Positions 1 through 64,000 of a stretch of DNA of 64,000 nucleotides are shown in pieces. Where the stretch lies: assembly GCF_004010195.1 (NCBI RefSeq), contig NC_057751.1:5667299-5731298 (forward strand), read 5' to 3'. Numbering within the stretch: the stretch's first letter is position 1; every line of letters starts with the position of its first letter. A program made the translations under genes and the position numbers. The stretch is from Chiloscyllium plagiosum (lineage: Eukaryota). Below the pieces are notes generated by a model. That model was not told the DNA's origin, ran no database searches, and saw nothing but the letters and a program-made list of their open reading frames with translations.

Positions 1-601
1 CAAGGTTCCCCATGGGAGACTGAATTAGCAAGATTAGATCTCATGGAATACAGGGAGAACTAGCCATTTGAATACAGAACTGGCTCAAAGGTAGAAGACA
101 GAGGGTGGTGGTGGAGGGTTGTTTTTTAGACTGGAGGCCTGTGACCAGTGGAGTGCCACAAGGAGAATACAGAACTGGCTCAAAGGTAGAAGACAGAGGG
201 TGGTGGTGGAGGGTTGTTTTTTAGACTGGAGGCCTGTGACCAGTGGAGTGCCACAAGGATCGGTGCTGGGTCCTCTACTTTTTGTCATTTACATAAATGA
301 TTTGGATGTGAGCATTAGAGGTATAGTTAGTAAATTTGCAAATGACACCAAAATTGGAGGTCTAGTGGACAGTGAAGAGGGTTGCCTCAGATTACAACAG
401 GATCTGGACCAGATGGGCCACTGGGCTGAGAAGTGGCAGACGGAGTTTAATTCAAATAAACTCCATTTTGGGAAAGCAAATTTTAGCATGTGAAACTTGA
501 AAGGGTTCAAAAAAGATTGACAAGGATGTTGCCAGGGTTGGAGGATTTGGGCAACAGGGAGAGGCTGAACAGGCTGGGGCTGTTTTCCCTGGAGTGTCGG
601 A
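1..601 (+). mobile_element. CR1 LINE RT fragment with an internal 95-bp tandem duplication and an internal deletion
   Basis: ORF 119-493 contains GVPQGSVLGPLLFVIYINDLD...KFANDTK. 70-164 is repeated at 165-259. The sequence jumps to the KLERVQKR region at ~490. Confidence 0.9.
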
Positions 602-2399
602 GGCCGAGTGCTATGGACTCCATAAAACATGAGTTTGCTCAGTGTGAGTCACTGACCTATTTTAGCTGGGCAACTATCCAAATGAGACATGCTACTTGTC
701 AGTCCTCAACTGTGGAATCAATATCACTGTCTCCAATCCGATCTGTCTGCATGGCTCCAACACAAAACTGACTTCAAGTAAGAAACGAGAAACATTGCAT
801 TTCATTCACATTGCAATTTTAGGCCAAATGATTGTTACGTGTTTTAAATTACCTAGTCCACCCTGGCCCATGTTCAGAATCAGAACTTTTCATCTTCTTT
901 TGGGTGTGCTGTGAATTTCCTAAAAAGCCAGCAGTGACTTGAAACAAAATGTGTTTAGACAGTGAGTGGTTAGGAACTGTCTGAGAATGTTGTGGAGGCA
1001 GATTCAGTCAGGACTCTCCAAATGGAGTTGGATGATTACTGAAAGAGAAAACATTTGGAAGGTTACTGGGAAAAGGTGGGAGTGGGATTAGCTCCAGAAG
1101 AAGGGTGGCAAAGAAACAATGGGTCTAGTTCAAAGAGTTTCATTCTGCACTGTAACTGCTCAATGATTCTGCGACCTCTGCCAGAAAGAACCTCAAGACA
1201 ACAACTGCCTGGTTAGTAATGATACACCAGTCCAATGTGATACAATTCTGTGAATGAAAGAAAGCTGAAAGACCATGCACCACAACTTACTTCATGGTTG
1301 CCTCATTCTGGTGTCGTATTTTCAACGGCTCTGAAATTCTTTATCAGCTAGCAAAGAGGAGGGAAAATAAAGCTGCGCACTCATTCCAAAACAATTTTCT
1401 GCACTGGAACATTGCTGGGCGTGACTATTTTTCTGAACATGACTTCAACAAATATTTAATTCTCTCAGACCTTCCTATTGTTCTTCCTCAGTTTGCTCCA
1501 ATTGGCTCGTTGTCAAACAAAGCTAAATGGCCCAAGTGACACACTGCGCTAGTCAAATGATTGGTATTGTAACAAACTATAGCTGAAACCTATAAGGTTG
1601 GGCAGAATGGCGAGATACAGTGATTCAGTGTCGCCACATCACACCAGTGTGTTCAGCCAGTTCTACAAAATGCTGGGAGGTTGCAATGCTGACTCACTGC
1701 TCCAGGAAGAGTTGAATCAGAATTTAGACTGGCTACTCATCAATCTATAGCTGCTTTGGTGTCACATGCAGAACAAGCACTGCCAAACAACTTTCCATAC
1801 TAACAGCAACATGTGCCAATTAATACCAACAAGACAAGCATTCCTTGCAGAACACCAACCAGTTAGATAAAAGTATTCAATCATTTTGTCTTAGCCAGGC
1901 AGTGTTGAAACAAACCAACACAGACCTAATCTAGTGCAGTAACAATGCAAATGGTGAGGTTTTGTAAGTTGCAGAGAAACGCGAGCCCAGTGAAATAGCA
2001 CTCATCAACCTCACAACTGCAGTGAATGCTGCATCTATTGTCCTATGATTAACAGTTTCAACATACAACCCCCAGCAATTACGCTCAGTTGTGGGTTGAA
2101 ACTCACCAACAGATGAGAAGGAAGAACTAAGCAATATTTTCCAAAAAAGAAGCTGGTGTTTATCCTTTAGTCAGTAACACTGCTATCCCTCGTCACTTTC
2201 AGCCAAACAAATGAAGGTGCTCAGGGTTCGATGACGAAAGAATGCCTAACAGAGTCTTACCAAAGATCCTGTCAGGAGTCAAAATAACTGACCTGGTGAA
2301 AATTAATTGAAAAGCCCACGATTTTCAACAAGCAGTATGAAAAAATGATGAAAATTGACTGAATACATGAATAGGAAAAATATTAATATTTGAACTCAC

Positions 2400-2740
2400 G
2401 AAATGTCCTTCATGTCCTTAGCATGTGGCAAATGACCTTCCAGTCAAACAGTTATTTCTGAAGTGTGGTCACAGTTGTCATTTAGCAAGCAATCTAAGCA
2501 CAGCAAAGTCCAAAATCAATGATCAGATCTTCTCTTCGCTTTTCGGCTTAGGGTCAGGAAACCAGGGGGTCTCTTGTTGTTAAATAGTGCTGAGAGATCT
2601 TGTACATTGACCCAAGAGGTCAGATGAGGCCTCAGTTTGTCATTTCACTCACAAAGCAGGAACTGAGGGATCAGCACTGCCTTGGTGTACAACTGCAATG
2701 TCAGCATGGATTTTATACTGAAGCTATGGAGTGAGGTGTT
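2400..2740 (-). mobile_element. Old Deu-domain SINE (SacSINE/AmnSINE-like) remnant
   Basis: Resembles the reverse complement of the element at 14640-14990; degraded. Confidence 0.5.
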
Positions 2741-4329
2741 GTTATGCTAAGTATGCATCTTGCAAAGGAGGACGTCAGAGCCTGTTTATCTTCCAAGAGG
2801 TTCACCCACTATCCTCCGTACAGCAGAAGCACACATTCCCTTCCACAGACTGACCGTAACTTGGTGTAAATCTGTTCTTTGTCCCAACTAGAGAATGAGC
2901 AGATTCCCCTTCAGGGGCTATTACAACTCAATTTTGCTTAATTGGTGGATCTGGATATTAGTTCCAGTTTCTTTTATAAACAACAAAAGCCGATGCACAT
3001 ACAACCAACCCACTGTTGCAACATGACATGAGTTTCCTCCACCCTAGGCACCTCCTAAAAGGCCAGGGCCACATCTACCAGCACTCCACTTCACTATCTC
3101 GTGATTCAGGAAACAGCGCTGCTCACGGACGAAGGTTAGTGAATGGAGTGAAAGTAGACAGCTCCGGTGGCTAGCTCTGGGATAAAATGGGCTGAACTAC
3201 TTCCTTTGATTTAGCTTTTATAACTCTCAAAGAGAAGATATGCTACACCTCAGAAGAAAAATATGTGGATACGATGATCATCCGCCAAGTTTTAGCTTTA
3301 AAACCTAACAAATTCCATTTGGTGTTCTCCAAAGGGAACAGTGACCAACCTGATGGAGGTGATATTACAGGGAGGGGCCTGGGATAATGGCTGTGGGATT
3401 GTGTTGCACTAACCCCCAACATCTACATGTGGCCAATAAATCATATGAGACACGGGCTTCTTGAAAGACCAGTGATTGGTATTTTGCTTGAAAACGGGAT
3501 TGAATAGTTAGGAGCTTGTTTTTGACTGTCATAGAGTCGATGGGCCAAAGGGTCTTTTACTGTGCTGTAGACCTCTTTGATTTTATGACTCATAGCATTG
3601 ACTTTCTGTATTTCAATAAATCCTTGTTCGAAATTGTGGATTAATTTACAATTCAAGTTTTCAAGTTCTACTGTGCAAAGACAGCAGTAAACACAATGAA
3701 TAGGGATGGAATTCAGAAAACAAAATACTTCCTTCATTATAAAATGGTGTTAAAATAGTATTACTGAAATGTGTCATGCCTTAATTGTAATTCGAAACAA
3801 AATAGGCCTGAGCTCTGTATGAATTTGATAATCACATAATCTCCAAATGGTCCTTGAAACAATTCACATGAAATCACTTGCATGTTACACCCATAACACA
3901 GTGTTAGCACAAGAAATTGTCTTAAAAGCAAAAGCTTCTTCAGCAGTCTGGTTACTTGCCTTCATCAACCAGACTGCAGGGCATAGCAGTGAGGCAACAA
4001 TCAGAGAGGACTACACAACAGAATATGCAAAAATAACTTGCACTTAGGGCACAAATCATCTCAAAGCACTTCACAGGGATAGGATCAAACTAACTTTGAC
4101 ACAAAGCTATAAAAGGAAAGAAGAAAAAGCAGGTTTTATTGGAGCGAAGAGGAGAAAAAGGGGAAAGAGGCTCAGGGTGGGCATTCCAGAGATGCAACTG
4201 GTGATGGAGAAGAAGGCAGACCTGAAGGAGCACACAGTTGGAGAGCTGAATGAAATCACATACATACAACGGGACAAGATCAGGGAGAGGCTTGAAAACA
4301 AGACAGACAGTTCTGAGTTCTCGAGAAGA

Positions 4330-4430
4330 TTTGTAGTTCGGGTTGTGGATGAAGTTGTGGATTTGTTCGCTGAGCCGGTGTGTTTTTCTGCAAACGTTTC
4401 GTCGCCCCACTAGGTGACATCATCAGTGCG
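4330..4430 (-). mobile_element. Penelope 3'-end (pLTR) fragment containing a minimal hammerhead motif
   Basis: Minus strand reads GCA-CTGATGA-TGTCACC-TAGT-GGGGCGAC-GAAAC-GTT-TGC. Related to the Penelope 3' end at 49270-49350. Confidence 0.7.
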
Positions 4431-4510
4431 TCTTTGATAAGGTCTTGGTGCTCTGTCCTACCTGGCCTTTAGCTTTTATTCAGTTGAGGTTATATGGAAT
4501 GAATAGCCAA

Positions 4511-4757
4511 TGTAGATCAGCCATATCAGATGAAATAACTCCACAGAGGCCAGTAGCCAGTCACCAAGTCACCCTTATTTACACGTGGAGAGCTCTTGAT
4601 CCAGCTAGCTTAGAGCTGGCTCCGAGAGTGATCAGAGCCCCCTGACACTGATGTTCTTATCTGTCAGCCAGGGCTCCCTGATTGGAACAGGTCAACAACC
4701 CCAGTCAAGAAACTCAGATTCTGTGAGGTTCATCTCGCTGACCTTGTTCCAATCACA
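4511..4757. mobile_element. Possible solo LTR
   Basis: TG...CA-bounded ~250-bp segment with LTR-like composition; no clean TSD seen. Confidence 0.3.
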
Positions 4758-7223
4758 TCAGGTATTAGCCACAATATACAAACAAAAACAAAAGAGCTAT
4801 TATACCATCTCAGTACAACACACCGGCACACGCACAAGCAAATCCCCTTCACTATCTCCTCAATTACAAAGTTAATTCCACATGCAATTTCTATTTCTAA
4901 GCCGCATTCAATATCTTTGCAAATGATCAAACGACTTTGAAGCAAATACCGAATTGGGCAAAATGAAAAAAAAACACATGAGGGTTATAAGCTACAAAAC
5001 AAAAACATCTGGAATTAGGTGAAGGGGACTTGGCCGGTATTGGGAAATGGGCAGGGTTTCAGATAATCTTAAATTCATGGGTAGGGAGGTTGGTGTGGTG
5101 GACAGGAACATGTTGGTATCGTCAAGCTTCAGGGTAACAAAAGACTGGATGTGCGTTTCAGCAGCAATTCAGCTTGGGCCTATACATAGTCAAATGATGT
5201 TACAGGGGACCAATGTAGAGTGTTAATGAGGCTGCAGAGATTCTGCACGCACCTGACAATGTATGTGCTAAATCAGAGAATCACCTTTAATTTTGGTTCC
5301 CAGTCCATAATACAAAAACGTTATTTTAAAAATGCTTACAAGGTAGCAAAGAAAAGATTCATTTCAGAGTGTAAAAAGCGATGATGGAGAAGGAAGCGTG
5401 ATTGAAACCATGGCATCTAGCCTGGAAAGCAAGTGATTAAAAGGGAACCTCATCCTGGTGCATGGAATATTAATTGTCACATGGAACCTTGAGGGTTTAA
5501 CTTTACAGTCAGGAAAATATGACCAAAAGCATGAACCACAGTGAAGTCAAACTAAAGCAGGCAGTAGCAAGAGAACCTTTTTATGGGTAAATTACCTGCC
5601 ATACAGGGTATGAGCAACAAATATTACTGCATAGTTAAGGAAATTGCAAATTCATCATTGCATAGTTAAGGAACTGAGAATTTGAACAGTTTTTTTTAAA
5701 ACCCTCAACTTGAATTACAACTTACACCCTTGACTTGCGGTACGACTCACAACCTACCAGGTTCTCTTCTCAAGGTGAACACTGATTACTTCCTCTTGGC
5801 CAGACTCCCTTCCCACCACAGTCTCAGTCTTTTCCTTTCCAAGAACCAATGCCAATTTCATCCTTTAACTTCCTGAGTGTACAGTTGCATCATTGACCAG
5901 CATGTTCAACAATGAGCAGCTCAGGAGGAGAGACAGTTCTGATAAAACATGATGGCCAAGGGCCATCATTGTTTGCCTCAAGACAGGAGCAAGGATTCAA
6001 CACTCAGTACAGAAGGCTGCAGGGCATAAGGTTCAATTAGTTAATTGTCTAGCCTCCTAACAGAAACTAGAGCACAAGGCATCAGATATCATTTATTTGT
6101 CATCAGTGGTTTCAGTTGTGGATAGGTCCTTTCACAGCATCTGGATATGTGCAGAAGAAAAATGTGACTTGATGATCTACATAAACTGCTAAACAAATCT
6201 CTACAACTGTGTCTTTTTTGTCATTGTCGATCCCCAGCTTAACTTTGATAGAAACTCAGCCTTTATTGTGTTTACATGTCTTGATAATGAGGAATTTTAA
6301 AAACCCGTTTCCTGAAACATAATTACAACAGCATGCCAAGAATCTGCTTTCTTAAACTCCTTCCCAGGAATTGTAAATCCCACTGGTGCCAGCAACAAGT
6401 CACCACGCTCAAACTGTTGCCACTCTGCAAGAGCAAACCTGAGGCAATTTATGAATAGAACATAGAAAACGTAAAGTCACTGCACAGATTCCATCCACAA
6501 CGTATCTAAACCTACTGAATTCATTTCCTCCAGCACAAAAAATGCTGTCTTTAACAGGGGTGAAGAATCGCATCTTGAGACAGATCACAGTATCAAGAAA
6601 TTTAGAGAGCGACTCATATTATTTTTTTGTGTATTATTTTCATTGGTGGACACATTCACCAAGAGACAGAGACAGTGAAGCAATGCCAGAAGATAAAGTG
6701 AACAAGACCAGGTTCTCAACGAAAAGTACTTAATCTCAGCAACAGAATGTTATACAATCATCTGGACCAAGGCAGAAAAAGTATGTTGGATTTCTACACC
6801 CTGTTTGTATCCAGTCTTCATGCTTGTATGCAAGGTCATGAAGCAACTTGATGAGGGGACCATATTGGCATAGTCCCTGAACCAATGATGAAAAGGCCCA
6901 GACTCATACTCTGGGGACATGGATGCAAACTTCACCACAGCAGCTTCTAGACTTTAAGTTCAATGTGGATCTAAAAATAACCTTGAATTGAAAACTCATC
7001 TCAGTAATGGTAATCATGAAATTATCATCCTTGTTCTATCATCTGGTTTCCTAATGTTATTTCGGGACAGAACTGTGTTAGCCTTAGCCGTTTTGGCTTA
7101 CATGTGACTGCACACCCACAGCAACGTGTTTGACTCTCAACTGTTCTCTGAAATCACAAATTCATATCAGTATTTTGGTGCAGAAAAAGGCCATTCAGCC
7201 CATCCTGTCTGCTTCAACCTAAT

Positions 7224-7444
7224 CAAGAATAGAGTGGTGCTGGAAAAGCACAGCAGGTCTGGCAGTATCCGAGGAGCAGGAAAATCAATGTTTCTGGCAA
7301 GAGCCCTTCATCAAGAATGAAGAAGGACTCCTGCCGAAAACCTCGATTTTCCTGCTCCTCGGATGCTGCCTGACCTGCTGTGCTTTTCCAGCACTGTTCT
7401 AATCTTGACTCTGATCTCCAGCATCTGTAGTCCTCACTTTTGTC
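7224..7444. mobile_element. Palindromic Penelope-pLTR-derived short element
   Basis: Inverted arms GTGCTGGAAAAGCACAGCAGGTC...GACCTGCTGTGCTTTTCCAGCAC, flanked by the 15-bp direct repeat CTGCTTCAACCTAAT (7209-7223, 7445-7459). Confidence 0.85.
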
Positions 7445-10400
7445 CTGCTTCAACCTAATGCCACTTGCGTTCTTTTAAAACAGTCGAGCAAATCCCTCAG
7501 TTCAATTGGGGATCAACAACAAATGCTGGCCTTCTCAGCAACGCTCACATCCCATGAAAGAATAAAGAAAAAAAATCTTCAGTGTTGTAATCCAAGTTGA
7601 TAGGTGGAATACCATGCACTGTATAAGATGTAGAGTGATGACGTTGCAGGAAAACAAAAAGCAGAATTAATTGAGGCAGAGATCAGTTTCCCACACTGAA
7701 GCAAATGCTCCGGACGGTTCGGATTGTTGTGTTTCAATTTTCTGTGCGTGTGCTGAAAAATCATGCAGGATGCTACAGGAGTTGGATGCTATAGGCCATG
7801 CCCCAGTCCAACAATTGCAATAATAAAACACAGAATTGTGGAAGCTGAAGATCTGAAACAAAAACAGAAAATGGAGAAACTCAGCAAGCCTGGCAGATCT
7901 GTGGAGCAAAAGTAGAGTGAAGAGTCACTGTGAAATGCTGACAGGGAGGTGAGAGGAATGTGTGCCTGCTAGAGGCATCTGGCTGGAGGTGGCAGACATG
8001 ACAGCTTATGATCCTTTGGCTGTGGGTACTGATGGTGTGAGTAATGATTCCTTAATCGCTGTAGATCTGCAGAACCTGGTTTTATCAGCTTCTCAACCTT
8101 GAAGTTCTGTTGCAGGGAATCCAATATGTTTCACATGGAAACTATTACTAATGTAAATTAGGAACATGTCGGGGGTTGGGGGTTGGATGGCAGCAGAACT
8201 GAACTTTTCCACAGGGAAGGACAAAGCGAATGGCTTTTGGGAATGACAAAGTCAAGAGAAAGAATTAATTCAATTAGCTACAGTTTCTGCTGATCATCCT
8301 ACTCTATTATGAATGTTCCCTACTTGGAGTGGTCCCATGCATCATTTTCAGCAGTGAGCAGGGAAGTGACCTGTGAAGCCAGCAGTGTGTAAGGCACACA
8401 AAGCAGTAGGCTGTTAATCACCTCACCAGTTCTCCTGGCAACAAAACGACTGGCCTCTTCGAAGCAATTAATAATGGTTTGTCTGAGAACATGAACTTAG
8501 TGTGCAGGGTGCTCAATACAGATCTCTTTCAATCAGCGGATAACAAAGCTGAAACATGGGCAATGTCTGAGACATTGATTTCATCTTGACGGTGTCTGCA
8601 TTTCAAGTACTAATTGGAGCTGCTTGGTGATATGACTGTCACTGCTACAGGAAGAAGAGTTTCACGATCTCTTTAAGCCTGGATATTATGGAACAATTTC
8701 ACTTTTGTTTTTATTGCAGAGGTGCGCAGAATGACATCCTGTTCAAGCAGGTTATTCCCGGTTGTTTTACCTCATCAACTTGGAAAAAAAATGCATCCCT
8801 ACAAGTGTTTTAAAATGCAGCTTGTCCATCACATGCATCAGTCTCCCTTCCCTAGTGTCTAACCCAGGATACTTGAACCTCGAGGTCAACTGAAACATCA
8901 CCAAGGATGCTGGAGGACAAGTCATTCATACAGATACAGTACAAACCTGGCCAGTTTAATCAGAGCCATTAATTCATGGTGTCAACTGCTCAGTAGTGCT
9001 TTTTTGACACAGAATAACAACATTTGAAGCACTACCATGTTACAAGCCCATCTGTTTCTTCACAAAAAGAGAAAGCTATGGCCAAAGGTACGTAAGGCAG
9101 GTGCTATTCTCCCTAATGAGGGACACTCTGATAACATATGATTCCAAATTTATGACCATGGGGTACATGATATTTAGTCCATTTCTGTTTTAGAATCAAC
9201 AACGAATGCCTGGACAAAGAAAATGTGTTGCTCTGCAAAATCAGCACTTCTGAACTTTGTGCATGAAGAGAACAAACAATCATCCATTCACCAACCTCCT
9301 GGGCTGAACACTGATCAGGAGAAGTTGAATCAGTGAGATTCATACCAAGTTAGGTTGAAGGCTGGGAATAACTCATATCCTGACTTCCCAAAGCCTGCCC
9401 ACCATCTGTTAGGCACAAGTCAGGTGTCCTCGATAAGTACACCTCCAACAGCACTCAAAAAGCTTATAAGTAATTCAGACGAAGCAGCTCAACTTATTGG
9501 CACCTCATTCACTACCTTCAACATTCATTCCCTTCACAGGGACAGTAGGTGTACACCATCAAAAAGATGAATTTTCAGCAACTCATTAAGCTGCCAAGCA
9601 ACTCAATTGTGCGGACCAATAACAGCAGACATGCAGTGAGTCAAAAAAACTACAAATTCCCCTTCAAATCTTACACCTCCCTACCTTGGAACTATAATCC
9701 TGTTGTTGGGCCAAGTTATTGCAATCCCTGGCAAACAGCATTGTGCATGTGCCTACACTGCACAGAACGCAGTTATTTCCCACCATCTTCTTGAGGACAA
9801 TTAACAACATAAATCCTGACCCCATCGGTGATCCCACATGCCATTGATCATGAAAAGAATTTACATCCAAATTTCTACAAATTTGTTTCCTGATTTGGTT
9901 GCCCAACCTCAAAGGCTTTGGTTTGGTGAGAAAGCCACCTCCGCACTGGGTAATGTTTCACACGTCTGCAGCTGAGTGTAATATTCTTGGAGGACGGAAA
10001 TTATCTCAATATTGATCTTCTCTATCTATTTGGTTTCTTTCTTTATCCTCCCCAGAAAACAGAGCATACTGCTGTTATTTTCCACTGGAAGACTTTAGCA
10101 AGGGTCCACTCAAACAATGTCCGACTGAAGCCCCAAAGTTTAGGTGACATCCAATTCAAGGATCTGGAGGGGCATCTACTCATTTTTTACATCACTGGAA
10201 ATAGCGAAGTGTTTCTGTACACACTGCAAACTCAAACAAGTAACTTCCATCGCAAAACAATACTATTAACAAGCATCATCTCAACAAGCATCAGATATTT
10301 TATATAACCTGTTTCCATTTTCTGATTCAGGTTCACCAAGTGAGCCATAGCAAGAGATCTAGTTCCCCTGTCCACCTACCAATGTCTCAAAGATGGTGCT

Positions 10401-11399
10401 TCATTGAAATCTGTCTTGTGGTTTTATATCTGTTGTCTTTTAGCCTCCAGCATCTGGTCAGTCATGCCTCATCGTTGCCAGCTTCCTCCGGTTTCTCAAT
10501 ACTAAGCAACACTGGATTGACAAACCTACTCACTTGATACGTGCAACACATTCAAGACAGGAGCAATGGCTCATTCACTCTCGGTGGTTTTTGGAGGTTG
10601 GTGGTTGTAAGTTCCTGGTCATTTCAACTGAAGATAACAATCAAATGCTTCCATTTGGGTGCCGCCAACATGGCAAATCATATTGATTTTAACCATAAAA
10701 GCTTTCAAGAGGAGCAATGAAAAAGGACTGAAAAATGTTAAGTGGAAAGATGAGCCAAGAACAATGGGAAATGGACTGCAAACACTTCTGCAGCTACCCA
10801 TGGTCAAATCTTTTCTTTCACTTGGCTTCTTTGAGAAGATGATGAAAACCATTGATGCAGGTAATCTTTGTGTACACCAGTATCTCTGTTCAACATTGAA
10901 GAAGCCAAGCCAAGAAATAACTTTAATTAAAAGTCCATCTTAATCAAAACACATCTGAAAAATACTCATCATCACTGCTGATGTCTCAAAGGACATCAGA
11001 ACTATGAATGTACCATCAGACGCATAATTAATTGGAACTTATCATCATCACTGAAAATGAAGTCTCAAACTACCTGCTTTAATAAAATTCAAAAGACAAA
11101 ACCTGTTATTCATACTGCACATTTCACAAACTCAGGGCATCAAAATGTACTTTGCTACCTAAGGCCTCTGAGAAGTCTTGCATGGAAAGCTTGTTCCCTT
11201 AAACCTCAATGCCCTCATCAACAGATAACTTTAGAATCACAGAACTGTTACAGCTCAGAAGGAGCCCATACAGGCCTTCGTGTCTGCACCAGTTCTATTC
11301 CCAATCACCAATGCCTGCCTTTTCCCTCTATCCCTCCACACCATTTCTATCCAAATTCAATATTGAAATTGATTATGGCTGGTTAAAGGATAATAGTGG

Positions 11400-11607
11400 G
11401 AGACAAGCAGGAGGCTGGAAGAACACAGAAAGCCAGGCAACATCAGGAGGGGGAGAAGTCAACGTTTCAGGCGTAACCCTTCTTCAGGGGAAGAGTTCCA
11501 CCCAAAATATTGACTTCACCATCTTGGATGCTGCCTGGCTGGTTGTGTGCTTCCAACCTCCTGCTTGCCTAACTTGGATTCCAGCATCTGCAGTTTTTTT
11601 GTCTCTA
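11400..11607. mobile_element. Palindromic Penelope-pLTR-derived short element (related subfamily)
   Basis: Inverted arms. Minus strand 11461-11487 reads CTGAAGA-AGGGTTACGCCT-GAAACGTT. Flanks are imperfect GGATAA(A)TAG repeats. Confidence 0.75.
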
Positions 11608-11694
11608 ACGGATAAATAGAGGCCAAGGAAAATTGCTGCTCCTCCTCTCCACCATAGCATTGCGAGATATCTTATTTGAGGAGGCAGATGGGGA

Positions 11695-11860
11695 TTGCCA
11701 TCTCAAAGATAGCACCTTCGACAGTGCAGTACTCTCTCGGTTACTGCAATTGGAGTGTTAGTTTTTTTTTTCGTGCTCAGATCTCTGGACAGGGATTTGA
11801 GCCTATTACCGTCTCCTCCAGATCACAAAGAAGTTCCCAAAGGCTGACACTACTGCTGAA
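11695..11860 (-). mobile_element. Deu-domain SINE 5' portion (tRNA-derived head)
   Basis: GATAGCACCTTCGACAGTGCAGTACTC...GGATTTGAGCC pattern typical of this SINE group. Confidence 0.55.
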
Positions 11861-12194
11861 TCAAAATGTCACAAAGCCGAGGTAACTGAATTCTCTTCAG
11901 CAACTCTGCATTTGTTCAATATAATGCAATACACTCCCAGACAAATTCAAACCATCAATCGATCACTGAAACAAATCAATGATCTGTCTCTCTTTCAAAT
12001 GCTGACAGACCGTGTTGGGCGATATTGTATTTGAATTTCCGTGTTCAGAGATGCCATTGCACATCTGCAGAGCAGATGGGACTTCAAACTGGGCCTCCAA
12101 GCTCAGAGGTAATAGCATCACCACTACACTACAAGAACCGTTCAGACCTAGCATGTAAACACAGACAATTCCAAAAGACACCTGTTTATATAAT

Positions 12195-12399
12195 TTAGAT
12201 TAGAGTGGTGCTGAAAAAGCACAGCAGGTCAAGCAGCATCCGAGAAGCAGGAAAATTGACATTTCATCAGGAAAGGCTTTTGCCCGAAACATCGATTTTC
12301 TTGCTCCTCAGATGCTGCCTGACCTGCTGTGCTTTTCCAGCACCACTCAAATCTAAACTCTGGTTTCCTGCATCTGCAGCCCTCACTTTTGCCTACGTA
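12195..12399. mobile_element. Palindromic Penelope-pLTR-derived short element
   Basis: Same arms as 7224-7444, flanked by TTTATATAAT (12185-12194, 12400-12409). Confidence 0.85.
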
Positions 12400-12827
12400 T
12401 TTATATAATGTCATGCACATCTCCAGGACAGACTAACCTTTTTGAATAGCTGCCCCTGCTATTTTGTGTTCTCAATTGACAGTTCATCTATTTGTTATGG
12501 TCCTGTAATAGATGAATCTTCTCCAGATCTTCAAATTGCCACATCTTTTACAGGTAGTAACATGGAGTTATTCCTGGCCACCTGAATTGATGCTCCCACA
12601 TTTTACACTGTGAGCTGAAATTTTGAAGTAACCACTTCCTGTCGTGCAGCACTCACTAAGTACTACACTGAGGTGACATCTGAGATCTCAAATTCTGGAT
12701 GAAGATTTCAACCTGTAAATGTAGCCATTGAGCTGAGTGTCATCAGATCATTCAAATAACAGTCAAACCTAAAAAACTCTGACCCATAACCTGTACAATA
12801 ATATGGATTCTTCTTGTAAATTACAAT

Positions 12828-13147
12828 TAGAATTCCGACAGTGTGGAAACAGGCCCTGCGGCCCAACAAATCCCCACTGACCCTCACCGCCCAGACCCAT
12901 TCCCCTATCCAATATTTACCCCTGACTAATGCACCTAACCTACACATCCTTGAACACTACGGGCAATTTCACCTAATCTGTACTTCTGTGGATTGTGGGA
13001 GGAAACCGGAGCACCCAGACGAAACCTGCGCAGACACGGGGACAATGTGTCAAACTCCACACAGGCAGTCGCCTGAGGTTAGAATTGAACCCGGGTCCCT
13101 TGCGCTGTGAAGCAACAGTGCTAACCACTGAGTCACCATGCCGCCTT
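12828..13147 (-). mobile_element. tRNA-derived SINE with CR1-derived tail (HE1-like)
   Basis: Reverse complement of the copies at 26763 and 27703: A-box GTGGTTAGCAC, B-box GGTTCAATTC, tail CCTGTTTCCACACTGT. Confidence 0.9.
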
Positions 13148-13749
13148 ATTCTCTGAGAATGAACTGCGTCCCCTTTTGGGAAAGAACAACGCACACTGAG
13201 TAAACCAATTCCTGGGTAGCTGGATATCTGAGTGCGCAAAATATGTCAATCCAATTCCAAATTTTGAGCATTCCCACTATTTCTTGTTTTACTGCATTCA
13301 GCCCGACACAACTGATTAAAAAGCAACACTGAAAATAAAAAGAAATTCCACAGTGGGCAAATCTTAATGATTGGTTAAACAGAAAATATTTTTTCCAGTG
13401 TCATTCCTTCCTCCCAATGTGACCTCCTGGTGACTCTTCAATCCTTTGTGGTTTTCAACATTTCCTCTTGACTTCAGTGGAAATGTGTATATGTAAATGT
13501 AAAACAGATTTTCTGATACCATTCAAACTAATTTGTATACTCCCTGACCAAAAATACTGAGAGGGACAAGATACAAAGGAGATTTGGGAAAAAAAAACAC
13601 TGAATGAGTTTGTGGTGCAAGTGAAACCTGAGCATCAAAAATAGATTTGGAGATTTGTCTGAAAATGAATGTGACTGTAAGGATCATAAACATCCTCTGG
13701 GAATTACCGTCACATGCAGTGTACAAGCAATGACCACTACAGAATGAGT

Positions 13750-13852
13750 ATTGTGATGAAGGGTCACTGGACTGGAAACCTAACTCTGATTTCTCTCCAC
13801 AGATGCCGCCAGATCTGTTGAGATTTTCCAGTAATTTCTGTTTTTGTTACAG
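13750..13852 (+). mobile_element. Penelope pLTR fragment (another subfamily; related piece on minus at ~7825-7920)
   Basis: GATGAAGGGTCACTGGACTGGAAAC followed by CTCTCCACAGATGCCGCCAGATCTGTTGAG. Confidence 0.55.
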
Positions 13853-14639
13853 GATGGAAGCTGTTTGGGCTGGCATAAAAATACAATAAACTTGGCGGAA
13901 GACAACCCATGGAAATCATGAGGGACAAATGGGTTCCTCCTGTACCAGTGTCAGCCAAAATACGAATTGCAAGGAATACAAATCTGCTCATACTTAGTGA
14001 GGCCATTGTCAGGAAACATGGCCTGGGGAAATGGCAGGGCTTGTAATGCTAATGACTTATAATCACTTCTGAAACATTCTAAATGGCTCTGATAAATCAG
14101 CCACAATCACTATCAAAATACAGCTGGTTTGCAATTTTTGTCAATTTTGATAAACTGTTATTGAGTCAAATTATGAAACTGGATTCCAATTGCAAATTCA
14201 ATTTTGGAAGACAAAGAGACAGTCTTTGAATAAAATATCCCTTATCTATTCTTCATCATGCATCATGTTAAAGCCTATCACTGATCAAGACAGTATGCAG
14301 CTTGTTCACCATTCTGGTCATTGTTGCTCATGGGCTTGAGCTCAGAGAAGTTCATGCAGGGGGAGTTTTTCACCTTTGCTCTGGATCCACACAAACCAGC
14401 ATGACTTACAAGTCAAGCACACAGCCATGGAGTGAACAAGTCCGAACAGCTTGTCTCACAGCTGTTTTTAACATTGCAAAATACCAACTGACTGACAGGC
14501 AATTTGTAAGAGTTAACATAACCATGCATTTTTGATGACAAACATAATTTTGTTCAAGGAAAAAGATTCATGAACAGAAAATTCCTGTTGAAGACAGAAT
14601 ACACACTGTGCTATGAATCTCATTGCATGATTACAGAAA

Positions 14640-14990
14640 GGTGTCACCCTAAACTCATTGGGTCGTCTGGACTTTGAGTGATAAGGTGGTAGGTTCAAGT
14701 CCAAGTTGAGGGACATGAACATAAAAACTGGATTGACACAACAGGTGCAGTTACAGATTAATGTTTAACCTCTTCAGTGAAGATAATAGATCCAAATAAC
14801 TATTTCAAACAAGAGGAAGACGGTTTTCTGCAGTGTTCTGGACAATATTGACCACTCAGGTAACCATATTAAAACATATGATCTGATCATCATCACATGC
14901 TGCTTTGAGGGAACTTGCCAAATGCAAATTAGTTGCTGTACTTTTTAAAACTGTCCGTGCACTTGTAAAGGCTGAGATGTACATTGGAAA
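14640..14990 (+). mobile_element. Deu-domain SINE (SacSINE-like), decayed
   Basis: B-box-like GGTTCAAGTCC, then Deu-like ...GATCC...CTATTTCAAACAAGAG...GATCTGATCATCATCACATGCTGC. Confidence 0.6.
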
Positions 14991-15699
14991 GTTTTGAAAG
15001 GTTAAAAAGACGTTACATAAATTTAAGTACTTCCATTTCTCAAAAGGATCTGTTCACAATGTTCAACTCACCCCAAATTCAGCATTGTTATTTGCTAATT
15101 AAAATAAAACATGACTCACTGAGGAGGGAATATGCTTTCTAAGTACTTTACTAGAAGATGCTATTATTGAGATGTTTGGTGAGAATATGGTAAATCTGCT
15201 CCCCAGTCTTCCAAAACGGTCATATAACTGACACTACCATCACCACATCAACAAGGCACGAGACAGCTGGAAACCTACTGCAGCATTACTGATCCAGCAA
15301 TTCCAATGCCGTTAATACACACCAATTGTTAGTGATTTCCAAATTTCAGGATGACTGAGCAAGCAAACTAAACAGCTATCCAGTATTCAGTATCCCACTA
15401 ACACTGATGGAGCATTTTGAGATTATTGCTGAGATTGAGCAGTTTGTTGATTATCGGTGAGAAAAAGTAAAGTAGCTAATGTCCCAGCAGGGCTGCTCTC
15501 ACCTTGGAGAGAGAAATCTGGTGGTGGCTTAACTTGAGGGTCACCATGCCTCAGGCAAGGGGCAAGCTTGAGAAGGTGAGACTTTCATGGTGACCTCAAC
15601 CAGTGTGAGAATTGAAACTGTGCTGTTGGCTTCACATGCAACATTACGTTACTCTCAAAAGCTCAGCAGAAATATGACTGAGAACAAGAAATCTAATTA

Positions 15700-18000
15700 A
15701 TGCTGATAGTCAGTGAGCTGACTGCCACAATCAAGCAATCCTAATTGTGTTAATTATAGATCAATAGCTGCTATGTTATTTGTAATATTACTCTGATTAT
15801 TGGAATTGCTGCATTGCTTGCTGAGACCTGCAGTCAATGTATAAATGTGATCAAAAGTACAATCATATTACTCATAAACCTACAGCACATCCATAATTAC
15901 TCATTATTCTCCAGCAGTCATAACAATATTACTCTTGATATTACTTTACTCTTGATAAAATGATCAATTAATGAAGCAATTTTGGGACCATTTAGGAGAT
16001 GTCCAGTCCATTGGGATCATTGGGTCAGTAAACTTCAGATTGCTGTTTAATAACAGTGGGATTGTTTGATCAATAATAGTGTTGGGTTATAGGATCATTA
16101 ATATTGGAATTGCTGAATGAGTTCTGACATTTCTGGATCACTATTACTGGAATTGTAGCATCAGTAAAACTGAGATTTAAAATATTGTTTTGGGAATGCA
16201 GGATCAGTAATGTGGGAATCCAAGCTCAAAACTGGGATTTCAAGATCAGTAATATTGGGAAGGTAAATCAGCAGTTTCAGAAATATAGGGTCAGTGATAA
16301 CAGAAATGCAGGAAATGGGCATTGCTGGATCATCACGCTTAAAAGTGCAGAATCAGTAATATTAGAAGCGTTTGATCATTATTGAGAATGTATGACACAA
16401 TGTTGAGATAACAGTCTTGGAATTGGCACATCATTAATTTTGAAATTGCAGTGTCTGTATTGTTGAAATTACAAGATCACGAACATTAGCATTGCTGGAT
16501 CATTATCAAAATTGCACAATCAGTAATACTGGGAGTGCTTGCTCCGTCCTGAGAATGCAGGATACATAATATTGAGAGAACAGAGTTGGGATGGGCACAT
16601 CATTAATTTTGAAACTGCTGAATCAGTAACGTTGAGATGGCTTGATCAGTAATGCTGAAATTGCAAGATCTGCACTGTTGAAATTTCAGGATATATAAAA
16701 GTGGGATTGCTGGATCATTATTAGTGAAAATGCAGGATCAGTAACATTGAGACTGTTGAATATGTAGTAATAATGAGAATGTAGCTTTAGAAATATTAGG
16801 ATTGCAGGATCAGTAATCGCAGGATTACAGGATCAAGAATAGTGTGATTGCTGAATCATCAATAGTGGGATTGTAAAATCACTAACGGTAGGTAGGGTTA
16901 CAGGAGCAGCAATTGTGGTATTGCTGAGATCTCCAACAACAAAAATGCTGCATCATTAATGTTGAAATTCCAGGATCTGTAACAGTGAGATTCCAGGATC
17001 TGTAATAGTGGGATTGCAGGATCAGAAACACTGCTATTGTTGTTGATCTGTAATCTTGATATCGCTGGATCAATAAAGTGAGATTGCTGGATATGAAATA
17101 ATAGGAATGTAAGATAATGCATGTTATACTTGCATGATGACTAATTTTGAACTGATGGATAACTGATGCTGAAATTGCTGGATCTGCAAAGGTGGGATTG
17201 CAGAATCAGTAACAGTGGGAATACTGGATCACTCATGTTGAAATGGCAGCATCTATAATTATGGAATTGCTGGACCAGCAACAGTAGTATTGCAGGATCA
17301 GTAAAAGTGGGATAGCTGGATCACTGATGTTGAAGTGGCAGGATCCATAATATTAGGATTGCTGGACCCAGCAACAGCAGCATTTGCTGGATCAGCAAAG
17401 GTGAGATTGTCGGATCAGTAACAGTCGGAATGCTGGATCACTGGCGTTGAAATGGCAGGATCTATATTGTTGGGATTGCTGGACCAGCAACAGCAGCATT
17501 TGCTGGATTAATAAGTGGGAATGCTGGATCACGAATGTTGAAATGGCAGGATCTGTAATGTTGGGATGGCTGGACCAGCAGTAGGATTGCTGGATCAGTA
17601 AATGTGGGAACGGTGGATGTTGAAATGGCTGAACCAACAGGAGAATTGCTGGATCAGTAGGAGTGAGAATGGACGTTGAAATGGCTGGATCTGTAATATT
17701 GGGATGGCTGGCCCAGCACTGGGATTGCTGGAACAGTAAGAGTGGGAATGGACGTTGAAATGGCTGGATCTGTAATATTGGGTTTGCGGGAACAGTAAGA
17801 GTGGGAATGGACGTTGAAATGGCTGGATCTGTACCGTTGGGATGGGTGGCTGGACCCAGCATTGGGATTGCTGTATCAGTAATCTTGAAATCGCGGGATC
17901 GGCCAACACTGGGGAATGCTGGAATGGCAGGATCAGGAACATTGGGACGGCAGGACCTGAAACTGTGGGGATGAGTCGGGTTGGGATTGCAGTGTCAGTG
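15700..18000. repeat. Degenerate 23-bp minisatellite with ~4-monomer higher-order structure
   Basis: Recurring CTGGATCAGTAAnAGTGGGATTG-like monomers, clearest at 17170-17900 and fading toward 15700. Confidence 0.85.
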
Positions 18001-18070
18001 AGAATGGGATCGCGCGGGGGCCGGGTTGGAGGTGAAAAGGCAGGAATTTCCCCCCCACCCCCTCCTCAGA

Positions 18071-18096
18071 GTGTGTGTGTGTGTGTGTGTGTGTGT
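18071..18096. repeat. (GT)n microsatellite just inside AAK1 intron
   Basis: Perfect GT run. Confidence 0.95.
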
Positions 18097-18112
18097 CAGG
18101 GCCGCACCTCAC

Positions 18113-18314
18113 CTTCAGCCACCACCTCCTCCACAGTGACCTGCTGCCGGCCCACACTGAACACCCGGCCGATGAAGCCGCTGCCGGGGCACAAGCCGCC
18201 GCTCCCGCCGCTGCTGCCGCCGCCGCCGCCGCCTCCTCCTCCTCCGCCGCCGCCGCCGCCTCCTCCCGAACCCGAGCCCGCCGCCTCCCGCCGGGAGTCG
18301 AAGAATTTCTTCAT
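18113..18314 (-). CDS. AAK1: AP2-associated protein kinase 1, first coding exon (67 codons + 1 nt, phase-1 intron)
   Basis: Translates [16 protein letters not shown](G17)[35 protein letters not shown], matching the AAK1 N-terminus ([10 protein letters not shown]...[23 protein letters not shown]) rather than BMP2K. It ends at a canonical G|GTGAG donor inside the kinase Gly-rich loop. I found no further AAK1 exon in 1-18112. Confidence 0.95.
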
Positions 18315-18944
18315 CACTCGGCGGTCACTCTCCGCTTTTTCTTCTCTCGCCCGCCACGAACCCGCGCGGCCGGGCAAAACAAAATAACGCCGGTTGTGTG
18401 TGGTGTAAGATATATAGATATATATATACTTCTTTAAAAGAAAATTATCGGGAACGAAATGATAATCGATCGAGTGTTAAAAGCAGGCCTGTCTCGCGCC
18501 GCCGAGCCGGGCCCAGCCGGGACGGTTATGGGGATGGGGTTGTTTGGGATGGATGGATGGGGGGTGGGAAGGAAGGGAAGAGACGGGGGAGGGAATAACG
18601 GGGCGGACCTAAACCGGCGCTCGCTCGCTCTCTCTCTCTCGCCAGTCAAATCCCGACACGAAGGCCGGACCGAAATAAGGTGGACACAACGCGACTGATG
18701 CGCGTGTTCCCCTCCGCACGCATTGGTGAGAAGTCCGAAGAAAGGACGCAAAGCGCGTTTGTTTTGTGACGTCGGGGGAAAAGACAAGACACGGACGGAA
18801 TCCTGTCAAACTATTTTTTTTTGCCATGGATGGGGGAGGTCTGCGGGCGCGTGTGGGACGAACGGTGGTCATGACAAACAAGAGGCATGACGGGGATTGT
18901 CGTTCATAAAGGGAGGGTCGGGCGAGCTGGAGGCTGGCGGGTGG

Positions 18945-19023
18945 ACTACAGATCCCAGAGAGCGTCACGGCACGCGCGACGTCCGGTTTCCAGCGCGGGG
19001 ACTTCAATTCCCGGCGTGCATTG
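18945..19023 (+). promoter_or_regulatory. Tandem ZNF143/THAP11-type ACTACAnnTCCCA motifs
   Basis: ACTACAGATCCCAGAGAGCG (18945-18964) and ACTTCAATTCCCGGCGTGCATTG (19001-19023). Confidence 0.6.
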
Positions 19024-20882
19024 CCGGTTGTCCGTTGCCGGGCGTCGACGGTTTTTTTTCCCCTCAGCGGCAGGTCAGAGTTAGCAGTTGTTAAAATTAT
19101 AAACGTAAGAAATTGAATTTGGATGCCCTACATCTGCCTTGCGTGTGCACGCGGGTTTGGCGTGTTCAATGACTCAGTTGGAAAACTCAAGTGGGTGGTT
19201 AATCGATATAAAAATAACACGGCTGTTGGAGTGACGGGGATAGAAGCCGTTCATTTGGAAGAGCGCTTCTTGCACAGCGGATAAATAAATAAATAAAAAT
19301 ATGCATCTGGGTTTTGTGAAGTCATGGGGGGGGGTGGGGGAAGAGTTGACTTATTCAACTGAGCCAAAAAAGTATACGGGTGATGGGGAGAGAACGTGTT
19401 CACTTGTGTTTAAAGAGCAAAAGCAGTTTTTAAATGTAATTTAAACCAAAATGGGCTTTGCGTCGGAAGAAAATGATTTACACGTGAGGTGTTGATTTAA
19501 AAATAGTACGGGTGCCTCTGTCAAATGGATAGAAGTTCAGTGGTGCGACCGAACACCCCCCTGAGGACAAGTGAATCGAAGAGAACAATCTTCAGAGTGC
19601 TCAGCAGTCGAGCCCGATTGCCTTGCGTGTGGGATTGGATTCCCCAAAGCTCGCAGGGTCCGTTCGGGCCGAAGGGGCTGGGTGACCGTTTACTTGAGTG
19701 AACTCGTGGTATCTGCTGGCCGAGCTTGGTTGGTTATTGCAGGACGCATGGGCCATGCAAACCTGGCACCTTTCGTCCACTCAAATGCCCCTCCACTTGC
19801 CCTGTCCACGAACGAGAGCCAGAAGATTTCTCGACGCAAATGCGAGAGTTGCACCACAGTCACGGGAATCGCAGAGGTGACATGTCCCAGATGGACGGCA
19901 TTATGTCCGAGCAACACAATCCAATACCAAACTTTCCTTTAACCAAAAAACCCAAACACTTTGTTTCTAGTTTTTAATTAGTTGTGTTCGGAGGTTTTAA
20001 TACACATCTGGAGCAGCTGGGACATGAACCCTGGCCACCTTGCCTGAGGTAGGGACACTACCACTTAGCAACAAGAACACTGTTGTTGCTCTTTATTGAT
20101 ACCAGTGCCCTCTTAAATATCTCCATCGATGCAGCACACCGCAGAGCCTAACTTCACTAAGTGCAAAAGGTTGTCTCTGTTTGACCCTTGTTTCTTTTAA
20201 CAGATTGACCTACATTAAAAGCAATCTGTTATTTAAAGATAAAAAACACAAAGTTTCAGTAGAATGGAAATGTACAGGAATGGTCACTGTAGGATGTCAG
20301 TCTTGCTGAAAAGAGCGATGTGGCTCGCACTTTTCATCTTGCATTCATCAGGACAAACGCAAGAAAACCAGAGCTCAGTCACAACACTTGATACTGCAGG
20401 CAGAAAAGGTACTTCTTGGTTGATAAGTTGACTCTGATCATTTTGGGCTATTTCTGAAGAGAAAGTTGTGAGCTGCAGGTTCTTCAGACTCCCAGCAAAT
20501 TGAGAAAAAAGTGCCATCAGCTTCAACATTGTCCTTTACATTGCAGGGACTAAGCAGCTGTGCATGAATGGTAAACACTTCTAGCAAACATCACTAAGCC
20601 AGTCATGAGTGAATCGTTTGCACGTGCTGCTGTTTCTGCAGCTAACGTCATGTTCTTTGTGCAATGTGGAAGACAAGTAGTAGTAGATCAACCCACACAG
20701 GCAAAACTTAAACAGTGCTTCCACTGACCTAAATGATTTCCCACTTTGAGAAAGCTTGCTGGACAGTCTGGAGCACTCCATATTTGCACATTGACAAACT
20801 TGAAAGTAAAAAGTTAACCATGCCATGAAAGGAGGGCCAGACATTAATGATTCCAGCTTAGATTGGAGTTTCATAGATTGGA

Positions 20883-20902
20883 AGAGAGAGAGAGAGAGAG
20901 AG
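20883..20902. repeat. (AG)n microsatellite
   Basis: Perfect AG run. Confidence 0.9.
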
Positions 20903-21229
20903 AATTAGTGGTTTAGAGTGGGAATTTTATCGCTTGAAGCCTCAAGCTGGTGCCGTACTGTTGTGATGCCTGATGACGATAATATTGGACAAGTTCAATC
21001 CTGGGTGAAACCTTGTTTGATTAGTCATAACTTGCGTTTCTACCTTTGGTTACTGTGATAGTTATTCGCTAAACAGATTTGCATGAGGTTGCCAATGTTC
21101 TTTGACTGGCAAGATTATATCTAGAGTACTGTTCACAACAATATTGATCACTTTATTTCAGGAAGAATACTAAAACATTAGAGACAATTCAGAGAAGGTT
21201 TACCACTACTTCAGAGAATAAGAAGGTTG

Positions 21230-21950
21230 TCTTGCAGTACAGAAACAGGCCCTTCAGTCCACCATGTTTATGCTGACCCTCAAATACCAACCTATGTTAA
21301 TCCGATGTAACTGCACTTTGTTTACAGTCTACTACACCCTGACATTTTAAGTGTGTTCAAATGCACCTTTATATTCTTGACATGCCAAGCAACATCCTGA
21401 TGAATCACTTCTGCATGCTGTTCATTGCAATCACTTTCCTTCCAATAGCATGGTGACGAGAGCTGCGCACAGTATTCCATATTCCATCTGGAGCCTAACC
21501 AGTACAGGTGTCACCCCACCATATCTGCGGTTCATATGTTCCAAGACCTACCACGGATGTCTGAAATTGTGGGTAACAGCGAACTCTATTATTTAAGTGG
21601 GAAACTGAACTCCTTGGCAGCCCCCTGGAATTATTTTTGGAATGCTCCATGTTATCTTTTTGGGCCACAGTAAACCGTGGATAACTGAAACCATGGAAAC
21701 CGACTCCGCAGATTTGGGGGTTCTATTGTATTCTACAAAGTTGCAAAAAGATTTCTCTGTTCCTGTATTCTACACCCTGGCAAAAGAAGGCAAGCATCTG
21801 TGCTGGGACTTCCAGTATCAAGAGACTTGTACACCAGTGTTCATTGGGCAGTAGTCCCTAGAAACTGACCATTGATTGTGAAAATCCTTCCCATTTTAGA
21901 CCTCGCAAAATGCATTGCCTCGTACATCACATTAAATTCTATCTGTCCTT
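21230..21950 (-). mobile_element. Old CR1 3' fragment interrupted by a MITE
   Basis: CR1 3'-tail motif CAGAAACAGGCCCTTCAGTCC plus decayed RT C-terminal sequence on both sides of the MITE. Confidence 0.6.
21505..21728. mobile_element. Tigger/MER2-like (Tc1-mariner/pogo) MITE
   Basis: TA flanks on both sides, imperfect terminal inverted repeats (CAGGTGTCACCCC / GGGGGTTCTATTG), and internal CCACGGAT...CCGTGGATAACTGAAACC. Confidence 0.65.
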
Positions 21951-22559
21951 GTGGAATTGTGGGGAAAAGTTAAGATGGGAAAATTGGCCAACTCTCAGGT
22001 TATAAAGCAATATGTTTGAAGGGACTGTGATAAAAAGTCAGAAACAGTAAACATGACACAGGCTGAATGTACACAAATGCTTTCACCTTGGCAAACTTTC
22101 ACTTTCTCTGATGGTTCTTTGTATATTCTGAAATGTCGGTTTAAGCCGAAACAAAACGCTCATTGCCAAAACATGATTATGGAATGAAGTGTATAACTCG
22201 ATGTTTTGGAAAGTCAAATAGGCAACACACATCAAAGTTCAAGTTTACTAGTATAATGATTGACAAACACCTAATGATTTCTGTCAGTTGTCAATATATC
22301 TTAAGTATAAAAGTCCTATCGTTTTCTCTGTAAAAGTGCAGAAACTTGGAACGAGAAAACAACTTGTATCTCCTCTCAAATTTTTAGTCAAGCAGCATGG
22401 AGTATTTTTAATAAAAGCTGTATATTTTCAGTTCAAAGCTGTTTCAATTTTTCTCAAGTTTGTTCATTTAGCTTTCACAGATCCCTGCTAATTTAAATCC
22501 AATTCACACCATGGCTTTGCTGAATTTCCCAGTTGATGGATATGAGACTCTAGTCTGAT

Positions 22560-25540
22560 ATTTCATTTCATCTAAATGATAACTTGGATGTGAATGTATA
22601 AGTTATGAATGTAAATAACAACAACAGGGTCCCAGCACCGATGCTTGTGGTACACCGCTTGACACAGGTTTCCTCTCGTGGAAACCAGTCTCCACTGATA
22701 CACATTTTTCCTATTTAGAAGCTAATTTTAAATCCACTGTACAAACTTCTCTTGGATCCTATGGGCTCTTACCTCTTGGACCAGCTTTCCATGTGGAACC
22801 TTGTCAAAGGACTTGCTGAAAACCTTGTACAGCACATCAGCTGGACTGCCCTCATCAAAATATTTTGTCACCATTTAAAAAAGCTCAATTAAATTGAACT
22901 CCCTACCTTTCCAAATGTTGATTACTCCTGTCCTTCGGATGTTTTTCCCAATAATTGCCCTACCCTTGATGTCAGGCTAACTTGTCTGTAATTACCTAAT
23001 CTATCCCTGTAGCCCTTGAACAAAGGAAGCATATTAGCTAACCTGCAGTCATGTGGCACTTCATCTGTGGCCAGTGCAGTATTAAATATCTCTACCAGCA
23101 ATGTCCTCCCTTGCCCCCTGTAGCTGCCTGAGTTAGATCTGATCAGGATCTGGGAATTGACCTACTTTTATGCTCACTGAAACATTTAATACCTCTTTAT
23201 TACTAATTTTAAGTCGCTCTGGAATTGCACCACCCGAATTGAAATCTCCAACAATAATGTCTTCTTTGTGAACACACAACTCCCTGACCTCACTCTCATC
23301 TTCTGGCTCCACACACGGGTTGCCTCTTTTGTTTCTTACAGTCCATTCTATTTCTCTGGTAATTCTCTTACTCTGAATATACTTATACATTGCCTTGGGT
23401 TTTTTTCTTAATTCTATCCACCAAAGATATTTTGTGATCCCTTTTTGCACTCCACCCCCCCCCCCCCCACCCCCCCATTTTTTTATCACCACCCCTCCAC
23501 ACTTTCTGTTCTTGAAGGTCCTCCATTGTTTTTAATGCTGTATATGTAACATGTGCTTCCGTCTTACTCCTTATCAAGCTTTTAATATCCTTTTGACATC
23601 CAGGTTTTCCTGGTCTTGCTGCCTGAGCCCTTTACTCTTAGAGAAACGCACTTGTCTGAACACACTCAATACTACTTTTAAAGGTCTCCCACTTGAGCTG
23701 ATGCTGCTCCTTCGCAGGTTTTGTTTTTCAGGAGGTCGTAAAAACACAGGTTCTGAAAAGTCTAGGCTTAGATGGGTTTTCAGGCCAGTTTGTTGATAAA
23801 TAACAGATACTGCCTCAGGCAAAAGGCTTTTACAGTGACAGTGGCCAGGTCTCCCAGTTCAGCATTCATCTGGTTTGATTTCATTTTGGCAGTCTGGCTA
23901 TTTACTAAAGCAGTCAGTAGTGTTGAGAAGCTGCTAGACACAAGAGAAGCAGGTTCATGTTGACCCTATCTCTCTCAAGCTTTTCTCCTGTTAGACCCTG
24001 TGTTTGATGTTACCTTTTGTACCAAAGGGTGTTTATGGGGATTGTTGCAAGTATTTGGAACACCATCATTAGGTTGGGATAATGTGTTGGGTTTTCAGAT
24101 AGGTTAAGTTATTCGGTTCGCTTTTGTTTGTGTTTCATTTGGTAATCTTGTAAATAATTTTTTTTGTTTAAAACTAAGTGGTTTGATCAGCAGCATCTCT
24201 CCTAGAATATCCACTTTACATCTGCTCAAAACAATTAGCAAAGTTAGGGACTGGGCTACTTTCTTGAAATGTTTTGAGGGGGTTTGGCCTGGTCCAGAAC
24301 AGACTTTCCAAATATAGTCCTACCTACAATGAGCTCCTCCCAGTCTATATTTGCCAGAACCTGTCTCATAATATTTAAATTGGCCTTCCACAATTTCCAC
24401 AATAAATTTCTGCACTATCCATATCCCTTTCTCTGATGATTTTGAAACTTTGAGTTACAGTCACTATCCCCAAAACATTTACGCACCCACATTCCAAACA
24501 CTTGACCAGGATTTTTTCTAGCACTGCCTATCTTAAGTCAGGCTATCTAAATACTGGACCCACTTTAAAAATTTCATTTCATTCTGTCATGCTAGGCAAT
24601 CCCTTTTTAATGTTAACCAAGGTGAAATCCCCTATTCCTGGAACCCAATTTCTCTGAAACTTAACTGCCATTTGGCTGCATATCTGCTCCTCTTTGTTCC
24701 TCTGACTGTTCAGAGGCTTGTAGCATAATCCCAGCAAAGTGATTGCCCCTTATTTACTTATAAGGTCCAGCCAGAAGACTCATTTGAAAAGACGCTACTA
24801 AGATGTCTTCCCTTATCTTTATCAATAATGTAATGCCCCCAACTCGCCTGAAACTTGTCTACCCTGGAATGTTGAGCTGCCAGTTCTGTCCTTTCTTCAA
24901 CCTTGTCTGCGTGATTGCAACAATATCAAATTCCCACATGCTGATCAATGCTCCAAGTTCACAGACATTACCAGTCAAGCACCTTACATTAAAATATATA
25001 GAATTTAGCTGTTAGTCCTCACCCAGTCTTATTTGTCTGCTGGACTGTGCTACTGTTCCTTTGAAATCTGAATACACCTTACTCCCAACTCTACATCTAC
25101 TCTGTGTCCACCCCTCTGCTAAATTATTTTAAATCTCCCCAAAAGCACAAGAAAACTTCACAGCAAGAATATTAAGCCCACACTGGTTCGGGAATAAATT
25201 GTCCAGCTTGTACAGGTCTCACCTACTCCATAAACTGTCCCAATCCAAAAATCTAAACCCTCCCTCTGTATCATCCCTTCAGCTATGCATTCAACCAACT
25301 TCTCTTCTTGTCCTAAACCCAGTAGCATATGGCACTGGAAGTAATTTGGAGATTACAACCTCAGTGATCCTCCTCTTTAATCTGCCACTGAAATCTTGCA
25401 ATTCCTGTTGCAGAACCTCATTTCTCTTTTCACCCTTGTTAACACTGACATATGCCACTTCTGGGTCTTCACTTTCCCCCTTCAGAATGCTAAGCAATCT
25501 CTCTCAGACATCCCTGACCGTGGCACCAGGGAGCTGAAAT
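22560..25540 (-). mobile_element. Decayed long CR1 LINE (ORF1 esterase remnant, APE, RT)
   Basis: ORF 23133-23492 resembles the CR1 linker (KAMYKYIQSKRITRE). ORF 25291-25497 resembles the SGNH-esterase ORF1 (EVLQQELQDFSGRLKRRITEVVISKLLPVP). Confidence 0.75.
23720..24301. mobile_element. LTR-like insertion nested in the CR1
   Basis: Non-CR1 sequence ending ...GGTCCAGAACA, after which CR1 sequence resumes (GACTTTCCAAAT...). Boundaries approximate. Confidence 0.4.
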
Positions 25541-26762
25541 TTCATTTGAGAATTGCGTTTTCAGCCACAGAATTGCCTGTCAGTTCTTATGAGAAAATTG
25601 TAGAGGTTGTAACTTATTTTATTTTCTGTATTTCTGAATGTGTACAAACCAGATTTGTCCTTTGTCACTTCAGGTAATAATTCAGAGATTATTACTGTTG
25701 TACCTGTACTTCTTTAATGTGGTGTCCAGCTCCTAATGTCATGACCATTTATTATGAACCCAGATTACCTGTGAACCTATCAAATTTTAATTTCAGCATG
25801 TATTTTCAAGAAAAAGAACAATAGTCAAGATAACTACAGATATAAATTCAGCCACTGGAGAGAAATTCTTCAAAGTCACACCAGTATGGAGTCACAGAAT
25901 CCACAAATTGAAAACCTAATAAGTAAGAGAAAATAAGAGGCTGACCACCAAACCCCATCTTGGCAAGAGGTCTTCTGCAGACATAATTGCGTTTTACCCT
26001 TTCAGGGATATGTTTTTAAAAAATTTAGAAGTTGGATTCAACCCTGGTCTGCATGTAAACACCTGGTGCCCTTGTCTGTGGAATAAGGGCACGTATTGAG
26101 AAAGTCATCAAAAGACCCCTGCAATGCAGGTAAAGCCAGGGACAAGGCTCTTAAACAGTATGAATCCTCTCAGTCAGCCACTACTGAAAGGAGTTTGGAT
26201 AGGGAGTTCCTTTCAACCTACAAAGCCAAGAAGCTCAAAGTCAACTGTTTGGCTGTCAAGTGTAGCCTTCACCTCAACAGCTGCATTGTTCAACTTTTCA
26301 CTCTTCACAAACAGTTCGAAGAGCATTCCTCTGAGTGTATGTATGTTGCATTTTTACTTTTTCTGGAACTATTAGACTCTTTTTGTTTATTAAGGAAAAT
26401 CTCATTAAATTAGCTACTTGTAAAGGATATTCACAGGGGAGGGGATTCTCTGAAAAGTAACCTTATTTTGACCAAGGAAGTCAGTGTGCAGTGTGGTGGT
26501 GTTTTGATTTGCAGCTGTGGAAGCTGCAACCACACCAATTTCAGAGGCCTGCACAGAATAGCAAAAATTACATGATCAACCAAGGGGATTGAGGAGAAGA
26601 AGAGAAGCCAATTCATTGCACCTCACCTGAGAGTCTGACAATTTAGCTTATCCTATCTGGAACCATAATATGTTGGAAACCTAACCTGATTCTGGTCTTA
26701 ACAATCATGGTTGTGCCGAATCTCCTCCTTTGTGCTCTCTTGGTCATTGATTCCAACAAAGA

Positions 26763-27070
26763 CGGGCGGCACGGTGGCACAGTGGTTAGCACTGCTGCCT
26801 CACAGCGCCGGAGACCCGGGTTCAATTCCCGTCTCAGGCGACTGACTGTGTGGAGTTTGCATGTTCTCCCCGTGTCTGCGTGGGTTTCCTCCGGGTGCTC
26901 CGGTTTCCTCCCACAGTCCAAAGATGTGCAGGTCAGGTGAATTGGCCATGCTAAATTGCCCGTAGTGTTAGGTAAGGGGTAAATGTAGTGGTATCGGTGG
27001 GTTTCGCTTCGGCGGGTCGGTGTGGACTTGTTGGGCCGAAGGGCCTGTTTCCACACTGTAATCTAATCTA
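26763..27070 (+). mobile_element. tRNA-derived SINE (HE1-like), young copy
   Basis: GGGCGGCACGGTGGCACAGTGGTTAGCACTGCTGCCTCACAGCGCC...GGTTCAATTCCC, with CpGs retained and a (TAATC)n tail. Confidence 0.92.
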
Positions 27071-27702
27071 AAAAGACCATGACAGCTGGGACCTCTGCCA
27101 CCACCAGGCAGGCAACACTGTTAAAGGAAGGAAGTAAAGTCAAAACCCTTGAAATCATCAGGAGAAAGTCTAAAATAATAGGCACTGCAGGTACAGGAGG
27201 TAACAAAACTGCAGATTATTTCTGTTTGGATGCTTTTAGAACTTCAAGGGTAGCACCATTCACTGCTATCCATGTATGCTTGAGTCATTCTTCCACTACC
27301 CCTCAAATTGCCAGACCACTTCTGGGACATACAGGATAAAAAGAACAAATATTTTCTCCAAGGAAGTACTGGTAAGTCCCAAGTCTTCATATGCAATCCC
27401 TCCAAACTAGTCACTGCATCCATCCCTCACCATGGAAGCTACCTTGATGCCAAGCAAAGGTCACTCAGAAACTTGGTGTCTTGCTTACCTCTAAGTTGGG
27501 CTTCTGACCATATACATGTTTCAAAACCTGGTTGCCTCCAATCACCTCCACAATGTTGTTCACTCTACCCATTTCATTTCAGCTGCTGCTCAAACGCAAG
27601 TCCTTGCCTTTGTTTCAGTCCTCACCTGCACAGTCTTAAGTCTTTCACACACACACACCCCCCCCCCCCCCCAATAAATTGGGACGCATATCTCATCTTA
27701 TA

Positions 27703-28020
27703 GGGGCAGCAAGGGGCTCAGTGGTTAGCACTGCTGCCTCAGCACCAGGGTCCCAGGTTTAATTCCAGCCTTGGGTGACTGTCTGTTTGGAGTTTGCACA
27801 TTCTCCGTGCGTCTGCGTGGGTTTCCTCCGGGTGCTCCGGTTTCCTCCCACAGTCCAAAGATGCGCAGGTTAGGTGAATTGGCCATGCTGAATTGCCCAT
27901 AGTGTGAGATGCATTCGTCAGAGGGAAATGGGTCTGAGTGGGTTACTCTTTGGAGGGTCGGTGTGGACTTGTTGGGCCAAAGGTCCTGTTTCCACACTGT
28001 GGGTAATGTAATGTAATCTA
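27703..28020 (+). mobile_element. tRNA-derived SINE (HE1-like)
   Basis: Same family as 26763. Confidence 0.9.
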
Positions 28021-28499
28021 AAATTTATAATTTTGCAGCAAGTGATGTCACCCAGTACACTTGTGCTCATTGACTTATCTTGGCTCCTTAGTTTTTAAAT
28101 TCCTTTTTGTGTTTTCAAAGTATTCAATAACGTACCCTCATTTTACATCCATATCCTCCAACACTCCGAGTTTTCCAACGTTCCTCCAATTCTGATCTGT
28201 TGAGTATCCTCAATTTAATAACTCCACTGTCGACAGCCATGCTTTCAATTACTAAGGCCCTAAATTCTACAATTCCTTTTCTACACTTGTTTCCTCCTTT
28301 TAAGATGCTCTTGGTTTGACATCCATTTTTATGTTTTGGTGTGTAATTTTGTTGGGTAACAGTTGTATAAAGCTCCTTCAGGTCATTGCCTATCATGGAT
28401 TATTTTGTGACATGAATGTGAAGTTACTTCATTTTTGTCACACTGGAATTTTTATAATTCTTTGTGCAAATTGCAGACTCAGCCAACATTTGTTGTCCA

Positions 28500-29370
28500 C
28501 CCTGATTCAGGAGGTGCTGTGCTGACTTCCTAAACCACAGCAGTCCAAATGAGTGTCATTGCACCCACAATGCGATTGGAGAGGGAGTTCCAGGATTGAA
28601 TGCAGTGACAATGAAGGATTAGGATGCTGTGTGACTTGGAGAAGAGATGGTATGGTGGTATTATCACTATTAATTTGGAGATGCTTCTCATGAAGGAGTT
28701 TGAATCCTGCTGTGGCAGTTGATGCAATTTGAATGCAATAAAAATCTGACATTAAGAGTCTCATGATGCCCATGAAACTGTTGTCAAATGTCAGAAAAGA
28801 AAACCTATCTGGTTCACAAATGTCCTTTTGGCAAGGAACTGCCTTCCTTACTTGGTCCACGTAATGTGTGACACCCACAGCAATGTGGTTAACTTTCAGT
28901 TTCTCACTGTGCAATGATGGACAGCTTGCCTAGACAGTGACAGCCACATGCCATGAACAAATTAAAAAAGAGGCTGGTGGTTCCAGGCATGGTAGTGTCT
29001 TAAGTTTGGAAGGTCTTAGGGGAGTGGTGAGTTGCTGCTGTGCAACCTATATTCACGTTGCTGCCACTGTATGGCAGGCAGGTGAAGAGGATTCCATCAT
29101 ATTTCTAACTTGTGCCTTGTAAAGATGGATAGCCTTTGGGTTGTCAAGAGATGAGATAGTCGCTGCACAATTCCTCACCTTTGAGCTGTTCTTGTACCTG
29201 CAGTATTTATATGTTTAGTGTACTTCAGTTCCTGGTCAAACCTATCAGAATGTTGATGGTCTGATTTGAGTATTGTTAATGCCACTAACCTCCTAGGGGA
29301 GATGGTTAGATTCTCTCTTGTTGAAGATGGTCATTGCATGACTGTTACTTGCCAATTGTCATCCCAAATG
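28500..29370. mobile_element. Old LINE (CR1/L2-clade) 3' remnants
   Basis: Shares sequence blocks with 6870-7150, 7500-7575, 9355-9860 and 51130-52120. Confidence 0.5.
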
Positions 29371-29669
29371 CATACATGAGGTGATAGTGTGGGATGGAGG
29401 ACGAGCATCAGCTGTGAAAACACAAAGCATGACAAATTACATGATTACATGCACTCCTGACTTACTAGGCAAGAATGCCATCCTGCTTGTTGAAAGGTGA
29501 GGACCCACTGAACTGAAATGTATATGCAATTAATGCAAGAAGCATAAATTGTGCAAGGATGACTTTCTTTTGTTCCATTGAGCTACTCTTGTTGTGCTGC
29601 TGAGCTGTTCACTTGGAAAGGGGATTGAACGTTATAAATGGGTCCTATCCACGCACATAGATGCTGAGA

Positions 29670-30900
29670 AGATCAGAGCAGGAGTATGTCACTTGACTCC
29701 TCAGCCTGCTCCACCATTCAGTATAATCATGGCAGATTGTTGAACTCAATGCCCTAATTCTCTACCCCCCCCCTCCTTAATTCAAACCCCTTAATCCCTT
29801 TTGCGACAAGAGTGATGTGTTAAAACACATAATGTTTTGCCTCAACCATTTTCTGTTACAGTCAATTCCACAGGCTCATCACTGTTTGGTGAAGATATTT
29901 CTCTTCATCTCTGTCTGAAAAGGTTTCCCCCTTATCCTTGAACTATGACTCCTGGCTCTGGACTTCCCCACCATTCGGAACCTCCTTCTGACGTCTAACT
30001 TGTACAGTCATGTTAGGATTTTATAGGTTTCTATGAGATTCCCATCCTTCCCTCCCCTTAGCCCCATCCCCCCTCATTCTTCTGAAATCCAGTGAATATA
30101 ATCTTAACGGACTCGATCTTTTTTCATATCAGTCCTGGATTTTTAGAATCAATTTGATAAACCTTTGCTGCACTCCCTTGACAGAAAGAACATCCTTCCT
30201 CAGACTAGACCTGCACACAGCATTCCAGGTATGGCTTCACCAATGCCCTGTATAATTACAACAATAAATCCTTATCCCTGAATTCGAATCGTCTCACTGT
30301 GAAGATCAACAAAGAGTTTGCCATTTTTACTGCCTGCTGTGCCTGAGCACTGAGTGGGTGGTGCATGAGGACTCCCATGTCTCACTGAACATTTTCCTGT
30401 CTCACTTTACAGCCATTCAAATCATAATCTGTCTTCCTACTTTTAGTGCCAAAGTGAATGACCCGATATTTATCCACAGTATGCTCCATCTGCTATGCAT
30501 TTGCCCATTCACTCAGTCTGTACAAATCAAACTGCGACATCGCTGCATCCCCCTCACAGTTTTCCCAACCACCCAGCTCTGTGTCATCTGCAAATTCTGG
30601 GGTAGTACATTTAGTTCCGTCACATAAATCATGAATGAATATTGTGAATAGCTGGGGTCTAAGTACCAATCCTTGTAGAAGCTCACAGGTCACTGCCTAC
30701 CATTCAGAAACAACCCTTTTTATTTCTACTTTTTGATTCCTGTCTACAAACCAATTTTCTATCCATTTCAGTGCACTATCCATGATCCCATGTGCTTTAA
30801 TTTCATGCAATCATCTCTTAGTTGAGATTTTGTTGAAAACCTAGAAGTCGAAATAAACCAAATCCACTGTCTCCATCAATCAATGCTTCTGTTTACATAG
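29670..30900 (-). mobile_element. Old CR1 LINE RT/3' fragment
   Basis: ORF 30493-30693: QGLVLRPQLFTIFIHDL...FADDTELGG. Confidence 0.8.
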
Positions 30901-31025
30901 AGTCACAGAGTCATAGAGATGTACAGCATGGAAACAGACTCTTTGGTCCAACCTGTCCATGCCGACCAGATATCCCAAACCAATCTTGTCCCATCTGCCA
31001 GCACCTGGCCATATCACTCCAAACC
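30900..31025 (-). mobile_element. Young CR1 3' tail
   Basis: GAGTCATAGAGATGTACAGCATGGAAACAGAC... Confidence 0.85.
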
Positions 31026-32084
31026 TTGCTCATGTTGTTTCTGGTTTATTGCCCAAACACCTTAAGTCTGGTGCCATCTGGCTATTGACTCTATTACCAT
31101 TGATAACATTTAGACTAGCGAACACCTGACGATTTTAACAACTTGTATCAAATACCGCCTTCTCCTCCTGCAATGAAAAGGGAATAAACATGATGGTCAA
31201 TGTTATGTTTGGCTTTTAACAGACAAACAAATGTATAAAACAACAAGAGGATAAATGAGAAGCAGGAACAAGATTTACTGAGCACAGCTAACAATTGATA
31301 GCTAAAAATAATTAGCTCAAAACCAATGTGTTGTACTGTCATTTAATTCAATTCTGTTTTTTCTCAATTGGTCAACATCTGACTAGACTAATTCATCTCC
31401 AAGGTTCTAGATCAATTTCCTGATTTAACAAAGTAAGCCAATCAATTTTTTCAGTCAACATAGTGAATTTCAATGACTGTTAAACTCAAAATTCTCATTT
31501 TAACATTTATTGCCAACTGTTTACATTTGAATTGATTTGTTTGACCTCTCCCTTGCGCTATTAACATGACTAATTATGACAATAACTGCCTCAGTAAAAA
31601 CTGGATGATGATGATAGCTTTGTTTTTGATCCCTTGCATGTCAGCAGTTCTGTAAATATCGAAAACAACCTAAACTCTAGATAGAACTGCTTTATTCACC
31701 AAATCATATTTGCCTTCAGGTCGATCCCTCCAACTTTGTTGAATAAGTCATGTTTTCAGATGATCACCTTATTGTAAATACTCTTCATGCTCGTCATGCT
31801 GCAAGATTGACAGATAATTATGGCTGAAATTTTTACCAACTATGTGTCAACAATGTTATTGATGTCATGGGGAGATTTTATCTGATAACTATTTCCCGTG
31901 AATATGTAAACAGGTTCCAAGAAACTCTTATCTCTTCATGTACCAATCAAAATTCTAACTTAATTTCATTTATTGCTACAGAAAAACTCCTGTATGGACA
32001 ATTTTTAAGACTTTCTTTATCCATTAAAGTTGTAATTATGGCTGATTCCTACTTTCTGATTTCACTTTAACAATGTTCATGGAT

Positions 32085-33700
32085 ACTGGAAATGTGTTGC
32101 TGGAAAAGCGCAGCAGGTCAGGCAGCATCCAGGGAACAGGAGAATCGACGTTTCGGGCATAAGCCCTTCTTCAGGAATGAGGAAAGTTTGTCCAGCAGGC
32201 TAAGATAAAAGGTAGGGAGGAGGGACTTGGGGGAGGGGCGTCCGAAATGTGATAGGTGGAAAGAGGTCAAAGTGAGGGTGATAGGTCAGACTGGGGTGGG
32301 GGCGGAGAGGTCGGGAAGAAGATCTCAGGTTAGGAAGGNNNNNNNNNNNNNNNNNNNNNNNNNNNNNNNNNNNNNNNNNNNNNNNNNNNNNNNNNNNNNN
32401 NNNNNNNNNNNNNNNNNNNNNNNNNNNNNNNNNNNNNNNNNNNNNNNNNNNNNNNNNNNNNNNNNNNNNNNNNNNNNNNNNNNNNNNNNNNNNNNNNNNN
32501 NNNNNNNNNNNNNNNNNNNNNNNNNNNNNNNNNNNNNNNNNNNNNNNNNNNNNNNNNNNNNNNNNNNNNNNNNNNNNNNNNNNNNNNNNNNNNNNNNNNN
32601 NNNNNNNNNNNNNNNNNNNNNNNNNNNNNNNNNNNNNNNNNNNNNNNNNNNNNNNNNNNNNNNNNNNNNNNNNNNNNNNNNNNNNNNNNNNNNNNNNNNN
32701 NNNNNNNNNNNNNNNNNNNNNNNNNNNNNNNNNNNNNNNNNNNNNNNNNNNNNNNNNNNNNNNNNNNNNNNNNNNNNNNNNNNNNNNNNNNNNNNNNNNN
32801 NNNNNNNNNNNNNNNNNNNNNNNNNNNNNNNNNNNNNNNNNNNNNNNNNNNNNNNNNNNNNNNNNNNNNNNNNNNNNNNNNNNNNNNNNCCATCTGGGTT
32901 GGACGTTTTTGGAACTGGTTCTCCTGGGAGCAGATGCGGCGGAGTCGAAGGAATTGGGAGAATGGGATGGCGTTTTTACATGGGGCAGGATGGGAGGAGG
33001 TGTAGTCCAGTTAGCTGTGGGAGTCGGTCGGTTTGTAGTAGATGTCCGTGTTGATTCTGTCACCTGAGATAGAAATAGAAAGGTCGAGGGAGGGGAGGGA
33101 GGAATCTGAGACTGTCTAGGTGAATTTGAGGTCGGGGTGGAAGGTGTTGGTGAAGTGGATGAACTGTTCAACCTCCTCGTGGGAGCACGAGGCGGCGCCG
33201 ATACAGTCATCGATGTAGCGGAGGAAAAGGTGGGGGGTGGGGCCAGTGTGTGGTTGCGGAAGATGGATTGTTCCACATATCGTACGAAGAGGCAGGCATA
33301 GCTGGGGCCTATGCGGGTGCCCATGGCTACTCCTTTTGTTTGGAGGAAGTGGGAGGATTGGAAGGAGAAGTTGTTCAGGGTGAGGACCAGTTCAGTCAGT
33401 CGAAGGAGGGTGTCTGTGGAAGGGTACTGGTCGGTACGGCGGGAAAGAAAGAAGCGGAGGGCTTTGAGTCCTTCGTGATGGGGGATGGAGGTGTACAGGG
33501 ACTGGATGTCCATGGTGAAAATAAGGCGTTGGGGACAGGGGAAGTGAAAATCATGGAGCAGGTGGAGGGCATGGGTGGTGTCCCGAACGTAGGTGGGGAG
33601 GTCTTGGACTAAGGGGGACAGGACGGTGTCAAGGTATGCGGAGATGAGTTCGGTGGGGCAGGAGCAGGCGGAGACAATGGGTCGGCCAGGGCAGTCAGAT
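32085..33700 (-). mobile_element. Penelope-like element (RT, pLTR with hammerhead motif), spanning an assembly gap
   Basis: RPIVSACSCPTELIS...FTMDIQSLYTSIP...QTKGVAMGTRIGPSYACLF, frameshifted before YIDD. The 3' end at 32085-32180 equals one arm of the palindromic elements. Confidence 0.9.
32339..32889. other. Assembly gap (N run)
   Basis: Run of n characters. Confidence 1.
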
Positions 33701-34039
33701 TCATGGATAACCACACAGTCTCTTGAATAAAAATCAAATCAAACTTCTCAGTAAGGACACCTGATACAAATATGCTAAGCTGCCATTTCCACATTGAACC
33801 CTTCGAATGTTCATTTATAGACATGAACAATGTCTCTTCTGTGCCAAGGCCTTAATTTTCTTTGCATTTTTGCCTGGCAGCAGGAAACTCTTCTTACTTT
33901 CTCAATCTTGACAATATTTGAATGCAGGTTGCTATACAATAACAATATAATGCTCAGCCACTAATGCAGTGAATGCCATGTAAAGGCCAGTTACAATTAT
34001 TGCAAGAAATTCTAGAGTCTGCAAGGAAACTGGGCCAAC

Positions 34040-34820
34040 AATAGAGTCATAAAGGTGTACAGCATGGAAACAGACACTTCGGTCCAACTCATCCATTATG
34101 ACCAGTTATCCTAACCTAATCGAGTCCCGTTTGCCAGCACTTGACCCACATCCCTCCAAACCCTTCCTATTCATATACCCATCCTGACGCCTTTTAAATG
34201 TTGTAATTGTACCAGCCCTCACCACTTCCTCTGGCAGCTCATTCCATACCTGCACCACAATGCATGAAAAAGTTGCCCCTTAGGTCCCTTTTATATATTT
34301 CCCCTCTCATCCTAAACCTATGCCCTCTAGTTCTGACTCCCCCACTCCAGGAAAAGGATCTAGTCTATTTATCCTTTCCATTCCATGCTCCTCATGATTT
34401 AATAAACCTCTGTAAGGTTACCCCTCAGCCTCCAACGCTCCAGGGAAAACAGCCCCAGCCTGTTCACCCTCTCCCTTTAGTTCAAATCTTCCAACCCTGG
34501 CAACATCCTTGTAAATCTTCTCTGAACTCTTTCAAGTTTCACAACATCCTTCTGTAGGAAGAATTGCTAAATTGCATGCAATATTCCAAAAGTGATCTAA
34601 CCAATGTCCCGTATAGCCACAACATGACCTCCCAACTCCTGTACTCAATACTATGAACAATAAAGGAAAGCATACCAAATGCCTTCTTCACTATCCGATC
34701 TATATGTGACTCTACTTTCAAGGAACTTTGAACCTGCATTTGTTCAGCAATGCACCCTGGGAACTTACCAGTAAGTGTATAAATCCTGCTCTGATTTGCT
34801 TTTCCAAAATGCAGCACCTC
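34040..34820 (-). mobile_element. CR1 LINE 3' fragment
   Basis: ORF 34539-34832 EVLHFGKANQSR...VKKAFGMLSFI, plus the CR1 tail. Confidence 0.9.
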
Positions 34821-35139
34821 GAAAAATGACAAGAATTGTTTTAATCAACACTGAAAAGGTGCTTGAGACAATACAACCAATCTTGTACTTGCATCCAGTT
34901 TGGGCATGAGCACCTAATTAATAGAGGTATATGTTGGATCAGTTCAGATAGCCACTTTGTGATGAAGAACCCTTGTTGCTTCTTTAAATAGGTGAACAGT
35001 TTCTCATCAAGAAATACATTTATGCTGAAGTAATGTAACCAATTTTGCTGAAAAGAGTATTTCACACATTTTGTTTTGTGTATGTCTTTTTGTAGAATTG
35101 TAGATTAAACAGCACAGGTGAGTGCTTTGGCAAAGTTGT

Positions 35140-35820
35140 AATACATAGACAAATGCAAGGTGTTGTATTTGCTGGGTAAAACCAGGGCAGGACTGACACA
35201 GTCAATGATAGGGTCCAAGGTAATATGATACAATAAAGACAAATAGGGATACAGATTCACAGCTCCTTGGAAGTGGAGTCACAGGAAAATAGGGTGGTGA
35301 AGAAGGTTTTCCGTATGCTTGCTTTAGTTGGTCAGGGCACTGAGTATAGGAGTGGGGACTTCTTGTTGCAGATGTACAAGATGTTTGGAGTACTGCTTGA
35401 ATTCCAGAAAGTGAAAAGAAAAGATTTACCAGGATGCTATGGACTGAAAGGAAAAGGATAGTCTGGGACTTTGCCCTGGAGCATTGGATATTGAAGGGTG
35501 ACCTTATAGGGGTCTATAAAAACATGAGAGGCAGATAACCAACAAGGTGTAAAACGAGCGGGCATAGGTCGATGGTGAGAGGGGGCAGATACACAAACGT
35601 CTCGAAGGGTAATTTAGTGTATGAAATCAGCTGCCAGAGGTCGTGGTGGAAGCGAATACTGATTTGTCCTTTAAGAAGTATTTGGGTCGGTAAATGAATG
35701 GGACAGGTATGGAGGGATATGAACCAAACGCAGACAAATGGGACTCGACTAATTGTGAAAACTGAGCACCATCGACAAGTTGGACCGACTGCCCTGTTTC
35801 TATGATGTCAACCTCAATGA
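35140..35820 (+). mobile_element. Decayed CR1 3' fragment
   Basis: VESQENRVVKKVFRMLALVGQGTEYRS plus the tail. Confidence 0.8.
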
Positions 35821-36762
35821 CTTTGCAATGAGTTGACTGCCGCACTGTCAAAGGTAATCTCCGTTGTGGAACACACAGGTCCCACTAAAAGCTGTTCTTG
35901 CGATTGCCTCTCCCCCGTAAAAACCACAGTTCAGATGATTCCACATGTCAGTATTTCGAAAGCAGACACGCAAGAGACGTACCAATTTTAAAACTGTATC
36001 ACAGTGACTTCGATTGTCACTTAAGACCAACCAAAGAGTCACTTTGGAAAGATCCAGAAATCACAAATTCAACAGCTGTGTGAAAATATTTCCTGCATTT
36101 CTGGGAAGTCCTCATATCATCCTGAAACAGCCAGATCAGCTCTCAATTTATTACCTCACTCACGTAAAAGCCCAGTACTCCCTCAGTCATAAAATAGAAC
36201 ATCGAAACTTGGCAGCCAGAGCTATTGATGGGATTACTGGCATATAATATATTTGTACATCTACATCATTTCCATATCCCAGTAATTTCTCGTTGTTTTA
36301 CAACTCCTTATTCATGAAGATGCACAATATATTAACATTTCAAAAGCAGTATTTCTTGGACTACAGATATTTAGAATTGTAAATTCATTTTAACGCAAAG
36401 ACAGATTCCCAACAAGTCTCTACAAGATCCTGTTTCTTTGCTTTCCCCATATTTTGCTTTCTCCATCATGTCATTTCACGTTTCCTGTCCATTATTTGAA
36501 TTTGCTGTCAATATTCAGAATCATGCCCATGTGTCAGGAGCTCAATGAAATTCCATATATATAATGTGTGTGTGTGTATATATATATGTATAATATATAA
36601 AACATTCAGCAAATCAAATTTACCGAAATTACGTAACGATTAATTTTAAGAATTCACAAGGTACAGTAACTGTAGGTTGCGGATTGATGAATTACTGTTG
36701 GGACGCTGGTGTCCTTTTCGAGCTTCGAGCTTGTTCACTTTTGGTCCAGAACCTCCTGACGG

Positions 36763-36793
36763 TACAGTGAGCAAATCTGCCAGCAGAGGGCTC
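36763..36793 (+). promoter_or_regulatory. Candidate CTCF binding site
   Basis: GCCAGCAGAGGGCTC fits the core CCASYAGRKGGC, and a TACAGT upstream-module-like sequence sits at plausible spacing. It lies in unique, locally CpG-containing sequence. Confidence 0.5.
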
Positions 36794-37599
36794 TCAATGC
36801 AAGCACTTTACCATTTGTTCTGATCAAATATTACCCTTCCAGGATTATATAAAAAAACACAGCCATTCGATCCAACCAGTCGGTGTCATATTTCTGGGCT
36901 TCCTTTTACAATACTTGCCTCATTTCATTGACATATCTTATGTCTAATATATCTTTTTATATTCCATTTCTGTCATTCATATCGGTGCCAGAGTATGGCG
37001 ACTTAACCACTTTTCACTGAATCTTTTTGTAAATGACAAATTACTATTCTATTCTATTCCATCTCCCCGATGTATTCACTGAGCTTTATTTCAAGGCATT
37101 TGCATTGCTAACCTCAACGCGTCAGCAAGTTTCACAGACTGACCACTCTGTGCAAAGATGTTTCCTTGAATTCCTTTTTTGCATTTAATAAGTTAGTGGA
37201 CAACCTTGGAAATGGAGATATCTTCATTCCATATCCATAATTTACTTTTTAGTGGCTGTGCCATCAATGATTTCAGCTTTCACGATCCATTCTCAAATGT
37301 TTCTGAACGTCCATCTCCCATATTTGTTCCTTGTTTGTTTTTCATCTACCCAGAAGTGTTACTGCACAGAACTGAGCACCTTCCCAATGCCAAAATCACC
37401 ATTTCTTTTGTGTTTTGCAAACTCGTCACTGCCACCTGTAAAACACCAGGACAGCCAATTAAATATTTACATGCGATGCCTGTTAAAGGAAACGGGAAGG
37501 GACTAAATCAAAAGAGTTGGAGAGGCAAGTAAAATATTGCACCTCTCACAGTGCCCACCTTTATCAAAAGGCAGCATTGATGGACACTGTGTGCTCCTT

Positions 37600-38060
37600 T
37601 TCCAAGGTCACCGAGCACGAACATAATCACAGATCATTGTCTTTTGTATATTTTTACCATCGCTAAGACCACCTGCTTCTACATCTGTAACATTGTCTGA
37701 CTTTGCCCCTCCCTCAGCTGCTGCTGAAAAGCTTGTTGCAATGGCTGGTCTTCCACATTTTACATCCAAGACACTGCTGCCTGTCTGTGAACTGATACCA
37801 AATCCCATTTGCTATTAGACCCATGCTCGCCAGCTTACATGGACTCCAGATTAAGCAACACTTTGATTTTAGAGTTCTCATCTTTGTTTTCAATTCCCTG
37901 TATAAATAGTCTCGTTTTTCCCCATCGCCTCTTGCCTCTGCAGCCCTCCTGGAAATCTGCATGCTTCTAATTCAAGCCTGTCATGTGCCTCCACTTTTAA
38001 TTTCTCCACAATTGGTGACAGTGCCTTCAGTTACATTGACTTCAAGTGTGGAATGTCCTT
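37600..38060 (+). mobile_element. Old L2-like LINE remnant
   Basis: ...CCCATGCTCGCCAGCTTACATGGACTCCAGATTAAGCAACACTTTGATTTTAGAGTTCTC resembles the L2 RT C-terminus (LHWLP...FKIL). Confidence 0.5.
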
Positions 38061-39729
38061 ATTACACCTCTCTGCATAATTATGTATTATTTGTGTCTAT
38101 TTTTGTAAGATTGTACTTCACTAAAGGTCCTTGTGACCATTTTCTCCATTAACAGTGCTCCAAGAAAGCAAGTGGTTTTACAATGCTATTATTAACTTTG
38201 TGCCTGAACTGATTGAGATACCTTACAGTTCTATGTTTGCTCTTGTCTTCAAGTATTTTTCCGACATTATTTTATCAAAATGAGGTTTCCTTTCAGAGTT
38301 TTTCTGGTCCATTTATTTTCAAGATGATGTGCTTGCCATTCTGAAAACCAGCTTTCTCCTCATACAGAATATTTTGTGGCAACATGCAGAGGCATAAGGG
38401 ACATCCCCTGTTGTAAAATGACACATTTATTGTAAATTAATGCAAATCACTGAAGATATAAAAATAATAATATAACATTACAGTGCAACAATCCAGTTTC
38501 AATCTCAGTCCACAGTTAAAAAATTCAAGTGGTGTTTGGTCTTGTCATATGACTGTATGCTAACAATGGACAACCAGGCCCAACCCATGCTGTCAAAACG
38601 AAACCATGCAGATCCCAATGCTCAATCCCATCCATACAAACACTATGGAAAGACAACAAAATGAATTTCTTTTTACATCATCAGTTGAAGTGTGTCTGTC
38701 ACTGGCATATGGTGTTCATCCCTCATTGTCTTTGATAAAAGGATTTGTCAACTTTCCTGAATTGTTGTGGGGGTCTTTGTTGTGAAGGTGGACTTGGTAT
38801 ATGTTTGGCTCATGAAAGGCAGAATTCTGATCCAGTGACAGCGAGTGAAAAGGGAATTCAGTGGAGCGCATACCTCCAACTTGCAATTTTAACTCAACAT
38901 TCTTCCAGTTATATAGTTTCTCCTTGAGGATTTCCATTTCCTGGTAGACACTCTGTCATGATGAGGTTGAAAATATAAATTATTTTATTAGAAGCTTCCA
39001 TCACCCTAAAGAGGCTTCAGTCTTATCAAATTTAATAGAGTCCGAGACAGTTGGTGAAACTGAAGCCAAGGTATATATGACTGAATTTTATGAAAAATCT
39101 CCTGTATGTCAATTTTGGGCAGTTGCATGAAGGGCTTCGCTCCATGAGCTCCAGCAAGATATCTCATGCATTCCTTTGCAGCTTGCCTCACTAAGTAGGC
39201 ATTATACCTCCATGATTAAACTGGAGTGAAATTAAGGTCGATCAGCACAATTTTCACGATGGCATCTGATTTGTCTCATATTAATATCCAGTGGGAACAA
39301 AATGAAGTGGTGGCATTGTCTGGGATCAAAAATCCTAGAATTTAAAAGGGATCTGTTAATCTACAACAAATGAGTACATGGAGGCACTGGGCATAGGAAC
39401 AGGCACTTTGTGAAATGTGTTACATTGGTTCAAAGTATAAAATAGTTTTGACTGTTGCGAGCACTCTTCTGAAAGTAGAAGATTTAACAATGGATGATTT
39501 TAAGTCTTTGACTGAGGCTTAACAGATAAGTTGAATGCAATAAATACTGATTGACATAATTAAGAATGATATCGTTAAAGTGATTACCTAACATTGAGAA
39601 TTAAAAGGAAAGACACATGAAATAGATCTATCACATTTAGTTGCAAATGAAAGACTTAGAGTCACAGAGTCATAGAAATGTACAGCATGGAAACAGACCC
39701 TTCAGTCCAACTCATCCACTTTATTTGAA

Positions 39730-40500
39730 GGAAAAAATGAAAATAAATGAATTGCAAAGAGAGGGCAAGAGAAATATAAAAACCAAAAAAAAGCTTGAAT
39801 TAGCAAGAAAGGAGAAAAAAAGAGAGGAAATGGAAAATTGAAAGGGTGAACTCCACAGACAGAGAATCAGACAATCTAACTTGACGAAATAAAAGCTGAG
39901 AGTTAAGAAAGAAAAACTATAGCAGTGGTGCAAGTGAAGTGTGTTCTGTTGGAACCTGCTAAAAAGGAAGCAGGGTAGTTCAGAGAATTCTTTGTCAATT
40001 TTAATGAAAGAGAGTCAAACAACTTCGTGTTCGGGATATTTTATCTGGAAGAGAAAAGTATTCCCTTCTTCTGAAAAAAAGTAAACCATTCGTGGAAAGC
40101 TTAAATATTTTATTTCTGAAGGAGAGGCTCCTCTTATTCTTCTAATAGAGAAGGCAAACAACTAAAACATTGGAAGACACTGGAACAAGCCACTTGTGAC
40201 CAATACTGACTAATGATACAATTTGACTTGCAAAGAAGCTAATGAAGGAATAAAAATATTCATCAGTGGAAGACACAAGGTGATAAACTGATTACATTAT
40301 TTAGAGTTAGATTAAACAGTAACTTAGTAAATAGAGAAATTGGAAGTGTAGTAGTACAGAAATAACAATAAATATAATTTATTTTAATTTGGTGAATGAC
40401 CTAGCTGGTTCAAAAATATTTAACTCACCAAGGGTGTTGGACCAATCAATGGAAATGAAAAAAACTGAGAAAAGACAGGTGATTATTTCCTGACCATGTT
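39730..40500 (+). mobile_element. Possible LTR-retrotransposon gag/protease remnant
   Basis: A-rich coiled-coil-like stretch, a DTG-like codon run (~40175) and a GNDLAG-like motif (~40390); heavily degraded. Confidence 0.35.
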
Positions 40501-40510
40501 GTGGCGTGAT

Positions 40511-40836
40511 AGGGCAGCATGGTGGCTCAGTGGTTAGCACTGCCGCCTCAGCGCTAGGGACCCAGGTTTGATTCCCACCTCGGACGACTGTCTGTGTGGA
40601 GTTTGCACATTCTCCCCTTGTCTGCATGGGTTTCCTCCGGGTGCTCCAGTTTCCTCCCACAATCCAAAAGATGTGCAAATCAGGTGAATTGGCCATGCTA
40701 AATTGCCCATAGTGTAAGGTACATTAGTCAGGGTAAATGTAGGGGAATGGGTCTGGGTTGGTTACTCTTCAGAGGGTCAGTGTGGACTTGTTGGGCCAAA
40801 TTGCCTGTTTCCATTCTGCAGGGAATCTAATCTAAT
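40511..40836 (+). mobile_element. tRNA-derived SINE (HE1-like)
   Basis: Same family as 26763. Confidence 0.9.
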
Positions 40837-40839
40837 CTT

Positions 40840-43590
40840 TTCATAGACAAATCCAGATGCCTTACAAATTATGTAATTGTATCAGCCTCCTCCACTTCCT
40901 CTGGCAGCTCATTCATTATGTACAACCAACCTCTGCGTGGAAACAGTTGCCCCTGAGGTGTCTTTTATATCTTTCCCCTCTCACCCTAAGCCTATGCCCT
41001 CTAGTTCTGAACCCTCCTACCCCAGTGAAAAGACCTTGTCAATTTATCCTATCCATGCTCTTCATGATTTTATAAAGCTCTAAAAGGTCACCCCTCAGCC
41101 TCCAACACTCCAGGGGAAACACCCCCAGCCTGTTCAGCCTCTCCCTGCAGCTCAAATCCTCCAACCCTGGCAACATCCTTATAACTCTTTTCTAAACCCT
41201 TTCAAGTTTCACAACATCCTTCTGATAGGAAGGAGACCACAATTGCATGTAATATTCCAAAAGTGGCCAAACCAATGTTCTGTACAGCTGCGACATGCCC
41301 TCCCAACTCCTGTACTCAATACTCTGACCAACAAAGGAAAGCATACCTAATGCCGCCTTCACTATCCTATCTACCTGCAACTCTACTTTCAAGGAGCTAT
41401 GAACTTGCACTCCAAGGTCTCTTTGTTCAGCAACACTGCCTCGGAACTTACCATTAAGTGTATAAGTTCTGCTCTGATTTGCTTTTCCAAAATGCAGCAC
41501 CTCACATTTATCTAGTTTTAAACTCCATCTGCCATTCCTCAGCCCATTGGCACATCTGAGCAAGATCCCATTGTACTCTGAGGTAACCTTCTTTGCTGTC
41601 TACTGCACCTCAATTTTGGTGTCATCTGCAAACTTACTAACTATACCTCCTCTGTTCACATCCAAATCATTTATATTATGAAAAGTACGGACCCAGCACT
41701 GATCCTTGCAGCATACCACTGGTCACAGGCCCCCAGTCTGAAAAGCAACCCTCCACCACTACCCTCTGTCTTCTACCATCGAGCTAATTTTGTATCCAAA
41801 TGGCTAGTTCTCCGTGTATTCCATGAGATCTAACCTTGCTAACCAGTCTCCTATGGGGAACCTTGTCGAACGCCTTACTGAAGTCCATATAGATCATGTA
41901 CACCGCTCTGACCTCAGCAATTCACTTTGTTACTTCTAAAAAAACTCAATCAAGTTTGAGCTACATGATTTCCCACGCACAAAGCCATGCTGACTATCCC
42001 TAATCAGTCCTTGCCTTTCCAAATACATGCAAATCCTGTCTGTCAGGATTTCCTCTAACAGCTTGCCCACCACTTACACCAGGCTCATCGATCTATAGTT
42101 CGCTGGCTTTTCCTTACCTCTCTTCTTAAATAGTGGCACTACGTTAGCCAACCTCCAGTCTTCCGGCACCTCACCTGTGACTATCAATGATACAAATATC
42201 TCAGCAAAAGGCCCAGCAATCACTTCTCTAGCTTCCCACAGCGTTCTAGCATACACCTGATCAGGTCCTGGAGATTTGTGCACTCTTATGTGTTTCAAGA
42301 CTTCCAGTACCACCTCCTCTGTGAGATGGAAATTTTTCAAGATATCTCCATCTATTTCCCCACATTCTATGTCTTCCATGTCCTTATCCACTGTAAACAC
42401 TGACACAAAATGCTCGTTTAGTATCTCACCCATCACCTGCGGCTCCACACGTAGGCTGCCTTGCTGACCTTTGAGAGGCCCTATTCTCTCCCTATTTATC
42501 CTTTTGGCCTTAATGTGTTTATAAAAGCCCTTTGGATTCTCCTTTACCCTATTTGCCAAAGCTATCTCATGTCCCCTTTCTTCCCTCCTCATTTCCCTCT
42601 TAAATATACTCCTCCTGCCTTCATACCCTTTGAAGGATTCACTTGATCTCTCCTGTCTATACATGCTTTCTTCTTTTTCTGAACCAAACCCTCAGTTTCT
42701 TTAGTCATCCAGCACTCCCTATACCTAACAGCCTTTCATTTCACCTAAACAGGAATATACAGTCTCTGGACTCTCATTCTCTCATTTTTGAAGACTTCCC
42801 ATTTTCCAGCCATCCTTTATCTGCGAACATCTGCATCCAGTCAACTTTTGAAAGTTCTTGCTGAATACTGTCAAAATTAGCTTTCCTCCAGTTGAGAAAC
42901 ACAACTTTTAGATCTGGTCTATCCTTTTCCATCACTATTTAAAAACTAATAGAATTATGGTCACTGGCCCCAAAGTGCTTCCCCACTGACATCTTGGTCA
43001 CTAGCTCTGCCTTATTTCCCAAGAATAGGTCAAGTTTTACACCATCTCTCGTGGGTACATCCACATACTGATTAAGAAAATGTTCTTGTACACTCTTAAC
43101 AAATTCCTCTCCATCTAAACCCTCAATACGATGGCAGTACCAGTCTATGTTTGGAACACTAAAATCCCCGACCATAACCACCCTATTATTCTTACAGGTA
43201 ACTGAAATCTCCTTGCATATTTATTTCTCAATTTTCCACTGACAATTAGGGGGTCAAATAATACAATCCCAAATAAGGTGATCATCCTTTTCTTATTTCT
43301 CAGTTCCACCCAAATAACTTGCCTGGATGTATTCCTAGGAATATCCTCCTTAACTACAACTGTAATGCTATCCCTTATCAAAAATGCCACTCCCTCTCCT
43401 CTCTTGGCCCCCTTTCTATCCTTCCTATCACATTTATATCCTGGAACATTAAGCCACCAGTCCTGTCCATTGCTGAGCCACGTTTCTGTAATTGCTATGA
43501 TATCCCAGTCCCATGTCCCTAACCATTCCCTGCGTTCACCTGCCTTCCCTGTTAGGCCTCTTTCACTGAAGTAATACAGTTTAATTTCTG
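40840..43590 (-). mobile_element. CR1 LINE ORF2 (APE endonuclease + RT), frameshifted
   Basis: DIIAITETW (APE), MVGDFSVPNIDW, KSPGPD, PEDWRLANVVPLFKK, KCEVLHFGK across ORFs 41192-43672. Confidence 0.93.
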
Positions 43591-43659
43591 ATAAATCTGT
43601 CCAATTAAGAGGAAGAAAAGAAAAACCATTTGAAATTGTGAAACAAACAATGAAAACTA

Positions 43660-45830
43660 GACTAGATGGCATTGAGTTTCACAAGGAAGAGGTGTGAGCA
43701 ATACTGGGAAGTGTGGAAATAGCTAAGTCCCCAGGGCCGGATGGGATTTATCCTAGGATACTCTGGGAAGCCAGGGAGGAGATTGCAAAGCCTTTGACTT
43801 TGATCCTTATGTCATTGTTGACTATAGGAATAGTGCCAAAAGACTGGAGAATAGCAAATGTCCCCTTGTTCAAGTATGACAGCAGAGACAACCTTGGTAA
43901 TTAGAGACCAGTGAGCCTTACTTCGGTTTTGGTGAAGTGTTGGAAAAGGTTAAAAGAGATAGGACTCAATCATCTAGAGAGGAATAAGTTGATTAGGGAT
44001 AGTCAACACGGTTTTGTGAAGGGTAGGTCGTGCCTCTCAAAACTTAGAGTTCTTTGAGATGGTGACCAAACAGGTGGATGAGGGTAAAGCAGTTGATGTG
44101 GTGTACATGAATTTCAGTCGGGCTTTTGATAAGGTTCCTCATGGTCGGCTATTGCACAAAATGAGGAGACATGGGATTGAAGGTGATTTAGTGGTTTGGA
44201 TCAGAAATTGGTGAGCTGAAAGAAGACAGAGGATGGTTGTTGATGGGAAATATTCATTCTGGAATTCAGTTTCTAGTGGTGTACTGCAAGGATCTGTTTT
44301 GGGGCCACTGCTGTTTGTCATTTTTATAAATGATCTAAATGAGGGTGTAGAAGGATGGGTTAGCAAATTTGCAGATGACACTAAGGTCGTTGGAGTTGCG
44401 GATAGTGCTGAAGGATGTTGCAGGTTACAGAGGGACATAGATAAGCTGCAGAGCTGGGCCAAGAGGTGGCAAATGGAAATTAATGCAGAAAAGTGTGAGG
44501 TGATTCATTTTGGAAGGAGTAACAGGAACGCAGAGTACTGGGCTAATGGTGGGATTCTTGGTAGTGTGGATTAACTGAGAGATCTCGGTATCCGTGCACA
44601 TAGTTTCCTGAAAGTTGCCACCCAGGGTTGATGGGGTTGTTAAGAAGGCATTCTGGATCAGTGGTGCTAGAAGAGCACAGCAGTTCAGACAGCATCCGAG
44701 GAGCAGTAAAATCGACGTTTCAGGCAAAAGCCCTTCATCAGGAATAAAGGCAGAGAGCCTGAAGCGTGGAGAGATAAGCTAGAGGAGGGTGGGGGTGGGG
44801 AGAAAGTAGCATGGCGGAAGATGAGGTGTTCTTCCTCCAGGCGTCTGGTGGTGAGGGAGTGGTGGTGAAGGAGGCCCAGGACCTCCATGTCCTTGGCAGA
44901 GTGGGAGGGGGAGTTGAAATGTTGGGCCACAGGGCGGTGTGGTTGATTGGTGTGGGTGTCCCGGAGATGTTCCCTAAAGTGTTCTGCTAGGAGGCGTCCA
45001 GTCTCCCCAATGTAGAGGACACTGCATCGGGAGCAACGGATACAATAAATGATAATAGTGGATGTGCAGGTAAAACTTTGGATGTGGAAGGCTCCTTTAG
45101 GGCCTTGGATGGAGGTGAGGGAGGTGGTGTGAGCGCAAGTTTTGCAGTTCCTGTGGTGGCATGGGAGGGTGGGTTGTAGGCGGGCGTAGACCTGACCAGG
45201 TAGTCACGGAGGGAACGGTCTTTGCGGTCTTCCATCCGATGTGTTAGCCTTTATTGGTAGAAGGATTGAGTTTTGGACCCATGAGATCATGCTGCAGCTG
45301 TACAAAACTCTGGTGCAGCCACACTTGAAGTATTGCGTGCAGTTCTGGTCACCACATTATAGGAAGGATGTGGAAGCTTTGGAAAGGGTTCAGAGGAGAT
45401 TTACTAGGATGTTGCCTGATATGGAGGGAAGGTCTTATGAGGAAAAGCTGAGGGACTTGAGGCTGTTATCCTTAGAGAGAAGAAGGTTGAGAGGTGACAT
45501 AATTGAGATATATAAGATAATCAGAGGGTTAAATAGGTTGGGCAGTGAGACCCTTTTTCCTCAGATGGTGATGGCTAGCACACGGGGACATAGCTTTAAC
45601 TTGAGGGATGACAGATATAGGACAGATGTTAGAGGTAGTTTATTTACTCAGTGAATAGTAGGTGCATGGAACACACTGCCTGCAACAGTAGTAGACTTGC
45701 CAACTTTAAGGACATTTAAATGGTCATTGGATAGGCATATGGACGAGAATGGAATAGTGTAGGTGAGATGGGCCTGAGATTGGTTCCACAACATCGAGGG
45801 CCAAAGGGCCTGTACTATGTTCTATGATAA
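43660..45830 (+). mobile_element. CR1 LINE 3' half (second subfamily), interrupted by a Penelope
   Basis: [30 protein letters not shown]...FADDTK, YCVQFWSPHYRKD. Confidence 0.92.
44652..45236 (-). mobile_element. Penelope 3' fragment (GIY-YIG remnant + pLTR) nested in CR1
   Basis: YCIRCSRCSVLYIGETGR-type GIY-YIG codons (~44995-45050). The pLTR carries CTGATGA-AGGGCTTTTGCCT-GAAACGTC on minus at 44714-44741. Confidence 0.85.
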
Positions 45831-46147
45831 AAAGACCACTGTTCAAAATGATTTCACTGGAGACAACACACTAGTATTGAGATCTGTCTGGTGAGCCATT
45901 GAAGTGAGGTTCTTTGGACCTTTTCAAAGCAAAAAATAAAGTCAATACAGGCAGTCCCAGGGTTGTGAATGGGTTTCTTTCCTAACTGCATTCCCAAATT
46001 GACTTAAACACAAGTTGGAACACAATGCAGGTCAGTATAATGCAGCTATTCATAAGCATAAGAAGTGTTCTTAATTAAAATTGCACCCCTATAAGGGATC
46101 GCATTTGTCATTACAAGTGTTCTGAAGTTGGATGTTCATAAGGCACC

Positions 46148-46892
46148 ATCTTGTAAATCTTTTCTGAACCCTTTCAAATTTCACAACATCTTTCCAAGAG
46201 GAAGGAGACCAGAATTGCTCACAGTATTCCAACAGTGACCTAACCAATGTCCCATACAGCAGCAACATGACCTCCCAACTCCTGTACTCAATACTCTGAC
46301 CAATAAAGGAAAGCATACCGAACGCCTTCTTCACTATCCTATCTACCTGCGACTCCACTTTCAAGGAGCTATGAACCTGCACTCCAAGGTCTTTTTGTTC
46401 AGCAACACTCCCTTGGACCTTACCATTAAGTGTATAAGTCCTGATAAGAATTGTTTTCCCAAAATGCAGCACCTTGCATTTATCCGAATTAAAGTCCATC
46501 TGCCACTTCTCGTCCCATTGGCCCATCTGATCACGATACTGTTGTAATCTGAGGTAACCTTCTTCACTGTCCACTAGACCGCCAATTTTGGTGTCATCTG
46601 CAAACTTACTAACTATACCTCTTATGCTCTCATCCAAATCATTTATATAATTGATGAAAAGAAGTGGACCCAGCACCGATCCTTATGGCACTCCACTGGT
46701 CACAGGCCTCCAGTCTGAAAAACAACCCTCCACCATCACTCTCTGTCTTCTACCTTCAAGCCAATTCTGTATCCAAATGGCTAATTCTTCCTGTATTCCG
46801 TGAGATCTAACCTTGCTAATCAGTCTCCCTGTTGAATGCCTTACTGAAGTCCATATAGATCATATCTACTGCTCTGCTCTCATCAATCAAGT
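46148..46892 (-). mobile_element. CR1 LINE RT fragment
   Basis: ORF 46089-46676 LGPLLFINYINDLD...FADDTK; same subfamily as 1-601. Confidence 0.92.
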
Positions 46893-48670
46893 TCGTGATA
46901 ATTTTGCTTGTTGTTTGTATAGGGTCTTTCAAGTTAATTAGCTGCTGTTTTAGTGTGTTGGTGGGTTTGTGGGCTACCATGATGCCATGTGGTCTGAGTT
47001 GTCTGGCAGTCACTTCCAAGATGTATTTGATGTAAGAGAGAGTGGCAAGGGTTTCTGGACATGTATTATCTGCTTGTCTGGGTTTAGAGTTCAAAAATCG
47101 GCGTGCTGTGTTCATTGGGTACCCTTTCTTTTTGATTACACTATATAGGTGATTTTCCTCTGTGCTGCAGTGTGTGTTGGCTCATTGAAATAATATTCTA
47201 ATGCAGCTTTGTTTGTGGATGTTGGATAATTGCTTCTGTAGCTCAATATTTGGTCTGTATGTGTTGTTTTCCCATAGACGCTGGTTTGAAGTTCCCCATT
47301 GGCTGTTCACTGTACTGCAACATCTAGGAATGGCGGTTTGTTCTTGTTTTCCTCCTCTTTAGTGAATTTTATGCCAGTAAGGGTAGTACAGATGGTCTTG
47401 AAGGTTTCCTCTAATTTGGGTGATCTTATAGAGGTTTACAAAATTATGAGGGGCATGGATAGGATAAATAGGCAAAGTCTTTTCCCTGGGGTCGGGGAGT
47501 CCAGAACTAGACGGCATAGGCTTAGGGTGAGAGGGGAAAGGTATAAAAGAGACCTAAGGGGCAACTTTTTCACGCAGAGGGTGGTGCGTGTATGGAATGA
47601 GCTGCCAGACGAAGTGGTGGAGGCTGGTACAATTGCAACATTTAAGAGGCATTTGGATGGGTATGGGCTGGGTTTGGAGGGATATGGGCTGGGTGCTGAC
47701 AGGTGGGACTAGATTGGGTTGGGAAATCTGATCGGCATGGACAGCTTGGACCGAAGGGTCTGTTTCCATGCTGTACATCTCTGTGACTCTAGTGATGACA
47801 AAGGTGGCATCCACATAGCGGACCCAAAGTTTGGGTTGGATGGTTGGCAGAGCTGTTTGTTCGAGTCTCTGCTAAGAACCCTGATATTGGAGATCCCATG
47901 GGTGTTCCATTGATTTGTTTGTAGGTTTTGTTGTTGAAGGTGCAGTGGGTGGTAGGGCATAGGTCCACAAGCTTGATGATACTGTCCTTGTTGATGAAGT
48001 TGTTGGTTTTTGGTGTATGTGTCTTTGGGTCGTCTAATAATGTAGTCAGTGTTTCCTTGGCCAGGTTGATGTTGACAGGTGTGAACAGGGCTGTTACATT
48101 AGAGGAGACCATTATTTCATCCTCTTCTATCTTAGTGTCTTTGGTCTTCAGGAATTCTTGGGTGGAGTGGATGGAGTGGTGTGAGGCTTTTACTAAGTGT
48201 TTTAGTCTTTGGTGTAGCTCCTTGGCCAATCTGTACATTGGTGTTCCAGTTTGCGAGACTGAGTCTGAGGAGGGCTCCTGGCTTGTGAAGTTTGGGTAAT
48301 CCATAGAAGTGTGGTGTGTTGGATTCATCTGGTTTCATTTTTTGGAGGCTGGTCTTATTTATTTCTCCAGATTTCTGAAGTTTTTTGAGTAGGTCTCTGA
48401 TTTGGTTCTCTCGTTGTGGGGTTGGGTCTGAGCATCTGCAAGTAGTGTATTTGCTTTCTCAATGTAGTCGCTTTGATTTAAGATGACTGTCAAGTGTCCT
48501 TTGTCTGCAGATAGGACAATATTTTTATCTTTTTAAAGTCTTTTCAGTGCTTTCCTTTGTTGTGTTTTGAGTATGTTTCCTTCCTTTTTCCTGCTTAACG
48601 TTGGTGTGACTGCCTGTCTGATGGTTTGCTGGATTTCTTCTGTGAGTTGGTTGTCTTTCATTTCTGATTT
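46893..48670 (-). mobile_element. Penelope-like element (second clade) RT region, interrupted by a CR1 tail
   Basis: PHFYGLPKLHK, MVSSNVTALFT, YKQINGTPMGSPISG in ORFs 47789-48338. Confidence 0.88.
47419..47790 (+). mobile_element. Young CR1 3' end nested in the Penelope
   Basis: GDLIEVYKIMRGMDR...FFTQRVVRVWNELP and tail ...CTGTACATCTCTGTGACTCT. Confidence 0.9.
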
Positions 48671-49355
48671 CTGAGCAACAAAGCCAAACAAGCAGACAAA
48701 ATATGTCCAGAAACCCTTGCCACTCTCCCGTACGTCAAAGAATCTCAGAAATGACTACCAGACTATTCAGACCCCTTTGCATCATCATAGCCCATAAACT
48801 CACTAACACACTAAAACAGCAGCTAATGAACTTGAAAGACCCTATACACACAAGTAAAACTAATGTCATCTACAAAATACCTTGCAAAAACTGTAACAAA
48901 TACTACATCGGACAAACAGGCAGAAACCTAGCCACCAGGATACATGAACATCAACTAGCCACAAAACAACACGTGTCACTCTTACTAGTATCCTTACATA
49001 TGGATGAGGAAGGCCACTATTTTGACTGGGACAACACATCCATCCTAGAACAAGCCAGAGACATGCACGAGAATTCCTAGAAGCATGGCTTTCCAATCGG
49101 AACTCTATCAACAAACATATTGACTTGGATCTCATTTACCACCCCCCTGAAAAAACGAACAGAAAATGACATCACCATAGGAAATGGTGTCACCACAGAA
49201 AATGATATCACCAACCCAGGAAACCCAAACATATAAATAGAAAGCGGGCTACACCACCATTGCTTCATTCAGCGGCTCACTAAAGATGTGACTTTGTATG
49301 GTGATGAAACATCTGAAAATGAACCTTCCAACTCAGCAAGCAAACCTACATCCGT
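48671..49355 (+). mobile_element. Inverted Penelope 3' segment (GIY-YIG endonuclease + pLTR)
   Basis: NVIYKIPCKNCNKYYIGQTGRNLATRIHEH; an inverted duplicate of 46893-47090. Confidence 0.9.
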
Positions 49356-49847
49356 TCTTCATCATTAACAGTGAAGTCCTCTATTTCAATGTTTGATTGC
49401 ACCATCAATGTATGTTTGAATTGGTCTTCACGTGGAAGAGAAAGTATTGATCAACTCATGGCATCCAGTAGATTGTAATTAATCAGCACCTTCACCATAC
49501 TTGACCTGAAACAAGAAATTTCTTGGGATTTCAAATTAATGTTCAGGATTTCTAAAGCCACTATTAATCAACTGAATGTGCCACCCATTCTTTGTGGCCC
49601 AGTCCTGCCTGTGTAACAGAACACATATTCAAGGGAATATGATGGAGTTGTCGAGAATATGAGTTCATAGATGTGATTCTTTCAGTTCAATTTTGTCTGG
49701 CTTTGTTTGACTTATCTTTTGGAAAACATCCCCAACTAGAATGGTTTATTGCACCTGGCAGTAATCTTACATGAAAATTGTACTAACAGCATAGTAGAAT
49801 TTTGTGACAAGGAAATATTTTGGCTGACAGTACTATAGGGTATTACA

Positions 49848-50059
49848 GGAGAAAGTGAGGTCTGCAGATGCTGGAGATCAGAGCTGAAAATGTGTTGCTG
49901 GAAAAGCGCAGCAGGTCAGGCAGCATCCAGGGAACAGGAGAATCAGCGTTTCGGGCATAAGCCCTTCCTGAAGAAGGGCTTATGCCCAAAACGTCGATTC
50001 TCCTGTTTCCTGGATGCTGCCTGACCTGCTGCCCTTTTCCAGCAAAACATTTTCAGCTC
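49848..50059. mobile_element. Palindromic Penelope-pLTR-derived short element (young)
   Basis: Near-perfect inverted arms almost identical to the pLTR at 32092-32175, flanked by AGGGTATTACA (49837-49847, 50065-50075). Confidence 0.9.
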
Positions 50060-51309
50060 AGTACAGGGTATTACATACCTATCCATACAGTTTGTGATCT
50101 GCTTGAGTTCTCTGAATCTTTCAGTGGTGTTCCCATTTCCAAAATATTTCCTTAAGAAGTTCAGTTGGGAAATTAGCTTCACCATCTTTGAATTAAATTG
50201 CATGGAAGGAAACTATTTGATCCATCATTCCTGTGATGGCTGTTTGACAGAGATTTCCTTTGTCTTCTCTGTTTTTCCCATTCCCTAACTTTGTATTTAA
50301 GGATATAGGCAAGTGTGTTTTCATAGTTGCTGATGCTTCCACATTCTCTGGGCAGTTCATTCCAGATCATTACTCACCATGTAACAAATCTTATCCTTTC
50401 ACCTCTCGTTCTTTTGCCAATCATCTTGATTCTATGTCCTCTGGGTTTCAATCATCCTGCATGAGAAAGGACTTCCTCTCAGTCTAGCTATCAACTCATA
50501 AATCTACTAATGGAATTTAAATGTCCCAATCATATTCTCTGCTCAAAGGAAAATGATCCCCATTCTTTAATCTCTCTTCACAGCTCCAGTGACTGACTTA
50601 TCCATGTTTCCAAACTGTTTTGTGCAAGGAACCACAGTAACCAATGACACATTGTTGAAAAATCTCTTCAAATGCTCACCAGGGTTTGGAGATCTGCTGT
50701 GACACACATTTGAAGGCATTTTCCAAACTTCTGATAAGTATGTAAGCTGTAAAAAAGGAGACAGTGCGATTATTTGTGGATCATCATTTTTATTAATGTG
50801 AATAGGAACAAAAATACAATATTAATAGGTTTAAACATATGGTAAAATATAAAATTGGGTAACTCTTGAGACCCACCTCAAGACCTCACTTTGAAAACCA
50901 GAAACTGAATGTGTAAATCAACATTTGGAAAACCATAGAAAGTTGCAAGGTGTCATGTTTGATGTTCAGGAGCTTAGGATGTGTTTGTATGTGCAAAATC
51001 GCCATTATAAATAGTGGTAAGTTTCTGATCTTGTCATATCATTTAATATGATCAGTCACTTCTTTAATTGTGCATCAAATGAGTTTTTCAGAAGCAGTCA
51101 TGTCATCAGAATTGAGGATTTTTACTTGCCTGGACAACATTCAGTACCATTTGCAACTCCTCAGATCATAAAGCAGACTATATTCACATTCAGCAAGACT
51201 TGGAAATTTCCTGCTTGATTGATATGTGGCAGGCAGCGTTCACACTACATATGTATCAGGAAATGACCATCTACAACAAAAGAGAATCTAATCTTCCCTG
51301 ATATAAAAA

Positions 51310-51515
51310 TGATGTGGAGGTGCTGGTGTTGGACTGGATGGACAAAGTTAAAAATCACACAACAGGTTGTAGTCTAATAGGTTTATTTGGAAGTGCTAGC
51401 TTTCAGAGTGCTGCTCCTTCATCTAGTTACCTGATGAAGGAGCAGCGTTCTGAAAGCTCGTACTTCCAAGTAAACCAGTTGGAGTATAACTTGGGTATTG
51501 TGTGTTTTTTTTAAA
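51310..51515. mobile_element. Palindromic short element of a different sequence family with a hammerhead-like core
   Basis: Inverted arms, CTGATGA-AGGAGCAGCGTTCT-GAAAGCTC at 51431-51459, and flanks CTGATA(T/C)AAAAA (51298-51309, 51516-51527). A half copy lies at 52330-52420. Confidence 0.8.
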
Positions 51516-53554
51516 CTGATACAAAAAGGCATCATCATCATTGATAGCCCCATGATCTGAAACTGATTGTTTTTATGAGGCTTGTCCAATGATGACAAAA
51601 GAATGTCAAAAGCTGAGGGTTCTGCAGAAAGTAACTCATCTCCTCACTTCCCAAAACCTGTCCACCATCTTCAACGGACAAGTGTGATGGAGTACTTCTC
51701 AGTTGCCGAGATGAGCGTGCCCAACATGATTGAATAAGGTTCAACACCATCCAGGACAAAGCAACCCAATTGATCAGCTGTCCATCCACCATCAGAAATA
51801 CCTTCTCATTACCAATGATGAGTAATGGCAACTGCTATTAAGAATTAACTCACCCAGGTCCTATGACTGCAGCTGTCAACCTGCAATCTCTAATGGGGTG
51901 GAAATAGCAGGTGGATGGGAGTAATTGCAACTTCCCCTCTAAATCACACACCATCCTGACTTGGAACGATATTGCCAGTTCCTTCACTTGCTGGTGAAAA
52001 TCCTGACAGCATTGTGGGCGTACTGACACCACACGGACTGTAGCACCATAAACTTTTGAATGACCGTTAGGGATGTAAAACAAATGGTGAACTAATGAAA
52101 AGCACATTTCTTTCATCAAGTTTTCTTTTCAATAGAACCATGGGACTGAACTGTGAAACTTCACAATGTTTTAAAAGAATTGCTGAGTAAAAAAATACAT
52201 TTTGTGAAAGCCTTTCATTTTTCAGTCATAGAATAATTTGCAAGAAATATGAAAATAAAGGAAAAACATAATTTATAATGGTTGAGAGGACAATTTTGAT
52301 TGGTTGGCAGAATGCGCCAGTTAATGATGTTAAAAATTACACAACACCAAGTTATAATCCAACAGGTTTATTTGGAAGTACTAGCTTTCGGAGTGCTGCT
52401 CCTTCATTGGGTAGTTAATTATGACTGACAAGTTACTGTGAAGCTACATTTAAATTTTAAACAAAGCAGATTGACTTTGATTAGTAACACCAAATAATGT
52501 CCTGTGAAATGAACCAGAGAATGGTTGTCACCTGCTGTCTTCCATTGAAACAAATGCAGTGTGCACATGTTCTTTCTGTCTCCAAAGAACAGGGCCCAGT
52601 GTATTAATAATACATCTGGCTTCCAGTGTGGACAAATGCACCACAATGTGAGACTGGCTGATAATCCCAAATTGGCTGTCAGCATTATTCTTTGCATGGA
52701 TACAATTCTGTCACAAATATTGTCAAAACTGCTGAATCACATTTTATCTTGAACACTTGGGAGGACAGCACCCTATTTGACAAAATGTATTTTTTTTTAT
52801 CAGAGATACTCAAGTTTTAAACTAAAACTAGAACAAATTATGTTCTGATCAGTCTGCACACAACCAATGCCAGTTTATGTTGTAAATGGAAGCAAAAGAT
52901 ACTCCAGTTTGTTGTGACTTGCACATGAAAAATAGTTTGCATGAAGTCTTATAGAAAATCCAGATTTGTCAGTGGTAATTGTGGAATGCATTTATTCTTG
53001 AAAATACTTTTGTGTTTTCTATTGAAAACACGTTGTTTTTTCAGTGAAACCAAAATTTTCTTTCTGTGTCGATAGTAAGTCATTGTGTGACAGGCTTGGA
53101 GATATTAAACCTGACGAGTTAAACCATTATAATTATGTATGTCAGACCCTGCAGCATACAACATAAATCAACTTTAAAAGACACAAAATACAACCATGCA
53201 TCTGCTTTTATTTGCCCTTTTTGCTTCAACTCAATATATATTATGAATAGGTTCCAATTACTGCTGTCTACCAATCTTGGGAAAAAGATGGATTTGCTCA
53301 TGGTTCAGAAGTGATCTTGACAAGTACTTGCAAGAATGCATGGAAAAGGACCAGTTGATCCTGAGCACTATTTAAAGTGAAACTGTGAACATAAGACAGT
53401 AGAATGTTAGAAAGCTTTTCTTCATACGAAGTGACTCATCAAGAATTTTTTTTTGTTAAGGATAATTAAGACTAAAAACCTGAATTTAATCAAGAAACAG
53501 TTTTGTAAAGTGATAAGTGGCTTGTGGATCTCCCTCATGGAAATAAGGAAAATA

Positions 53555-53850
53555 GGAATAGGAGTACGTTACTCAGCCCTTTGAACCTGTCTGCCTTTCA
53601 ATTTGATCTTGGCTAATCATTTGATTCAGTATGCAGATTTTGCTTTCATCCCATTGCCTTTGATTCCTTTAATCGAAAGAATTATTCTTGCTCCTTCTTG
53701 AAAGTAGTATTCCGTATTTTGGCATCAACCACTTTCTGTGATTGAGAATTCCATAGGCTCACTGTTTTCAGGATGAAGGCATTTCTCCTCATATCACCTC
53801 ATCCTGGTCTGAAATGGCCTCTGCTAGGTCCTTTGACTGTGGCCCCTGGT
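53555..53850 (-). mobile_element. Old CR1 3' fragment
   Basis: Similar to 29670-29990. Confidence 0.65.
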
Positions 53851-54194
53851 TCTTGTGTGTTCATCCTATTTTTGTCTGTTTCTTCTTCCCTCCCCTTTGC
53901 ATTATTTTTTCCACAGGGTATTTTATGCATTGCATTTCTATGACTATGGCTTCCTTGATCAACAGCAACCTACAGAGACCCCGAAACACGAATTATATTG
54001 CATGGTTATAAATTACACTCAGGGAATCCAGTTTGCTTCTGCTTCTGAAAGACTGTCCTTATGCTCACTTCTGATATTTCCTTCAGTTCAATATATAGCA
54101 AGAATTTTTTTAAGGTTTCATTGATACTTTTTTGGGATTATAATCTGTGAAATGAAGCCCTGTTACCAGATTTGCAATATCATGCTTATGATTT

Positions 54195-54790
54195 GTCTTC
54201 ATTGGTCAGAACATTGAGTATAAAATGTGAGACCTTATGTTGGGGCTGTACAGGACATTGGTGAGGCCACTTTTAGAATACAGCTTATAATTCTGATCGC
54301 CCTTCAAAAGGAAGGACATTGTTAAATTTGAGAGTGTGCAGAAAAGATTGACAAGGATGTTGCCAGATCCGAAGGATTTGCTATTTTTTTTTCACTGGAG
54401 TGTCAGAGGTTGAGGGGTGACCTTACAGAAGTTGATAACATCATGTGGCGTGGATCGGGTGAATAGCCGTGGTATTTTTCCTCGGGTTGGGGAGTCCAAA
54501 ACTCGAGGGCATAGTTTTAAGCTGAGCACGAAGATTTCAAAAGGATCTGAGCAGTACCTATTTCATGCAAAGGGTGGTGTATGTTTGGAACTAGTTGCCA
54601 GAAAAAGGGGTGGAGGTGTGTATAACTACAACATTTGAAAGGCAACTGGATGAGTACGTAAATAGGAAAGTTTTGGAGGAGTATAAGCCAAATACTGGCA
54701 AATAGGGCTTGATTGGATTGGGATTTCTGATCTGCACAGATGAATTGGACCAAAGGGTATGATTCCATGCTGTATGACTGTATGCCTCAA
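54195..54790 (+). mobile_element. CR1 3' fragment
   Basis: Decayed RT C-terminus and tail. Confidence 0.8.
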
Positions 54791-55439
54791 TGACTGAACT
54801 CTGAAGTATCTTTGTGGCATGGAAATGGCTACACAGCAGTCGGTCGGATCGCAAAAGTGATAATTGATTCACATTGTCAAATATATATCTCTTCAAAATC
54901 CTGTGCAGTCTGGTGAAGAACTAACTCTGCCAGTCAACAACAGCTTGCATTCTCCTACAAAAGCAAAAGACCATCTGAGGTGTTTCACCAAAGAAGAAGA
55001 TAACAATGGTAAACAATCATGGTAAGCTATGGGAGATGACTGAATGAATTGTGAAAAAGGAAAGTTATTAAGATTCACATAAATGTTGGGAGAAGATAGA
55101 GACAGAGGCACCTCACAAGAGAGGACAGGGGATTATGTAGATCTTTACTGCATGGAAATTAACCCCAGCCTTGTGTCTGTGGTGTAAAGAAATGGCCACT
55201 CCTGGTGTCAATCTTTCAGCTCTGATATCAAAGCCTTTACTAGTGTAAGGACTTATTAAGGATTTAGACATAATTAATTCGAATTTAACTTCTAATTTAC
55301 TCAATGTTTAAAGAACCGTCTTCACTTATGTTTTGCAGGCAAGATTGTATGACAGATCAGCATAGAGACTTGAAGAGGCCTGACACAATAATACAGGTGA
55401 GTGTTTGATTAACTGAGAGGAAGATCAACAAATCCCTTG

Positions 55440-56297
55440 TGTGTCTGTTTGGAATGAGCTGTCAGAGGGAGTGGTGGAGGCTGGTACAATGACAACATTT
55501 AAAAGGCATCTGGATGGGTCATAGAATCCCTACAGTGTGGGAACAGGTCCTTCAGCCCAACAAGGGGTGGCACAGTGGCTCAGTGGTTAGCACTTCTGCC
55601 TCACAGCGCCAGCGATCTGGGTTTGATTCCTGGGTGACCTGAATTCTTGGGTGACTGTCTTTGTGGAGTTTGCACATTGTCCCTGTGTCTGTATGGGTTT
55701 ACTCCCATCATCCAATGATGTACAGGTTAGGTGAATTGGCCATGCTAAATTGCCCACAGTGTTCAGGAATACATAGGTTAGGTACATTAGTTAGGGGAAT
55801 GGGTCTGGGTGGGTTATTGTTGAGGGGGTCAGTGTGGACTTGTTGGGCCAAAAGCCTGTTTCCACACTGGAGGGATTCTATGACATTAAGATATCTAAGT
55901 CTACACCGAACCTCCAAAGGGTAACCCACCTAGACCCATTTACCCTTGACTAATGCACCTAACCTACATTTAGCCAACCTAAATTTATCACAGCCAATTC
56001 ACCTAACCTGCACATCTGTGGACTGTGGGAGGAAACCCACCAGACACTGGGAGAATTTGCAAACTCCACACAGACGGTCGCCCAATCGATTGGAATCGAA
56101 CCGGGGTCCCTGGTGCTGTGAGACAGCAATGCTAACTGCTGCGCCACCGTACCGCCCCTGTATATGAACAGGAAGGGTTCAGAGGAGTATGGGCCAAGTG
56201 CTGGCAAATTGGACTCGATTAGGTTAGGATATCTGGTTGGCATGGACAAATTAGACCGAATGGTCTGTTTCAGTGCTGTACATCTTTACGACTCTAA
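55440..56297 (+). mobile_element. CR1 3' tail containing two nested SINEs (minus 55519-56158; plus 55564-55885)
   Basis: CR1 ...CATCTGGATGGG resumes as TATATGAACAGG at ~56160. The minus-strand SINE is split by a plus-strand SINE. Confidence 0.85.
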
Positions 56298-59200
56298 ATC
56301 TCCAAACTTGACCGCACAATGCTTGTGTCCCAAAGTGGATGGATGAACTGGTCAGTTTCTGAGTGGATCTGAGCAGTAATCCCTCGTTTTTTTTCATTCA
56401 TGAATGATGTACCTGGATCCGCTCACTTGCCCTCGAACTGGCTCCATCAAATGAATTACAGGCACCTGCAAAGGGACGGTTCTTTTAAGTTCCTGGTCTC
56501 AACGACCTTGAGTTGACTAGATTTGTTGAGATCAGGGAAGCTGTGTTTCTTTTTGCATGCATTTTCCGTCCAGCACCGGACAAGAATGGAAAGATTCTCC
56601 AGGAACTGATAATCAATCATACAAAGCAGTGAGCATTCACTTTTTCCAACTCGTTAAGGTTGCCGTTGACACTGTCTTCATTTCCTGTTAATTGTCCAAT
56701 ACTGTGTTGTTGGTTACTTCCAGTTGCCCGCTCCCTGAAACATAGAACCAGTGTGGACTCTGAATTCCACACCACCACGCACACCTTTGAACAATTCACC
56801 CCCGTCCTGTGAAACAGGATGCAATGTGTTGATGGCTTCAGAATGCAAGGTGTTCCGTCTCCTTCAACCGACCGTTCATCCAAACCCATGACACCTCGCA
56901 GTGAATGTAGCCAAACCCATCCAGTTTTCAGATTCCGTCGGTCTCCGGAGAAGCAGAGCAGGTTCGTTTTTTTTAAAAAAATACACTGTCCAGGAGAGTG
57001 AACCACAGCAATCACAGAACATCGACTTGAACTCAGGTTTGAAAGGTAATCCGAACTCAGTCGGAACTGTTTTGTCATGCAAATTGAAAGACGTAAATTT
57101 GTGCAGGAATATATGCGCCGGGAAGTTTTTTTTATTTGCAGTGTAGCGGTGTAACTTTATTTACGTCCCGCGTTGCTGCGGATTTGCCTGCGCTGGGAAA
57201 GTCAGGAAGGGGATGACTTGAGCCAGAGTTGGACCGAGGCTTCAGGCTCGTCCCGTTCACAATGACAAACGGCTAGCTCGGTGACTGCAGTCACAATGGA
57301 GTTGGCAGTAGGGAATTCACGCGTCGTTCCCTTATTTAATCTCTGTTAAATTGCATGTGAACAACTAAGAAGCTCGAGAGATCCATTATATTTCTGTTTC
57401 TCCAATTCTCAATCCTTGCCTTTTTAGAAATACTGACGTGGCGAGGAGCCATCTGCGTACATCTGACATTTGTAACCGGGAATAAAGTAGGCAACGGGAG
57501 GAAAATGTGCTGGAAATTTGATTTTTAACAAGCTGCAAAACTCTCAGTATCTGCGCTGAAAAGGAGAATTGACTCTGAAATTCTGCTCTTACAACACCAG
57601 TCGCTTATTGCAGTATGCGACCCTTCGTTTTCTCTGGGTGCATTTCTCTCGAATGAAAGTTGGGGACGGGGTGGGGGAGGGGACATAATGCCCACACTGT
57701 GATTTTTGACAGTCAGGTGGGATGAAGCAGCTGCAACTCAAAGTAGCATGCTTGTTTGATTCCCCCCCCCCGCCCCCCTTTCATTCATGTTTGTCCGGTT
57801 GTTTTGAGTTCGCAGCCTCACACCATGATGGGACTCCTGTTCCCCTCTGGAAAAGGTGCGCTGCGAACTTTGTACCGCCAGGGTGTCCCGAGTGCGGTCA
57901 ATCTGGAAATGATGATGCTGTCACGGTTTGTTATTAGCGGCGCTGGGGCAACGTTGCCTGTCCTTTCTGTCATTGAGCCACCCGTCAGCGCGTGGAAACC
58001 TGACCGGCGTTGTTCAGTATTCGTCCGAAAATTGAGTTTCCCCTTTACTGTCCCTCCCTCGTTTGATATTTACCGGTAAATTCAACTAGCCTGTTGGTTC
58101 ATGGTTTTGGGAGGGGGACGAGGGGTGTTGGAAGCAGGCCAACTCTAAATAAATATTCATCGGCAAATTATCGGACTTCGTGTTGAATTAGGGTAACAAG
58201 AACTTGCTTTTCAGTAGTAAAAAGTACGAAGGCGGTTTATATAAAAAAAACTTGGCAGCAAGATAAAGGAATTAACCGACAGGGCACCGTCATACACATG
58301 TGGAACCGTGACGAGGCGCTTCCATACGTTTGTAAAATGTACGGTGCTCGCTGTTTTTGGAAAAGATGTCCAGGAGAGAGAGTGCAGATTTGATCAAAAC
58401 AGACCGGTGTAATCCTATGCCCCCACTTGTCCTAAGAGATTGAGGGAATTGACTGTCGCGGTCACTCGGTACCGGCGAATTTTCCAGCTACACACTCAAC
58501 TTGAACTTGGCGCACACAAACACTGCGACTTGGCTCAAACTGCTTGCGCGTCCCGTTACCCTTCCGATGTACATCGCCAGAATAGGTACGCCTGCCTTCA
58601 TTCCAATCGGGCTTGGTACAACCATTCTGGAGCTGACGTTTTGGAGCATGCCATGTATCCGGTTCAATATTTGAGTGCAGTTCTCCATGCAAACAAAAAA
58701 TAAACTGTGTCTGAATTTCAAACGAAATGATTCTCTCTTAAAAATATATTTAAACATCTCGTCTCTCATATGTTACTGGGGACTCCGACAATTGAATATC
58801 AAACTCTCCATTCCTGCTGTCTTTCTCGGACCATAGTTTGGAAGGAATTGTTACCTCTCTGCTTCTTCGCAGACGTTAAGCGATTTCAATAATTCAAGCG
58901 AACTAATAATTTCAGACAGAGGATTTATGTTGGTGTTGGTCGTGGGGTGTGAGAAACGGGAGAGGGAGAGGTTGATTTGAGCAGAATACGTATTTATTAC
59001 AGTTCATTTGTTGAATAATCCTACTATGCCTTTTTGTGGTGTATTCACAGATTTTTTCTTAAATTAAAAGTCTAAGCTCTAAATGGAAACAATTTCGAGC
59101 AGTAAATCTCTCAGAACCGTGATGTACTTATCAATCAGTCAGCGGAAATCTCATAAAGTGATCCCACCGTAAAGTGGACCTGCCATCCATTTATTTTAGC

Positions 59201-61054
59201 GTTTGAAAAAGAGTTAAAAATACACGGCAGCAAAAAAAGTTAGTGTTGGCGTCTTCTGACACGATATGGGTGCAGCCGAAATTGTCGTTTTAACTTAAAA
59301 AGTGTTTCTCAATACTTGATTTATTTTAGCCTCAAATCAGATTGAGGTGGTTATCCACCAGCCCGAAGGAAATTTGAACTTGTCTCCCGTTTCCTCCTTT
59401 TGAGAGGAGTCCTGCCAGCCCAGGGAAGATACACATGCCCCTCTTTGATTCAGACCTGTCCTCACAGAGCTCCCTGCATCATTCCACTGTCTCGCCCTCC
59501 CTATCTGCAGACGCGGCAAGAACAAGCAAACCAGCGACCTTCAAACAAAACTGGCCCGATTTGACCATCCCAAAACCTTCTTTGAAAAAAATTCATGGAG
59601 GTGGCGGTGCCGGGGCGAGCGGGGAGATGCTGGAATGCAGCGACGACACTCTTGACTGATCTCGAAGCCCAACACTTTCAATTAATATTTACATGGACAC
59701 CAATCTCTCTGCCAGTTCGTTTTCCATTGGGCACAAGTCATAGAAACAAATCTTAATTTGGTACTGCCTGTTCAATATCAACAAACCGAAAACCACTCGA
59801 ACCTTGGCGCAAATCCTTCCGTTACTGATCAGTTGTGCATTGACCCATGAACCGCCCAATCTCATGGGGCGAGGAAACGGCATTTGCTGCTCTTCCGCGT
59901 CTCTCTTGGTTTAATAAAAGGGGAATCCTTTCATCAACAGGCATACTCGTGATATAGAGCTCAGGTAAACTCGTATAAACAGCACAACCAAAGTGTAAAC
60001 TTTCCAAAAGCAAGACGATCCCGATTAAAGGAAAGTGTACAAACGTAACTTAAGGAAAGTTAAAAAATTTTAACTTAGTACACCCCAGTCCAACACCGGC
60101 ATCTCCAAATCGTAACTTAAAGAAAAGACTCCGTTTCATTTTCGTACTGTCCTATTTATAGGGAAACAATCGAACACTACAAGATTATTCATATTTTAAA
60201 ATATATTCCAAACTATCAATACTGAAAGAACCCCCCCCCCAAAAAAAAAAGATCATTTCCACTGACGCTTTCTCAAGGCAAAAAAATACATTTTGGTTGA
60301 TGGCCTGGACCAAAGGCGCCAACCACCTAAGAGTGATATACTTGTGGCTGTTGTGGTTATGCGGAGGGACATGAACTGAAACCGGCAAGTTGGCCATTTC
60401 CTAAATGATCATTTCAGAATCTGCCCTCCCAGATGGAAAACCTGATCAGGGTGGGAGAGGAGGTGGCGGGCATAGATGGTGGGTGGGAGAAGAGAGTGGG
60501 AACTGTCCTCGCCTTTGCGAGAATTTGTGAAGGATTTCTCGCAGGCAAATATGCCACCCAGCAAGAAACAGCCCCCTCCACTCACCCTCAGTCTGCTTTA
60601 ACTCATTAACGCTTATATCGAGTTCTATTTGCCAAATTCGAAAAGAAGCTACGTAAAAATATATTTTGAACGTTCTGTTTGAAGCATCTGCGAATTTAAA
60701 AGTTGTGCAGAATTTATATTTCTGGGGAAAAAAGAGATTTTTAACCACTCATTCTCATTTCCTCACCATATTTGGGTAATTCAAAGATTACTTCTGCACG
60801 AGCCGGAGTGCACACGGATTGATTGTAAATAACCTTGTTCAGTGGTATATGTCGAGAAGTGCTAAGCGTGCTTTCGCTCTAGAGATAAATTTTGCAGCGA
60901 GCCGCTGAAACTTTTGGTCGAAATAAACTGAAGGGGAGACAGCGACTATCATAACTTTTGTGTGTTGGAGTCGGCATTCCCCCTCCACCACCCGCCCCAC
61001 ACTCCTTCCCAAATTGTTCGCCTTCAAGCGACGGTGTACAATATCAAGTCCATT

Positions 61055-61591
<537 letters not shown>

Positions 61592-62580
61592 CTAACCAAA
61601 CCGAAAAGTATAACAGTTTAATTGTTAGCTGGCAAGTATTGGATGACGAGAAGATGGAATGCAAGTTTGCGGTTCTTTTTACATATTATATATATATAAA
61701 ACAAACTGGTAGCATCAAATAGGGTCCATCTGAGAAACCAAACTTGTTTTTTCTCTATAATGTAGGCAGCGGGATTCCGATTGACGGTTTGCTGCCGAGT
61801 ATATTTATAGTCTAACTTGTGACACAAGAACTCAAAACACACTCTATAAAAACGAGTGAGTGTTCCAACACAAACACAAGCAATAACATTTAATAAAGCC
61901 TGGAGGATCCCATATGTCTCGTTAACCCTTTTCCTCGACCTTCAATAATTTGTGCACATACTCGCTCAGATTTCTCTCGTCCTGCAAACTCTGTGGGTGA
62001 ATGTGCAATAGTACTTGTGTATGCGCCCAAAGATACATGCAAGCCCGCATATTCAGCATGTCCTGAATATACCCCGGGCTGATTGTGCCCGAGCAGTTCC
62101 ATCTTTCCGATTTTCGGAACCATTTTATGTCCTTTCGCCGACTGAACGGGTTTGTTCAACTAGTGGAAGAAAACTAGAGGTGAACCTGATATCGGGTTCG
62201 ATACAAATCTGCAATTCAAGGCGTCCAGACATTCCCACCCCTGAATGCCTCTGAGTGAGATAAATACACACTTCGCGGGAATGAGATCTGAGTACTAGAG
62301 TCCGAGCTACCCTGAACTATCCTGTCTTAACTGACTGTATTTTACAACACTGGTCCCTGAAATGGTAGTTGCCGTTACTACCTGGCTGCTCACTTGTGTT
62401 GGAAATTCCTGCCAAAACTTTTATTCGAGTAAAGTTTCCTTGTTTTGAAAACAATTTTATCCATTCAAGATACGAAGCTTAAAAAAAGCATCTCGCTGTT
62501 AAGTAAGGAGATTTAAAATCTTAAATTCGAATCAGCTTCGCATTTGCGCCGGTACTTTTCATTTGGGGGTCGAAAAATTA

Positions 62581-62946
<366 letters not shown>

Positions 62947-64000
62947 TTATCACTGACTGGGACATATCTTTCACATTCTTCCAACCTCTTCAAGGCCTAC
63001 AATTTTACCTCGTCACTGATATTTGACTTTTTGGAAAAAATATCATTGTCTACAAGGTTGGAAACTCGCTTCTATATTTTTTCCCTCGATATTTGCAGAC
63101 AGCTCGTTTATTAAGTATTAAACACTGTATAAGACGTGCAATTTATGACTCAGATTACAACCTTCGTTTCGACAAATACATTTAAAGGACGTCGCCATTG
63201 CTGCACAGATTTTCGATATTGGCACCAATGATTTGCTCACCTTTGGTGGCAAACGGTAACATGGATCAGCACACAAAAGAAATAAATGTTTAATAAACTT
63301 CGGCCGGTCTTCTGGCGTATATTTTCTTAAAAGGTTAAAAACAACACAGAAACACTTTTTTTGTTGATAATCACAGAATAATCGGCACTGGTGGCGTTTC
63401 CGAGGCCGCTTCCCGAGAATATTTCGATTTGGAAAACGTGTAAAGTTTTACATTTCCCCTCTCTCTTTTATTTATATTTGCAAATCTTGCAATGAACCCA
63501 GAGTATGGTCTGCTCGGTTTCTGAAAAATAACCCCCGTACCTTCTCAACATCGAGTAATCCATAGCAAGGGACACTGAGTAAAACCAAGAGTAAAATATT
63601 GCTTTTTTAAACGCGTGGTTTTTCAAAAGTGGTATCTTGTTGATGAAAGCCGTTTCATGTTTGGTAATTTGGAAGGGGTAATTTGACATGATCAGTCTAA
63701 CTTATTAATTCAAATATTTATATTTATGTTAAGACTGCTGCAATGTATAAACTCCGGTCCGTCTTTTCAAATTACCTGAATATGAGAAGTGTTACTGTTC
63801 ACAGACGGGCTACTGCGTCTAATAGTGTCTGCCTTCGCTTCTTGCACACTGAAAATTCTCCCTGATTTTGTCACCTGGACGCTTTGGAAGGGCGAGCACG
63901 AGTGTGTGTTACTTTAACTCGAAAGTTATTGAGGTTAATCATTGTATCGGAAGTATTGCAACGTTCGCGTGGCGGCATTGTCAGGTTGTATCGCCATGAG

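What the first reader, a model, noticed from the sequence alone, without database searches (positions are those of the whole stretch)
7209..51527. Family of ~200-bp palindromic, direct-repeat-flanked elements built from hammerhead-bearing Penelope ends
Seen: five non-coding hairpin elements (7224-7444, 11400-11607, 12195-12399, 49848-50059, 51310-51515). Each is two inverted copies of a Penelope-type terminal repeat meeting at a CTGAnGA...GAAA motif. Each has its own 10-15 bp flanking direct repeat (CTGCTTCAACCTAAT, TTTATATAAT, AGGGTATTACA, CTGATAYAAAAA; imperfect at 11.4 kb). The arms of the first four match the ends of coding Penelopes in this window (32085-32180, 44660-44745). The 51.3 kb copy has the same architecture with unrelated sequence. 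Established: Penelope pLTRs carry minimal hammerhead ribozymes and often form inverted ends. Inference: these are either non-autonomous retrozyme-like or MITE-like units mobilised in trans by Penelope RT/GIY-YIG, or a stereotyped extreme-truncation-plus-inversion product whose junction is set near the ribozyme.
Basis: partly seen in the sequence, partly recalled or inferred. Interest (0 to 1): 0.72.

Follow-up and report, generated by a model that had tools for sequence, protein, structure and literature searches.

The report
Twin-primed Penelope stubs marking RNA start
These five ~210-base hairpins are real insertions of a known kind of jumping gene (Penelope-like) in a shark-like genome, each likely built on landing from two short DNA copies of the start of the element's RNA joined head to head, which would explain how these elements make their inverted ends.

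Summary
All five hairpins are real. Four have convincing target-site duplications; the one at 11.4 kb is weak. The 49.8-kb insertion is absent in a second organism, which keeps one copy of a 14-bp target. Each hairpin joins a short arm to an arm with a 33-40-nt 'tail', the known Penelope inverted-end layout without the ORF. They come from four sequence groups and their junctions differ in detail, so they are not one propagating family. One side of the junction is fixed at the hammerhead's 5' edge, about 32 nt upstream of the predicted cut site. 12 of 14 arms in the window start there, and read data pile up there, often with an extra G that suggests a cap. Most likely the reverse transcriptase starts at its two internal sites near the RNA's 5' end, once from each cut DNA strand, and runs off. 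The ribozyme would be locked in the hairpin. A few junctions at 14-40 times single-copy depth leave re-copying open. This scan has noted the same type many times, in this genome and in others.

The parts
7209..7223 (.). E1 left target-site duplication (15 bp)
   Evidence: exact repeat of 7445-7459
7224..7318 (-). E1 short arm (no tail), reaches the fixed 5' edge
7318..7444 (+). E1 tail-bearing arm; tail about 7409-7444
7445..7459 (.). E1 right target-site duplication
11384..11396 (.). E2 left flank repeat (weak: 1 mismatch, 1 indel against 11606-11619)
   Evidence: 42 of 295 random pairs score as well
11400..11488 (-). E2 short arm, different family; strict hammerhead motif from 11487
11489..11605 (+). 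E2 tail-bearing arm; tail about 11571-11605
12185..12194 (.). E3 left target-site duplication (10 bp; right copy 12400-12409)
12195..12273 (-). E3 short arm with an internal ~15-nt deletion of hammerhead stem II
12271..12399 (+). E3 tail-bearing arm; tail about 12358-12394; 3-nt overlap with the short arm
49834..49847 (.). E4 left target-site duplication (14 bp)
   Evidence: empty site in organism B keeps one copy (X5 record 9)
49848..49967 (-). E4 tail-bearing arm; tail about 49848-49880
   Evidence: loose ends pile up at 49846-49849
49965..50061 (+). E4 short arm; core CTGAAGA 49968-49974; 3-nt overlap with the tail arm
50062..50075 (.). E4 right target-site duplication
51298..51309 (.). E5 left target-site duplication (12 bp, 1 mismatch; right copy 51516-51527)
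51310..51424 (-). E5 tail-bearing arm of an unrelated family; tail about 51310-51348
51425..51515 (+). E5 short arm; strict hammerhead motif from 51431
13747..13847 (+). solo arm of a further family, starts at the hammerhead's 5' edge; 9-bp flank repeat (1 mismatch)
   Evidence: flank repeat read by eye, not tested against chance
52330..52416 (-). solo arm of the E5 family, starts at the hammerhead's 5' edge; 11-bp flank repeat (1 mismatch)
   Evidence: flank repeat read by eye
32086..33699 (-). 5'-truncated coding Penelope-like copy: RT fragment, 551-N gap (32339-32889), 3' end without tail; exact 10-bp duplication 32076-32085/33700-33709
32143..32178 (-). minimal hammerhead of that copy: 5' edge at 32178, core 32174-32168, stem II 32166-32155, GAAA 32154-32151, predicted cut after 32147
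   Evidence: stem II pairing probability above 0.97 in the single arm
44652..45229 (-). 5'-truncated coding copy with linker CxxxxCxxC motif and GIY-YIG fragment, inserted in a LINE fragment; borders approximate

Best explanation
Each hairpin is an ORF-less insertion of a Penelope-like retrotransposon end, likely built at the moment of insertion from two short cDNAs copied from the 5' leader of an uncut, probably capped element RNA, one primed from each nicked target strand. Shown: target duplication, empty site, one tail arm plus one tail-less arm in 5 of 5, two fixed outer ends 33-40 nt apart, and inner ends at the hammerhead's 5' edge. Inferred: (1) the GIY-YIG endonuclease makes a staggered 9-15-bp cut in AT-rich DNA; (2) two RT domains start at the two internal sites that bound the tail, as shown in vitro for the anole element PAc; (3) because these sites lie only about 95 and 130 nt from the RNA start, the proximal copy runs off the 5' end, sometimes copying the cap as an extra G, while the distal copy stops slightly or variably short; (4) the two cDNA ends anneal through 1-3-nt microhomology, most often the natural TTC/GAA quasi-palindrome around the core, and are filled in. 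One priming event gives a solo arm; priming at the RNA's 3' copy of the same sites gives long coding copies. The ribozyme is a passenger here and is predicted to be locked in the hairpin.
For: One-sided tail in 5 of 5 (1 in 32 if each arm chose at random). Tail-less outer ends coincide within about 5 nt in E1, E3, E4 and both coding copies. Tail ends pile up at 49846-49849 in X1, X5 and X21 (table 7). PAc cleaves and extends both strands and starts RT at two internal sites that bound the tail, mostly on uncleaved RNA (PMC11167929, main text). 12 of 14 arms found in the window begin within about 12 nt of the motif's 5' edge. Depth falls across 32170-32180 by 8.6, 7.4, 2.5 and 18.7-fold in four runs. 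Loose ends behind 32177-32178 have low agreement (0.31-0.40) and, in X5, median length 255, as expected for unique flanks. 14 of the 15 joints shown have one side at 49965-49973 and the other spread over 49900-49929. Extra base at -1: 4 of 4 filler rows from 32178 begin with C on the + strand (G in sense) where the two coding copies have C or T in sense; the loose-end consensus at 32178 begins with the same base in 3 of 4 runs; 3 of 4 filler rows ending at 49965 end in GA. The edge base fits YYANWYY in both coding copies. Empty site with a 14-bp target. The 8 flank repeats are 60-100% AT against 58% for the window.
Against: No RNA 5' end was seen: no pile-up of molecule starts in X21 (table 6). 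YYANWYY is common (1.7-2.1% of positions upstream), and the E5 family edge does not clearly fit it. None of the five window hairpins shows the extra G. A subfamily with a natural G at -1, which would lengthen stem I, could mimic it. The depth step is an upper bound, because subfamilies diverge right after 32178 (compare 44746 onward), and it is only 2.5-fold in X5. Only 15 of 338 joints were shown, none of the 15 in the raw RNA reads, and short contigs cannot tell which arm has the tail. 5 of 7 X1 filler rows have the second side at 32144-32147, near the predicted cut site, which an uncut template does not explain. The ATG-led frame in the arms matched none of 120 homologous proteins, so that the ORF follows the tail is taken from PAc and Adineta, not shown here. 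In D. virilis Penelope the start lies 46 bp before an intron whose end abuts the hammerhead (PMC2377424 passages; PMC4209133), a different geometry.
Confidence: 0.6

Rival explanations
1. Twin priming as above, but the fixed edge is a strong RT stop or annealing hot spot (hammerhead fold, bound protein, or the TTC/GAA quasi-palindrome) and not the start of the RNA.
For: The edge follows the 5' boundary of stem I in three families (32086, 13750, E5/52330; read). E3 and E4, from different subfamilies, use the same 3-nt overlap. No RNA start was observed.
Against: RT has already passed the cut site and stem II when it stops. Solo arms stop at the same edge with no partner to anneal to. The extra G at -1 is not predicted.
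Confidence: 0.12
2. Solo-pLTR collapse: a full-size insertion (inverted pLTR, pLTR, ORF, pLTR with tail) lost its ORF later by recombination between the two direct pLTRs, as LTR elements leave solo LTRs.
For: The full-size layout with a 9-10-bp duplication and one-sided tail is described in Adineta (PMC3846280 passages), and deleting the ORF gives this structure. It would also give the solo arms.
Against: It needs most insertions to have been full-length and then to recombine over about 90 bp. The two coding copies of these families in the window are 5'-truncated with no upstream pLTR. E4 is young (95-96% to the family, absent in organism B) and already ORF-less.
Confidence: 0.12
3. A non-autonomous family that is copied as a whole palindrome in trans.
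For: E4-like junctions are bridged by other X1 contigs at depth 13-35 with 6-9 differences (table 8). Single odd junctions with specific fillers reach depth 155-448 against 11 for the unique flank (table 5c). pLTR sequences alone have moved host DNA in trans in Adineta.
Against: Four sequence groups share the layout. E1 and E3, of one subfamily, have different junctions. 338 distinct joints are listed. The arms would be locked in a hairpin (stem II probability 0.0 in E4 against above 0.97 in a single arm). High-depth joints may come from segmental or tandem copies, carriage inside another repeat, or library artefacts.
Confidence: 0.1
4. Fold-back self-priming: one cDNA folds on the small palindrome at the core and copies itself, as proposed for Adineta (antisense template).
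For: Proposed in PMC3846280 (Discussion passage). In E3 and E4 the junction is a natural 3-bp stem with a 5-nt loop. Both arms of an element share subfamily variants.
Against: The loop belongs to the tail-less arm, so a fold-back copy of it could not gain the tail. The short arm's outer end lies at the same fixed site as in non-inverted copies, which a self-copy has no reason to respect.
Confidence: 0.06

Closest known systems
Insertion unit of endonuclease-positive Penelope-like elements: inverted 5'-truncated pLTR, one-sided 30-40-bp tail, target duplication (Adineta Pen2a/Pen2/Pen3a, PMC3846280; general scheme PMC8557442 Fig. 2 legend)
   Same: Head-to-head arms, shorter inverted arm, tail on one end only, 8-10-bp (here 9-15-bp) duplication, junction overlap at a small palindrome.
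   Different: No ORF or spacer between the arms. Inner ends are tied to the hammerhead's 5' edge, these stubs outnumber coding copies (12 of 14 arms), and the layout recurs in four sequence groups within 45 kb.
PAc (Poseidon of Anolis) in vitro mechanism (PMC11167929)
   Same: Two internal RT start sites bounding the tail, about 80-120 nt past the hammerhead; both target strands cut and extended; AT-rich targets; uncleaved RNA used.
   Different: The main text does not describe joined head-to-head run-off products or a fixed 5' edge. The elements here carry a linker cysteine motif of Neptune/Nematis type.
Minimal type I hammerheads of metazoan PLEs (PMC4209133)
   Same: CUGAnGA core, one base before stem II, GAAA, palindromic remnant of helix III; mostly single motifs in truncated copies; dual motifs on opposite strands 100-700 bp apart were noted in Schistosoma.
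   Different: Here the two motifs overlap at the axis, most arms have lost the strict motif (2 of 10 keep it), and self-cleavage was not tested.
Metazoan non-LTR retrozymes (PMC7229834; bioRxiv 10.64898/2026.07.22.740005)
   Same: Non-coding, pLTR-derived, type I hammerhead, a few hundred bases.
   Different: Retrozymes are head-to-tail tandem repeats processed to circular RNA; these are single head-to-head pairs with a tail and a target duplication.
MITEs (definition recalled)
   Same: Short, non-coding, hairpin-forming, flanked by direct repeats.
   Different: Termini are not mirror images (tail on one side), duplication length varies from 10 to 15 bp, and the arms derive from a retrotransposon.

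Membership tests
EN+ Penelope-like element insertion | Arms homologous to the 3' repeat (pLTR) of RT + GIY-YIG coding copies | tested here: met
   E4 95-96% to the 32086 copy; E1/E3 82-88%; RVT_1 E 5.7e-6 and GIY-YIG E 0.0048, both below Pfam's cut-off; RT 85% to a Chiloscyllium protein. E2 only 60-68%; no coding partner for E5 in the window.
EN+ Penelope-like element insertion | Inverted 5'-truncated copy plus 30-40-bp tail on one end | tested here: met
   5 of 5; tails of about 36, 35, 37, 33 and 39 nt
EN+ Penelope-like element insertion | Target-site duplication created on insertion | tested here: met
   Empty site for E4 in organism B; flank repeats beyond chance in 4 of 5; empty sites not tested for E1, E2, E3, E5
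EN+ Penelope-like element insertion | Minimal hammerhead motif in the pLTR | tested here: met
   Strict scan found 4 motifs in the window, all in these families; Rfam gave no hammerhead hit at E up to 5
Neptune clade | [quoted passage not shown] | tested here: met
   CxxxxCxxC before GIY-YIG in the 44.7-kb copy, aligned with homologues; the feature is shared with Nematis (PMC8557442)
Neptune clade | Placement in the Neptune RT tree | not tested
   No tree with named references was built
Non-LTR retrozyme | Two or more head-to-tail units, each with a complete type I hammerhead | tested here: not met
   All five are single head-to-head pairs; 2 of 10 arms keep the strict motif
Non-LTR retrozyme | Self-processed linear and circular monomer RNA | not testable with these tools
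   Only poly(A) single-cell reads were laid (X21); no start or end pile-up
MITE | Terminal inverted repeats at both very ends and a fixed short duplication | tested here: not met
   One end carries a 33-40-nt tail; duplications of 10-15 bp
Propagating non-autonomous family | One junction and sequence shared by descent among copies | tested here: inconclusive
   Not met for the five window copies; some odd junctions are at 14-40 times single-copy depth in X1

The most novel reading that the evidence does not exclude
Some of these hairpins are not dead ends. Carrying the RT start sites in their tail arm, they are transcribed as passengers and copied again in trans as whole ORF-less palindromes, a head-to-head non-autonomous class of Penelope element distinct from tandem retrozymes. 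The odd junctions with specific fillers at 14-40 times single-copy depth would be its subfamilies, and the joints near 32144-32147 would record ribozyme cleavage of the template in vivo between the two priming events.
Probability: 0.2. Interest if true: 0.7.

Novelty: new variant of a known kind. Interest (0 to 1): 0.42.

Why it matters
How Penelope-like elements make their inverted ends and one-sided tail is stated to be unresolved (PMC8557442). These stubs are the smallest version of that structure, are very abundant, and give exact coordinates for two RT start sites and a likely capped RNA start. That makes twin priming testable both by a genome census and in the existing PAc in vitro system. 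For annotation, such hairpins can be mistaken for MITEs, miRNA precursors or active ribozymes. Three of them lie downstream of the first coding exon of an AAK1-like gene, likely in an intron, where they would form 80-95-bp double-stranded RNA if transcribed.

Tried and rejected
No whole genome is held for this window, so no genome-wide census with flanks was possible. Rfam at E up to 5 gave 8 weak hits and no hammerhead; the mir-722 hit on E4 (30 bits against 81) is a chance hairpin match. A 20-nt arm motif found 0 viral loci and 17 metagenome loci, all chance matches of 24 nt or less by blastn. No RNA holder was listed on record for E4; X22 laid 0 reads and is no test; X21 shows no depth on E4's unique flanks. 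The arm's ATG frame matched none of 120 proteins. Junction at the ribozyme's cut site: rejected for the window copies, since none of 14 arms starts there. My note of a 7-10-fold depth step in all four runs was wrong; recomputed values are 8.6, 7.4, 2.5 and 18.7. Dropped from the arm count: weak partial hits at 7872-7910, 60050-60096 and 30009-30044, and the decayed motif of the other Penelope-like family near 49260-49310, read by eye; counting that long copy gives 12 of 15. All 14 counted arms were in the training alignments. A recalled link to ancient palindromic human repeats was not confirmed: PMC5753468 lists UCON13 as Penelope but the passages say nothing of a hairpin. Search of PMC11167929's three held supplements found none of four terms; its Fig. 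S2 was not seen and may bear on the 5' edge.
Full report
Observation. All five elements exist as described. Self reverse-complement alignments span 165-186 columns at 74-92% identity, and E4 folds at -165 kcal/mol, z = -22. Flank repeats at the borders score beyond chance for E1, E3, E4 and E5 (reached by 1, 2, 2 and 4 of 295 random pairs) but not for E2 (42 of 295). The null was not masked for real repeats. For E4 the duplication is shown directly. Contig 9 of run X5 (organism B) lies on 49720-49833 and continues without a break on 50062-50199, so it lacks 228 nt: a 214-nt element and one copy of a 14-bp target. Run X1 (organism A) holds the filled left junction and has the base at 49836 that makes both copies identical.

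Host and parent. The RT fragment at 33223-33696 is 85% and 81% identical to two Chiloscyllium punctatum proteins, then Mobula and Stegostoma, so the host is likely a cartilaginous fish. Pfam gives weak RVT_1 and GIY-YIG hits below cut-off. A CxxxxCxxC motif precedes the nuclease, the linker feature of Neptune and Nematis (PMC8557442, passages). No tree was built.

Anatomy. In element sense, each arm starts at a minimal hammerhead (in the 32086 copy: 5' edge 32178, core 32174-32168, predicted cut after 32147) and runs about 95 nt to a fixed end, or about 130 nt if it carries the tail. All five hairpins pair one tail-less arm with one tail arm. Tail-less ends coincide within about 5 nt in E1, E3, E4 and both coding copies. 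Tail ends pile up at 49846-49849 in three runs (X1 534; X5 263, 915, 462; X21 563, 170, 174). This is the published Penelope layout of inverted arm, one-sided tail and duplication (PMC3846280, passages; PMC8557442) with nothing between the arms.

One family or many events? Over 57 core columns, E4's arms are 96% and 95% identical to the 32086 copy and 77-79% to the 44660 copy; E1 and E3 are 82-88% to both; E2 is 60-68%; E5 is unrelated. That makes four groups. The junctions differ in detail: E1 overlaps by one T, E2 has extra G, E3 and E4 share a 3-nt overlap although they are different subfamilies, and E5 is ambiguous. On E4 the read data list 338 joints, of which 15 were shown; 14 of the 15 have one side at 49965-49973 and the other spread over 49900-49929, 10 of the 15 occur in both organisms, and none in the raw RNA reads.

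Where the fixed edge lies. 12 of 14 arms found in the window begin within about 12 nt of the motif's 5' edge: ten in hairpins and two solo arms with their own flank repeats. None begins at the cut site. Depth on the 32086 copy drops across 32170-32180 by 8.6, 7.4, 2.5 and 18.7-fold (bins 32100-32149 against 32190-32219). This overstates the stub share because subfamilies diverge just upstream of the edge. Loose ends at 32177-32178 have 0.31-0.40 agreement, and in X5 a median length of 255, as unique flanks would. I proposed an RNA start there from an initiator-like match (note; weak, as the pattern covers about 2% of upstream positions). The two coding copies have C or T at -1. Copying of a cap as an extra G is recalled knowledge from other retroelements. 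None of the five window hairpins shows it, and a subfamily with a templated G is not excluded.

Mechanism. For the anole element PAc, both target strands are cut and extended, RT starts at two internal sites that bound the tail, and uncleaved RNA is the main template (PMC11167929, main text read to the start of Methods). If these sites lie near the RNA's 5' end, priming there can yield only 95-130 nt. Two such cDNAs, one from each strand, joined by microhomology, give the hairpin with one tail and a duplication. This accounts for hairpins, solo arms and long copies with one rule. The cut geometry, dual priming, the cap and the annealing are inferred. Simple fold-back (proposed in PMC3846280) does not give the tail, because the loop belongs to the tail-less arm. 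Later loss of the ORF between direct pLTRs gives the same end structure and remains open. In E4 the pairing probability of hammerhead stem II is 0.0 on both strands against above 0.97 in a single arm, so the ribozyme is predicted inactive.

Results that do not fit. No RNA start was observed (table 6 empty). Five of seven X1 filler rows have their second side at 32144-32147, near the cut site; the kind of joint is not stated there. Eleven X1 filler rows have depth 155-448 against 11 for the unique flank, some with long specific fillers. These may be re-copied units, segmental copies, passengers of other repeats or library artefacts; I could not tell.

What is in print. Nine searches on this topic found the general layout, the two start sites and the minimal hammerheads, but no paper on ORF-less twin-arm stubs with an edge fixed at the ribozyme's 5' boundary. 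The library lacks most subscription journals and Repbase reports, so it may be catalogued there. Seen: PMC4209133 results and discussion (it notes opposite-strand motif pairs 100-700 bp apart); bioRxiv 10.64898/2026.07.22.740005 introduction, part of methods and passages (its supplements are closed, and the word 'shark' does not occur in the text); passages only of PMC3846280, PMC8557442, PMC2377424, PMC7229834, PMC5753468 and PMC9004415. This scan holds 37 notes with the same words in at least 8 genomes; they are unchecked AI notes, not support.

Verdict. A real, abundant, minimal form of a known insertion type, with useful mechanistic detail: new variant of a known kind, interest 0.42.

Noticed in passing
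window 46900-49355: A second, unrelated Penelope-like family forms a long head-to-head inversion: RT on the - strand (about 47000-48660, interrupted by other repeats) joined to linker, GIY-YIG and 3' end on the + strand (48666-49355); arms 46911-47099 and 48666-48853 are 84% alike. Its junction lies in the ORF, and a decayed hammerhead-like motif is visible by eye near 49260-49310.
   Followed up: partly
window 18099-18377 (-) and 61055-62946 (-): An AAK1-like first coding exon (best solved-structure hits AP2-associated kinase 1) lies 43 kb from a Pitx-like gene (homeodomain and OAR; family name recalled). By recalled synteny this could be a fourth Pitx paralogue lost in mammals; one paper search found nothing.
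   Followed up: partly
arms of E1, E3, E4, 32086, 44660, 13750: An ATG about 20 nt past the predicted cut site opens a frame that stays open through the tail in E1 and E4 despite a 3-nt length difference, but has a stop in E3 and E2; no match among 120 homologous proteins.
   Followed up: partly
tails of E1-E5: The tails of three unrelated or distant families share a CCAGCAYCT-like core, a candidate recognition element for RT initiation.
   Followed up: no
table 5c, window 32144-32147: Five of seven X1 filler rows place the second side of a joint near the predicted hammerhead cut site.
   Followed up: no
window 60068-60111 and 7872-7910: Isolated partial pieces: an E5-family tail without its arm, and the 3' half of an arm of the 13750 family.
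   Followed up: no
run X21: 2622 poly(A) single-cell reads lie on the family in both orientations; depth is lower upstream of 32180, as in DNA runs, which fits passenger transcription of many copies.
   Followed up: no
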